A stretch of 64,000 nt of DNA, taken from assembly GCA_977017645.1 (NCBI GenBank), contig OZ360231.1, forward strand, positions 37,572,001 to 37,636,000. Direction: 5' to 3'. Source of the stretch: Torpedo marmorata (taxonomy: Eukaryota). This document shows positions 1 to 64,000 of the stretch, one piece after another. The translations under genes were made by a program, and so were the position numbers. The notes beneath the pieces are model-generated. The model was not told the DNA's origin, did no database searches, and saw only the letters and a program-made list of their open reading frames with translations. How positions within the stretch are numbered: the first letter of the stretch is position 1; every line of letters starts with the position of its first letter.

Positions 1-879
1 TTATCTGAAATTTGGAATGTAGGTTGATAGATATTGACCTACAATCTGCCCCAGGACTTTGAAATCATGTTGTGCACAAATTGTTTACTGTGTTCCCTAC
101 ATTTTAACAATGGCTAAACTTATTTTATTGAGAAATCCCAAAGTCCTGATGGGCTTGGAATAAACACAAGCTCTTTGATTAGCTTTGCTCAGCCACTTTA
201 CAAGATTCCAAGAGGCAGGGGGTCTTTTTCTTTTATACAGTGAGCAAAAACAACGTATCAGAAGAGGCCAGTGTGGGAACAATCAACAGTGGAAACAATT
301 GCATGGATCCCAAGAATACTTCGCAAATACACCCAGGGGGAATTTGAGGGAAGTTGGTAGCATTTCACAAAAATCGAACAGGAAGAATTTTTAGCTGTGA
401 ATGTGAAAAGCCGCACAAAGCCATACAAGTATAATAAAAAAAAATAACAGCCTGGAGGAATTGGGAGAAACAGAGAAAGTAACTGGGTTACAAGTGGCAT
501 TGAGAACATTAATACATTGAAAGAAGCCTTCAAGGCCGTACCTGATCATGTGACAAGTATTGCAGCATCATACATAGAGGACAGCATAATTCATTGTTAA
601 GGATAATCTAGTAATATGCCAAGTCTAGTTTATAACACTGATTCTATATCACAAATCCAATATGTTTTCAAACCCTACGCCACTAACTCGGTAATATAAT
701 TTGCAATGCAGACTGTGGTACCAATTCCAAACAATACCAGAAATAATCAAACTAAATTCAGCGAGACTACTTCAGCACCTTGCTCTGGGTTTGTACCCTC
801 TCAAGTTCTCAGGGGTATTTGCACCCTCCTCTTAGGACTCATCTGCCTCAGAAAGCAGATGGGCCCTGGGCTTAACTCG

Positions 880-1006
880 CAGACGTTTGCTACCGTAGAC
901 AGTATTACAATGAAGTGTTAACCTAGAGCATGTTCTCAGGTCCCAAGAGTGGGATTAGATCCCGAATTCATCTGACTCAGAAGCGAGAGGGCAACCTATT
1001 GAGTTG
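880..1006 (-). mobile_element. Degenerate tRNA-headed Deu-type SINE (SacSINE-like) 5' part
   Basis: Resembles the reverse complement of the tRNA-like head and Deu-like body seen at 51150-51480 and 44720-45110. Confidence 0.45.
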
Positions 1007-1461
1007 AGCAGCCTCTTGCATGAAGTACAAGAATTCATGTGAATTTGCAACAGCTAGTACATCTTAAAACATAAAATGAATTACAGGAAAGGGGTAATTA
1101 CATTGTATGCAAAAAGCAAAGATGGAATTGCACACCAGTCACAGGAGAACAAAATAATATTAAAAAAATACATTGAGGTGGAAACATAATGCAATTTAAG
1201 GTAGAGATCTTGATAATTTATACAAGTTGAGGGATTGCATGTGCATAATATATATACATATCCTCATGGCACCTCACATAATTACTTACTCTTGAACTGA
1301 AGTTTATAATAATGCAAGAAAATAAGGAGCCAATTCTGTTTATAACTAGCATATGACTAAGAACATTGGGCCAGAAGTTGTAGTCCCTCAGGCCAGTTCT
1401 GCTATTCCATTAAAGCATGGCTGTTAACTCCACCTAACCAGCTTGAATCTATAATAGGCTC

Positions 1462-1985
1462 ATAGAATTGTAAGAGTTATATAGCACACAAATAACCCCT
1501 TCATCCCCAACCCGTCCAAGATGCCGACCTGACCTAGTCCCATTTGCTTGCATTTGGCCAATATCCCTCTAAACCTTTCTTATCCATCTTTCCGTCCAAT
1601 TGCACTTTACCACTCACTCCATTTTCTCACCAACATCGCTGTGAAATGTTTGCCTCACAGGTCCCCTTTTAAGTCCTTCCCTTCTCACTCTAAACCGATG
1701 CCCTCGAATTTTAGACTACCCTACCATGGAAAAAAGACTGTGATCATTCACCTTACCTAAGCTCTCACAATTTTATTTTTGGTCATTTCTCAGCTTTATT
1801 CACTCCAGGGCAAACAGTCCCAGCCAATCCGGTCTCTTCTTACACCTCAATCCCTCCAGTCCAGGCAACATCCCTGCAAATCTTTTCTGCATCCTCTTTA
1901 GCTTAGTCACATCTTTCCTACAGTCTGGTGACCAGAACTGCACACGATACTCTGTCTTGTGCAGCTGTAACATAATGTCCCAATA
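1462..1985 (-). mobile_element. CR1 LINE 3' fragment
   Basis: The minus frame gives VQFWSPDCRKDVTKLKRMQKRFAGMLPGL, a CR1 ORF2 C-terminal motif, followed by CR1 3' UTR-like sequence. Confidence 0.8.
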
Positions 1986-2399
1986 CAGTTTGACCACAGT
2001 CATGACTAATCTTGTTATTTTGTTTTTACCATCCAGTTTTCTGTGAATGTTTAAATCCAAAACAGCGCGAGAGTCTTTTTTGCGATGCCTGGCTAGCACT
2101 TTATCTTGGTACATGGGACAATTAATGATAAATGATAAACTAAATCCTTCATTCCAGTTGTGATATTTTCATTTTGATGTTCCAGCTCTTTGCTGGTTAG
2201 AGTGAGTTTCAGATAGGCGCCAACTGTTTAACGTGAAGAAATGCTTTCTGGAATGGCCTGGTTCTCATTTTAAAATAATGTTTCTTTACAATGTCATTGA
2301 GTCATACAGCACAGAAAACAGCCCTCCAGGAGTGAAATAGGAACACGCTTCCTGCTGATGAATATCCAGGTCACATATTTTTGGCGGCACTGGTTAAGA

Positions 2400-2677
2400 G
2401 ATGAATGATGAATCAGAGACTCATTTAAGGACTCTTACTCGTGCACTTTATTGATTTTTCTTTGCTCTCTCTGTATTGCAATTCATTTTCATTTTCAGTT
2501 TCATTCGTTACCCGTTAGCAGTTCTTTTGATTGTTTACATGTTTCACGCTGTGTACAGTTTACTTTTTGCACTACCAATTAGTGGTAATTCTGCCGTGCC
2601 CGCAGGAAAAAGAATCTCAGGGTTGTATGTGACGTCATGTATGTACTCTGACAATAATTCTGAAATCTGAAATCTGA
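2400..2677 (+). mobile_element. LINE (Rex1/RTE-type) 3' UTR fragment ending in (tctgaaa)n tail
   Basis: A near-identical 3' end recurs at 57526-57648 (gcaggaaaaagaatctcagggttgtatgtga...tctgacaataa). It ends in a tandem tail. Confidence 0.65.
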
Positions 2678-3189
2678 TTCCGGGAGAATTTTCTGCTCAT
2701 ATTTAATTACTTGCAGTAAAATCCTTTGAGTCTCATTATGAAGGCATTATCACCTTCGATAATGTGGCAAGCCTGCATTGTGGTGTCAGCCTGCATCATA
2801 TGCGGACATCTTGGAGTGAGCCTGGAAACACAGCCTTCTGAGTCAAACAGGGAAGCTGTCTGATTCTCCTCCGTCATCTCCCCTGGAGGAAGATGCCATT
2901 TCCACCCTCATCAAATGACAGAGCAACGTGATCAATGGCCCCTCTATTGATAGAATGAACTATCTTTTAAGAGTTAACACTGGTGGTGGAGGTTGGCACA
3001 ATAGGGACATTTAAAAGACTCTTAGATAGGCACATGAATTAAGATAAATAAAGGGTGATAAGCTCTGAGGAAGGGACGGGTTGGATTGATGCTAGAATAA
3101 TTTTATATATGTCAGCATTGTGGGCAAAGGCACCAAGCCAAGTGTATGCAGAGGGATTTTGTCTATTTAAATATTAAATAGAGTTGTAG

Positions 3190-3470
3190 AGTCTAACGAG
3201 TAGAGCTGCTGCCTCACGAAGCCAGACGCATAAGTTCGATCCTGTGCTTGGGTGGGTAGTGCGTGGAGTTGGGATGATCTCCCTGTGGCTCCAGGTTCCC
3301 CCCACATCCCAATGACAGTCGGGTTGGTCGATGAATCGGCCATTGTAAATTGTCCCTGGTGTGTTGGTGATTGTTAGAATCTGGGGAGAAATTAAAATTG
3401 GGATTAATGTTGGTTCAATGTAAATGGAACGATGGGCTGAAGGTAATAATTCTGTGCTGTATCTCTCCAT
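3190..3470 (+). mobile_element. Old V-SINE (HE1-like)
   Basis: B-box-like gttcgatcc, a decayed V-domain (tggagttgg...ggttcccccacatccc) and a CR1-like tail. Confidence 0.6.
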
Positions 3471-3556
3471 CATTCTAGAAATGCCATCAAGGAACACTTA
3501 ATGCCAGGGATGATCTCTTGGATCCAGTGTTTCTTGATGGAATTCTTATGAAGAAT

Positions 3557-3955
3557 AAGATCAAGTTTGTTATCATCTCTCTTTACAAGTATAACCCAAC
3601 GAAACAGCATTCTCCGGTCCTTGGTGCAAAAACATGCAGACATACATTCAGACATAACACACATACAGACAAACGATACATATGCAGTACATTCTGTACA
3701 TACATATATATAAAATAAATAAATATTGTTTAATAAATAGTAGAGTCTCAGAGGGTTTGTATGAGCAGTTCATTCATGCGTTCAGAATTCTCACTGCCCG
3801 TTGGAAGAAGCTTTTTCTCAGCCTGATGGTCTGGCTGTGATACTCCTGTATCTCTTTCCTGACGGGAGTAGCTGAGAGATGCTGTGTGTGGAGTGGTAGG
3901 GGTCCTTACATATTTTGCAAACCCTCTTCAAACAACGATCCTGGTAGATCATGTT
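3557..3955 (-). mobile_element. Rex1/Babar LINE 3' end with UTR
   Basis: The minus strand resembles the Rex1 C-terminus (PYHSTHSISQLLPSGKRYRSI...FFQRAVRILN). Its UTR matches 5647-5785. Confidence 0.7.
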
Positions 3956-4419
3956 GGAGGGGGTGGGGGGGGGTGGGTGGGAGACCCAGTGTTGGTTTCA
4001 TATTTGAATTTAGTAAAATATTAAACTTACCAATGTGTATCATAAAAGCGTGAAAAACACAAGATTTTAAATGATCACATCATGAAATTTAAGACAGATG
4101 GCCAAAATACTGATGAAAGAGGTAATTTTTAAAGAGTATCTTTAGGAAATGGAGAGAGATTGAATGACATTGGAGGCATAATGACTAATGATGTACATTC
4201 GTGAATGATCAAGAGGAGATTTGAAGAGCAGTTTCATACAACTGTATTGGATACACTGGCCCAAAAATTCAAAGCTGTCATTTATGCCCCTTTTGAGCCT
4301 GTTCCAATTTAAATTTATCAGTACAATCTTTTATTCTCTTTATGCTGCCTAGCTTTTTTGTAAATCTTAGAAGGTAGATGACATACTTCCATTATTTGAG
4401 TCATAAAGTGATGAAGATA

Positions 4420-5950
4420 CAGAGCTATGTAACATGGAAATATGGCCTTTGGCCCAACTTGTTCATCCCACCCAAGTTGCCGTCTGAGCCATTTATCTGG
4501 ATTTGCCCCCTATTCCTCTAAACATGTCCTATCCACCTACCTGTCCAAAGTCTTTTAAAAGTTGTAATTGTACCTGTCTCCACCACCTCCTCTGGCGGTT
4601 CGTTCCATATACCCACCACCCTCTGTGTGAAAAAATAATGCCACTCACATCTCTTTTAAATCTTTCCCAGCTCATCTAAACCTCTGTCCTCTGGTTGTAG
4701 ACTCTCTATACCCTGGGGAAGGGGAACAAACTGTAACTATTCATCTTATCTATTCCCCTCATGGTTTTATATACTTCTATATGATCACCCCTCAGCGTTC
4801 TGAAAAGGTCATGGCCTATCCAGCCCCTCCTTATAATTTAAACTCTCCAGTCCTGCTAACATACATATATATAGCAAGTACATATCAGAATCAGAATCAG
4901 AATTTATTGTCATGAACAAGTCATGAAATTCGGTGTTTTGCGGCAGCATCATAGTGCAATTAACATTCATATTAACCATCTTACGACATTACTATAAAAA
5001 ATTATAAACAATAGTGAACGAAAAGTAAGGCAGTGTCTTTGGTTCATTGATTATTCAGGAATCTGATGGCAGCGGGGAAGAAGCTGTCCTTGTGCCGTTG
5101 AGTGCTCGTCTTTAGGCTCCTGTACCTTTTTCCCGATGGAAGCAGAGTGAAGAGGCATGGCCTGGGTGGTGGGGGTCTTGAGGATAGAGGCTGCTTTTTT
5201 AAGACACCGCCTCATGTAGATGTCCTTGATGGAGTGAAGTTTGGTGCCTGTGATGTCACAGGCCGAGTTAACAACCCTCTGGAGTTTACTCTTGTCCTGG
5301 GAGTTGGCGCCTCCATACCAGGCAGTGATGCAACCAGCCAGAATGCTCTCCACAGTACACCTGTAGAAGTTTACGAGAGTCTTCGGTGACATACCGAATC
5401 TCCTCAGACACCTCACAAAGTATAGCCGCTGGCGAGCCTTCTTTGTGATTGCATCAACGTGGATGCTCCAGGACAGATCCTCGGAGATGTTGACACCCAG
5501 GAATTTGAAGTTCTTGGCCCTCTCCACTACTGAGCCCTCAATGAGGACTAGGTTGTGTTCCCCTGACTTCCTCCTGAAGTCCACAATCATCTCCTTGGTT
5601 TTGCTGACGTTGAGCTCAAGGTTGTTGCCATTACACCATTCAATGAATACTTGTCCTGCATATGTATTGTTTGTCCGTATGTGTGTTACGACTGATTGTG
5701 TGTGTGCTTGCTTTGCACCGAGGACCGGAGAACACTGTTTTGTCGGTTTGTACTTGTCTAATCAGATGACATTAAACTTGACTTGAACATCCTCGTGAAT
5801 CTTTTATACACTTTTTCCAGTTTAATGACATCGTTCCTATAGCAAGGCAACCAGAACTGCACATAGTGTTCCAAGTGTTGCCTTACCCACGCCTTGTACA
5901 GCTGTGACATGATGTCCCAACTCCATTGCTCAATGCCCTGCCCGATGAAT
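4420..5950 (-). mobile_element. CR1 3' fragment interrupted at 4863-5785 by nested insertions
   Basis: CR1 sequence stops at ctgctAACAT (4862) and resumes at AACATcctcgtgaatc (5786). The downstream part encodes LEHYVQFWLPCYRNDVIKLEKV. Confidence 0.75.
4884..5646 (-). mobile_element. Rex1/Babar LINE, young 5'-truncated copy (family A)
   Basis: RT C-terminal ORF (IVDFRR...FKFLGVNISEDLSWS...KKARQRLYF) and an (atcaga)n tail. Nearly identical to 30205-31013. Confidence 0.9.
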
Positions 5951-7160
5951 GAATGATTATTACAGAGTACTGGCCCAAATTTTGGGAGTTGGTAAGCAGA
6001 CTGTTTGCCATCCATCACTTGCAGCAGAAAATTGTTTGAGCATGAAACAGCTGGCAACCCAGTGGAGCATATCTAACTGATTATTTTTCAATGTTATTTA
6101 GTTTTTATCAGCTGGGCCATGCAAAAGCTTTTGCCTCAGTCATACTCTGTTGCTGTAAGTTTTCGCAGGCCACAAATAAAATGATGTGCTCTCTCAAAAC
6201 ATCGCGACAACAAAATGTTTACCATCCAACCCTTACCCCATCGTAAGCACTGCAGCTAGGGGGAAAATAAAAATGTGGAGGAGAGATAATGTATGAGAGA
6301 GGTACAGAGCGGACTTGGTTCGACTGGAAGACCTGGCTGAGTGGGGATATGTTGAGGAACCCTATCATAATAGGAGAACGGATCATTTACTGTTAACATT
6401 TACAGGAAGGCTACACTATGAACCAACATACACTGTGACTCACTGCAACCAACAGCAGAGGACCTGCACAATTGCCAGATATATATGGGTGAAATATCCA
6501 TGGTCTGGTAGAAAATGTCACTGCTACATTTAGGAAACATTAGGTTGGGGCGGATTTTGTTTTCACGGTGTGCCCATACTTTAGATTTCTCTGTGCATGC
6601 TTAGATTTTGAAACACCCGCCCACAATATTGCTAGATGCACAAACTTATAGCGGTGCATTGAAGGAACCTGGGATAAACAGCATGTCTTCTTAGCCATTG
6701 TGGTTTATGGTTTGAGAAATAAACAAGATTGATGCGCAATGGTGAATTTAATGTCAAATCAAGTGCAGAAAGAAAGGAAGGTAAAGTAGAAGGAGATAAA
6801 TACAAAGAAAGAAATGTGAGATTTAAAAATTGATTCAAAATATGAAATAATTCCGAACTTAAAGGAATAGCACCCTACTTATAACAGTTGACTGACTGGC
6901 AATAAGTACATCACCGTGGGGATACTTAATGCTGCTCATTATTGGACTTAACACTCCGTAGCAAATTGAATTGGTAATTAGGAGGCAAATGTGGCAATTC
7001 CATGAAAATCATGCTTTTCCTGCTTTCAGAAGGTTAATGAGGGAACAAAACAAATAACCAGCCTGCTCCTGACTGCTGTTCATAATTCCCAGCCCTCACT
7101 CTATTGTGGTTCACTTTAATAACAGTGTGTATTATCCATGTGTTATTTTATCAATAATGA

Positions 7161-7422
7161 GAGGCGGCACGGTTGGCGTAGTGGTTAGCGCAACGCCTTT
7201 GCAGCACCAGCGATCGGGACCGGGGTTCGAATCCCGCGCTGTCTGTAAGGAGTTGCTACGTTCTCCCCGTGTCTGCGTGGGTTTTCCCCGGGGGCTCCGG
7301 TTTCCTCCCACCCTTCAAAATGTACCGGGGGTGTAGATTAATTGGGTGTAATTGGGCGGCACGGACTCGTGGGCCCAAAGGGCCTGTTACCGTGCTGTAT
7401 GTCTAAATTAAATTTAAATTTA
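7161..7422 (+). mobile_element. Young V-SINE, full length
   Basis: tRNA-like head (A box tggcgtagtgg, B box ggttcgaatcc), V-domain (ttctccccgtgtctgcgtgggtttt...ggtttcctccc), CR1-like 3' end and (aaattt)n tail. Confidence 0.9.
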
Positions 7423-8072
7423 AGTATGAAGTGCAGGAAGAACTGAAGTGTGATGGAGCAAGCCATTTAGGGGTTGGCTTCCCAATGAGAAATAAAGTTT
7501 ATAGAAGAGCTTTGGTGTCAAATTTTGGAAGGCAGCCAGGTGTTGCAACGCAACTCCAGAGTCTTGGGTTCGATCCTGACATTGGTTGTTGTCATTGCAG
7601 AGTGTGCACGATCTCCTCACATGTTCCTGCCAGGTTTTCTGGTTTCTCCCCAAATCCCAAAGATTTTGATGGGTAGCTTGGCTGCTGTAAATCACCCATT
7701 GTTTTGGAAAAGAGGGGAGTTAATGGCAATGTCAGAGAGAGCAAGTTGCAGGAATATAGGGAAATAAGGAGAGGGGGTATCGGGATTGATAGGATTTCTC
7801 TGCTGCACCTGATGTGCTTAACAGCCTCTTTCTGTATTTTAATTAGTAAATTAATCTTGTTTGCACAGCCAATTATAATCTTTCTTCAGGATTATCACAG
7901 ATATTGAGCTCTCCATTTCTTTAACAAGTTTTGTTTCTACCACCAACTGCAGAATCAATATTGTCAGCATTTAAACACCTCAGACCAGAATATTAATATA
8001 AAGCACATTAATTTTACTCCGCTGGGACTACAACCTTAAAAAAATGGAAAGTGGCTGAGCCTTAACATGCTA

Positions 8073-8274
8073 CAGTAAAATCCCTGTTATCTGGAATTCA
8101 AGCAAGCGGCAAAAAAAAAATCGCTGAAAATAAATAGGTAAAAAAATACGAAAGTTTAAAATTGGAGCCCCCTGGCAGTTATTTCGCCAATCCACGCAAT
8201 CTCAAGCAGCCAGAAAATTCACTTAGCTGGCATCTGCCAATCCCCATAGGTGCCGGATAGCAGGGGTTTTACTG
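8073..8274. mobile_element. Tc1/mariner (Tigger/pogo-like) MITE
   Basis: TIRs cagtaaaatccctgttatctgg / ccggatagcaggggttttactg, flanked by TA at 8071-72 and 8275-76. A partial second copy lies at 25166. Confidence 0.85.
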
Positions 8275-8569
8275 TATTTAGGAATTCCTCTTTTGCTGTT
8301 TGTGAGAATGTGTAAATGACACATGCCAGCAATGAATATCTGTGATCAAAATGCACTCTCCTCTAAGTATTTCCTTGATTCTTCAATTGATTTTGTTTTT
8401 CTTCCAACTTACTTGGGTAGGCCATGAATAATTCAATGTACAAATAGACTGTTTGGTGAAGCAACAATTTGTATCCAGATCTTGTGTCTGCTTTGCTTTG
8501 AGTTTTAACCAGAGCTTGTTGGGATTATCCAAATGGCCATGAAAACCTCCCAGTCATAACTAATTGGGA

Positions 8570-8745
8570 ATGTATGTAACCAATGTTTCGGGCCTGATCT
8601 TAACTCGATGAAGGGCTCAGGCCCGAAACGTTGGTTACATATCTTTTGCTACAAAAGGAATGCTGCGTGACCTGCTGAGTTTCCCCAGCACTTTTGTGTA
8701 TTGAACTACAATCAAAGCGTTTGCAAACTTTCTTGTTTAACACTA
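8570..8745 (+). mobile_element. Penelope-like terminal fragment with short 5' inversion and hammerhead-like motif
   Basis: Contains tcgatga-agggctcaggccc-gaaacgtt (8605-8632) and an inverted copy of the adjacent arm at 8572-8597. Flanking direct repeat ataactaattggga (8556) / ataattaactggga (8746). Confidence 0.75.
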
Positions 8746-8852
8746 ATAATTAACTGGGACCCTGCTTCCGAATGAATTCAAACCACAAGTTCTCAAAGTG
8801 GAATATTAACGGCTTCCAATTAATAGAAAAGGAATAGGCAGACACAGATCCA

Positions 8853-10950
8853 TCAAGTCAAGTCAAGTCAAGTCACCTTTATTTGTCGTTCATTACCATA
8901 TACACAGTAAGACAAGATAGCGTTTCTCCAGGACCATAGGCAGATGTACATAAATATCATAATACAATAGAAAAATCTATAGCATGCTAATACACATACA
9001 TATCTAGGAATTGAGGAGCCTGATGGCTTGGGGGAAAAAACTGTTGCACAGTCTGGACGTACGAGCCCGAGTGCTTCGGTACCTCCTTCCAGATGGCGAA
9101 GGGGAAAACAGTTTACCAAAGGGGTGTGAGAAGTCCTTCACAATGTTTTTAGCCTTCCTCATGCATCGTGTGTTGTAGATGTCTGTCATGGTGGGGAGAG
9201 ACACTCCAATAATTTTCTCCGCTGCCCTCACTATCCTCTGCAGGGTCTTTCGGTCCGAGGTGGTACAGTTACCAAACCAAGCGGTGATGCAATTGCTCAG
9301 AATACTCTCAATACATCCCCTGTAGAATGTAGTAAGGATAGGGGGTGGGAGATGGACTTTCCTCAGTCTTCGCAGGAAGTAAAGATGCTGCTGGGCTTTC
9401 TTGACTATGGAACTGGTGTTTAGGGACCAGCTGAGACTCTCCGCCAAGTGCACTCCAAGAAACTTGGTACTCTTTATGACCTCAACGGTAGAGCTGTCCA
9501 TGGTCAAAGGAGAATGATCTCCCCGGGCCCTTCTGAAGTCGACAACCAACTCTTTTGTTTTGTTTACGTTCAGCTGCAGGTTGTTGTTTCCGCACCATTC
9601 CATTAGCAACTGCATCTCATCTCTGTATGCTGACTCATCATTCTTACTGATAAGGCCCACCACGGTTGTATCATCAGCGAACTTTATGATGTGATTCGAG
9701 CTGTGGTTTGCTGCGCAGTCATGAGTCAGCAGGGTGAACAGCAATGGACTAAGCACACAGCCCTGGGGAGCCCCCGTGCTCAATGTAATGACCTTAGAAG
9801 TGCTGTTTCCAATCCGGACTGCCTGAGCTCTTCCCGTCAGGAAGTCTAGGATCCAATTACAGAGGGTGTAGTTTAGGCCCAGCCCCCTCAACTTCCCTAT
9901 CAGGTACTGAGGTATGATCGTGTTGAATGCCGAGCTGAAGTCAATAAACAGCATTCGAACATACGCGTCCTTAGTTTCCAGGTGGGTGAGGGCTAGGTGG
10001 GGGGTGGTAATGATGGCATCATCTGTGGAGCGGTTTGATCTATATGTGAACTGCAGGGGGTCCAGTGAGGGGAGCAGCAGAAGCTTGATGTGCCTCATGA
10101 CGAGTCTCTTGAAGCACTTCATGACGGTAGATGTGAGTGTGACAGGGCAGTCATTGAGGCAGGACACCATCGACTTCTTCGGCACGGGGATGATGGTAGC
10201 GGCTTTGAAGCACGTTGGAACCACAGCACTGGTCAGGGAGATGTTAAAGATGTCGGTGAGAACATCAGCCAGCTGAGCCGCACATCCCCTGAGCACTCTG
10301 CCGGGAATGTTATCTGGCCCAGCAGCTTTCTGTAGGTTAACCTTGCTTAACACTCTCCTAACGTCGGCCACTGTGAAACACAGCACCTGATCATTTGGAG
10401 GAGGGGTTGACTTCTTTGCCACTACATCATTTTTTTCCTCAAAACGCGCGTAGAAGTTGTTCAGTGCATCTGGGAGGGAGGCATCACCAGCACAGTCAGA
10501 TGGTGTAGTCTTGTGGTTAGTGATATCTTGAATGCCCTTCCACATGCGTCGCGTGTCCTTGCTGTCCTGAAAGTGACTCTGAATTCACTGGGCCTGTGCA
10601 CGCTTTGCCTCCCTGATGGCCTTAGACAGCTTGGCTCTTGAGATAGCTAGGGTTACCTTGTTGCCTGCACTGAAGGCAGAGTTTCGGCTCCTCAGCAGCA
10701 CACGCACCTCCGCAGTCATCCATGGCTTCTGATTAGAGCGAGTAATGATGGTCTTGGGCACAGTGACTTCGTCAGTACACTTACTAATGTAGCTAGTCAC
10801 CGATGCCGTATACTCCTCCAGGTTGATGCAGTCGCCATCGGTTGCTGCTTCCCCGAACATGTGCCAATCAGTACGCTCAAAGCAGTCCTGAAGTGCATTG
10901 GATGGCACCTGCTGGCCAGGTTTTAACCTGCTTCCGAACTGGTCTGCTCC
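8853..10950 (-). mobile_element. Rex1/Babar LINE, about 2.1 kb 5'-truncated copy with near-intact reverse transcriptase
   Basis: 513-aa ORF 9004-10545 with RT motifs ([27 protein letters not shown]). The upstream ORF 10585-10908 is in the same frame, separated by a single TGA. (ttgac)n tail at 8853-8875. Confidence 0.95.
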
Positions 10951-11104
10951 TTCTATCCTCCCATTTTAACAACACAGAATATATCAGTGGATGAAGTGCC
11001 TGCGGACTCCAGTGGACGTCTCATTGATAAATGTAAAAGGAGCCCTGTGACAAAAGTAGAGAAGGCATAATGCAATAGCATGCTAACTAACTGGTCATTC
11101 ACCA

Positions 11105-11462
11105 AGTTAAACAGGAAAGTCTGTAGATGCTGTGGTTACAGTGCAATGCACAAAAGTGCTGGAGAAACTCAACAGGTCATAACCAAAGTTACAGCCTGAG
11201 CACTTTTTCAAATTATAAGCAAAACACAGGTAGGTTCCTGAATAAAAAGGTGGGGGGAGGGGGGGGAGGAGAGGAGGGAGGAAGGGGCAAGGGGATGATT
11301 ACAGGCTAGCAAGTAAGAGGTGGGAGGGTAAAAGAGAAAAAGGCTGAGAAGTGATAAGGGGATGGGGTAGCTTTCTGAATGGAGAGGGAAGGGAAGGGGG
11401 TGGGGTACTGGAGGAAAGGAGAGAGAGGGATAGGGACACGGGGGGAGGGGTTTAATGGAAAC
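11105..11462 (-). mobile_element. Penelope-like 3' fragment (terminal unit + pyrimidine-rich UTR)
   Basis: Shares gtgctggagaaactca and the purine-rich tract with 47763-48377 and 50280-50815. Confidence 0.7.
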
Positions 11463-11464
11463 TG

Positions 11465-11748
11465 GAGTGTGCCCCTATTGTACCAGCCTCCACTACCACC
11501 CCCGGCATGTATTCCAGGCACCCACCACTTTGAATTAAAAAAACTTACTTCTGACATCTCCCCTCAACTTCCCTCCACTCCCCTTAAATCAATGTCCTCT
11601 GGTATTTGCTATTGTCGCCCCGGGAAAAAGGTGCTGGCTGTCCACCCTATCAAAGCCCCTCATCATCTTGTATTCCTCTATTATGTCACCTCTCATCCTT
11701 TGCTGCTCTAAAGAGAAAAGTCCTCGCTCTGTCAACGTTGCTTTGCAT
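11465..11748 (-). mobile_element. CR1 3' fragment
   Basis: CR1-type cccctattgtaccagcctccactaccacc...aggcacccaccac segment, repeated elsewhere in the window. Confidence 0.7.
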
Positions 11749-11840
11749 AAACAGTTTTGTATATTTTTTTATATACAAGGTAAAAGTGAATCAGGAAAAT
11801 CAAAGTTGTTTTAGTGGGTCTGGTTTGATGTACTAGTACT

Positions 11841-12108
11841 GGGCAGTACGGTTAGCGTGGCGGTTAGCTACAATTCTGTTACAGCGGCAGTGACCCGGGT
11901 TCGAATCCAGCGTTCTCTGTAAGGAATTTGTACATTCTCCCCGTGTCTGCATGGGTTTTCCCCGGGTACTCCGGTTTATTCCCATCCTCCAAAAATGTAC
12001 GGGGGTTGTAAGTCAATTGGGTGTAATTGGGCAGCATGGACTCGTGGGCCAGAAGGCCTTGTTATTGTGCTGTATGTCTAAATTTAAAATTTAAATTTAA
12101 AATTTAAA
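11841..12108 (+). mobile_element. V-SINE
   Basis: tRNA head (ggttcgaatcc), V-domain and (aaattt)n tail. Confidence 0.88.
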
Positions 12109-13154
12109 GTGTGACATATCACACCATATAGCATGATAAACTGCAAAGTGAAAACAGTGTTTTTTTCAACCCCCACCCACTGATTTCTGCCAAAGCCAAA
12201 AATAGAGGAATTGAAATAACATTGTCCACTTATATCTAACGTGTTTACATGAAGAGATGCCCAGCCGAATTCAATCCCAAACAACTATCCTGCTTCCAGA
12301 AGATGGGAACTAGCTCTTTGTGTCTTTCATTTCTTATTTCTTGTGATATAGATGTGCTCTTAATAGACTTACAAATATAATTTTGAATACAAGGTAAATA
12401 AGACCCAATTGTGTACTTTTAATATGACTTCAACAAGTGAATTTATAATTTTATCTTTAATTAAAAAATTGTGATTAAATAACAGATTTAATTTGGCAAA
12501 AGGCTGGACCAATATGTGATCTGGAATGAGCAATGGAAAGATATTGCTTGCAACAGAATAATTTAAAGATTCTTTATTAGATTTCTAGTTCATACAGAGT
12601 TTATGGGTTTTGAAATCTTCTTCATGAGGCTGTTCACTCTCGCTTTGTTATATTGTTTGGTTCACATAGCCAGCCTACAAAAGGGGCAGAGATTGTTCTG
12701 AATAAATTCCTGGCACGATTCTGTAAGCTGTACTGAGACTTTTTGCTCTATATATAGATAATCATAACCTCATGGGTTGTATCCCACTGAGGAAACCTTC
12801 GTGGGGCAGATGCAGAGTAACATTGCACCTACTTCTGCCACAGTCTCATGCGATAATTTCTGGATCTCAGAGAAAAAGACAGCAATGCACCTCTGAATCT
12901 GCCAGCCGTTGTCTTTGCCTCTCTGGCACACAGTTTATTTTGTTTATGCTGAGAATTAAGATGCATGAGCAGGGCTCTGCGACATATTTCAACATCTCTC
13001 ATTAATACAAAAGTGGTTTTGAATTTCAAGTTATCGGTCTGGATTGTTTAGAACTGGTGGCATTGGTCTGCTTAACTGAAAGCCCTTGACTTCTGCACTT
13101 GTGTGCACAAGCGCAGAATTAACCAATTGTTTGACTGGTTCAGCATGTTGGGTC

Positions 13155-13564
13155 TATCAGTTTGCTCCATCTGCAGAACTTCCTGAGATGTTCCAGCAAA
13201 TATGAAAGATAGAGTATTCTTCCCAGGGCAGGGCAAAGGATGAAGGTGAGAGGGGAGAGATTTAAAGGAAATCCGAGTGGTAGGTTTTGCAAAAAGAGGG
13301 CGGTAGTTGTGGAACGCGCTGACAGAGGAGGTAGTAGAGGCAGGTACAATTATCAGTTTGCTCCATCTTCAGAACTTCTTGAGATGTTCCAGAAGATATG
13401 AGAGAGAGAATATTTTTCCCAGGGCTGGTCAGTTCAGACTAGAAGCCACAGGGTGAAGGTGAGAGGCGAAAATAATTAAAGGAAATCTGAAGGGTAGGTT
13501 TTGCAAACAGAGGGCTGTGGTTGTGGAACACACTGACAGAGGAGGTAGTAGAGGCAGGTACAAT
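13155..13564 (+). repeat. Diverged tandem duplication (about 196 + 214 bp) spanning the 5' junction of a CR1 fragment
   Basis: Units start tatcagtttgctccatct at 13155 and 13351, and both end gacagaggaggtagtagaggcaggtacaat. CR1 3' sequence continues to about 13690. Confidence 0.85.
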
Positions 13565-14112
13565 TATAATATTTAAAAGGCATTTGAACAGGTACAGGGA
13601 TGAGGGATGTGGGCCTAATGTGGACATCAAGGTTGGCATGGGCGAGGAGGGCTGAGAGGACCCGTTTCTGCAATGGTTCCATGATTCCATCACTTTTGTA
13701 AAGCTTTTGAGTGGGGATTTGCTCAATGTCAAAGCAGTAAGGGATGCTTTGGGGTGGGTTTTCAGGACAGCCTTGGAGACAATGCCACCCCGTATATTAC
13801 ATGACTTAAGTCCAGTACACTTTGGGCCTTGTGAGGTAAAAGCTCTGCGTCAGTAGCAGCTGCACATGGGTATGGATGCACCTTAGGTAGCAGCTGCATG
13901 CAGCAGGGCCTCCTTAGCAAGATCTGGCCAGCTGTGCTTTGCTGGTGAGAGGTCATACACACCAACTGCTTAAAAACTGGCAAGATCTTCAGAAAGGAAC
14001 CAGGCAGAGAAACATAAACACCAGGCATAGCGCATCAGCAATTACATTTGAAGAAATGCTTTTATGGTCGTAAAGATCTTTAGGATGGTTCAAAGCCATG
14101 AAAGGTCCATTA

Positions 14113-14390
14113 CAATTTAATTTAATTTCAATTTTAATTTAATTTAGACATACAGCATGGTAACAGGCCATTTCAGCCCACGAGTCCGTGCCACCCAATT
14201 TACACCCCATTAACCTACACCCTGGTACGCATTGAACGGTGGGAGGAAACCGGTGCCCCCGGAGAAAACCCACGCAGACACGGGGAGAACGTACAAACTC
14301 CTTACAGACAGCGCAGGACTCGAACCCTGGTCCGGACCCGATCGCTGGCGCTGTAAAGGCGTTGCGCTAACCGCTACGCCAACTGTGCCA
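14113..14390 (-). mobile_element. Young V-SINE
   Basis: Reverse complement of the 7161-7422 family. Confidence 0.9.
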
Positions 14391-15205
14391 CAGGAAATAT
14401 CCTCTCTGGTTAATTTCTGTATCTTTAGTAAACTTCCAATATTATGGGGGCAGTCACTGATGGAGACATTAATCAACACATACTTCAGCTCACCGAAGCT
14501 GTGTTTGGTTTGTGCTAAATCGACTTGATACCAGCCCCCCCGACTACAACCCTGATCCAAATATTAACTCAAGATGTGAAGTGATCACACAAGGGGTGCA
14601 TATGACCAAGTATGGCATCAAGGAGCACTGGTTATACTGAGGTCAAGGAGAAACAATCCACCACCTGCAGTCCCATCCCACACAATGGAAGTGAATATGA
14701 TTTTTGGTCGTCAACAACCCTGAGATATTATTGTAAGATAATGTACCAGGCAAAACTATCTTACGATGCTTCATCATACAATGTGGATATTCACTGATGT
14801 TTAATTCTATCAGCATATTCTTCTAATAATGCAGCAGTAGTCACCTGCATTCATCTAGATTGTACAGTATTCTGCAGGGACTCATAAGTAACGATTGTAC
14901 TACAGAAGTGCCAGGCAATGATGATCTCCAATGAGCTGGCATTTCCACCATTGAATTCCCCACAAACAATCAGAGTTGCCATTGACCAAAAATTTGACTG
15001 GAACGGTTGAATTAATAGAATGGCAATAAGAGCAGGATAGTGATTGGGCACCTTGAGTCACCTTCCAACACCTCATGACATGTTCACCATCGTTAAAGCG
15101 CAAGTCAGGATTTTGTTGGAATGTTCTCCACTAGGCTGACGAGTGCTGTTCCAACAATTCTCGATGCCATCTAGCACAAAACAATCTGTTTGATTGCCAC
15201 CCCAT

Positions 15206-16636
15206 CAGGGCCGGCGCTACCATTAGGCCAACTAGGCAGCCGCCTAGGGCGCAGATCTCAGAGGGGCGCTGTCAGGGTGGCCAGACGTCCGGTTTTAGGC
15301 CGGACAGTCCGGCATTTGACTTTGAGGCATCCCGGGGTTCGTATGTTTCTGCATTGGGCGCAAGTGTAGCAGTTCAGTGTTGTTGGGGCCAGGCGACTCC
15401 CTCCCTCTCCATGCCCTATACCCTCGCTACAGTTTCACTGCCGGACTCTGGTTTGAAATTGCCTCTCGGACTGGGATGCATGCGTGCTCCACTCCTCGGC
15501 CCAGGCAGCTGCTTTGGGCCCGAATTCCAACATGGCAGGCTTTCGAGCGCACTGGTTTGAAAACTTGGAATGATTTCAAAACCTTGGCACTCTTTACTTA
15601 CGCCGAGCTCCTGTTCAACGCTAAACCCTGGGTGGATGGTTCCGATTCCCGCGGCGACCCTCTGAACAATCGCAGGTAAGACTTTATTTTGCCCCGAAGT
15701 GGCAGCAACATTTATGTTTGAATCCCGCAAAGCGTAAGGTTATGTGCGAGGAGCGGAAAAAAAACCCGTGCCTGACTTGCCCAATGCTTATCTTCACCGG
15801 GAGACCCCTTGTGTTATCCATGGCCTGCAGCGGACTCTTGGGAGAGTCGGAGTTTTCATTGAAGTGAGCGGGGAATTGCAGCAGTGAGAATTCAAGAGTT
15901 CACCCCAACCCCCCATGTGCATGTTCTGTTCCCCACTGAAGCCGGGCAGAGTTATTCTGCTGTCGAATCAGGCAGCGGTGAGAAAGTGAGAATGTTGCAA
16001 CAGAGACTAGATGACTTGGCAACTATATCAATTGAACATACCCAGGCATCAACACTTGATCTGATTGAATTGGTGACAACATTTGCAAAGGAAAAGGCTC
16101 GCAAAGTGAGATTTTGATGTGCCTGAAATTGAAACTTTTATGAGACTTAAATTTTAACAACACAATTCACAAGGTTATTACCTCTGACAAGGAAGTAACG
16201 TTTTTAACCCTGTTTCTCTGTTTTTTGTTTGTTTCTCTGTCTGACTGTAAGCAAAATATTGTCCTAACATGACAGGTTGGTTACGCCAAGTAACTTTAAA
16301 AGGTATATAGACTTTAAGGTGTGTGACTTAAAGGTGTGTGAAGTAAAAGGTTTTAATGTTGTGTTGTCCTTGGCGGAGGTATGCACTCTACCGAGTGCCC
16401 TTTAGTTCAAAATGATTTGTGTGCCAAAATATTTTCTTTTGTATTTGAGAAAGATAATCAAAGATTAATATATTACTTAATTTTGCAATTTAAAATAAAT
16501 TTAGCAGTTTCAAGTTTTGTGCTTTTCATTTTTTCTGCAAAACATTTGTTTTTGAAAATCGAAGCTGGCAATTTTTTTTGGGGGCTGCAAATAGTTGGCC
16601 TTGCTTAGGGCGCAAAATAGTCTGGCACCGGCCCTG
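15206..16636 (+). mobile_element. Non-autonomous hAT (Tip100/ZMYM1-like) DNA transposon, composite
   Basis: TIRs cagggccggcgc / gcaccggccctg and an 8-bp TSD caccccat (15198-15205) / caccacat (16637-16644). Carries a transposase C-terminal dimerisation remnant, QQRLDDLATISIE...LVTTFAKEKARKVRF* (about 15990-16117). Confidence 0.88.
16175..16407 (+). mobile_element. Helentron-associated non-autonomous element (HINE/DINE-1-like) nested in the hAT
   Basis: Sub-terminal inverted repeats tacctctgacaagga (16179-16193) / tccttggcggaggta (16367-16381), a (gttt/gtct) microsatellite, and a 3' hairpin gcactc-tacc-gagtgc followed by tagtt. Confidence 0.7.
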
Positions 16637-16876
16637 CACCACATCAACCACACTAGCCCCTTTCACACTGCCGATTACATGTGGGTTGAACCGGGTGCAC
16701 GAGTCGCAGGTTTGGAATTCCATATTTTATATTCCCATATTTCCTTATGGCAATTTAGCTCATCGAGTCCATGCAAGTTCAAGAGCAATCCAATTCCCCA
16801 TCTAATTTTTCCCAGAACAGTTTCCCATCATTTGCATCAACTGCCCCCATGTTCAACTACTTACATAAACAACACA

Positions 16877-16952
16877 GGTAAATTACCTATACACCAGAGG
16901 TAAATTATCTATACCCCATGGGTAAATTACCTATGCACCACAGATAAATTAC
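16877..16952. repeat. About 22-bp minisatellite x3.5 inside an old minus-strand V-SINE (about 16750-17120)
   Basis: ggtaaattacctatacaccaga-like unit repeated; followed by gtgggaggaaac...aaactccacacagac (V-domain, reverse). Confidence 0.7.
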
Positions 16953-17185
16953 ACTTGCCAATTAATCTACCAACTGCATGTTTGGTATGTGGGAGGAAAC
17001 ACCCCAGAAGAAATCCACACGGTTACAGGGAGACTGCATAAACTCCACACAGACAGAAGCAGAGGTGACGATTGATTCGGAATTAATGGAGCTGCGAATC
17101 TGCGCCTCTGTGCCACCAACATCACAAAGTCCCTAATCTGCATCTATCCACTGAAAGGTAGTTTTTTAAAAAACATTTGAAAAAA

Positions 17186-17427
17186 TATTTAGACATATAG
17201 CATGGTAATAGGCCCTTTCGGCCCACGAGCCCCTGCTTCCCAATTACACCCAATTAACTTAAAACCCGGTATGTTTTGAAGGGTGGGAGGAAACCGGAGC
17301 ATCCGGAAGAAACCCATGCAGACACGGGGAGAGCGTACAAACTCCTTACAGACAGCTCCGGATTCGAATCCTGGTGACTGGCACTGTAACAGTGTTGCGC
17401 TAACTGCTACACTAACCCTGCTGCCCC
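17186..17427 (-). mobile_element. V-SINE
   Basis: Reverse V-domain (gtgggaggaaaccggagc...cagacacggggagag) and tRNA head. Confidence 0.88.
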
Positions 17428-19829
17428 AACCTTTCTTCCAACCTCCTTATCAACATTTTTCTCATCTATCCCAATTCCTGGTATGGCTTAGTATTTGATA
17501 ATTGCTGCTGTAAAGCACAATGCAATGCATTACTTCATTGAAGGTATAGGAGCTCTTGTTATTATTGTTATTTTTCTATCTGAAGACATGATCTATTTTG
17601 ATGTTCAAAGCTTAGAGTCAGACAATGAAATTGTTGATATGAAGTATACATGTTTTTTTTCTGAATTATCCATAAGAAAGATTTATTGTAAATCTCTCTA
17701 CTTACTGCAACTGAATGAGTACTGTACAAAGTACAGTCTTGAATTCACAGGGGTTCTGCATGATTGCAGGAAAATATGTAGCATTTGGTTTAATTCCAGT
17801 GTTCCTTTCAGTCTAGTAAGATGCCATCTGGTAAGAAAAGATTCAATTCATTCAGGTGAGATGTACTTAATATTCTTTACACTACAGATTCACAACACAA
17901 GCTGCAGTCAGAGAATTGTAGAAAGGACAAGGTTTCGTTTGCCTGTACATTATTATGCCTTTGCATAGAAAATATTTTTCTTTGTGTCATAAAACAGAAA
18001 ATGATGGAAATACTTAGCAGGTAAGGCAGCATCTGTGGAATGAGATGCAGAGAAATGTTACGTGGGAGGGAAAATGAGGAATGATACGAACAAAAGGGAG
18101 TACGAGAGTGGAGCAGTTGAATGACAACGTGGTGATCAAGCTGCCTCCTACCTTTACAGATAGTACTGACTGAGGGAAGATTTTAACTTTGGGTGACATC
18201 GGAAAATGAAAATAGAGTCAGGAAGGACTCTTAATTGAAAAATTGGTCATTTAGTTACTTTGCAATCATATTTATCTCTGTTGTTTTTTTTTTAAAAAGT
18301 AAATCGGTTATGGTTTCTGGGCAAAAAATGTATTCACAGTCATTGATGTTCAATACACAACTTTGCAGTGGCGGTTATCTCCAGTTCCCAAATTTGGTTC
18401 CATTGTAGAAAAATAAACATTGCAATTATATGGTTCCTTTCACAACCCTTTTGGATTGTCCAAAGTGCTTCACAGCCAATGAAAGACTTATTTGAAGTAT
18501 AATAATTGCGAGCATAAAGGAAAGATGCAGAGAGATACAGTGACCATGATGCTTGACCACATCTTTCGCTCAAAACATTCGAGGGGTTGGGGGGTGGGGA
18601 GGTGTCTTTGTAGATCTTGCTTCATATGGCCAGCTATCTGTCTTTGGGAATGGAGTCTTAGCATGAACGTGCTACTGTATCTCAGTTCGTTAGGATCCTC
18701 AAACTTGCCTGCTATGACACCTATCCTGATGCTCTCTCAAAATGCACCACCAAGTTTATTATCATCTGACTGTACATTTACAACCAGACAAAATAGTATT
18801 TATTAAGCATTAGTCAGGAGGTAGCTTTGTAAAACCTCACTCAGCAATAGCCTGAGGTAACTCTGAGCACTTTGGCACATGGAGCAGTCTCCAAGTCTCC
18901 AGTGAAGCTTGCAGCTACCTTCTGAAGTTACTCACTCTTATCCAAGAAGCCTTTTAAATGGAGAACAGTGAGCTAGCTTTTTATTTGTAGCAAAAACAAA
19001 CTGCTGCAGGAACTCAGCGTGTTTTTCTCTGTGACTGATAGACAATGTTGGCTTGTGTACCTGGCGACTCCAATTCATGTTGGCACAGCTGACAAAAGAT
19101 GCTGGCATTGAAGTCGACGGGTGTCCTGCTGAACATGGTAGCAGAGACGCTGACAGAAAGTGCCAAGTCACATCCTGCGATTGACACAACTTGGCCTGAA
19201 AGTGAGAAGAAACACACTCCATCAATCAGAATTGAAGGAAAAAAACCTCTTGCAATTCAATTATCCAGTGATAGAACTATGTGTTTGTTGCGCACTGCTT
19301 GTGAAATCCAGTTCCAGTGAAGTCAGTAGAAATGAATTTCAGAAGCAGAATACGAGGAACACATTTACTGCTGCAAATCCTGAAAATATCATGTGGCATT
19401 TATAACATTATCTATAGAAACAATTATAAATGCCATTCACTGGGGTGAAGTAAATCATCCTATAGATCATATAGGATGCAGTACATCTATTAAAATATAA
19501 TTAATTGCTAAGCCAAGGAGTAAATGGGCTTATTATTTTAACAGTGCTGTGATGTAATTTGCATTCATAGGTCAAAAGGAATCAGGAAAGCCTTATTCAA
19601 ATCATTATTCATTTAGCAGTTCAACATAGGAGCCCATTGTTCTGCATGTAATATCCATTTTATGGCTTATGAGTACATAATGTATACCAAATAGGTAATC
19701 TACCAGAAGCCACAGCAGCAAATGAAAAATAATCACACAAGTTGACTCCATAGCATAATATTTGAGAGGGTAACTGGAGGTTTGCAACCTAGCACATAGC
19801 TCGCAAATTCTCCACTACACTACACATAG

Positions 19830-20300
19830 AGAGACTGGAGAGCACAAAGTTCCTTGGTGTGCATATAAAGGATGACCTATCCTGGACCCACAACACTTCC
19901 TCATTTGTCAGAAAGGCACAGCAGCGCCTACACTTCCTAAGCAGGTTAAGGAGGGCAAGGCTACTGGCACCCATTTTGACAACTTCTTACAGGAGCACAA
20001 CTGAGAGTGTCCTGTCAGGCTGCATCATTGCGTGGCATGGTAGCTGCAAAGCATCCGACTGGAAGTCAATACAGAGGATCATCAAAACGGCTGAGAAAAT
20101 CACTGGGGTCTCCCTTCCCTCTATTGATGACATTTACTGGGAGCATTGCTTAAATCAGGCTCAAAGAATAGGCTCTTACCATCCAGCACACAGTATCTTT
20201 GACCCACTACCCTCAGAAAGGAGGTACAGGAGTGTCAAAATCAGGTTGGGAAATAACTTCTTCCCGCAGGCTCTGAGATTGATGAACAGTATCCTGCAAC
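19830..20300 (+). mobile_element. Older Rex1/Babar LINE 3' fragment
   Basis: ORF with DDLSWTHNTSSFVRKAQQRLHFLSRLRR...FFPQALRLMN. Confidence 0.85.
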
Positions 20301-21680
20301 CAAGTAAATCATCCCAAAATATTTATATATATTTATTTTAAATTATGTGTGTGTGTGTGTGTACGCTCAAACACACACGTTTGATGCCAAACTTGCACCA
20401 TGATATGGTGAAATACATCAGTGGTTATTCACTATCCGACGACAGGTGTATGATCTTGGGGAGAGGGCTGCTGGAATGCAGGAAAGCATCTCAACGCCAG
20501 CCACTGCTTAAGGAAATAAAAATAACCATCTACTTCTACTTTCAAGGATGCAGCATAAAAAATAGATAAGTGCAAATATAGATGTGAAAATATCCATGGT
20601 AAATCAAGCAGAGAAAATTATTGCAAAATGCATGAGAGCTCCCTTTTTAAATTGCAAGTCATGTAGCATCTGATGAGTGTTAAACATAAGCACAAGCAGG
20701 TAATACTTTATGAAAAAAACCATTTATGAATGGAAGCAGATAATTGGCTTGAAAGCTAAAGGGCTTTCCATTAGTCAAAGTATTAGGCAAAGGGCTTATC
20801 CTTTTTTATATATCATAAACTTTAGAGAAAGGAAGACAAGTACTTTTTCATTGTGCATAACAGATGTTTTGGTAAAACCTTCATAAAATCAGTCTCCAAA
20901 GTATAGAAACTCGTTCCATCATCGCAAAATTAAATTTCACTGCTACATTTCCCTGTTTCCATCTGCTCCCATTTCTCTTACCCTTCAATAACCTCATCAC
21001 TTGCTACAAGCCTGCCATGGTGAGAAATAAAACAAAGATAATTTGAGACTTCAGAAAGTAATGAAGGAGGTGTTCCAGTGATTTAATAAAGGAAGATCAA
21101 TGTCCTCAGAACTGAATAATATCTTGCTGCACACTGCGCTATCAATAAAGTGCTGTCTCCAGAGCATGAAACCTGTTTTAACCCAGTGTGGGCCTCCAGG
21201 AAGGATAATAAATCTCATGATGGACAACAACATTCTGCATTGGCATGGAGTCTTCCGTGCAGTAAAGCATCCATCGTGTGTTACATGACCATTATCAAAA
21301 AGATAATTTGGCAAGTGAATTTTAAGGAGCAGCTCAGAGGACAAGGGAGAGAGGGATGAGATGGGGTGTGTAGCGATGAGATTCATTCCATTTATTAAGG
21401 AAATTCCACACTGGACAACTGAACCATGACTACTAGTGGTGGGTAAAGGACACGGAGTTTGCATATGGGGTTGGAACTGCATGTTGGACAGCAGAGAACA
21501 CTGTGCTGTGAGTGTGGGTAAAGATGCACCCAACTTATTGAGCTGTGTTTTCACAAAGTCAATAGAGACAGAATGACCTCATTCTCTCCTGTTTGATTCT
21601 ACAGTTATATTCCATTCTTTGGATCAAGCCATCAGATATTTTATGGGGTATGACACTGGCACCAGAGAAATAATTCTGAG

Positions 21681-21815
21681 TTAAACAAGATAGTCTGCAG
21701 ACACTGTGATTGTAGTTAAAACAAAAATGCTGGAGAAACTCAGCAAGTCACGCAGAGTTCTTTATGTAGCAAAGATACCTAACCAATATTTCGGGCCTGA
21801 GCCCTTCATCAAGGT
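21681..21815 (-). mobile_element. Penelope-like terminal unit (135 bp) with hammerhead motif
   Basis: The minus strand begins ACC-TTGATGA-AGGGCTCAGGCCC-GAAA-TATT-GGT. Perfect 12-bp TSD aataattctgag (21669-21680 / 21816-21827). Confidence 0.8.
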
Positions 21816-23748
21816 AATAATTCTGAGGCCCAAGTTCAAATCCCACTGTGGGAACATTGAAATTTAATTTAGTTAATACAGTATTCTGGATTTTTTTAAA
21901 AAAATGGTCATTAGTAATGAAGACTGCGAGACCTAGTTCCCACCTGGATCACTGATGTCTACCTGGGAAGAAATCTGCCATAATTCCCAAGTCTGGCTGG
22001 TCAGTGACTCCACTGTGGCTAACTCTGAAATGGATAAAAAGCTATCTGGATTAAAAGTATTTAAGATTGGGCAATAAATGTTGGCCTTGCCAACAATGCC
22101 CAGATGCAAAAATATGAATTTAAAATAATATACCTTAGAGGGGAGTCAGGAACATGTTTTAATGAATATGGCACCCTCTTAGTGCAGCACTGGAGCCTTA
22201 ACCTGTGTTTTACACTCGTCTGTGGAGAGAGAATCATCTGACTCAATGACTGGAGCGAAACTACTGAGGACAGATAGTATGACTGGAAAGTGGATATCTT
22301 TACATGGCATGATGGTGTTTTGATTGCATTTAGGATTATTAAGATAGCCAATCAAGAACAAGAAATAAGAATTGCTGTTAATTCCTCATCTTCTTTCCCT
22401 CGGTGTACGAAATATTGCCCCCTTTTACTTTAGTCTTGACAAAGGGTCCTGACCTGAAACGTTGACTGACCAGTTCTACCCATGGATGATCCCTGACACA
22501 CTGACTTCTTCCAGCAACTCGTTGTTTGCTCAAGATTTCAGCAGGTGCAGTTTTTGTATTTCTCTTTACTATAAGGACAGAAAAGAGTAATGATGTAATA
22601 ACTGCAGCAACCTTCAGAGGATGGAGGAACAGTCCTTTCAGGAATAATTAAGATGGGACTGTACTCATTGGAGTTTAGAAGATTTGGAAGTGATCTCATT
22701 GAGAGATTCAAGACTGATAAAGTAGATACTAAGAGATTGTTTCTTCTAGCTAGAAAGTGTAGATCAGCGAGACATAATTTCAGGACAAGGAAATTTTGGA
22801 GACAGTTCACATCCAATCTGGTTGTGCATTCAAGGTCATTAGTAAGTATGTCCTGAGCTTTATTTTTAGTTGGCTGCCTTGGGCAATGCTGAACAAAGGA
22901 TCTGAACTGGTTAGGATACGATTAAGCATGAGGAGAACAGATGAGTTCTGAAATAAAATGAAAGGGATCTTTTTGGAAAAGGTACCCAGTTGGGACATGC
23001 TCCACGAAGCTCCCCTTTAAAAGTGGGGAGAAATTTATGCAAGCAGTTTTTGAAAGCTGTAGCATTCACTATGCAGCTTGCTGTGAATGCTCACTCACTG
23101 CATACCTACAGGCTGATAGATTTTTGGACTAAAAACACAAGAAATGAAAGCAAAAGTGAGCTAAATCAGAGCTAATAGAAACATAAATTTGTAGCATCAC
23201 TAAATTGTTCCTGCACAGAAAGAGGCCATTTGGCCCATTTTGGGAAGATTGATGCTATCTTTCCCTTTCGTCATGCTCTCCACTAATCTGCAAGTTATTC
23301 TTTCTCAAGTACATGTCCAATTCTTTTTATGCAAAGCACTCTTTTCACGTCTAAACTCGCAGCGAATTTCAGACCCTGAGCAAAATGAGGGGAAGAAAAT
23401 TTCCTCATGCTAAAATTTTAAATCTGTTTTCCTCAGTCTTCATGCTGTTTACAAATGGGAATGGTTTCCTTCTCTTTAACCTGACCTAAGCCATTCATTT
23501 AACTTAGCTCACACCATCAAAGGTCTCAACCATTCATGCTCCAAGCAGAACAATCTTACTCTTTCCAGTCTCACTTTGGAGCTGAAATACCTCATGCCTG
23601 GAACCACCTCTTATAATTCTTCATTCAAACTCTCTCCAGGGGCTACAAATCCTTCTCATGGTGGGTTTCTATACCTTCGAGTACTTTTGCTTCTCTTATA
23701 TTCCACACATCCATTTATGAATCCCAGCATGCCATATCTTTCAACATG

Positions 23749-23872
23749 TAATATGCAAACATGCTGGAGAAACTCAACATCCATAGGAAGAGTAACCGTT
23801 TCCGGCCTGGTCCCTTCGTCAGGTGTTGTGTATTGTACTCAACACCAGCATCTGCAGACTTTCTTGCTTAAC
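23749..23872. mobile_element. Penelope-like inverted terminal fragment
   Basis: Both orientations of the terminal unit are joined. TSD tctttcaacatg (23737) / tctctcaacatg (23873). Confidence 0.7.
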
Positions 23873-23942
23873 TCTCTCAACATGCCCTTTTACTTCCAAG
23901 GATTTATCCCACCTATCTATCCATTCAGCTAGTCTAGCTTAC

Positions 23943-24470
23943 TGAATCAAAATTTATTGTCATGAACATGTCATGAAATTCGCTGTTTTGGGGCAGCATC
24001 ACAGTGCCAACATTTATATAAACCACATTACCAAATAAATAAAAATAGTGCAAGAAAAAGAAAAAGACAGTGTCTTTGATTCATTGATCATTCAGAAATC
24101 TGATGACAGCGAGGAAGAAGCTGTCCTTGTGCCGTTGAGTGCTCGTCTTCAGGCTCCTGTACCTTTTGCCCCGATGGTAGCAGAGTGAAGAGGGCATGGC
24201 CTGGGTGGTGGGGGTCCTTGAAGATAGAGGCTGCTTTCTTAAGATACAGCCTCTTGTAGATGTCCTCGATGGAGTGAAGACTGGTGCCTGTGATATCGCA
24301 GGCCGAGTTAACAACCCTCTGGAGTTTTTTCTTGTCCTGAGCATTGGCACCTCCATACCAGACAGTGATGCAACCAGCCAGAATGCTCTCCACGGTACAC
24401 CTGCAGAAGTTTGAGAGTCTTCGGTGACATACCGAATCTCCTCAAACTCCTCACAAAGTGTAGCCGCTGT
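23943..24470 (-). mobile_element. Rex1/Babar LINE 3' fragment (family A-related)
   Basis: Encodes ESILAGCITVWYGG...KDPHHPGHALFTLLPSG. Similar to 4884-5646 but with distinct substitutions. Confidence 0.88.
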
Positions 24471-25165
24471 ACAATCTATTACTGTCCTTCTCAATTCTAA
24501 GTACTGTTTTATCTGCAAATTTGAAAATGTTACCCTGCCTACATCCAAGTCATCAATACAAATTTTTAAAAAAAGTGGTACTTGTATGATCAAATGGGAA
24601 TATCGCTCTTGACCCTGCTTCAGTCTGAAGAACAATCATTTTCCACTGCTCTTTGCTTTCTGTTTTTAAACCAATTTCCTGCATCATCCATTAACTCAAT
24701 ACATGTAGATGTTAAATTCACTAACCAGCTTTCTGTGTGGGATTTCATCAAATGCTGCTGAAAATCCATGCAAATGTTATTTACTGCATTCCTTTGATCC
24801 AACATCTCGGAAGGTTTTTGATTAGATACAATCAGGTTAGTCAAAGATGATTTGATTTCAAAGGATTTTACATTAACTTTTTACTTTTCATGCTGGCTCT
24901 CCTTTATTCATTCAAACTTTCCCAAGTGTCTTTTAATGTTTTGCCTGATCAGAATTTCTGAAATCCTTCTCACAACCAAAGTTCATCTCTTAGGTTAGAT
25001 GTTGTACAGTACTCACTCCTTGCCTCACAAGGGTGTTACATTTGCCATTCTCCTTTTCTTTAGCATGTCCTGTGTATCCATGGATGATTGGAAGGTCATG
25101 ACAAGTCTTTTTGCAAACTTCAGCCAACCTCGCCCAGCCAACTTGATTTAAGACACAGTAACTTA

Positions 25166-25310
25166 CAGTAAAACCTCCGGTATCTGGCACCTATGGGGAT
25201 TGGTAGATGCCAGATAAGCGAATTTTCCGGTTGCTTGAGATTGCGTGTTGCATGATTGACAAACTAACTGCTAGGGCACACCAATGTTAAACTTCTGTAT
25301 TTTTGTGGCT
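25166..25310. mobile_element. Partial copy of the 8073-8274 MITE, opposite orientation
   Basis: ta-cagtaaaacctccggtatctggcacctatggggattgg matches the reverse complement of 8225-8274. Confidence 0.75.
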
Positions 25311-25639
25311 ATACTTTCTGGAGCCAAGGAAGAATAGAGTGATCTTTGTTCCTCATGATCCATGCTGGGCAGTGCTTCTAGCATTATTTTCTCTGAGGAT
25401 GAACAACATCGTTGCTGGTAACAAGGCATTCATAGAGGCAGGATCATACTATGCACAAACAGCCCAATGCCAATCAAGTAGCCCATCCAAGCTAGTCCAA
25501 TTTGCCCACACTTGGCCCACATCGCTCTAACCCTTTCCTATCCATGTACCTGTCCTAAAATCATCAAATGTTGTAATTGTGCCCACCTCCATACATATAC
25601 CACTCTCGATGTGGAAAGTTTATTTTATTATAATTTTTT

Positions 25640-25883
25640 TAAAATTTTGACATACAGCTTGATAACAGACCCTTCCTGTCCATGAGCCCGTGCCGCCGAA
25701 TTACACCCATTGACCGACAACCTCTGTACGTTTTAAATGGTGGGAGGAAACCGGAGCGCCCGGAGGAAACCCACGCAGACACGGGGAGAATACAAAAACT
25801 CCTTACAGGCAGCGCCGGATTCAAACCCCAGTCGCTGGCTCTGTAACAGCGTTACACTAACTGCTATGCTAATCGTGCCGCCC
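25640..25883 (-). mobile_element. V-SINE
   Basis: Reverse V-domain and tRNA head. Confidence 0.88.
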
Positions 25884-26439
25884 GAAAAGGCCCCTTTTAA
25901 ATCTTTCCATCCTCACAAAGATGTCCTTCTGATGATCCAAACTCAACTGAACATTGGGGGAACAGAAATCATTCCTGATGATGGAAAACTACTGTATGTG
26001 TGAATCTCATTGACATAGAGGAGCAATCAACTGTTAGCCATGCTCATGGGAATCCTAATGTTATTGACCACAATTCTTGCTAGTTTTTACTCAAATCACA
26101 ATCGATAGACTCATCTGTGCATGAATATATTGCCTGGGTGACCTTTATGTTGCTACCATGAGCAGCCAATTGTGATTATACAGAGCAAACAAAGAAGAGC
26201 TGGAGGTACTCAGCAGGTCAGGCAGTATGCATGGAGAGAGATGGACAGTTAGTGTTTTGCGTCAGGACTCTTTTTTGAGAACCGAATCATTTCTCTCAAT
26301 GAACGCTACATAACCTGCTGAGTTCTTTCAGCTCCAGTTTGTATGCTCAAGATTCCAGCATTTGCAGTTCTTATGTTTCTAAGATTATCCAAAGGCATGC
26401 TGCAGCCACATGAAAGGAATGTGTATGAAGGGGACACAT

Positions 26440-27605
26440 GAGAGACTTAGTGAGTTCAGCAGCATCAGTGGGAGAAAATAAATGGCTGACATTTTAGGCT
26501 GGAACCCTTCATCAGAAAAGAGAGCGTAAATGGGAGGTCACCAGTAATAATGAGGATGGGGTGGGAGGGGTTAGGCAAGGGCCGGTGAACCAAGGAGGGG
26601 TGAAGGATGATGGACAGAGGCAGTTGATTGAAAGGTGCCAAACAAAGGGAGAGCGAGGGAAGAGGGAAACAAAAGAGGTCAGGTGGAGGAAGACGAGTTT
26701 ATACTGGGTGGAGGGGGTGAGAAGTGGAGGCAAAGTCAGCCATGGCTGGAATCTGAAGAAGCAGCGGTGACAATAATGAGAGCTGTTTGGGGAAGAGGTG
26801 AAGGACAGATGGGACCACATGGAATCGAAGGGAGGGGGGAGGGAAAGGGGGGTGGGAAATGAGGGTGGAAGAGGATGGAACCAGAGAGGGAGGGGGAATG
26901 AGAGGGGCAGGGTGGGGTGGGAGAAGGGACAAAAATGGGGGGCAAGGTGGGGGGGAGAACAGAAGTAGCTCAGAAGAGAAAGACGACTCATTACCTGAAA
27001 TTGGTAAATACAGTCATTAGGCTGCAGATGGCCCAGGCAGAATATGAGGCGTTGTTCCTCTAGTTTGCATTGGGGCTCAGTCTGGCAGTGGTGAAGGCCC
27101 AAGGCAGGTCAGTGGGGGAAGGGAAGCGGAGTTGAAATGGCATGTATCCGGGAGCTCGGGATGACTATTATGGACAGAGTACAGGTGCTCTGCAAAGGGT
27201 CCTCAAGTCTGCATTTGGTCTGACTGATGTAGAGGAACCCCCAGCGGCAGAACCATCTGCAGTGGATTGGAGGAGGTGCACATGAATCTTTGCCTCACCT
27301 GGAAAGGCAGTTTGCATCCCTGGATGGTGGCAAGGGAGGAGGTGTGAGAGCAAGTTTTGTACTTCCTGTAGTTTTAGGGGCAAGTATGAGGGGTCACGGG
27401 GAGGGATGAGCAGACAAGGGAGTCATGGAGGGAGCCATCCCGGCAGAAGGCAGAAAGGGATAGGGAGGGGTAGATGTGACTGGTGGTGGGGTCTGGTTGC
27501 AGCTAGCAGAAATGGTGAAGGATGTTCTACTGAATGCAGAGGCTAGTGGGGTGAAAGGTGAGGACAAGAGGAACCCTATCCTCCTCCTCTTTGGAGGGTG
27601 GTGTC
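26440..27605 (-). mobile_element. Penelope-like element 3' part with decayed GIY-YIG endonuclease
   Basis: Minus-strand frames give RVPLVLTFHPTSL, FLYISQTKCRL (YIG-TKR motif) and GLHHCQTEPQCKLEEQRLIFCLGHLQPN. These are followed by a pyrimidine-rich UTR and a terminal unit with a CTGATGA core near 26510. Confidence 0.82.
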
Positions 27606-27691
27606 AGAATGCAGTTGAAGATTTTCCATATCTTTATCAAGATTCCTTTATTGTCACGTAATAGTACATAACAAGTAATATTACACAAAAT

Positions 27692-27945
27692 GGGCAGCAC
27701 AGTTAGCGTAGCGGTTAGCACAACGTGTTACAGTGCCAGAGACCGGGGTTTGAATCCGGCACTGTCTGTAAAGAGTTTGTACGTTCTTCCAGTGTCTGCG
27801 TGGATTTCCTCCGGTTTCCTCCCACACTTCAAAACATATCGGGGGTTGTAGTTCAATTGGATGTAATTGGGCGACACGGGCTCATGGGACGAAAGAGTCT
27901 ATTTCCATGCTGTATGTCTAAATTTTAAATTTTAAAATTTAAAAT
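27692..27945 (+). mobile_element. V-SINE inserted in a minus-strand LINE 3' UTR fragment (about 27637-28010)
   Basis: tRNA head, V-domain and (aaattt)n tail. The host sequence matches 61836-61980. Confidence 0.85.
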
Positions 27946-30204
27946 TGCCTTTTGCCTGCCATAAGGCAAAGAGTCACCATAAGTGTTGCCCAGCACCCCT
28001 TAGAGAAAGAGAGAAACCTTTGAAAACCTGAGCCTCTGAATACATTGAAAATCAAACATTGTTGATGTGCTGATGCTGGCAATTTGAATTAACAAAAGAA
28101 AATATAGGAAACACTCAGTGGGTCAGGCAGCATCTACAGAATGAAGGATAGAATTAATATTTTAGCTGGATGAGCAGAGATGTTGCATGACCTGTGAACG
28201 CATTGTTCATTGGAGAGGTCCAATGAAGTCATGAATGAGGTGACCATTAAATGAGTATCACAGCAGCTAAAAGACTGTACAAACATAATGTTAGCATGAG
28301 CACACTCTGTGATGTTTAGAAAAAATTTGAGCAGCCAGTTCAGAAAATACCCTGTCTCCTGATGTCAGCAAGGTGCCCCTTTAAATAGATACAAATGCAA
28401 AAACATAGTGCAATGCATTTCCTCTTGTTATGTGATGGTTGTAGGTTGCACACATTAAACTCTAATTTATGTCAGTAATGGAGAAAGGAACTGGCACAGG
28501 GCAAACATCTGATGCACCAAGGTACATTATACATGGAAGTATATGGGCTAATTTCCCAATAGGCACGATTTTACCTGGAAATGATTACTAGTGCAGTCAA
28601 AGTCAGATTAAATTGCTTTTATGTGTGAATTGATCATGAAAAATGAGATCCAATTTTGAGACTAAACAATTAATTCCAAATATCAAGGTAAAGTAATAGA
28701 AACTGTTGAGCTCAGATATATTGTTTGATAAAAATAGTTGATGTCTCAGTGGGGACAAGCCTAAAGGCTTTCTTGAAAAGTTCATGAAGGAGGGATAAGA
28801 AACTGAATTACATATTCCAATTAGATTACTGTCCTGCCATCCACGCAGCTAACGTAATGTTTAGAAAATACTCTGAAAAGGTTAGCTTTATTAGACTCTT
28901 TATTAAGTGCTTGGTTAGCCAACTATAAATCAATGCAGCCTAACATTGGATGTCCACTTGAGATTATGGACGTGCCATGGATGGAATATATCACTGACAT
29001 TTAGTGATTTTCATTTCTTGCACTTTAACGTCAAACTATGGAAGTAGCCAGCCTTACAATATATAACATGAAATAATCTACTGTTGTATCACGTGGGCTG
29101 AATTGAATTAGCTGATGAGGGGCTTCTGTGGTGATGGGAATTCAGAATGAGGCTGAGATGCCTCATTGCCTCAACACTGCTGACTGCCTTTTGCACTCAT
29201 GCAGGTGTTGGAGACAACAACAATGCAGCCCTCCCAGAAATGTTCAGGTTTAAACTCCTTTGGACATCTCTGGACTCAAATGCTAGCCTCAGCCAACTCT
29301 GAGGGAGGGCGGGGGGGGGGGGGGGAAGGTTTGTTGAATGGGTCTCCCCACCCTAAGGTTGTTTTAATTGGCTGTTACCAATAATGAGTGGATGCAGTGG
29401 CATTGCAGAGCTTTGACCTGATACATTGATTGCTTGAATGCTTAGCTCTGTCCGCTGTGTACCTGAGTACATTTGGGATTATAACTGCGGTGGTCCAATT
29501 AAACAATATTCTCAATTCCAAGTGGTATGAGTTACTGTCAGCACAATAATTAAATTCTTCCTTCACTGCTGCGTGTCAGTCCCGCTCAGACGCACATCAG
29601 GCTGCAGAATTCAGAGCAAATTTCTTTCTCTTCCTAATTCACAGCCAACAAAACCATGTGTTAATGAACCCACTTCAAATGAGAGTGTGCACAGCAGAAG
29701 TGAGCAATGTTAAGGAACATTAATATTCTGGTCAGGCTGCTTCAATGCTTCAAAGAAGGATAGATAAGGTTAGAGTATTTGGCTGGGTTCAGCATCCTAT
29801 CAACATGGCTTTCCTTCCCTGCCCAAGAAGTTAGTCCAAGTTTTACAGTTTTTTGTATGAACACAATCATTCCTGTTTATATATCCTTGCCCAACAGTTG
29901 AGTTTCATGAAAAATTGAGTCCCATTGTCACATTTTCTGGTACTCTAGATCTCTTTTGATGAACAAAGAATGCTACCCTTCTTTCCAAAGATGTTTTTGA
30001 GTTTTCATTGTGATGTTTGCTAGTAATATAACTATTAGACGTGGGAAGACTTTGCCAGTTCAAATCAGATACATTAGTTGGGTGATAAAGTATCTGTTTG
30101 CTTTCAATGAGTGGGGAAGATGGTGAACCCCAAGGATGGACAGATATGGCAACAGATTGTGGGAAGGGGAAGACAAAACTGTTGTAGGCTGGGATAAGTA
30201 ATCA

Positions 30205-31013
30205 CAAATGGCAATGAGGAAGCGTACAGGAGGGAGATAGATCAGCTCGTTGAATGGTGTAACGACAACAACCTTGAGCTCAACGTCAGCAAAACCAAGG
30301 AGACGATTGTGGACTTCAAGAGGAAGTCAGGGGAACACGGCCCAGTCCTCATCGAGGGCTCAGTAGTGGAGAGGGTCAAGAACTTCAAATTCCTGGGTGT
30401 CAACATCTCCGAGGATCTGTCCTGGAGCCTCCACGTTGATGCAATCACAAAGAAGGCTCGACAGCGGCTATACTTTGTGAGGTGTCTGCGGAGATTCGGA
30501 ATGTCACCGAAGACTCTCGTAAACTTCTACAGGTGTACCGTGGAGAGCATTCTGGCTGGTTGTATCACTGCTTGGTATGGAGGCGGCAACTCTCAGGACA
30601 AGAGTAAACTCCAGAGGGTTGTTAACTCGGCCTGTGACATCACAGGCATCAAACTTCACTCCATCGAGGACATCTACATGAGGCGGTGTCTTAAAAAAGC
30701 AGCCTCTATCCTCAAAGACCCCCACCACCCAGGCCATGCCCTCTTCACTCTGCTACCATCGGGAAAAAGGTACAGGAGCCTAAAGATGAGCACTCAACGG
30801 CACAAGGACAGCTTCTTCCCCGCTGCCATCAGATTCCTGAATAATCAATGAACCAAAGACACTGCCTTACTTTTTGTGCACTATTATTTATAATTTTTAT
30901 AGTAATGTCGTAAAATGGTTATAATATGAATGTTAATTGCACTATGATGCTGCCGCAAAACACCGAATTTCATGACTTGTTCATGACAATAAATTCTGAT
31001 TCTGATTCTGATC
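30205..31013 (+). mobile_element. Rex1/Babar LINE, young 5'-truncated copy (family A)
   Basis: Uninterrupted 180-aa RT C-terminus running to its natural stop (30851), then a 3' UTR and (tctgat)n tail. Confidence 0.92.
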
Positions 31014-31289
31014 TCCAGGAATATATCCCCATGAACTTGTCTAACAAGAGTTGACAATCCTAAACGCCATGAAATTCCATGCTGGACAAACAAGGCTTGT
31101 TCATATGGCAGACGTTGGTTCAGGTTCAGCTTACAGCAGGGAGTTTAACAAAAGTTTGGATTGCAAAAGGGACTAAGTTAAATAGTAAAATAAATAGGAA
31201 TGGTTTTATCGCTGATTTGTTATCTTGGGTTAATCTGTTCTATCATTTTTCACATGAGTAGTTATCTTCCAAAATCAAAGTAAAACATA

Positions 31290-31640
31290 AAACATGCAAT
31301 AGTACAGAACAGGAACAGGCCCTTCGGCCAACATGCCTGCACCAAACTTGAATTAAAACTTTACTGCTTCCACCTGATGCACATCCCTCTATTCCCTGCA
31401 TCATCATGTGTCTATCTAGAAGTCTCTTAAATGCTTCTATTGTATTTACTTCCACCACTACTCCTGGCAGCCTGTTTCAGGCACCTACCACTCTTAAGAT
31501 TCTGACGGTCTATCCAATGAATGCCTCTCATAATTTTATAAACCTTATCAGGTCACTTCTCAGCCTCCCAAACTCCAGAGAATACAACCCAAGTTTGTCC
31601 AACCTCTCCTTGTAGCAAAAACCCTGTAATCCGGGCAACA
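31290..31640 (-). mobile_element. CR1 3' fragment
   Basis: CR1 3' UTR (acagaacaggaacaggcccttcggcc) and VVEVNTIEAFKRLLDRHM. Confidence 0.75.
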
Positions 31641-31819
31641 TGAGAGCCTGTGCTCAAGGCTAAGTACAATAACAAAGAATTCCTCTCAATCTACGACAGA
31701 CTATCAGCCTAGATTAGAAAAGGACCCACTAGTGCAAATTGGGTACATTGCGCCAGACCAGCCAGGCCAGATGCACTGGCAGTGACTTGTGTGGTGGCCT
31801 TGAAGTAGGAACCATTGGG

Positions 31820-31960
31820 ACATACCTTGATGAAGGGCTCAAGCCCGAAAAGTTGGTTACGTATCTTTATCTTTGCTATACAAAGTAAATGTTTGACCTG
31901 CTGAGTTTCTCCAGCATTGTGTGTTTACTTCAACCACAGTGTCTGCAGACTTTCATGTTT
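31820..31960 (+). mobile_element. Penelope-like terminal unit with hammerhead motif
   Basis: atacc-TTGATGA-agggctcaagccc-GAAA-agtt-ggt (core 31827-31850). Short flanking repeat attggga. Confidence 0.8.
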
Positions 31961-34449
31961 TCCATGATTGGGAGATAGGAGACTCGTGTTTATCAACAAT
32001 CCCCGGCACTCTTGTGAAGCGCACAGCTGGTTAGATCAGATATGGATCATCATTTCCTGATTATAGCTAGCCCCACGGATGGTGCATTCAAAGCAGGCCA
32101 ATTTTGCATGATCTCTGATTTGTATATTTCCAGACCAGTTCCAGGTTATCCCTATTCTGCCTTCATTAATTTGGGATTGTGGCTGCTTACTGTGTTGATG
32201 TGCACATTAGTCACATATAGGTGATTTTAGTGCCCATTTTATGCTCATGTAACGGACATGTTGCCTACTGATCTGGGCCATAGAAACTGATAAATGTCAA
32301 GAACCACAGGCAAAATAGGTAAATCTCAACAAATAACAATCACCTCTCACTGAGTTTCATTCAGCGGTGCACAGTATTTTTTTTGACCTCTCCAGAACTC
32401 AGTCATATGATAATGGATTCGATCCTTGTGACCTTGTCTGCATTGCGTCCTGATGGCGTATGCTTTCAGGAGTCTTAACTGAATGTGATGACTGAAGTTA
32501 CTGACCCAGTAGAGTTGTCGACGTAGCTTCAGCACAATGCTTTCACATGTTCACACCCGATTTAGCAGCAGAACAATTCCAGTGCATAATTAATCGCTAC
32601 TGTATTGTATCTGGAATCAACCAGCTTCCTGGTGCATATTTCTAATTGAGTAAATTTTACTTGATGAAGGTGTGGTGCATGCTTTTGGTGAGAGAAGGGA
32701 TAACATCTCCTCAGTGGCAGTCAGGGAGGCAAAAGAAGAAACAGACTTCTATTGCCTCTCAATGTTCCTCCAAGATAACTGGTCATGTTGAAGGATTAAA
32801 CATCAGAGCCTTGGACTAATCTCCAGAAACACGAGCCCAAATACTTAAACGACAGCGAGGGAATTTAATTTCATTTAATTTTAATTTACAGCGCAGAAAC
32901 AGGCCCATGAGCCCACACTGCCCATATACACCCGCGTGACCAATTAACCCGCTAACCTCGTGCGTCTTTGGAATGTGGGAGGAAAATGGAGCACCCAGAG
33001 GAAACTCCTTACAGACAGAAATTCTGTTCAAGTCTGGAATACAGGGCCTGTTTTATAATAGTATCGCTGAAACTAGGGAGTTCTAAAAACCTATCTGCTT
33101 CACCAAAGACACTCAAGGGACTGTCAATGCTGGAATTTGGAGTAAAAAACAACCTACTGGAGGCACTCAGTGGGTCGAGCAGCATTAGTGAGAGTAAAAG
33201 AATTTCCAGTCAGAACCCTCCATCAAGACAGGCGAAATGTTCCAATCCAAAACGCTAACTGTTCTTTTGGTCCCACTGACGCTGAGTTCCTCCAACAGGT
33301 TGTTTTTTTTTTGCTCCTGCTTCACCAAATGTCCTCTAGGGAAGGAAACCTACCACTCTTACTAAAGGGCCGTGGGGAAGACTGGAGGAACAGGACTGAT
33401 AAGACTGTTCTACTGAGAGCCGAAACACACTTGATGGCTTGAATGGCCCTCCTGTGTTGTAACAATTTTACGATTCTGTGAAATGTGATTCCAGATGCAT
33501 TGCAATGTGGTTGACTCTTAATTGCCCTCTGAAGACAGTTCATGCAAGATTAATGAGGAATAGGCAATAAGTGTTTGTCTTCCTAGTGACGATCACAACC
33601 TGTAAATTAATTTAAAAACCTCACAGCTTCTACAATTTAAGCTTCCTCCATAATTAGTAAAATGGATCTTTATCTGAGATTTCAGTGAGGGTTATTTCTG
33701 GAACCAATAACCATTTGAAAAAGAATATTTGTGCTGCTGCAGCTGGGAGTTGAAATAATTTGATCCAAAGTAAATTCCATCATCTAAAAATAGATTAAAC
33801 ATTTTTTATGGATTAGGAAGGAACGTCTTTAATAAGATGTCCGTGATTTTTCTTCAAGATGAATGCAGTGTGTGGTTGCTTTTTATTACAACTATTCAAG
33901 ATTATCATTTTTCTTATAAAAGATGTGCCTGCTGCACATTTATAAATGAGTTTTAATGATTGGTGCTGTGCAGTTACATTAGGTATCTCTTGGATAACTG
34001 TCAGGGGAAGATAATTCACTACCTTGTATCATAATAATGGCATGAATTGGAAAAACTAGCAACAAGAATGGACAGAATGATTCATTGCGGCTACTGAGTG
34101 ACACTGGAATCTGAAGAAGTAAAGAATCACTTCTATTTGTATAGCACTTTTCATAATATGGTTGTAAAGCACCATGGGATAGCTTCAATTAAATCATATT
34201 GATAGATAATAGCAATGTTTTGAACATTGGCCAGTCCCTTGGAAGAACCATCATTTTTTTTTTGAAAAATGCATCCTACTCTATCCACTTGAGTGGGAAG
34301 TTGTTGAATGTCCCATCTGAAAGAGCTATAGGTTTAAGGTCCTGTACTGTATTCCACGCTAATTCCTCTGGAGGGGAATGAATCCACAACTCCTGAAATT
34401 AAAAATAAGAAGGAGCAACCATTATGCCAAGGATAAAGAGCAATCACCC

Positions 34450-35122
34450 ATGGTCTAATGTGGATGGATACATGAATAGGACAGGTTTAGAGGAATATGG
34501 GCCAAATACAGGCAGGTGAGTCTAGAGTGGGTAAGGCTTTTTGGTCAGTTGTGGGTAAGTTGGGCCAAAGGGTCTGTTTCCATTCTCTGTGGCTTTATGA
34601 CTCTCTAATCCAGGAAGAATGTGGTATCTGTGGATAGGGTGCAGAGGAGATTTACCAGGATGTGGCCTGGATTGGAAAATATGTCTTATGAGGCAAGGTT
34701 AGCAGAGCTAGAGCTTTTCTCTTTGGAGCGAAGAAGGATGAGAGGTGACTTAATAGAGTTTTACAAATTATGAGAGGAATAGATAAGGTGGACAGCCAGC
34801 ACCTTTTTCCCAGGGCAGGAGTAGCAAACAGCAGAGGCCACCTGTAAAAGTGAGGTAGGAAAGTTTAGGGGAGACATCAGGGGTAAGTTTTTTTTCTTTT
34901 ACACGGAGAGTTGTGGGTGCCTGGAATGCATTGCCAGGGGAGGTGGTGGAGCTGCAACAATAGGGGCATTTAAGAAAATTTTACTCAGGCACATGGATGA
35001 AAGAAAAATAGAGGATTTTGAGGGAGGGAGAGTTTCTTTTTTTTTCTTTTGGTATATATATGGAGGTCGGCACAACATTGTGGGCCGAAGGGTCAGTACT
35101 TTGCTGTAATGTTTGATGTTCA
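34450..35122 (+). mobile_element. Two adjacent CR1 3' fragments
   Basis: agggtgcagaggagatttaccaggatg...tttctctttggagcgaagaaggatgagaggtgac (CR1 ORF2 end) and CR1 3' UTRs. Confidence 0.8.
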
Positions 35123-35299
35123 AATATGAGACATCAACATGGACATTTACAGCAAAGTTTTGAACAGATAAATGGCCATTTCAAAGAATAAAGTGCTGCC
35201 CAGAGTTGTATACACCTTACACATCAAAGTAACTGGACATTGGCCTCAGCCAGTTGATCTAAGATCTTTTCCTGTAACAATCCCTACAAAGTTGCGAGG

Positions 35300-36933
35300 T
35301 TGCGAGGGAGCAGTCATTGTTGGAATGGACTGAGTCAGAGTGGTAAGGCTTTGGCTCAACAGGCTTTGGCGAGAACAGGTAAGAGGCGAGGGATAGTAAG
35401 AGATGAAGTAAGAAAGGGCCAAACTTTTCAAGGAACAAAAAGGATTCAGCAGGTAGACACAGGTAAGGGCAGGTTTTATATATCATATATATTGTTCCTC
35501 TAGTCATAAACAATGGGAATGGCAGCCAAGGCAGGGGAATGCTCCTCTTGCAGAATGTAGGTTGTCAGGGAAGCCAGCAGTATCCCTGACGACTTCATCT
35601 GCGAGAAGTGCATCCAGCTGCAGCTCCTGACAAAACGAGTTAAGGAATTGGAGCTGGAGTTGGATGAACTCCAGATCATTCGGGAGGCAGAGGGGGTGAT
35701 AGACAGGAGTTACAGGGATACTATTACACCTAGGAGGCAGGAGGAGGGTAGATGGGTGACAGTCAGGAGAGGGAAAGGGAACAGGCAGGCAGTGCAGGGC
35801 ACCCCTGTGGCCGTTCCCCTCAATAACAGCTATACTGTTATTGAGGGGAACGGATACTGTTGGGGGGGGGAAACGACTTACCAGGGACAAGACATGGTGA
35901 TCAGGTCTCTGGCACGGTGTCTGGTCCTGTGGCTAAGGGTAGGGAGGAGAAGAGGTGAGCTGTAGTGATAGGGGATTCCATAGTTAGGGGGACTGATAAG
36001 GGGATCTGTGGAAGAGATCGAGTATCCCGGATGGTATTATTGCCTCCTTGATGCCAGGGTCCGAGATATCTCAGATCAAGTTCACGGCATTCTCAGGAGG
36101 GAGGGTGAGCAGCCAGATGTCGTGGTGCTTACAGGGATCAATGACGTGGGTAGGAAAGGTGAGGAGGTCCTGCAAGGAAAGTTCAGGGAGTTAGGTGCTA
36201 GGTTGAAGGACAGGACCTCCAGGGTTGTGATCTCAGGATTGCTACCCATGCCACGTGCTAATGAGGTTAGAAATAGGAGAATGATGCAGCTTAACATGTG
36301 GCTAAAGACATGGTGCAGGAAGGAGGGCTTCAGGTTTCTGGATCATTGGGCTCTCTTCCAAGTTTGCAGATGACACTAAGATTGGAGGTATTGTGGACAG
36401 TGAAGAAGGTTTTCAAAGCTTGCAGAGGGATCTGGACCAGCTAGAAAAATAGGCTGCAAAATGGCAGATGGAATTTAATACAGACAAGTGTGAGGTGTTG
36501 CATTTTGGAAGGACAAAATAAGAAATGACATGCATGGTGAATGGTAGGGCACTGAGGAGTGCGGTAGAACAGAGGGACCTGGGAATACAGATACATAATT
36601 TCCTGAAAGTGGCGTCACAGGTGGATAGGGTTGTAAAGATAGCTTTTGGCATATTGGCCTTCATAAATCAAAGTATTGTGTATAGGAGTTGGGATGTTAT
36701 GGTAAAGTTGTATAAGACATTGGTGAGGCCAAATTTGGAGTATTGTGTGCAGTTTTGATCACCTAACTACAGGAAAGATATCAATAAGATAGAAAGAGTG
36801 CAGAGAAGATTTACTAGGATGTTGCCAGGACTTCAGGAACTGAGTTACAGGGAAAGGTTAAACAGATTAGGACTTTATTCCCTGGAGCGTAGACGAATGA
36901 GGGGAGATTTAATAGAGGTATTTAAAATTATGA
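35300..36933 (+). mobile_element. CR1 LINE with 5' UTR and ORF1 (C4 zinc finger/leucine zipper + SGNH esterase) fused to the ORF2 3' end by internal deletion
   Basis: ORF1 reads ECSSCRM*...FICEKCIQLQLLTKRVKELELELDEL, VVIGDSIVRG and VVVLTGINDV. It switches abruptly at about 36360 to KFADDTKIG and later LVRPNLEYCVQF. The CR1 resumes at 38189. Confidence 0.88.
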
Positions 36934-38188
36934 TTTTATCTCTCTAGTCCTATTTTTTCTAATTATTTCTTTAAACCTTCCATGAATCATGTAACTTTTA
37001 AAGAATGGTATGGATTGGGCATTAAATGTTTTAAAGATTTATTTGTTGAGGGGAGTCTCGCTTCCTTTGAACAACTTTCAGTTAAATACGGTCTACCAAA
37101 TACTCATTTTTTTCATTATCTACAGATTAGAGATGTTTTATGATCTCAATTACATACATTTCCTAAGAGGACTGATAAGAATTTAAATGATGTAATTTTT
37201 AATTTACAACCTTTCTATAATGGTTCAATATCTAACATTTATGATATGTTGTTGGGAATAAGAGATGCTCCCTCAGATAAAATTTAAAAAGCCTGGGAAC
37301 AGGACCTGCAGCTTTTAATTCCAGAAGAAACTTGGAATATAAATTTCAAATTGGTTAATACCTCTTCTTTATGTGCCCGCCACTCTCTCCTACAATTTAA
37401 AGTAGTCCATAGGGCTCACATGTCCAAAGTCAAACTATCTAATTTTTATGTGGATGTATCTCCTCGTTGTGATAAATGCAACAATGGAGATGCTTCATTA
37501 ATTTATATGTTCTGGACATGCCAGAGTCTTGAGAAATATTGGTTTGAAGTATTTCAAACTTTCTCTGCACTTTTTAAAGTTTTTAAACCAAATCCCTTAA
37601 CTGCTTTATTTGGTATTGTTGGAGAGAGTGACATAACTTTAACGACATCTGAGCTATGTATATTAGCTTTTATTTCTCTTATGGCTAGGCAGGCGGTGTT
37701 GCTCAGATGGAGGGGCGTTACCCCGCCTAATCATGCTCAATGGCTATGTGATGTCATGTCATGTTTAAACTTAGAGAAGATTAGATGCTCATTTTCCAAT
37801 TTGAATTTAAATTTTCAAACACTGTGGTAAAGGTAAAGGTTCCTTTGAATTACTTTTATAATCTTTGATTTGTTATGAAGGTAGAAATGTTGAATAATGA
37901 GGTAATTTATCACTCTGATAAGAATTCTGTCTTTATTTTCTTTCTTTTTTTTTGGCCAAACAGCTTCTTTCTTGGTAGTGGGTTTTGATTTTCCTTTTTT
38001 TTAATAATAAAATAATATAATATCAATACAATATAATCTGTTTGATTAAAATGTGGAGTACCTTGGATGAAATGATATGATTTAAGTGTAATGTAACTTT
38101 TTGAATTTTAACATATATCCATATGTACTCTGTATTTTTGGATGTGAAATTTCAATGTTATAAAAATACCAAAAAAGAAAGAAGAAAG
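36934..38188 (+). mobile_element. L1-clade LINE 3' fragment inserted in CR1
   Basis: ORF LLQFKVVHRAH...RCDKCNNGDASLIYMFWTC (decayed CCHC) and an A-rich tail. 10-bp TSD aaaattatga (36924-36933 / 38189-38198) at a TT/AAAA site. Confidence 0.9.
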
Positions 38189-38224
38189 AAAATTATGAGG
38201 GGGATTTACAGAGCAAATGTAGAT

Positions 38225-38635
38225 AGAACCATAGAACCATAGAACACTACAGCACAGAAACAGGCCCCTTTGTCCCTTCTAGTCTGTGCCATATAACCAT
38301 ATAACCATGTAACAATTACAGCACAGAAACAGGCCAGTTCGGCCCTTCTAGTCTGTGCCGAACCATTCTTTTGCCTAGTCCCACTGACCTGCACCCAGTC
38401 CATAGACCTCCATACCTCTCCCATCCATGTACCTGTCCAAATTCTTCTTAAATGTTAAAATTGAGCCCACATTCACCACCTCAGCTGGCAGCTCGTTCCA
38501 CACTCCCACCACTCTCTGTGTGAAGAAGTTCCCCCTCACGTTCCCCCTAAACCTTTCCCCTTTCATTCTTAACCCATGTCCTCTGGTTTGTATCTCACCT
38601 ACCCTCAGTGGAAAAAAGCCTATCTACATTTACTC
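38225..38635 (-). mobile_element. Young CR1 3' end with duplicated tail
   Basis: Encodes GERFRGNVRGNFFTQRVVGVWNELPAEVV. Two successive 3' tails ((tagaacca)n, (taaccata)n). Confidence 0.85.
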
Positions 38636-40063
38636 CCCCTCATCTCCCCTGTCTAATCCTATGCCATATGTGCTCTGTGGTTAGCAAGGGATTACTTAAG
38701 ATAGTATATGAGTGGAAAAAAAAAGGTTGAGAACCACTGTCCTAAACAATATTTACCTCTCAATTAACATCACTAAACCATATATCCCTGGAAACTGGCT
38801 TGTTTAACACTGGTAAAACATGCTCCACAATTCATCCTTCCTCGCATAAATAGTTTCAGATGTTATAGCTGGGTGAAATTGTGCAAATTCTGAAATCGGA
38901 CTGGCCACTTCTCATTCATACACATGTTTATCCGCCTGAAGTTTTCCTGTTACTGGGCAAAAGGCGGATAATATAAATTAGTGCACAATGTATATTTCAG
39001 CATGAGGTGACATAAATCAGAGATCCCAGGTCCGGAGTATGGTTACTTTCAAGGATCACAGTTGCCATTAAGTATCACTGCAGACATTGAGACAGGTCAC
39101 AAAGCAACAGCAAATCTCACTGGAGACTGCTTATCTACATTCCAGACCAGTCTATAATCAAATTTTCTGGTGCTTTATGGGGAACTAATGATAAAATAAT
39201 ATTACATTTGGCTCAAAAATAATCCTGCAGGTAACGGAAATGTGGGGCTGGGTTTGACAGGTAATGCTCAACTGTGAAATCCCTCTCTCCGAAGCCTGCC
39301 TGTGGCCACAGCAGCCCATCTGCTACATGGGATGTGACTTCAAAGGGTGATGCCTTTTTCTGAGACCTGACATGGGGAATGTGAATTAAGGGCAGTTGAT
39401 TTTTTTTTTCTGAGTGGCTGTAGCTGAGTTGAACCTAGTCCCCTTGGTAGTTTGTAGATTATCTCTTTCTTTTTGGTGTAAAACTCCCAAATGACATTGT
39501 ACACTCATCTTTGATCAAAAGCAGGTTTTATTGCAGGGGGACTAGATTTGACATAAAGATTTGATGCAGCAATATCTTTTTAATGCATCCAAAAAATTTC
39601 TAGGCAGCTACATTGCTTTTATCACATTGCAGTTTGAGAGTGCCTGCCGTTGGAAACCTTTCTGCACATTTTACAACAGTGATTAAACTTTATAGGCTCT
39701 AATGCATTTTGGGAGATTCTGAAAGGGTCACGAAAGGTGCTAGATAAATACAAATTTTTGCTTCTTTAGGTATAAGCTACTTTGATGAGTGTTGGTGTAT
39801 TTGTTAACCATCAATACATCAATACAAACATATCCAATCTTAGAAGAGAAAAAGGATTACAAATTGGAGGCAGAAAAATGTGAAATATTACATCAATGTG
39901 ATAATATATTGGTTTTGTTTTAAGCATTAACATCCTGAAAAATAACAAATTCATGAAGGTGACCCAAAAGCCAATAGAAGGGGTGGGGGTCACTATGTTA
40001 ATCAATGTCTTCCAATCAAGATAATCTAAGCTTGTTTCCCAATCAAACGTGTGCGCATGCATA

Positions 40064-40086
40064 TACACACACACACACACACACAA
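40064..40086. repeat. (CA)n microsatellite
   Basis: Direct reading. Confidence 0.9.
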
Positions 40087-41384
40087 AATTCATATGCACA
40101 CACCTGACACCAGTTTATTGAATGGAATCTTGAATTATTCCATTCAGAGAGTGTCAACAATATTTCTGCTGCCCAATGTTGCTGAACAAAAAAATTCAGT
40201 TTGATCTCTTTCCAGTTTGAGGCATTTCCAAGATTATCACCATTCCTGTATACTGAAAAACAATATTCCTAGCTGGCATCAAAGTGGATTGCTTCTATGA
40301 CCTTCCTTCAGTGTAGAATTACCCAGGGGCACATCAGCATGCTGGAATAACTAAATACTGATTTGACACCCAATGGAACACTGTCCTCAGAGGAGAAGCA
40401 CTAAGTATGCTGTTTGTAACACTCTTTACTGGTTCAATTTTACCTTAATCCTTTTTTATTCAAACATTACCTTGTTGAATTAGTGAACACTGTGGCTGTA
40501 AAATTGCACCGATCCTCAGGTGCATGTGTTCTCTTTAAATAGTTCATCTCATTAATTGAGGGTGGCAGTCCCTTCATTGTGATCAACGTGAAACAAAACT
40601 GGAAGTATTCTTAATTTAGTGTAGTATGTACAGTAGTAAGCATCCTCCTGGCAGGGGTGCTTAAAGCCCAGTCCTCATTATAATGGTACAAAATGATCCT
40701 GGTTTACAGGAAGAGTTAAGATTTGTGCTGTTCCTTAGGCACAGATTTTAATTGAAACTAGATGGATTAATATTTTCTGTTAATAGCACCCACTTGCATG
40801 CCCCATATTCTTCTTTGTTTATTTGATGTCAGCCTTTCAAAGTGTTTCAGAAGGCATATTCGACCAAGGCTTTAAATAGAGCACATAGCCTCCTTGTTGT
40901 AACACTATTTTGACAGATGCACTAAATTAAATGGGTTATCAGATTTGAGCATTTGGCTCTCTTAAGGGGAATATTCTCTGATGGCCCTATTGTGAATTTC
41001 ATGGAGGATTGAACTATATAATCCTTTCCTTGTTTTTTGAATTATAACCAATTGACGAAGGTCACAAGCTCCGTGAAAGCTCTACTTGTGATGCATTATT
41101 CATTCTCTCTGCGTTGGGGACTAAGGAATACTGAGAAGGGAGTTTTATACAGCATGTAAATCATGGACTACCAGCATGATAATGACCATTGAATTAAATG
41201 GTACAGAAGGAAGCCACTCAGCCCATCTTGGTTGATGCAGTTCTCAAGTAAACAGACAATCATCGAGTTATACAGCATGGAATCCCATTCTCCATTTCCC
41301 TGATCTTCACCAGCAGCTTTATTTACTCTCCCCCACCAAGTATATATCCAATTTGCTTTTGAAGGTTGTTAAAACTACAAGGAC

Positions 41385-42010
41385 TGATTAGGGAATGCCA
41401 TCATAGCTTTGTGCATGGGAAATCATGCTTCATGAATTTGTCTTTTGAAGAGGGGATCAAGAGTATTGATGAAGCAGGGTGGCAGACATTGTCTACATGA
41501 TATTTAGTGAAGTGCTTGACAGAGTTCTGCAGGGTAAAGATGTGATTAAGCTTGAGAAGACGCAGAAAATTTCCACAAGGATGTTGCCTGGATTGGAGGG
41601 CTTGATTTATAAGTAGAGGTTGCAGAGCCTGGGTCTGCTTTCCTTGAAGCAAAGGAGGCTGAGAAGTGACATAATGTAAAATAATGAGAGGCATTGAGAG
41701 GGTAGATAGCTAGTGTCACCTTCCCATGCTTTGGGAGTCTATATCCAGAGGGCACACGGTTAAGGTGAGAGGGAATAGGTTTCAAAGAGACCTGGAGCTA
41801 AAGTGTTCACACAATAATTGGTATCTGTACCGAGTTGCCAGGTGAGGAGATGGAGGCAGGAACAGTAGCAATATTTGAGGCATCTGGACAGGTACTTAAA
41901 TGAGCAAGTTAGAGAGGGATGTGGAATTAATGCAAGTAAGTGAGATTTATAGAGACAGGCCTTAAATGTGATGGATTGAAGGGCTTGTTTCTTTGCTGTA
42001 CTTCAATGTG
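41385..42010 (+). mobile_element. Degenerate CR1 fragment with internal deletion
   Basis: RT-start-like segment (catagctttgtgcatgggaaatcatgc) joined to a CR1 3' end. Confidence 0.65.
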
Positions 42011-43044
42011 ACTCCAGTTCCACATTAGTCAGTGTAATGACATAATTGCAGATCTTTTGCAGATCCAAACGTTGTCACTTGCCTCTGTACCCTTGGTCTG
42101 CACCATTTCATCGAGCATGGTCCAGAGTGCAGTCTCTGATCCCAACACGTGTGTGAGGCTCAGACCTTCTCTCAACAGAATTGGCCAACTGAACCCGTAG
42201 AATGGCATTGGTAGTGTGAGGGACCCTGGACCTCCCTCCCTCCTAGCCCCCAGATTTAGAGACTGTCAATGTGATTGAATGTTCATGAATAATTTTAACA
42301 GGCAAATATTTCTCTTACACGCACATACACACATGTAAACACACATTAAGATGATCCAAACTACCTGAAGCAAATCAAACAAAACGTCTTCCCACCACAC
42401 AGATATCAGTCATGTCTTCCCATTGATTTTAACTGCGATTGATGCAGATTAACCCAGAAACAGAACCAGCAGCTGGATTTTCCAGCCTACAGGCTTGGAT
42501 GACTGCAGAAGTTGGAAATGCCCTGTTGTACCCCATGGGAAGTCCACTGGTGCAGAGCAGGGACTATTGGCAGCAGAGTGCAAGATGCAACTGCTATCTT
42601 AAGCTAGCACCATGCTGGACTTCAGGGCTTCTTTGAAGAAATAAGGATTAGTCTGACAGAAGTTCTGGCACCCAAGCAAACAAATCTTCCCCATTCGCTT
42701 TGAACAGCATCTGCTTGGTTTGGATTCCAGCACCAGAAATATTTGCTCCCTATCAAACCTTACCACCTCCTTCCTAATCTTCTCACTGATGGCAATTTGT
42801 TGATGCTTTAATCTCCTATACCCAATGGAGTGTAAGATTAAACACCCTCCCCTCTTAAAATGCATTAATTCTGTCACCGAATGCTCTCTAAGCATGAAAA
42901 TTTCTTTATGTGACGTTGGTAAAACTCCTGTTGGATCACATCCATTTAATTTGCAAAGTGCCACATGGTTGTCGATGACCTGAAGACCCATTGTAACCAG
43001 AAATCTGGAGTTGTTGTCAATTTGATTACAGCCGGCAGAATTCC

Positions 43045-43564
43045 TTTTTTTAAAAAATATTTTATTTAAAATTTTAAATCACGAAGTGCATAAATTAAAA
43101 TATAAAATTATCAAAATACATGTGATACATTTTCACCCCCCCCCTCCCTCCCCTCCCTAACCCTCCCACCCCCCTGACTCATACTGGCTCACCGATGCGG
43201 TGCAGTTGAGTCGCACAGTACACTGTACGGCCCAGCCGACAACCACGCCGAAAGCACGGGGAGCCCATACTAATCTACTAAAATAATAAAAAAAAAGAAA
43301 AAGATAAAGTAAGGAGAATGTCAATCTAAAAAGTACATCTATAAACTGATTTTATTGTGGAGGATAGGTTCGCCAGTCAGATCCGATGTCTAGAGATCTT
43401 CAAATCCTTAAACCAACAGCTTTTATATATGGGCTCCATATTTTCAAAAAGAAATGGTATTTATTACGTAAATTATAAGTAATTTTTTCAAGTGGTATAG
43501 CTGAACGAAGTTCTGCATGCCAACTCTCTAACCCTAAATCTACATCAGATTTCCATGTAATAGC
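43045..43564 (-). mobile_element. L1-clade LINE extreme 3' fragment
   Basis: The minus frame reads IAITWKSDVDLGLESWHAELRSAIPLEKITYNLRNKYHFFLKIWSPYI, like a fish L1 ORF2 C-terminus. Poly(A) (T run at 43045) and flanking aattcc at 43039-44 and 43565-70. Confidence 0.8.
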
Positions 43565-44719
43565 AATTCCACACAATTTTACCGAGAGAAAAAAAACTGT
43601 TAATATATATCTGTCGAGAACTGAATCGAGTATCCTTTTCCAGTTGTAACACCATTAATATACACACCTAGTCTTCAATGTAGAGGAACTACCAGCACTG
43701 GAAAAAATGAAATAGAAGCACAACTGGTCCTGTGCCTCAAGTCCACTTTCCCAGCCATTCCCCTTATCCTTCGATTCTGTTAGACTCCACTCAAAAAAAA
43801 CTTCTGCAAATACTCAATTACTGAGCATTCACACATTGTGGAAAAGAATTTTGAAGATTTGGGGATTTGAGAAGATAAATTTCCCCTCACCCCAGAACTA
43901 AATAATTCACTCCTTAACCCAAAGCCATAAAATCATTGGTTTTTTTTTTACAAACACCGAAGGATTTCATTCAACCCATTGAGTACCTTAAAGCTCTTAT
44001 CAGTCACCTTCCCCACTTCCTTCACTTTCCTCCGACAAATTTCCTGTCTTTCTAATCCCTTTTTGTTCACTTGCCATTTTTCTTTATTCTAAACCCTCTA
44101 GCTCTTAATGCTTCTGCCAATGGGAAGAGCCTCTCTTCTAGGCAGACCACATTATGATCTTTTATATCTCTATTAGTTCCCCTCCTCTGCCCTAAGGAGA
44201 ACAATGTCAGTTTTCCTAGTCCATCCACATCACTAAAGTCTTTCAATCCTGAAACTGACCTATTAAATCTCTCCTGCCTCTCCAAAGCCTTCAGGTCTTA
44301 GCTCAGTCAGGCACAGTGCTGGAACTTGTGCCCCAGTTCTAGACTCTTCAACCTGAGGAAACATAAAACATTGCAGCACAGAACAGGCTCTTTGGCCCAT
44401 GATGTTGTGCTAACCTGTATGAACCTAATACATAACTTATTTAACAGTCGCTCAGATGTTTGTCATTCCCTTCTGGAATCTTGCACATTTCAATGAAATT
44501 GCTTATTTTTCTTCTAAACTCCAGTGGGAAATAGCCAAACTTAACTTTCCTCATTAGACAAGTTTTTTTTTTTCTCCAAGCAGAACAATATCATGAGAGA
44601 GCTTGAAACATGATATAGAAGTCTGTGTCAATACAGAGGTATGGTTACCAGGAGTTGAAGTATACAGGCACCTGGATCATTTGGAAACATATTTAGCCCA
44701 TAAATTGTCAGGAAGTCAA

Positions 44720-45112
44720 ATATACAGCCACCTGTCAACCTGGGACTTGCATGTGCAGGCATCAGATTGGTGATGACTAGCAAGAGAACACTGCAGAATC
44801 TTGCTTCCTGTGTCACCTATGTTCCTGTTGCCGCACTGAAAGGTGTAGTCTTTCAAATGAGGCATTAAATCGAAGCTCCCTTTCCCATCTACTTTTGGTG
44901 GAATTAAAAGATACTGTGACAATAGTTGAAAAGAGTTCACCCCAGTTTCTTAATACTTAGTATTATTTGCTGATTTTTATATTGCTCTCTGTGGGATCTA
45001 ACTATGCACTAATTGCCTGCCATGTTTCATACAAGGCGAGATCAGTTTTGGTTGCAAAACAGTTTGTGACATCCTGACATCAAGAAAGACACCACATAAA
45101 TGTAAGCCTTCC
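44720..45112 (+). mobile_element. Ancient Deu-domain SINE (SacSINE-like) relic
   Basis: Decayed gtctttcaaatgaggcattaaatcgaag and tgtgggatctaactatgcactaattgcctgcc segments, shared with 51150-51480 and 63500-63690. Confidence 0.55.
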
Positions 45113-47762
45113 AGCATGCTAGCACAAGAATAAATCCATCTGTCATTTATCCAGAGGGAGCATCACAGGCAATTTCCTGACAATTAATGACTCTGTGGGT
45201 ACAACGTCCTGCACAAAGATTGTGGGCTGAACACATCAATATTGTACCTTGGCATGACAGTGATTGCACTGGGAACAATTATACATTGTATATACAAAAC
45301 CCTAAACAAGCTCTACAAATATGCCACAAATAACCAATCAATGGTGCATGAAATGAACTGGAAGCTGATCATGCATGTAATGGGTTTTCATTATATCCTA
45401 AGTCCTAATTCACACCTTTGAATAAACGATATCCTTGCACAGTTTTGTAGCCAAATTCTATTTTTTTTCCATTGTTTATGTCTTTATGACACATCATGTA
45501 AGATGATATATTAACCATAGATGCTGGGGCTGCAGTACATTAATACACAGAATAATAGCAGTGAATAAAAATATTCAACCTTCTGCATCATCAAGCAACA
45601 GGTCAAATATAAATCTTGCAAAATGGAGACATAGCAATAAAAGTGGATGACTTGGCTCCATTCAGCTGTTGTACAAATATGATAGTCTTCCTGAACTGAA
45701 AGGATGATCCTTACTATAATTGGCCAGTTTGGAAGCAAACCAGAGGCAATTTGACAATGACCTATGCTTACATTGAGCCAAATCATCCTGGGAAATGTTG
45801 TTTTGCTGACCTGTGCAAATATTAGCTGGTTTGAGATCTAGATCTCTGGGCACAAGTGGGCAAGTTTTTTCTAAGTAGGACATGTGATGGTAAGTAGGGC
45901 ATGTGATGGTAAGTATGGCAAAGAGACTGCAGACATGAGTGATGTGACAGGCAATGTACATTTTGCTGCCATTGTGTAAAATGTATTACCACGTAATTCT
46001 ACAGCTTGCAGATGATGCAAGGCACTCACACAGAACAAGGTCTTAATATGGCAATTGATGCTTTCTTCTGTTTAAAATGGATGCAATGCTCCCATCCCTC
46101 AAAACTGGACCCTAGACTGAGCATTTGTGCAACCTCCCACTGGCTCCCAACCACTCAGACTGGTCTCCAACACTCAAAATCCTGACCTGACTGGAAATTC
46201 CAACCCATCATCAACACGCTGATCCTAGCCCAATCCTTGAGGTGCTCATTCCTCAAGGAAAAACTCTTCCTGAACCCCACACTCATCCTCCTACAACTTT
46301 CATGGTCTGTGACCCTTTCAAACCTGTCATTGTGGAGTAATGTGTATGTTATTGCACAAATCCTCTGCTTTGTGTGTGTGTTGGATGAAGCTCCCGAGAC
46401 AAGTTCCATGCACTTGCCAGTTTCAAACACATGTGGGTGCCTGGAAGGATTTCTGGATAATTACCTGGCAAGGAAGCATTACCATGGATGAATTTGTGAT
46501 TACCTTTCCTCCATCGCAATGTTCTCATTAGCTGTGAAGTGAATTAGACATCTTGTGTAAGGTGATAAAGGTAAATTCATTACTGTAGCACCATTGATGA
46601 GATGTTACATAAGGGTAATGGCAGAGTCTACTTGTCAAACACAAAAAGAGGAACAGAAGGTCTAGGAAAAGTTGAGGAGTTTAACAAGGTGGTGAAAATG
46701 AGGCAAGAATGGAGGATGGTGGAGGGAATGGTGGTAGAGGGAGTGAGTGTTGTGGAGGATTTGGTACGTGGGAAGGAAGTGGGTGAAGAAGGGGAAAGAG
46801 GGAGGGTGGAGTAAAGCTTGTGGAAGAGGGAGGGTTGTGAGAGAAAGAAGAAGGGTGGTGATGGAGGAAAGAGGGAGGGTGGCAGAGGGAGTGTAGAGAG
46901 AGAGAGTTCTGGAGAGAAGATAGGCACTGAGGACACACCTCCAAAAACTATCCAATCTTGTTGAAAATTAATAATATTTAATGTCACCGAACCTTTCTTA
47001 ACATCTAGAATTATGAAGGAACATTACAGAGGAAGTGAATCTGCGGCATTAAAATGAGTTTGGTGACAAAACTCAGAACAATTTGACTTGTCTCATTGCT
47101 GGCTGGATCGTGAAATGCTCTGGGTCATTGCAAGGTGGAAAGGATGTTAAATCAATCCATGTTTTCTCATTCTTGCCATTGGCTCAGGGCGACTCGATCT
47201 CCATGGAAACCCTTTCTGTTATGGAGCTGACAGGCTTGACATTATTTCAATCCAGGCACTGATGCTTTGATTTTGACTCAGAGGAGGGAGAGGATCATTA
47301 TTTCTGAGACTAACTATCTTCTCATCATATCTTGGGAATGAGAGGAGTTGGTGCATATGGTGAGATATGGGAGAAAGTAGCATTAATGGCTGATGCTGCA
47401 ATCTGCTGGGGAATCGCCATGCATGCTCATGAAAAATGTCTGACTACCTCTGATTGGAAGCCTTTTCATTATACCTCAACCATTAATCTTGTTACTTGTA
47501 ATGCAATGGTGGTGTTACGATACAATGTAACATGATCAGATTGAAACAGGCCCAAGGGCTAAATGTTCACTCCTGTTCTTTTGTGTCATATCGTGTTCCC
47601 ATTCAATTCTACTAACATGGCTATTCAGGGAATCCATCCTTAGAAATGCATCAGAGTGAATTGTTAGAAAATAGGTGGAAGCTACAATGGGATGAAGCTT
47701 CAAACTGAATAGGCTTTACCAATGGGATTTCCGAATACTATGACCAACCAGAAGTACTTGGG

Positions 47763-48377
47763 GTAAAACACGCAAGTCTGCAGACACCGTGATTGAAGTA
47801 AAAACACAATGCTGGAGAAACTCAGCGGGTCAAACAATGTACTTTATATAGCAAAGATAAAGATACAAAACCAACGTTTTGGGCTTGAGCCCTTCATCAA
47901 GATGTGAGCAATATGTAGGCAGGCGCCCGAACAAAATGGTGGGGGGATGGGCAGGGGGAGGAGCACAGTCCCACAGGCAGAAGGCAATAGGTGGATAAGG
48001 GAGGGAGAGCACACCAGCAAACAGGGGGAGGGGGGATGGCTCTGTGAATGGAAAGGGAAGGGCGTGGAGAGCTGCAGGAAAGAAGATAGAGGGATGGAGA
48101 AAAGAGGGAGAACGGGGAGTGGTCTAGCAGAAACCGGAGAAGTCGATGATAATGCCATCTGGTTGGAGAGTGCCCAGACAGAATATTAGGTGTTGTTCCT
48201 CCAATTTACGGGTGGCCTTGGTTTGACAGTACATGAGGCCATGGACAGACATACTAGTGCCTTAGTGGGGTGCAGAATTGAAATGGTTGGCCACTGGGAG
48301 ATCCCTGTCATTGATGCGGACAGAGAGAAGGTGCTCATCGAAGCGATCTCCCAGTCTGCGACCAGTCTCTCCGATGT
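47763..48377 (-). mobile_element. Penelope-like 3' fragment (ORF end + UTR + terminal unit)
   Basis: The minus strand carries YIGETGRRLGDRFDEHL (GIY-YIG) and KLEEQHLIFCLGTLQPDGI, plus a hammerhead-like motif at 47870-47905. TSD agaagtacttggg (47750) / agaagtactttgg (48378). Confidence 0.88.
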
Positions 48378-49413
48378 AGAAGTACTTTGGAATCAGGTGC
48401 ACATGTATCCCAGCACCTGTAGGCCTTATCCCCAGCCGCACATTACCCTGACTCGCAAATATATTGCTCTTCTTTTATTTTGACTGGATTTAAGTCCCAG
48501 AGCTTGAGAGCATAGATTTAACGTTAGAGGTAAAATATTTAGAGGGGATTGGAGGAGGAAATATTTCACCCAGAGGTTGGTTGGAATCTGGAACGCACTG
48601 CCTGAGTGCATGCTTCTTGCAGGCACTCTCACAATATTCAACAAGCAACTAGACGAGCACTTGGTTCACCAGGACATAAAACGTTGTGTAAAGGGATTAG
48701 TAAAGATGGGTACGATAGTATGGACAGGGTGAGCTGAACAGCCTGTTAAGGTACATATCCCTACACCATGATTCCTGCTGCTCTCATTCACATGTCCACA
48801 TTTCAAAGTTCTAGCTGTGATGTCAAATATGTATGGCCTGCTTTTAGAGGCCACTAATATGCTCCTGGTGACCTCCACGTGTAGAAATTTGTGCACTGAA
48901 GCTTGTGATTCAAAGTCCGCTTTATGTTGTGTGCTGATCATATTTGGCAATTCATTTTATTCTCTTGATTTTCAATGCAATGCATCTTTCCAGCTTGTTC
49001 CACCTTCTCATAACCCGACATATTTTTCTGTAAGGCCATGTTATTGAACTGCTCTTTTTCTTGACGGTGCCTCTATTGTTCTAAATGGAGGTGGTGCAGT
49101 GGGCTGATCTTCTTCCTCTCTGAGATGCTCGTACGTTTAGTGCAAGCTGAGTTAACGACTCACCCCACTGTTCATCTGTTATGAGTTGGGTTATTGAAGA
49201 GAGTGTTGAGAATATCCCAATTTTCTCATCAGTGCAAGTCCATAGCTCATGGCTCCCCACAAATTGCCATGAACCTCTCAAAGAATGTATTCATTCAAGG
49301 TTCATAGACATTACTGGCAATGCCAGCAATTGTTGGCCACCACCAATATCCCTGAAAATAAGAAGGCTTGTAAGAATCAACCACATTTGTGGTCCAGGGT
49401 CACAAAGAGGCCA

Positions 49414-49616
49414 AGTAAAATCACAATGCGGGAGAAACTCAGCAGGTCAAACAGTGTACTTTATATAGCAAAGATAAAGATACATAACCAATACATACAT
49501 ACCTTGATGAAGGGCTCAAGCCCGAAACATTGGTTATGTATCTTTATCTTTGCTGGGTTTCTCCCGCATTATGATTTTACTTCAATCACAGTGTCTGCAG
49601 ACTTTCGTGTTTTACT
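49414..49616. mobile_element. Penelope-like inverted terminal structure with hammerhead motif in the loop
   Basis: Two opposing arms around TTGATGA (49504-10) ... GAAA (49524-27). Confidence 0.82.
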
Positions 49617-50279
49617 CACACTTAAGGCAGACCAGTTGAGGAAGGTATATTTCCTTCCCTGTAGGGCATCAATGACCCAGGTTGCTTTTTGTAACAATCC
49701 AATCATTTCACATTTGCCATTTCTGAGATGAGATGTTTTGGTTCCAGATTTAACTACTCATTTAAATCCCCCACCTGCCATGAAAAGATTCAAACTCATG
49801 TCTTTGGATCATTGATCCAGAACTCAGACAACTCGTTCAGTAACATTGGGGAAAATCTACTACGAATCATTAGTGCTTCATTCTGAACTTAAAAGGTTTC
49901 CAATTCCACAGCATTTGTTATTGTAGTGCTTAGAAGGAATGCTTCTTGTGCCAATTGAATCATTGCCAATCAGGAAGAGGCAGCACTCGTATGTTCAGTA
50001 GTATTACAACTTAAAACTGCACAGTCCAAAGGATTCACTGCATCCCATCTCTTAACAAGACCCCCTGGGAACTTACAGAATGCATCAAGGGTTTTTCTTC
50101 AGCTGAATAAAGTAACATTCTAAAGGCAATATCTATAATCCCACTTGGTATTTTCATCCCAAGACTTGCACTGGAACCTAGTTTGAAGTCCAAGGGTACC
50201 ATTGGGTCATAGGGCCAGTCATGTTTGATTTGCATTTCCTTTGCTTGTAGACGTCTGATCTAATAAACAGCAGGAACAA

Positions 50280-50815
50280 AGACACAATACGCAAAAGTGC
50301 TGGAGAAACTCAGCAGGACACGCAGCATCTATAGGAAATAAAGGGCAACCAACGTTTCAGGCCTGAGCCCTTCAAATTTAAATTAAATTTTAAATTTAGA
50401 CATACAGCACGGTAACAGGCCATTTCGGCCCACGAGTCCGTGCCACCCAATTTACACCCAATTAACCTACACCCTGGTATGTTTCGAACGGTGACAGGAA
50501 ACTGGAGCCCCCAAGGAAAACCCACGCAGACACAGGGAGAACGTACAAACTCCTTACAGGCAGCGCGGGATTCGAACCCCGGACCCGATCTCTGGCACTG
50601 TAAAGGCGTTGCGCTAATCGCTACGCAAACCATGAAGGGTATGAGCAAAAAACAGGCAAGCACCTGAGTAAATGGAGGAGGGGAGGGGGGAGGAGAGGAG
50701 AGGAGGGAGGAAGGAGCAGGTGGAGGAGCACAGGCTAACACATAATAGGTGGATGCAGGTGGGAGGGTAGAAGAGAAAGCAGCTGAGAAATGATGGGGGA
50801 GGGCAGCGCTGAAAA
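50280..50815 (-). mobile_element. Penelope-like terminal fragment split by a V-SINE (50374-50631, minus strand)
   Basis: gcccttca|V-SINE|tgaagggtatgag; the flanks match the terminal unit and UTR of 47763-48377. Confidence 0.8.
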
Positions 50816-51149
50816 AAAACTGTTGTTTTGGTTTGGTTACCTCTGTGCCAGGAGGTGGTAGGGTATGTTCCAACTATTCCCTAACAACTCTCCGAAATAG
50901 TCATATGCACATTGCCAAGCACATTAAAAGTACAGGACATCATGGCTTAATTCAGCCCTGTCATCAGTTTTAATCACTTACAACCAGAGATTATGCTCTG
51001 GAGCATGATCTAACACCAGGAATCTTGAATAAAGGATTCTTGTGAGACCAATTTGCAGTTTCCATCCAATGCTTGGCTGAGATTCCCAACAACCTGGCAC
51101 GACTCCATAGTCTTCCATGCATTGGGTGTCAGTTGGGTTATATCTCGGG

Positions 51150-51480
51150 TTTGCTGAACTGAATGGCGGCTATATTTTCCTCATTGTCTTATCTGTAATA
51201 GAAGTGTCTCCCCTAGGACATGAGCATGCAGTGTATTCTGGCATACCAGTGCAGTACGGGGAGAGTGCTGCACAGTCAGGAGGGTCATCTTTCACCTGAG
51301 CTCTAAATCTGAAGCTCTGGCTAATCTGCGGGATGGATGAAAATAATCTTTGAAGAAAGGCACCTTCTGGACAATGATCAACTAATACCGTTGAATCAAA
51401 TGAATTGCTCACTTATCTTTATGGGATCTTGCAGTGCACTGTGACTGCCACATTTCTTACACTATAAATGTGATTGCGTT
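51150..51480 (+). mobile_element. Ancient Deu-domain SINE relic
   Basis: ccagtgcagtacggggagagtgctgcacagtcaggagg Deu-like core, with a tail resembling 44990-45030. Confidence 0.55.
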
Positions 51481-54400
51481 GGAGAATTACTCCAGTTGGT
51501 GTGAGAGCTGCCTGTTATAGGGTGGTTGCGAGAGCCCCATTTACTGAAGTTTATTATTTCCTCCTTCTGTATTAATAGTGTTGGAGAACTTCAGCAGTGT
51601 CACCTCTTTGGAATAAAACTCTTTGTAAGGGAGCATGTCTGTGCCATCAAAAGGCTCTGTATCAGGCTTTGCTTCAGTGAAGCAAGTAACAACATTTAGA
51701 AATAATCTAATACATTTAAAAATAAACACAAGCTACCATCAAAACCTACAAATATTCACGGTATAATTATTTGCATTGGACAGATATGGCTCAGCTTTTT
51801 TTTTACAGTTTCTTTTTACTCACAGGATGCCAGTACCATGGGTAAGGCCAGATTTATTGCCCATCATGAAATCCATAATGTAAGGGCCAATTGAGAAGCC
51901 ACCCAATTGTCAATCAGGGTCGGAGTCACATCTTGCTCAGACTGAGGAGTTCAAATGAATTCTCTCACTGAAGTGTACTTGTAAGCATCAAAGGATTTTT
52001 TAAAATAACAATCCAGCGGTTCCATGGTCTCTATTACTGATACTAACTTTTATTCATGGGGATGAATGGCGAGGTTAAGATGGATGAATTACTAGTCCTG
52101 CATATAGAGATCTGGACTTTTGATTCAAATAGTACAAAATTAAATTGTTTCAAATTCACATATTAAAAAAATATCCAAAGTACATGCTAATATAAACTAT
52201 CATTAAAGCTGATATAAAAACCCAGCTGGTTCACTGCTCCTTCAAGGAGGGAAGTCTGTCATCCTTGCCCAGTTTGGCTTACAAGTGAGTCCAGACATAC
52301 AGTAAAATGGCTGACTATTAGCCTGCTTCCCGAAATGTCCAACAAACTATTCAGTACAAGGAGTGACAGGGGCTGGAAATTAAATGTTGCCCATTGTGTG
52401 AATGTAACATTTGAAAATATTCAGGAATGATTTAACGAACTAATTTTAACCCGAGATTTGAACACCTGCCTCTGGACAGTAGCATAAAAACGATGCTGAT
52501 GTTCACTGTTGATATTCTAAAAGCCAATCGAATATAAAGTAACAGCAGTTCTCAGGGCTCAGTTAATCGTGGCTTGGGATTCTCAGACCAAAGGCTGTTT
52601 CATGTCACTGGAGGGGGGATGAAGACAGTGCTGAGAAGCTACTGTTCATGTGCACCCTTTCAACAGCACTGGTCACAGACTGGAAGTTGCTGAGATTTTT
52701 TTGCCATTCAGAGTAAACGTGTTGGCACTTATCTGTAGCACTCCTCCATCACATTAACCTTACTGCGGTGAAGGTCCACGGTGCACTTTAGTTGCTGACA
52801 CAGCCGAATGTTCCTGTGCAGGTAATTGTATTTCCCAAAGAAGCTCTGTCCTAGTCAGACTTCCACTGTGCATTACAGCCAGCCATTCTCAATTTTAATG
52901 GTGACCAATAACATGCTGACTAAAGGCAGGGGGATTGGAGTTATTTCCAATGCACGCCAAGTATCCATTGGACTCTATTAGAACATAGAAGTAAAGACAG
53001 GCACTTCAGCCCACTTTGTAAACCTACTCCACAACAATCTAATTTTTCCCTACCTCACATCTATAACCCTCTATCTTTCTTACATCCATGTGCTTAAGAG
53101 TCTTTTGAATGTCCCTATTGTACCAGCCTCCACCACCCCCAGCAATGCATTCCAGACACCCACCACACTACGAGTTAAAAATAAAACACTACCTCTGACT
53201 TCTCCCCTAAACTTTCCTCCACTGACATCATCTTCAAGAATGCATCAAGTAACCATGGATCTGGAAAGTTACTGAGCCACCAACAGAGAGATCTGGACTA
53301 ATGATATGCTGCTGGTAAATTAAAGATTTTGATGGAAAGCTAATACGAGTTACAGTGACCATTGTTGCTATTAAAACCTCTCTTGCTTACCAATGGTCTT
53401 CAGGAAAGGAAGTCTACCATCCCTACTTGGTCTGGCTTATGTGTGACCGCAGGTCTACAGTAAGTGACTGACTCATGCTCCTTTGAAATTCCCTTGTCAG
53501 CCCATGAGCAAGGAACAATGAGCATTAAATGTTAGCCGAGTCTGTAATGACATTGAGAATATTGTCTCAATGGAAATGTCTGAGGTGCTGCACTAAGATT
53601 TTCCCTGGAATCCCACAAAGGAGGGAGAGCAAGTGCAATAATCAGCAACATTTGGAGCAGCAGTCTAGCCTGTGAGGCCTGTGTAGGCAATAAACATTGG
53701 CAGCTGAACAGAGAAGAGACAAAGGGGACCACTTTCTCCAGAGGTAAACCACAAGGCTGATACTGCCATCTTTATCAACATCATTTCCAAGTCACCCCTG
53801 AGATAGATCAGACCCACAGAGGTTTAAGACTCCAGTTCACCAAGCCCTCATTTACATAGGATAGACAAGGAAGGAGAGCCAAGTGAAGGGAGATGGTGAT
53901 CAGGTTTTTAGATAGTGATTGGATCCCCACATCCAAATCATCCTTAATGCCCCATTCAACTGCAGAGGAGAATCCAAATGTGGAAGTCCTTGCACAACAA
54001 GGACAACAAGTAACATGGGAGTTAAGTGTTTCCGAATGCACTGAAAATCTCAGAGGTTTGAACAAGAACTCCCATCTCTATAGAAACACATGGCAGTATA
54101 TTATCACTCGTTCTCACTAATAAGAGGTTTGAACCACTGATCATTTCTATACTTAGATACATTTTTAACAGCAGGGGATAAAGCAATCCAATTCCACACA
54201 AGTTAATGGAAAGAGATTCTAAGTGCCTCTTTGCAGCAATCTTCCATTATTACAACCATAACTCATTAAACTCTTATCAACTGTGAATTACAGAGGCGGC
54301 CTATCTCGCATCCTGTGAATTCCCACAAAATTAAGTATGGGATGTGAAGTTAATCATAGATAGGGAGCAGAAATAGCTGGTTATAGCACCATCACTGATA

Positions 54401-55479
54401 TTTTGTGTTCTATTCCCCACAAGGTGAAAGTCTTTTGGTTTGAATTATTACTACAATATACTTGTGAAGAGAAGCAAAAACCCTTGGATTTACATAATGC
54501 CTTTCATGACTATGGGATATCTTTAAACCCTTTGCAGCCAGTTTCCTTGACATATTGATAAATACATCAGACAGTTTACACACAATTAGCTCCCACAAAC
54601 AGAATTGAATGACAAGAGAGTCTGTTTTGCATATATTTCAATTGAGGAATAAATGACAGCCAGGACAAAATTTGTTTCTTGATCAACATTGTGCAGCTAG
54701 CCTTCCTAACTTAGTTTAAGTGAATGAACAACCTTCATTCAGCTCTCTTCTAGTATTTTTGACAAACTTGCTGGATTGTGCAGAAAATTTCACTCTAACT
54801 CATTCCCCCAATTGCATTTTACTACCTAGAGGGGATTTCCCTGTATTGGTAAATCTGTTGGATAACGGAACAGCTAGTAGAAGGTATTGTTTGCATAAAG
54901 TGATCCACCACTTTACAGCTCGGAATTCATTTCATTCTGCCGTGTATTTGATTCCATTTTAGGGTAAGGTATCTTGAAAGGAGAGAAAGATCTCCAGGTC
55001 ATTGCAGCTATTCATTTCACATTCCGTACATAGTTACCTGTGTCACAGACTCTTCCTCTTTTCCCTCTCAGGACAATGCTCACTTCTTAACGCCTTTGCT
55101 GACTAAAGCATCAAAAACAATGTTCAGGAAACAATCAAGTGTATTTTTAAATTATGGTCCGCCTGTGAAACACACAATTTTATTGGATAAGAACAGCAGA
55201 TAAGCAAGTTAATTCCAGGTTCCTAATTGTTTTGTATTGTGTCACCTCTGTATTTGTATTTACAACATGGTAGAAGCCGATTCTGGCCATTTAAAACACG
55301 TGCCGCCCAATTACACCCAAATTAACTTGCAACCCTGTATGTTTTTTGGAGGGTGGGAGGAAACTGGAGCACCCAGAGGAAACCCACAGACACAGGGAGA
55401 ACATACAAACTCCTATACATGAGAATAAATGTGAACTTAAACTTTAAAACCTTTCCATCATCAAGGAAAGGAATGTGAC

Positions 55480-55870
55480 AGAATACTCTAATGATGCCCA
55501 CCTGCTGGATGAGCACAGGTGCAATGACAGTGAAGTTCAACAGCATCCAAGACTAAGAAACCTGCTTGTTTGACACCCAATCAATCATCCTAAAGCATTC
55601 CCTTCACCACTGGGACACAGTGTGTACCATGTACAAAGTGCACTGCAGTTACTTGCAAAGGGAAGACAGCATCTCCCTAACCCCTGATTTCTACCATCCA
55701 AAAAGACAAGGGCAGCAGGTGCACAAGACGACCATCAGGACCTGCTCCAAGTCACACACCATCCCAAGTGGGAAATACATCACTTTGTCATCACTGGGTG
55801 TCAATCCAGGAATCCCTACTCAATCGCTTTGCGGGGGCACCTTCGCCAGGAAAGGGAGGTCACTCATCAC
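55480..55870 (+). mobile_element. Old CR1/L2-group LINE 3' fragment
   Basis: Related to the host sequence of the hAT at 15090-15205; includes the cagtgtgtaccatgtacaaagtgcactgcag segment. Confidence 0.55.
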
Positions 55871-57041
55871 AACCTTCCCAACAGCACATCTCACAAATGT
55901 CAAGTTTCAAAATTACCCTCGGATCAAGTTGTATCAACATGGCTCGGAATAGCTTCTTCCTTATTTTTCTTCCCATCCATCTCAGCCCCCTTATTTGGAA
56001 GTATATTGTCCATCAGGGCACGAGCATGATTTTTACCTCTAACTCTCCAATTTTATGCCTCTTTTTGTTTATGAGCCATGCTTCCATGGAGACCAACTGG
56101 GTAGGGTGTAACCTAATTAACATCTGAGGGATTTGGTGGTGGTTGGTGCTTAATGGCAGTAAGGTGAATGTATTAACGATGGAAAAAGTATAACTTGAGC
56201 CATTGGAGACAAAAGACTGAGAGAAATGTGTTATTTTGCAATGCTTGAAGCTACTGTTTGGAGGAATAGTTTAGAGGACATGGAAATAAAGGAAGCTCGT
56301 AATTGCCATAGAAATGTAAATGATTATTTAGGCATAACATTCAAATTTTGTTTCCAAGCCTTCACAGTTGGTCAGATATTTACATTGGCAAATGACAATA
56401 CAGTATATCAAACATGTGTTCTGTGGGCATGGTAGTAACACACTCTGCCATGAACTTTATCAAAGGTTAAGAACTCAGTGAGAACACATGTACTGTGTGG
56501 AGGGAAACAAAATAAAGAGAAAACAGGCCTGCCAGCTGGTTTCCAGATGCAAATATACTCCAACAAGCTTAGTGCCTGGTGATCAAGAAAGGAAATAAAT
56601 TTGTACAAAATTGTTACCTTGTAATTATACGCTCTGCTGACACCACTGATGGGAGGGCGTGATTTCAGAATGTAATATTTAGAAAGGCAGTTTCCACTAT
56701 TAAAAATGGACTCCAAAAAAATTACAATACAGGTGCATGACTGAATCATCATGTGTGCCCTGATCCCACTAAGCCCACTTCTATTCCTGATGGGGGAAGA
56801 ATCTTATTGCTATTGAGTTGTGCTGAACACGAACTTTGTCTTGAGCATTTTGGCAAGAGACAACTGAGTAAAAGAAATTACTGCATTTGGGAAGGTGTCA
56901 AATTGCGTATCGGCCTTACTGTATGTGGTGCAAATGGATGGCAAAAGACAATAGCAACAACGAGGACATTCCAATGGTTGGAATGAATCTGTGCATGCGG
57001 AGGCTTCACAGGAAGTAATAATATTTTGCTTTCTTTTCCAG

Positions 57042-57093
57042 AAACAAAACACTGAAACAAAGTTTGAGAAAGAGAAGCCATCAGATAGTAAAG
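57042..57093 (+). CDS. pcp4: PCP4/PEP-19-family gene, internal coding exon (exon 2 equivalent): KQNTETKFEKEKPSDSK + first base of split Asp codon
   Basis: Polypyrimidine tract ttttgctttcttttccAG ends at 57041 and the donor AG|gtaaaa starts at 57094. The exon is 52 nt, phase 0 to phase 1, the length and phase I recall for mammalian PCP4 exon 2 (RQGAGATNGKDKTSGEN-G). It splices in frame (G|AT = Asp) to 63840. Confidence 0.85.
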
Positions 57094-58176
57094 GTAAAAC
57101 CTTCATTTCTATCTATTTTAAACTAGACTTGCACAACAGGGAACTGACAGAAGGGAAGCTGAGAGGTCTTCAGCAATTGAATGTTTTCATGTTGAAATGG
57201 TTTCTTCAGGGGATTTTTGCACCGTGGAATCTCTGCTCAGGAGATTGTGCCAAAAATAACACTAGAACACTCCAGCCCTGGCAATATCTAATTTGTCTTC
57301 TACAAAAAGTCTGGAAATTACAAAGATAAAGGAATTTGTTACTGGTTGCAGCAATAAATTGCTGCAAAACAAATCTTGTTTTAATGACTGCACTAAACTG
57401 CCAGCTGAAGCGAATCAGTTTGCACAAGTGTTGCTGATGTGAATGAAGGGTATTTCACTCCCTGACTGTTTAGGGGCAAAATCCCTGTTTCTGCCCCTGT
57501 GGGCCAGCTGAACAGTCAGCCCACAAGTGTGTACAGTTTTTTCTTTTGCACTACCAATAAGTTGTAATTCTGCCTCACCTGCAGGAAAAAAGAATCTCAG
57601 GGTTGTATGTGATGTCATGTATGTACTCTGACAATAAATCTGAAATCAAAGATTCCAGCTGTGTCCTGAGCCATGTGCAGATGGTAAAATACCTCTGCAC
57701 ACTTTGTGTAATTGGCCACAGATGCTCAGTATAGTAAACAGCTTCACTTTGACATTTCTTTTCCTTCCTTTGCTTTTTAAAATTTATTTTCCCTGTTCCA
57801 GTGTGGAAAAGCCTCATTTTTATCTAAACCCATTGACTTACCGGTAACTAGTCATTAACTTGATTAAAGAACAGAGGATGCTCAGGATAATCAAATCCTC
57901 AGCTGAAAGAGAAACATTTTCCCCCTGACTGCTTATCTTTTGAAGGCATTGACTTGTTACTTGGATTTGGTGTTCTGGTCACTATTCCTGCATCAAAGGG
58001 CAATGCTTTCCATAGTCCAGACAGTGAGGATCAGTCCACTGTCAGGCAGACTCACAGAATTACTACAACATAGAATGGGGGCCATTTGATCCAATGAACC
58101 CATTCCAAATCTATGCAAGGACAATCCAGTCAGTCATTCAAGCCCTTTCCTCTAATGGTATTTTATTTCCAGAGAA

Positions 58177-58362
58177 GTTAACCAAGAAAGTCTGCAAGGG
58201 TCAAGTGCAATACACAAATGTGCTGGAGAAACTCAGCAGGTCATGCAGCATCTATAGGAAGTAAAAGGTAACCAATGTTTCAGGCCTGAAACGCTGGTTA
58301 CCCTTTACTTCCTTTGGCGTTGCGTGACCTGCTGAGTTTCTCCAGCATGTTTGTGAGTTGCA
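58177..58362. mobile_element. Penelope-like inverted terminal structure
   Basis: tgctggagaaactcagcaggtca ... tgacctgctgagtttctccagca arms around a tttcaggcctgaaa palindromic centre. Confidence 0.78.
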
Positions 58363-58518
58363 TTATTTCTGCAGAATGTGTCCAATTTCCTTTTAAATAT
58401 GATGAATGTATGCACTCCCACCAGACTTTTAGGTTTGAATGACAAATCTTGGAGACTAACTGCATGAAAATATTCATCACGTCACCCCTGGCTCTTCTTT
58501 CAATCCATGTCCTCTGGA

Positions 58519-58594
58519 GCTCAAACCTCCCATTAATGCTCAAACCTCCCATTAATGCTCAAACCTCCCATTAATGCTCAAACCTCCCATTAAT
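58519..58594. repeat. Perfect 19-bp tandem repeat x4 (gctcaaacctcccattaat)
   Basis: Direct reading: four identical units with no spacers. Confidence 0.95.
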
Positions 58595-59113
58595 GAAAAC
58601 AGTTGCTCTCTGTTCACTCTACCCGAATCCTTCCAAACACAAATTAACTTCCTTAGCTCCAGTAAGAATCATCAAAACTTCCCCATATTTCGCACATAAT
58701 GGAAGTCCCTCAGAGACTATTCCACAATCTTTTCTGCATCTTCTCTTGGACCTTCACTCCCTTCCCATAATGTGGTGACCAGAATTAGGTGCAAATAAGG
58801 AGCTATCACAGAGGAGCTTCTGCCCCCAACTTCCCGGCAGTGAATCTCTTGATTTCCTTTCAACTTTATTCAGCCTGATGAAACACAAATGAAGGCTGAC
58901 TAATCCTTCCAGTGCATTCCAGCGAACAAATGATGGCTGATTTGTGATCCAACTCCCTACACCGACCTTTCCCCTTGAAACCTTTGCTATCGGAAATCTA
59001 CCAACTACCACCCTCAGCTTTGAAGTTAGTATCTGACACACCATTAATTAGCATATGTAGAAGAAAGTTTCATATTTCTACCACTGTCTTTTTCAAACTT
59101 CACTCTTGCAAGG

Positions 59114-59244
59114 AGTAAAACACGAAAGTTTGCAGACACCGTGATTGAAGTAAAAACACAATGCTGGAGAAACTCAGCAGATCAAACAGCGTACTTTATA
59201 GAGCAAAGTGTTTGACCTGCTGAGTTTCTCCAGCATTGTGTTTT
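59114..59244. mobile_element. Penelope-like inverted terminal structure
   Basis: Opposing arms; TSD cactcttgcaagg (59101-59113) / cactcttgtaagg (59245-59257). Confidence 0.8.
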
Positions 59245-60384
59245 CACTCTTGTAAGGCCTGGATCTAGACCGCACAGTCCTAGACTCTGCTATCAGTGGA
59301 AATGTTTCCTTTCCACTAGTTTTCCTTAATAATTTGAAATGATTAATCATATTAACTTCCAATTTCAGGAATATGACTCTAGTATTAAAGCAACACCACA
59401 AGATTTAAAACAAGAAGTTTTGTTGTTTATCACTTAATCTGGTGAGCTAAATTATTGACAAGTATTTTTTTAACAACATGAAATATTGAATGCCCCCAAT
59501 AAAGAGGGAGTTAATATTACATTTTACAAAAATAGGTCCAACAAAATTTGGAATTAAGCAACGGTGAATGGAACAGCACTGCTATAGATTGTAGGTAAAA
59601 ATTGAATGTTAAAAGGCGGGCCATTGAAGTTCGAGGAACAATTGATTTTGTTCTGGAGACAGAGTGATAAATCTTAGTTATAACCTAACGTGAATGCAAG
59701 AAGGGTAAAAGGTGTGGCGGGCAGGAAAATGGTACCTATTCCCTTCAGAAGTTGGAGAATGAAGAGGGTGGGGAAGGTGATGTACTTGAAGTACATAATC
59801 AGAACTGAGGGTGCAGAAGTGAAGAAATAATATCCAAAGCCATTATTGGAAAACCATTATTAGGTAGCAGGCAGATCCCCAGGAGCCCTTTAAAAATAAA
59901 TGCCACAGCACGTTAAAGCTCCTTTGCCCCAGAAATGGAGCAGTAAATTCAGTTTTTCCTTGCTGATCATTATTCGGCTCGTGCAGGTTAATTTGCTGAA
60001 CCAGCGTTTCTAAGAAGGCGATCAATGAGGATGCAGGCCGTGCCTGCTGCTGCCAATCAGCAGCTGGATTTAGGTGACTGTGTTCTGCTTATAAATAACT
60101 TTTATTTGCTGCAGTTATCCACTCATCGCATTCTGGAGATGTTGAGGTGCAAGTAACGAGTTGAGATATTGGAGGTGATGCCAGGGTGATCAGATGTGCC
60201 TTGCCCACCATATTGGTAAAAACAACAACCAAAATAAAACAAAAGAGCACCCACTGCTCAGGCCTGAAGTGGACTTATTGAAAAAGAAACTCTAAATGGC
60301 TTTCCCTGACCGTGGCTGGCGCTGAGGTGGACTGAATGATGGATTATGTGGAGAGGCAGGGGATCAGCAAATGAATTTTTAAAA

Positions 60385-60602
60385 AAATTACTACATAGAA
60401 AAAGCCGATTCCAGCCATTGAGACGCTTTGTCACACAATTGCACTCAATTAACCCACAGGGTTGGAGGGTGGGAGGAAACTAGAACATCCAGGGAAAAGC
60501 CATACAGGACATGGGGAGAATGTACAAATTCCTTACAGACAGTACCGGATTCGAACCTGGGTTATGGGCACTGTAATAGCACTACACTAACCGTGCCGCC
60601 CT
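60385..60602 (-). mobile_element. V-SINE, diverged
   Basis: Reverse V-domain and head (ggattcgaacc...aaccgtgccgccc). Confidence 0.75.
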
Positions 60603-60932
60603 ATTGAATGCTAGAATACGCTTAAAGGGCTGAATAATACTGCTCCTATTTTCTATGTTTCTTTGCAGGAAGCTTTTCTAACAGTTCTAAAAGGGAGCAT
60701 TTGAGCCCACCGTTCTGCATTAAAAAAAATACATACCTTAATTTTCAACCTGGAGATGCAGCAATGTTCCACTTCACTGGAACATGCAGTCAAAGGCCCT
60801 GGCTCTGCTCACCCACAACTGTTATAACTTTCTCTCCTCCAGGCACGCTCCCTCCCTTTCTCAGTGATGCCCCCTTCCCCTTAAAGTAATCAACAGAGTA
60901 GTAGTGGGGAAGGATAGGTATCCCGGTTAAAG

Positions 60933-61207
60933 AAATTTAAAATTTAAATTTAAATTTAGACACACATACAGCACGGTAATAGGCCATTTCGGCCCACGAG
61001 TCTGTGCCGCCCAATTTATACCCAATTGACCTACACCCCCATGAACATTTCGAACGGTGAGAGGAAACTGGAGCCCCCGGGGAAAACCCACGCAGACACA
61101 GGAAGAATGTACAAACTCCTTACAGACAGCGCGGGATTCGAACCCTGGTCCCGATCGCTGGCGCTGTAAAGGTGTTGCGCTAACTGCTACGCCAACCGTG
61201 CTGCCCT
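60933..61207 (-). mobile_element. Young V-SINE
   Basis: Reverse complement of the 7161-7422 family with an (aaattt)n tail. Confidence 0.9.
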
Positions 61208-61835
61208 ACTGAGAACTGGGGGGAGGGGGGGGAGAACAGCTTCAAATCAAGGCAATTAGGTCTGAACTAAGGAGAAATGTCTTCAGTGGGAGATGAATCT
61301 CTAGAATTCTCTAATTCTGAAGTTAGTGGAGACTCAGTTATTGAGTTAATTCAGAATAAATAAATAGATTTCCAGACATTAACAGGATCATGGGATAAGG
61401 CCAAAAATAATATTGAGGTAGAAAATGAACCATGGCGTCACTACAGAACAGATCCAAGAAGAAATTGGCCTTTTCTCACTCTTATTTCTTGTTCTCCCTC
61501 TCTCACCCAATCACTGACCTTCACACTCCCATCCAATCACTGAACTTCACACTCCCACCCAGTCACCGATCCGCACACTTTCTCTTTCAATAAGATGCTC
61601 CTTCTTCCAACCACTGTTCTCTTCCTTAACAGGAATCAAATCCTCTTGAAGGGTTTTGGCCCAAAATGTTGACTATCTATTGCCGTCCATGGATATTGCC
61701 AGACCTGCTGAGTTTCTCCAGCATGCTCTGAGTTGCTCCAATTTTCCAGCATCTGCAGCCTCTCCTGTTTTCCACTCCCACAAATAATTGCTGCCCTTTC
61801 CTCTCTCGGTTGCTTTCCCTTCCCTAATCTCCCTA

Positions 61836-62360
61836 CTTCAAGATTCAAAATTGTTTTATTATCATGTAATAAAACAGAAAATGTAATATTACACAAAATT
61901 TTCTTTAGTCTGTCGTAAGGCAGGACAAAGGTTCGCCATCAGCCGAAATTGCCCGGCGCCCCTTACAGTCAGAGGAAGAGAAGCAAAAGAGAGTCTCCCC
62001 AGAAACAATGAGTATCCATGGATTCGCCTCCAGCGCTCCCGCAGCCTCCGCAGCCACACAGCCTTCAGTCCAAACCAACGGCAACCCAAGCTCCAGATCC
62101 AAACCTCTGACATGATCAGGAAGGCCTCAGTGCCCTTGGCACCCTCTAGCATCCCGGTTCCGAATCCTGGTATCCCTTCAGCCAGTCCCAAGCCAGTCTC
62201 CAGCACTCCGCAGCCTGGTGCTAGTCCCTTGACCGCAGTCGCCAGCCACCCACAGCCTGCGTGGGTTCCTCGCCCTGAATCGCCAACAACCCCCCACCTG
62301 TGTGTTCTTCACCCACAGAGCCCCACATGGGTATGCCGCCATGGTCACCTCCTCTGCTTC
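61836..62360 (-). mobile_element. LINE-type 3' UTR / non-autonomous element, GC-rich
   Basis: The caagattcaaaattgttttattatcatgtaata end is shared with 27637-28010. Family not identified. Confidence 0.55.
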
Positions 62361-63209
62361 TCCTTCTCAAACTCCCTTCTCAAGCTGATTTTATTTAATT
62401 TCAAGGTGATGCACACTTGCACTGCTGCCAAATGCACTGCCCAGCGGTTGTCTGCACATCACTGGGAATAGCTGGAGAGAGAGAGGGAAACTCAGGTTGT
62501 CAGTCCTGCCCATTATCCTGCCCTTTCCCTTGAAAAGAGTGAGCCTGGCCTCAAGGCCAACGATAACTCACACTGATCTGCCCTCTTTCCACCGTTGTTG
62601 TGATACGTAAGAAAGAGAGTAATAGATATTTAAATAGCAAGAGAATCAAGCACTGTGGATTTAGTGCAGGAGAGTGGCACTGAGGTAAAAGATCATCCAT
62701 AATCTTAATGAATAGTAGACCAGGTTTACTCCTACTTCAACAACGTGTACATAAGCTGATAAATGTTTTCATTTATTCAGGGCTAGAACTTATAGCCTTT
62801 AAATTGAGAGGCGTGTGAGATGTGAGTCAGGAATTGCACATGGGGCAGACCAGGTGAGGACGGTTCATTTCTCTCCCTGAGGGACATGAGTGACTCGATG
62901 GGAATGACAAACCCCTGGCTACTAGTCCAACAACTTAACTATGACTTTGCCTCACCCCCTCCTCTCCTGTTCAAGCACATGATCAGTTAGGCAAGGCAGT
63001 ATGACGTGGTCTGTCAACTGTGCCTCAGTGGCAGTGATTTCCACCCCCCCCCCCACCCCGCCACACCCCCACTTTACAGTTATAAGGTTTCCGCTGATCC
63101 AGTCCCACTCCAGAGGTGAGAGGCAGGTCCAGGTTGAGACAGCAGTGGAACATTGAGCAAGTGCTGCTTTGCAGGATGTGTTCACTCAGTTTGATGCGCA
63201 AACCGTTCA

Positions 63210-63497
63210 GCGCGGCACGGTTAGCGTAGTGGTTAGCGCATCACTGTTACAGCACCAGCGATCGGGACCGGGATTCAAATCCTGCGCTGTCTGTCTGTAA
63301 GGAGTTTGTACGTTCTCCCCATGTCTGCGTGGGTTTTCCCTGGGGGCTCCGGTTTCCTCCCACCCTTCAAAAAGTACCGGGGGTTGTATGCCAATTGGGT
63401 GGCACGGGCTCGTGGGCCGAAAGGGCCTGTTCCCGTGCTGTGTGTCTAAATTTAAATTTTAAAATATGTAAATTTAAATTTAAAAATTTAAATTTAA
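63210..63497 (+). mobile_element. Young V-SINE about 340 bp upstream of the PCP4-like last exon
   Basis: tRNA head, V-domain and a long (aaattt)n tail. Confidence 0.9.
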
Positions 63498-63814
63498 CTC
63501 CCAGGACATTATTTCAGACAGCAGGAAAATTATGCCTGACACAAAACCCAAAGTCCAACACAGCCTGCCTAAAAACAAATTATCTGGTTGTTGTGATTGC
63601 TGCTTGTGGCCTCTTGCTGTGTGGAAATTGGCTGCCTTTTTTTCCAAACTTCAGGGAGCTGTTAAGCACTTTGGGACACCCTGAAAGGGAAGGTAGTGGA
63701 GAATCCTTTGGATGTGCCTCAGTTCCTCGAGCGAAGGGATGAGGCACCTCATGAGGTCGGGGGGGTTGTGCTGCAGCGAGAGGGGTGGATGGATCAATAG
63801 ACAGCCAAGGCTGA

Positions 63815-63973
<159 letters not shown>

Positions 63974-64000
63974 GACTTCCGTCAGGTGCTCTGAAGGCAG

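What the first reader, a model, noticed from the sequence alone, without database searches (positions are those of the whole stretch)
8570..61770. Dispersed family of minimal hammerhead-ribozyme motifs in Penelope-like terminal units
Seen: the motif stemI-(C/T)TGATGA-A-GGGC-loop-GCCC-GAAA-CGTT-stemI' recurs at 8605(+), 21781-21815(-), 31827(+), 47870-47905(-), 49504(+) and 50348(-, split). Decayed versions lie near 22435, 26510 and 61645. At 49496-49540, stem I (tacatacc / ggt-t-atgta) and stem II (gggc/gccc) are complete. The same unit terminates GIY-YIG-encoding fragments (26440-27605, 47763-48377), which ties it to Penelope-like elements. Established: such elements carry minimal type I hammerheads whose short palindromic helix III (ACGU) is thought to need dimerisation. 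Unusual here: U at core position 3, an extra A after the core, and a GUU cleavage triplet. Inference: plus-strand copies would lie in the PCP4-like pre-mRNA if this region is intron 1 and could cleave it.
Basis: partly seen in the sequence, partly recalled or inferred. Interest (0 to 1): 0.7.

Follow-up and report, generated by a model that had tools for sequence, protein, structure and literature searches.

The report
Decayed Penelope hammerheads in electric ray
These are leftover ends of a Penelope-type jumping gene in electric-ray-like DNA, carrying a known miniature self-cutting RNA motif that is damaged in nearly every copy and so is unlikely to cut the neighbouring gene's RNA; this is an ordinary feature.

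Summary
The family is real and ordinary. The window holds 21 pieces of one terminal unit, against 0 in the reversed window. Twelve cover a minimal type I hammerhead core, and two end GIY-YIG fragments of a probably Neptune-type Penelope-like element (PLE). None of the six named copies matches the stated motif; only 21812(-) passes a descriptor, and no plus-strand copy does. Changes concentrate at CpG sites (5 of 20 against 5 of 155, p=0.002), as in neutral decay. The three 'unusual' traits are published in Cervera and De la Pena 2014 (my counts from their Fig. S3): extra nucleotide in 54 of 56 motifs, C-G-U-U in 15, and U3 with G8 in one (Saccoglossus). U3 is the one uncommon trait: 8 of 10 readable copies here, against 3 of 83 metagenome look-alikes. 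Cleavage of PCP4 pre-mRNA is unsupported: exon 1 was not located, sense copies are broken and at least 9 kb apart, and there is no strand bias (5 plus, 7 minus). This scan found the same thing before in other shark and ray genomes.

The parts
47763..48380 (-). 5'-truncated PLE insertion: broken GIY-YIG C-terminus (48381-48127), pyrimidine-rich 3' UTR, hammerhead (core 47900-47873, G12A), 110-nt 3' segment
   Evidence: flanked by a 12-of-13 direct repeat at 47750 and 48378
26440..27619 (-). Older PLE 3' fragment: linker and endonuclease remnant, 3' UTR, C3-type hammerhead with G12A at 26515
   Evidence: tblastn E 4e-33
21680..21816 (-). Solo terminal unit; the only copy passing the minimal-hammerhead descriptor (core 21812-21785, U3, ATAT helix III, 3-bp helix I); antisense to PCP4
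   Evidence: 13-of-14 flanking direct repeat
8571..8741 (+). Unit 8602-8741(+) with U4C and no helix I, preceded by an inverted partial copy 8571-8598(-)
31820..31961 (+). Solo unit starting at helix I; helix III palindrome broken
   Evidence: 10-of-11 flanking direct repeat
49413..49617 (+). Unit 49501-49615(+), helices I and II intact, helix III broken; preceded by an inverted tail-less partner 49414-49492(-)
50285..50803 (-). Unit with PLE 3' UTR, core split by a ~260-bp repeat (50375-50634)
22435..22536 (+). Second-subfamily unit: different but paired helix I (6 bp) and helix II, U3 with G8A
23749..23872 (-). C3-type decayed unit with inverted partial partner
   Evidence: 11-of-12 flanking direct repeat
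11106..11211 (-). Decayed unit behind a PLE-like pyrimidine-rich 3' UTR
33136..33227 (-). Old decayed unit, several core changes
58177..58377 (.). Inverted pair holding only the 3' half of the hammerhead, in PCP4 intron 2
59113..59248 (.). Inverted pair of 3' segments with no hammerhead, in PCP4 intron 2
   Evidence: 14-of-15 flanking direct repeat
61647..61770 (+). Decayed unit, core disrupted and G12A, in PCP4 intron 2
57042..57093 (+). PCP4-like coding exon 2 (context)
   Evidence: matches P0001 residues 5-20; AG and GT sites seen
63840..63973 (+). PCP4-like last coding exon (context)
   Evidence: 44 of 44 residues identical to P0001

Best explanation
These are truncated 3' ends of a very abundant, likely Neptune-type Penelope-like retrotransposon, each carrying a mutated copy of the known minimal type I hammerhead, and they are likely inert where they now sit. 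Shown: the unit follows GIY-YIG fragments on the same strand, several insertions have 10-15-bp flanking direct repeats and inverted partners, and the copies have decayed. Inferred from known PLE biology: in the parent element's tandem RNA, two hammerheads would pair through the ACGU palindrome, probably helped by the PLE protein, and would cut after GUU. The endonuclease would nick AT-rich DNA. Reverse transcription would start at two sites about 110 and 79 nt beyond the cut site, which gives the optional ~31-nt tail. It would often end at the 5' edge of the hammerhead, leaving ~140-nt solos. Solos keep both sides of the cut site, so they would have been copied from uncut or re-joined RNA.
For: Element link; one direct repeat brackets the endonuclease fragment and the hammerhead at 47763-48380. 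Flanking direct repeats at p<=0.0101 in 5 of 14 insertions tested. Abundance: 125,775, 87,166, 116,265 and 13,007 contigs laid from 4 of 4 runs. The majority letters in those runs restore what this copy lost: G12 in 3.15 of 5.08 M depth in X1 and 1.84 of 2.59 M in X2, and helix I at 47902, 47904 and 47868. Helix II is paired in 90.7% of cells; 6 of 10 pairs change on both sides, against at most 3 in slid controls. CpG-biased decay: 5 of 20 against 5 of 155, Fisher p=0.002. Fixed ends: loose ends pile at 47763 (4 of 4 runs), at 47794-47797 (2 of 4 runs among the rows shown) and at 47901. Literature: PMC4209133 (monomer inactive, dimer weak), PMC11167929 (protein-assisted cleavage, uncut RNA used as template, two RT start sites), PMC8557442 (inverted copies, 30-40-bp tail).
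Against: No cleavage was measured. No reverse transcriptase region lies in the window, so the clade rests on the cysteine linker of relatives, which is decayed here. Covariation is modest (9-39 of 500 shuffles reach the observed values, 11 related rows) and helix I is paired in only 63.6% of cells. G12 was below half in X6 (0.25 of 0.59 M) and X11 (0.12 of 0.34 M). 9 of 14 insertions showed no clear flanking repeat. The laid runs are of related organisms, not shown to be this species, and contig depth is no copy number.
Confidence: 0.88

Rival explanations
1. The U3 subfamilies are catalytically vestigial even in the parent element; the fold is kept as a protein-binding site or 5' boundary signal rather than for cleavage.
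For: U3 with G8 replaces the C3-G8 pair; in PMC9901934 all single changes in the CUGA turn gave low activity (a type III ribozyme). In PMC11167929, inactivating the hammerhead did not affect insertion in vitro and no reads ended at the cut site. PMC8557442 notes that Naiad PLEs proliferate without canonical hammerheads.
Against: The other core positions, helix II and the palindrome are kept in the family majority; a U3-with-G8 motif also sits in a Saccoglossus PLE. This rival concerns the parent element and is compatible with the copies here being inert.
Confidence: 0.3
2. Sense-strand copies cleave the PCP4-like pre-mRNA and tune its processing.
For: Domesticated intronic hammerheads exist in amniotes (PMC6155905). 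Pieces at 58279, 59193 and 61647 lie on the sense strand in intron 2.
Against: 0 of 5 core-covering sense pieces are intact. The intron-2 pieces lack or disrupt the core. Same-strand spacing of the four upstream sense copies is 9.4-17.7 kb. Strands are 5 against 7 (p=0.77). Exon 1 is unplaced: a single ATG-Ser-Glu-GT candidate at 53576 would put all six named copies upstream of the start codon, but such a match arises in 35 of 200 shuffles.
Confidence: 0.03
3. The ~140-nt units are a non-autonomous mini-element or retrozyme family that moves as its own RNA, not truncation products.
For: Shared start at helix I (21812, 31827; loose ends at 47901), shared 3' end and own flanking repeats. A bioRxiv preprint (10.64898/2026.07.22.740005) derives animal retrozymes from PLE terminal repeats.
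Against: No head-to-tail arrays of the unit appear in the self-comparison of the window, the same unit continues into 3' UTR and endonuclease in other copies, and 5' truncation is the rule for PLEs.
Confidence: 0.12

Closest known systems
Minimal hammerheads (min-HHR) of metazoan PLE terminal repeats, Cervera and De la Pena 2014 (PMC4209133)
   Same: [quoted passage not shown] Row Saccoglossus_kowalevskii(1) has U3, G8, the extra A and C-G-U-U together.
   Different: No cartilaginous fish among the 56 rows of Fig. S3; U3 with G8 is the usual state here but is 1 of 56 there; helix II is short (4 bp).
Neptune-clade EN+ Penelope-like elements (PMC8557442)
   Same: C-terminal GIY-YIG, cysteine linker in the nearest relatives, inverted truncated partners, optional 30-40-bp tail.
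   Different: Only 3' fragments here; no RT region to place on a tree.
Poseidon element PAc of Anolis (PMC11167929)
   Same: Hammerhead in the terminal repeat; copy ends beyond the cut site at two positions.
   Different: PAc has C3-G8 and was assayed; its clade lacks the Neptune linker.
Domesticated intronic hammerheads of amniotes such as RECK (PMC6155905)
   Same: Type I hammerhead in or near a vertebrate gene.
   Different: Those are single, conserved, canonical motifs; these are repeated, minimal and decaying.

Membership tests
min-HHR of PLE terminal repeats | Core boxes CUGANGA and GAAA around helix II | tested here: met
   Family majority has them apart from position 3; 4 of 9 scored copies have a changed box (U4C, G12A twice, G8A), and a fifth has A9G
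min-HHR of PLE terminal repeats | C3-G8 (or U3-A8) Watson-Crick pair | tested here: not met
   U3 in 8 of 10 readable copies, mostly with G8; the same exception is filed in the family by PMC4209133 Fig. S3, so it does not exclude membership
min-HHR of PLE terminal repeats | [quoted passage not shown] | tested here: met
   A in 9 of 9 scored copies
min-HHR of PLE terminal repeats | Palindromic helix III and NUH triplet | tested here: met
   ACGU then U in the majority; palindrome broken in 3 of 9 copies and U16.1 changed in 2 of 9
min-HHR of PLE terminal repeats | Helices I and II with compensatory changes | tested here: inconclusive
   6 of 10 pairs change on both sides; 9 of 500 shuffles reach this; only 11 related rows
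min-HHR of PLE terminal repeats | Self-cleavage as a dimer or with protein | not testable with these tools
   Needs an in vitro assay
EN+ Penelope-like element | C-terminal GIY-YIG endonuclease upstream of the terminal repeat | tested here: met
   (through relative P0121; no direct Pfam hit on the fragment)
EN+ Penelope-like element | Telomerase-like RT in the same frame | not tested
   Both fragments are truncated before the RT core; no genome is held for this window
EN+ Penelope-like element | 5' truncation, inverted partners, 30-40-bp tail, target duplications | tested here: met
Neptune clade | CX2-5CxxC linker between RT and EN; RT phylogeny | tested here: inconclusive
   Linker present in P0121 and P0124, partly decayed at the aligned place in 27619-27098; no RT tree
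Non-LTR retrozyme | Head-to-tail tandem units each with a hammerhead | tested here: not met
   No tandem arrays of the unit in the window
Domesticated intronic hammerhead | Intact sense-strand motif conserved at one locus across species | tested here: not met
   No intact sense copy; conservation across species not tested

The most novel reading that the evidence does not exclude
A hugely amplified ray PLE lineage has fixed a U3-G8 wobble that should cripple the hammerhead, while keeping the fold and using its 5' edge as the start of mini-insertions: a ribozyme turned into a protein-dependent or purely structural signal, directly testable against the C3 subfamilies of the same genome.
Probability: 0.25. 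Interest if true: 0.4.

Novelty: new member of a known kind. Interest (0 to 1): 0.12.

Why it matters
Little by itself: it extends the known PLE minimal hammerhead to an electric ray. The one usable point is a natural pair of U3 and C3 subfamilies in one genome, which would let a single assay ask whether PLE hammerheads need to cleave at all, a question the papers read here leave open.

Tried and rejected
Rfam scan of the window at E<=10: 13 weak hits, none a hammerhead family, none at gathering score; this is uninformative for motifs lacking helix III, and the mir-1277 and mir-883 hits are the inverted PLE pairs. No whole genome is held, so no genome-wide consensus or intron strand-bias test was possible. 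No RNA holder was listed for the unit; this says nothing on expression, and contigs cannot show RNA ends. The pattern forced the extra A and ACGT, so it tests only positions 3 and 17: C3 in 75 and U3 in 3 of 83 distinct contexts, H17 C in 69 and U in 11 (120 matches with enough flank, collapsed to 83). The depth drop upstream of 47901 was not used as proof of truncation, because the low-complexity 3' UTR and this copy's own changes also lower it. A two-copy fold of 21812(-) paired through helix II, not helix III, so folding gives no support for an active dimer. ATG-Ser-Glu at 7729 was rejected as exon 1 (no donor). A reading with C3 plus an inserted U was rejected because helix I pairs only in the U3 register. 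Lunse et al. (RNA Biol 14:1499) and Przybilski and Hammann 2007 are not held; only their titles were seen, and both may already report U3-G8 activity. Searches for a cartilaginous-fish report ('hammerhead'+'Penelope'; plus 'shark') found none specific; the bioRxiv preprint includes one chondrichthyan genome, and its supplements were not seen.
Full report
Setting. The window is cartilaginous-fish DNA. Its last PCP4-like exon (63840-63973, + strand) gives 44 of 44 residues identical to a Narcine bancroftii protein, P0001. Exon 2 (57042-57093) matches residues 5-20, with K where P0001 has R4. The source is therefore an electric ray or a close relative (inference). No whole genome is held.

Observation. 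A fuzzy scan found the six named copies. A profile from seven window copies found 21 pieces at E<1e-3 (8 plus, 13 minus) and none in the reversed window. A family pattern matched 4 times against 0.0 per shuffle in 100 shuffles. The stated motif is a consensus that no named copy matches. Of nine copies scored position by position, only 21812(-) has no defect beyond U3, and it is the only hit of a descriptor that requires a palindromic helix III. 8605(+) has U4C and a 1-bp helix I. 31827(+) and 49504(+) have broken palindromes. 47900(-) and 26515(-) have G12A, and 22436(+) has G8A. 50374(-), not among the nine, is split by another repeat. Among five similar copies, changes from their majority fall on 5 of 20 CpG positions and 5 of 155 others (p=0.002), the pattern of unselected methylated DNA.

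What the unit is. Upstream of 47900(-) lie a pyrimidine-rich tract and a broken frame. Its seven database relatives include P0121, which has Pfam GIY-YIG at E 7.6e-5; the window fragment itself had no Pfam hit. P0121 aligns to 48453-48112 and 27619-27098. One 12-of-13 direct repeat brackets 47763-48380, so the endonuclease fragment and hammerhead are one insertion; 5 of 14 insertions tested have such repeats at p<=0.0101. Inverted partial partners occur at 8571, 23824, 49414, 58279 and 59193, as described for PLEs (PMC8557442, passages). P0121 and P0124 carry the cysteine linker which that paper assigns to Neptune and Nematis, so Neptune is likely but was not tested by tree.

Family level. Laying four public runs of related organisms on 47740-48420 placed 13,007 to 125,775 contigs per run. 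The best-supported differences restore G12 (a majority in X1 and X2, under half in X6 and X11) and both strands of helix I. No change at position 3 (47900) is among the 40 rows shown, while its neighbours 47902 and 47904 are; 453 rows were not shown. Loose ends with mixed flanks pile at 47763, at 47794-47797 and just outside 47901. These mark a main 3' end 110 nt beyond the predicted cut, a second end about 31 nt shorter, and a common start a few bases before the core. The solos at 21812 and 31827 also start at helix I, next to their flanking repeats. In the 11-row window alignment, helix II is 90.7% paired, helix I 63.6%, and 6 of 10 pairs change on both sides (9 of 500 shuffles; slid controls at most 3). 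This is suggestive only.

Are the traits unusual? I read parts 1-3 of 4 of PMC4209133 and parts 1-2 of 3 of its supplement as machine text. [quoted passage not shown] By my count, Fig. S3 has it in 54 of 56 motifs, C-G-U-U in 15, U3-A8 in 2 and U3 with G8 in 1 (Saccoglossus 1, which also has the extra A and C-G-U-U). A-U-A-U as at 21812 occurs there too. U3 is thus the one uncommon trait: 8 of 10 readable window copies against 3 of 83 metagenome contexts. Pairwise mutagenesis of a type III hammerhead found low activity for all single changes in the CUGA turn (PMC9901934, passages). PMC7151607 (introduction) mentions a natural U3 variant with insertions, and PMC3088659 (one section) describes natural U3-A8. 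The effect of U3 with G8 in this context is untested in what I read.

Mechanism. Shown: anatomy, association with the element, decay. From literature: single min-HHRs did not cleave and dimers cleaved weakly. The Anolis PLE hammerhead cleaved only with the element's protein, its inactivation did not hinder insertion in vitro, and reverse transcription began at two internal sites that define the tail (PMC11167929, parts 1-2 of 4). Inferred: the same cycle produced these copies; they keep both sides of the cut site, so they came from uncut or re-joined RNA; once inserted singly they lack a partner and decay.

Host gene. The pieces certainly inside the gene (intron 2, 57094-63839) lack or disrupt the core. 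All six named copies lie upstream of exon 2. They are in intron 1 only if exon 1 lies further upstream, and the sole exon-1-like site with a donor (53576) is at chance level (35 of 200 shuffles). None of the five core-covering sense pieces is intact; the four upstream ones are 9.4-17.7 kb apart; core-covering pieces are 5 plus and 7 minus (p=0.77). Cleavage of the pre-mRNA is therefore unlikely.

Other papers seen: PMC6765202, PMC6155905 and PMC3884650 as passages; bioRxiv 10.64898/2026.07.22.740005 as part 1 of 5 and passages. Eight earlier notes of this scan report the same kind of element in other shark or ray genomes. They are unchecked and not independent support, but they prompted my test of flanking repeats and fixed ends.

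Verdict. Real, a new member of a known kind, mostly dead copies. Interest 0.12.

Noticed in passing
window 50375-50634, with copies at 7163, 11842, 14127, 17187, 25640, 27693, 55300, 60462, 60934, 63212: A ~260-bp dispersed repeat (75-88% alike, SINE-like) with about 11 copies; one splits the hammerhead core at 50374 and one sits just 5' of the 26440-27619 PLE fragment.
   Followed up: no
window 9004-10584(-), 4884-5761, 19793-20341, 23944-24470, 30198-31012: LINE-type reverse transcriptase fragments, one with a 526-codon open frame; copies at 4884-5646 and 30247-31012 are 96% alike. The family was not determined.
   Followed up: no
window 53576-53586: Only ATG-Ser-Glu followed by GT upstream of PCP4 exon 2; a possible exon 1, at chance level.
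   Followed up: partly
window 57042-57044: Exon 2 starts with Lys where the Narcine bancroftii protein P0001 has Arg4, so the window may be another individual or a related species.
   Followed up: no
loci L001-L121: Metagenome contigs hold many minimal hammerheads of the same layout, probably from animal host DNA, in several families with compensatory helix I; a few have two copies close together (L009, L025, L044).
   Followed up: partly
window 35504-36373 and 37288-37830: Further retroelement-like coding fragments (ORF1-like and a LINE C-terminal-like frame).
   Followed up: no
window 58516-58597: Short tandem repeat of a ~20-base unit, about four copies.
   Followed up: no

Follow-up and report, generated by a model that had tools for sequence, protein, structure and literature searches.

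One subfamily of L1 elements in Torpedo marmorata carries in its 3' UTR a 93-nt copy of the D2 stretch of 28S rRNA, in the sense orientation, which was probably captured once by a double template switch and has probably been a neutral passenger since. The copy was encountered in the window (the whole 64,000-nt stretch of DNA that was analysed), where a first-pass annotation had described a hairpin-forming segment of foreign appearance.

Results

The element that carries the insert lies on the minus strand of the window, is 5'-truncated and measures about 520 nt. In L1 sense it begins with the last 55 codons of ORF2 and the stop (43400..43567, minus strand; from the list of open reading frames, ending in KIWSPYIKAVGLRI before the stop), a stretch with 84-91% DNA identity to full-length relatives. 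This is followed by the 5' part of the 3' UTR with its pyrimidine/T-rich tract, up to the insertion site (43268..43399, minus), and by the 93-nt insert, identified by blastn and by alignment to rDNA and sense to both the L1 and the rRNA (43175..43267, minus). Two extra G residues at the 3' junction (43173..43174, minus), recognized from the comparison of filled with empty copies and from the donor context, represent either slippage in the G run or 28S nt 860-861 with one change. The insert abuts the 5' edge, in L1 sense, of the G-rich polypurine tract of the L1 3' UTR (43136..43172, minus), which was read from the sequence and is also present in empty-site copies. The AT-rich L1 3' end with its A-tail (43045..43135, minus) stops at a boundary (43041-43057) that is common to nearly all fetched L1 copies. 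A candidate 6-bp target-site duplication has its 3' copy at 43039..43044 and its 5' copy at 43565..43570 (both plus strand), 3 nt of the latter overlapping L1 homology. A junction of the window copy with an older L1 at 43568 was considered and rejected: blastn gave no match, and the end is a 5' truncation with the 6-bp duplication.

The description of a CpG-rich segment within an AT-rich L1 3' UTR was borne out, with 60% GC and 8 CpGs at 43175-43270 against 26% GC and 5 CpGs in the 387 nt of element flanks, between a C-rich tract on the plus strand (43136-43174) and an A-rich tract on the other side. The proposed bounds were almost exact, the foreign part being 43175-43267 and the last 3 nt belonging to the L1, and no second full copy was found in the window, as had been stated. 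The 5' junction of the insert (43259-43269) is complementary over 10 nt to the last ORF2 codons (43429-43438); this complement consists mostly of 28S sequence and was no better than shuffles against full-length copies. Elsewhere in the window, a hammerhead-like minimal core was matched by a regular expression at 49504-49530 (plus strand), similar cores were seen by eye near 47880-47900 and 50350-50380 (minus strand), and a broken GIY-YIG-like frame lies close to them, around 48200-48460. Such cores match the type known from Penelope-like elements (PMC6765202).

The donor of the insert belongs to the host 28S rRNA. An rRNA expansion segment was suspected because the sense strand folds as a long GC-rich rod with G-U pairs; rDNA arrays were located via 5.8S, and two units (L213 and L216) were used first. 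Comparison with these by blastn gave an E value of 4e-25, and insert nt 2-93 align gap-free to L213:2217-2308 and L216:1889-1980 on the rRNA strand. Since the LSU match in L213 (1450-8759) begins at 1450, the donor is 28S nt 767-859. Identity over insert nt 2-93 is 87-92% in at least four of the five query copies (88% in the family-typical copy and 92% in the L188 copy), the window copy is identical to 28S at 77 of 93 positions, and 93 sampled copies range from 82% to 91%. The local score against the donor was 140, compared with about 28 for shuffles (shuffle maxima 31-36), and the remaining eight of ten strand/stretch tests stayed at shuffle level. In the alignment, similarity ends on either side where the insert does. 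All of 20 further rDNA units carry the donor stretch unchanged, and no other rRNA piece was found in the window or in the non-rDNA loci examined.

Exact-pattern hunts for the donor had missed the rDNA because all of them required letters in which the L1 copies have changed. With rRNA flank required, the L1-type letter at nt 76 was found in no 28S copy, and thus nothing suggests that an older state of 28S survives in the insert at this position. In the LSU model RF02543 the donor falls wholly in the insert state after model position 604, within the helix closed at model 420-431/about 634-645, a region that corresponds to the D2/ES7L expansion segment (3' part of D2). This position in an insert state explains why Rfam gave no match to the segment at the gathering score and, in the window, none overlapping it at E values up to 10; a second copy gave chance-level matches only. 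Inside the 28S gene of L213 (C30 rDNA array), positions 4254-7460 hold an open frame of 1,068 aa in which zinc-finger and RT-like motifs can be seen by eye; it is probably an intact R2 element and would explain the 7.3-kb LSU match.

An origin of the segment from the L1 itself was rejected, all 30 tests (scored plainly or with tolerance of A-to-G, T-to-C, G-to-A or C-to-T) lying within the shuffle range (best z 2.1). A MITE was likewise rejected, in view of arms that are only loosely complementary, no duplication, no copy outside L1 by flank-exclusion patterns, and an rRNA donor. A pre-miRNA reading was dropped after the 28S donor was found.

The distribution of the insert was determined in the genome (6.2 Gb, 4,566 contigs). 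A search with the 96-mer yielded 802 first-look candidates, of which 40 were scored (97-100% identical), and 30 of 30 fetched matches sit in the same L1 3' end. With the ORF2 end as query, 29 other copies were recovered, six with the insert and 23 without; in most of the latter the upstream flank leads directly into the G tract with no scar, and a few have deletions across the site. The older L1 upstream in L119 also has an empty site. Exact junction patterns matched genome-wide 1,482 filled and 20,761 clean empty sites, with no control matches; these counts are lower bounds obtained with filled and empty patterns of different length, and filled junctions make up about 7% of their sum. Support for the junctions rests on the assembly and on copy number. 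Exact patterns excluding the L1 flank gave 28 matches, all with L1 flank letters (context was read for 19 of the 28 and the others were judged from the matched letters), and no stand-alone insert was found among them. The insert is therefore not unique but a diagnostic part of one L1 subfamily, and although it belongs to the consensus of that subfamily, most copies of the family lack it. Among copies sampled successively along contig 1, filled copies are 3.8% apart in ORF2 (21 long copies) and empty copies 9.8% (11 long copies).

The host element, whose label as L1 rather than Tx1 is provisional and drawn from its architecture and motifs, has ORF1, an ORF2 with APE endonuclease and RT, an A-tail, a target duplication and 5' truncation. 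The flanks vary among copies, which argues against strict target specificity. One full-length copy, L121 (G000:C1:3265610-3272974), is of the empty-site type and has open ORF1 (504 aa) and ORF2 (1,264 aa), so that the family may still be active; its ORF2 contains the Pfam domains Exo_endo_phos and RVT_1 with a weak zf-RVT match, and a Pfam search with the 504-aa ORF1 gave no match. Among 30 long filled copies, two extend without a break as far as the L1 5' end and one more gets there across nested inserts; the filled carrier L224 has ORF1-bearing and RT-bearing frames. Full-length filled L1s show that an autonomous lineage carried the insert and, together with the empty sites, that the segment is a derived insertion in an autonomous subfamily.

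Several loci deserve mention in their own right. In seven of them (L008, L033, L038, L049, L050, L130 and L222), L1 3' pieces cut at differing points share one upstream sequence with an LTR-like end, TGTAACA; another repeat may insert into these L1s or join them repeatedly. Filled copies in L010, L014, L023, L025 and L030 have inverted or duplicated L1 3' pieces nearby, possibly through twin priming or nested insertion. L1s often lie inside or directly behind other L1s (L119, L218, L222, L229, L236, L239), which suggests that AT-rich L1 sequence is favoured as a target.

Between the commonest L1 letter and 28S there are 12 differing columns, all of them transitions, nine being C>T or G>A and six falling at 28S CpGs. 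In six of the 12 every sampled copy has the L1 letter, which for column 1 is a consequence of the search pattern. The remaining six still show the 28S letter in a minority of copies, in nested fashion at nt 32, 64, 67 and 72, which fits a series of master elements drifting from the donor. The window copy departs from the commonest family letters at four of 95 columns (insert nt 61, 70, 83 and 86). Decay was computed on 35 of 40 copies, five with indels having been dropped. Outside CpGs it amounts to 47/2415 (1.9%) in the insert and 158/8799 (1.8%) in the flank, and at CpGs to 8.9% and 9.4%, respectively. Such neutral decay is the behaviour of dead copies and says nothing on selection in the master elements.

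At several ORF2 sites the donor-like copies have the alleles of the empty-site majority. It is only suggested that this sublineage is the oldest, as neither age test was significant (p 0.47 for distance and 0.16 for the load of private mutations). Only about two ORF2 columns set the main and donor-like filled copies apart from all others. Filled copies do not form one clean clade and their ORF2 alleles are mosaic; on the tree, two changes of the filled/empty label are needed with 32 rows and three with 66 rows. L083 and L160, in which a filled 3' UTR is joined to ORF2 alleles of an empty-site lineage, are on their sequence recombinant L1 copies. Because the filled copies are not one clade, recombination or later loss must be added to a single gain, and one gain with recombination between lineages is the simplest reading, the alternative including later loss. 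ADAR editing of the hairpin was considered for the A>G changes, which reach 3.95% in the insert and 0.66% in the flank (98 copies). It was rejected in favour of ancestry because 22 of the 38 changes, at nt 72, give the 28S letter and are linked to a sublineage, and three further ones, at nt 67, give the 28S letter as well.

The folding claimed by the annotation was confirmed in part. The named stems can form, and the GACTCA/TGAGTC hairpin belongs to the lowest-energy fold predicted for the 131-nt plus strand and has its mirror image in that of the minus strand; the bulged 15-bp hairpin forms in the window copy, but is partly an accident of private changes there. The strand that had been folded is moreover antisense to both the L1 RNA and the rRNA. 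For the 96-mer, z was -1.48 on the plus strand (19 of 200 shuffles as good) and -2.25 on the minus strand (6 of 200), and with flanks -1.67 and -0.80, respectively. The family-typical copy gave -1.27 (25 of 200) and the 28S donor -0.79. On these predictions the folding is not significant, being little better than chance on both strands.

Discussion

In the course of events that we favour, ORF2p would copy L1 RNA from the A-tail and, during target-primed reverse transcription, pause past the G-rich tract. Prompted by this pause, it would jump to the abundant 28S rRNA, or a fragment thereof, copy 93 nt, and return to the L1 RNA at the base of departure, 1 nt being shared. The chimeric new copy would have been a competent master element, whose descendants would lose the rRNA letters step by step, chiefly through CpG-type transitions, and recombine with sister L1 lineages. 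The insert has the same orientation as the L1, as is described for template switching in the accessible text of Law and Burns, and its source is the mature rRNA. Capture of a structured RNA by L1 template switching, one of the origins initially proposed, is thus supported by the 28S donor, the sense orientation and the clean empty site. We infer the switch itself; the donor, its orientation, the empty site, the copy numbers, the full-length carriers and the decay at the flank rate were read from the assembly.

It is also possible, though distinctly less probable, that the capture occurred at the DNA level, a break in a master L1 beside the G tract having been patched with rDNA or 28S cDNA, or the piece having arrived in the UTR as a tail-less retrocopy, after which the element would have continued to transpose. 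One event only would be needed, and G-rich tracts are break-prone. The junctions, with 1 nt shared at the 5' side and 2 extra G at the 3' side, are compatible with end-joining; they cannot prove an RNA-level event, and sense orientation is a 1-in-2 outcome under DNA-level capture. Dispersed 28S retrocopies are common in mammals, according to the accessible part of PMC4994717. However, when filled copies are compared with empty ones, every L1 base is retained at the insert, and neither a target duplication nor an A-tail accompanies it. The piece is mature-rRNA sequence and lies in sense, the orientation of 83% of the human 28S/L1 chimeras, events which the available text of Law and Burns ascribes to ligation or template switching.

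Once captured by the proposed double switch, the insert has most likely been without function. Folded in isolation, the sense insert is predicted to form a single rod without branches between nt 3 and nt 92, most of its pairs having a probability above 0.9, and the same rod is predicted for the 28S donor alone. Only 18 of 370 D2 windows of the insert length are end-paired unbranched rods, and the ends of the insert match the rod ends. This structure, of roughly 36 bp, might have been kept as an aid to the L1 RNA, by binding ribosome-associated factors, by stabilizing the RNA or by competing with the G-quadruplex tract, and the spread of the subfamily to at least 1,482 copies could be cited in its favour. 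We nevertheless regard such an aid as very unlikely, because the predicted rod is unstable in either larger context: with the L1 flanks it yields to pairing with the G tract, and in the 28S context only its apical seven pairs persist. In addition, z is weak for both insert and donor, the recurrent variants that most stabilize the rod (nt 17 and 72) are 28S letters absent from the main lineage, filled junctions are a small minority of the two counts taken together, and L121, a copy with both ORFs intact, belongs to the empty type. There is only a slim chance that an autonomous vertebrate L1 recruited the ES7L hairpin into its 3' UTR and put it to use, for instance to keep its RNA close to ribosomes or to factors bound to them, or to adjust the neighbouring G-quadruplex; if it did, an rRNA structure would have been recruited as a cis element of a LINE.

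The first-pass annotation had also raised an undescribed small RNA or ribozyme module and a very recent or exogenous insert, and these can be practically discounted, as the donor is 28S rRNA from the own rDNA, which refutes them as to origin, and the copies are about 1.9% diverged outside CpGs. A hammerhead has CUGAnGA and GAAA boxes with a UH site between stems III and I, and the HDV fold, a nested double pseudoknot, requires P4 and a catalytic C in J4/2. By eye, the plus strand comes close to a hammerhead core and the minus strand to a nested pairing of HDV type. However, neither strand of the segment has a CUGAnGA box, only 2 nt, with no C, were seen on inspection between the candidate P1.1 and P2 strands, and Rfam matched neither fold. 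Copies do not pile up at the insert, only two having been found that start at or just before it, whereas cleavage might give more. One 21-nt core pattern had no match in viral and prokaryote contigs.

The insert traces the source of an L1 3' UTR block, which is rarely possible, and indicates that an RNA can be captured into the interior of an L1 whose descendants inherit it and still jump, whereas the described chimeras are mostly single 5' additions. Filled and empty UTRs offer a natural pair for the effect on retrotransposition of a hairpin beside a G tract. In practical terms, over a thousand dispersed D2 copies of 82-91% identity might be picked up by probes for rRNA depletion or rDNA FISH, and would presumably escape Rfam.

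Indels in the L1 3' UTR mark subfamilies, and mosaic or recombinant L1 lineages exist. The source of subfamily-diagnostic UTR blocks is usually unknown or another repeat, whereas the present block is traceable to rRNA. The mostly open-access literature searched yielded no case of an active L1 subfamily that had inherited an rRNA piece in its interior, although a consensus with the present block may already sit unremarked in Repbase; PMC4494074, PMC6765202 and PMC5850279, in their accessible parts, provide general background.

The closest known cases are the 18 human 28S/L1 chimeras of Law and Burns, which in the accessible text of that work are defined as additions to the L1 5' end (83% sense), have 28S parts of 50-482 nt that often start near 28S nt 3636, and are single events, related U6 chimeras being said not to self-propagate. 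As in those chimeras, for which that text invokes template switching or RNA ligation, a partial 28S (93 nt here) is joined to an L1 in the sense orientation. In contrast, the D2 piece is internal, with L1 on both sides, and amplified to at least 1,482 copies. The cellular RNA is in L1 orientation, as expected of a template-switch chimera, but it does not form the 5' end; because L1 sequence flanks it on either side and extends as far as the L1 5' end, we do not file the element as a classical bipartite chimera.

Tripartite chimeric retrogenes arising by double template switches at single loci are described by Gogvadze et al. 2007 (PMC2104539). As far as the accessible part of that paper goes, they resemble the present case in two switches per round of LINE reverse transcription and in co-oriented parts, and differ in that they join three different RNAs, whereas here the order is L1-28S-L1, with a return to the same base and an active founder. 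SINE28, in the available portion of Longo et al. 2015 (PMC4994717), derives from the 28S 3' end, has its own A-rich tail and target duplications, is non-autonomous and occupies 27 human loci; a review of rDNA inside transposons (PMC10946416) names it, in its accessible part, as the 28S example. Both are 28S-derived sequences spread through the L1 machinery, but the piece described here comes from D2, has no tail and no duplication, and no independent copies of it were found. In toto, 28S/L1 chimeras and double switches are already known, and it is as an internal and amplified rRNA piece that the insert differs from the described RNA/L1 chimeras.
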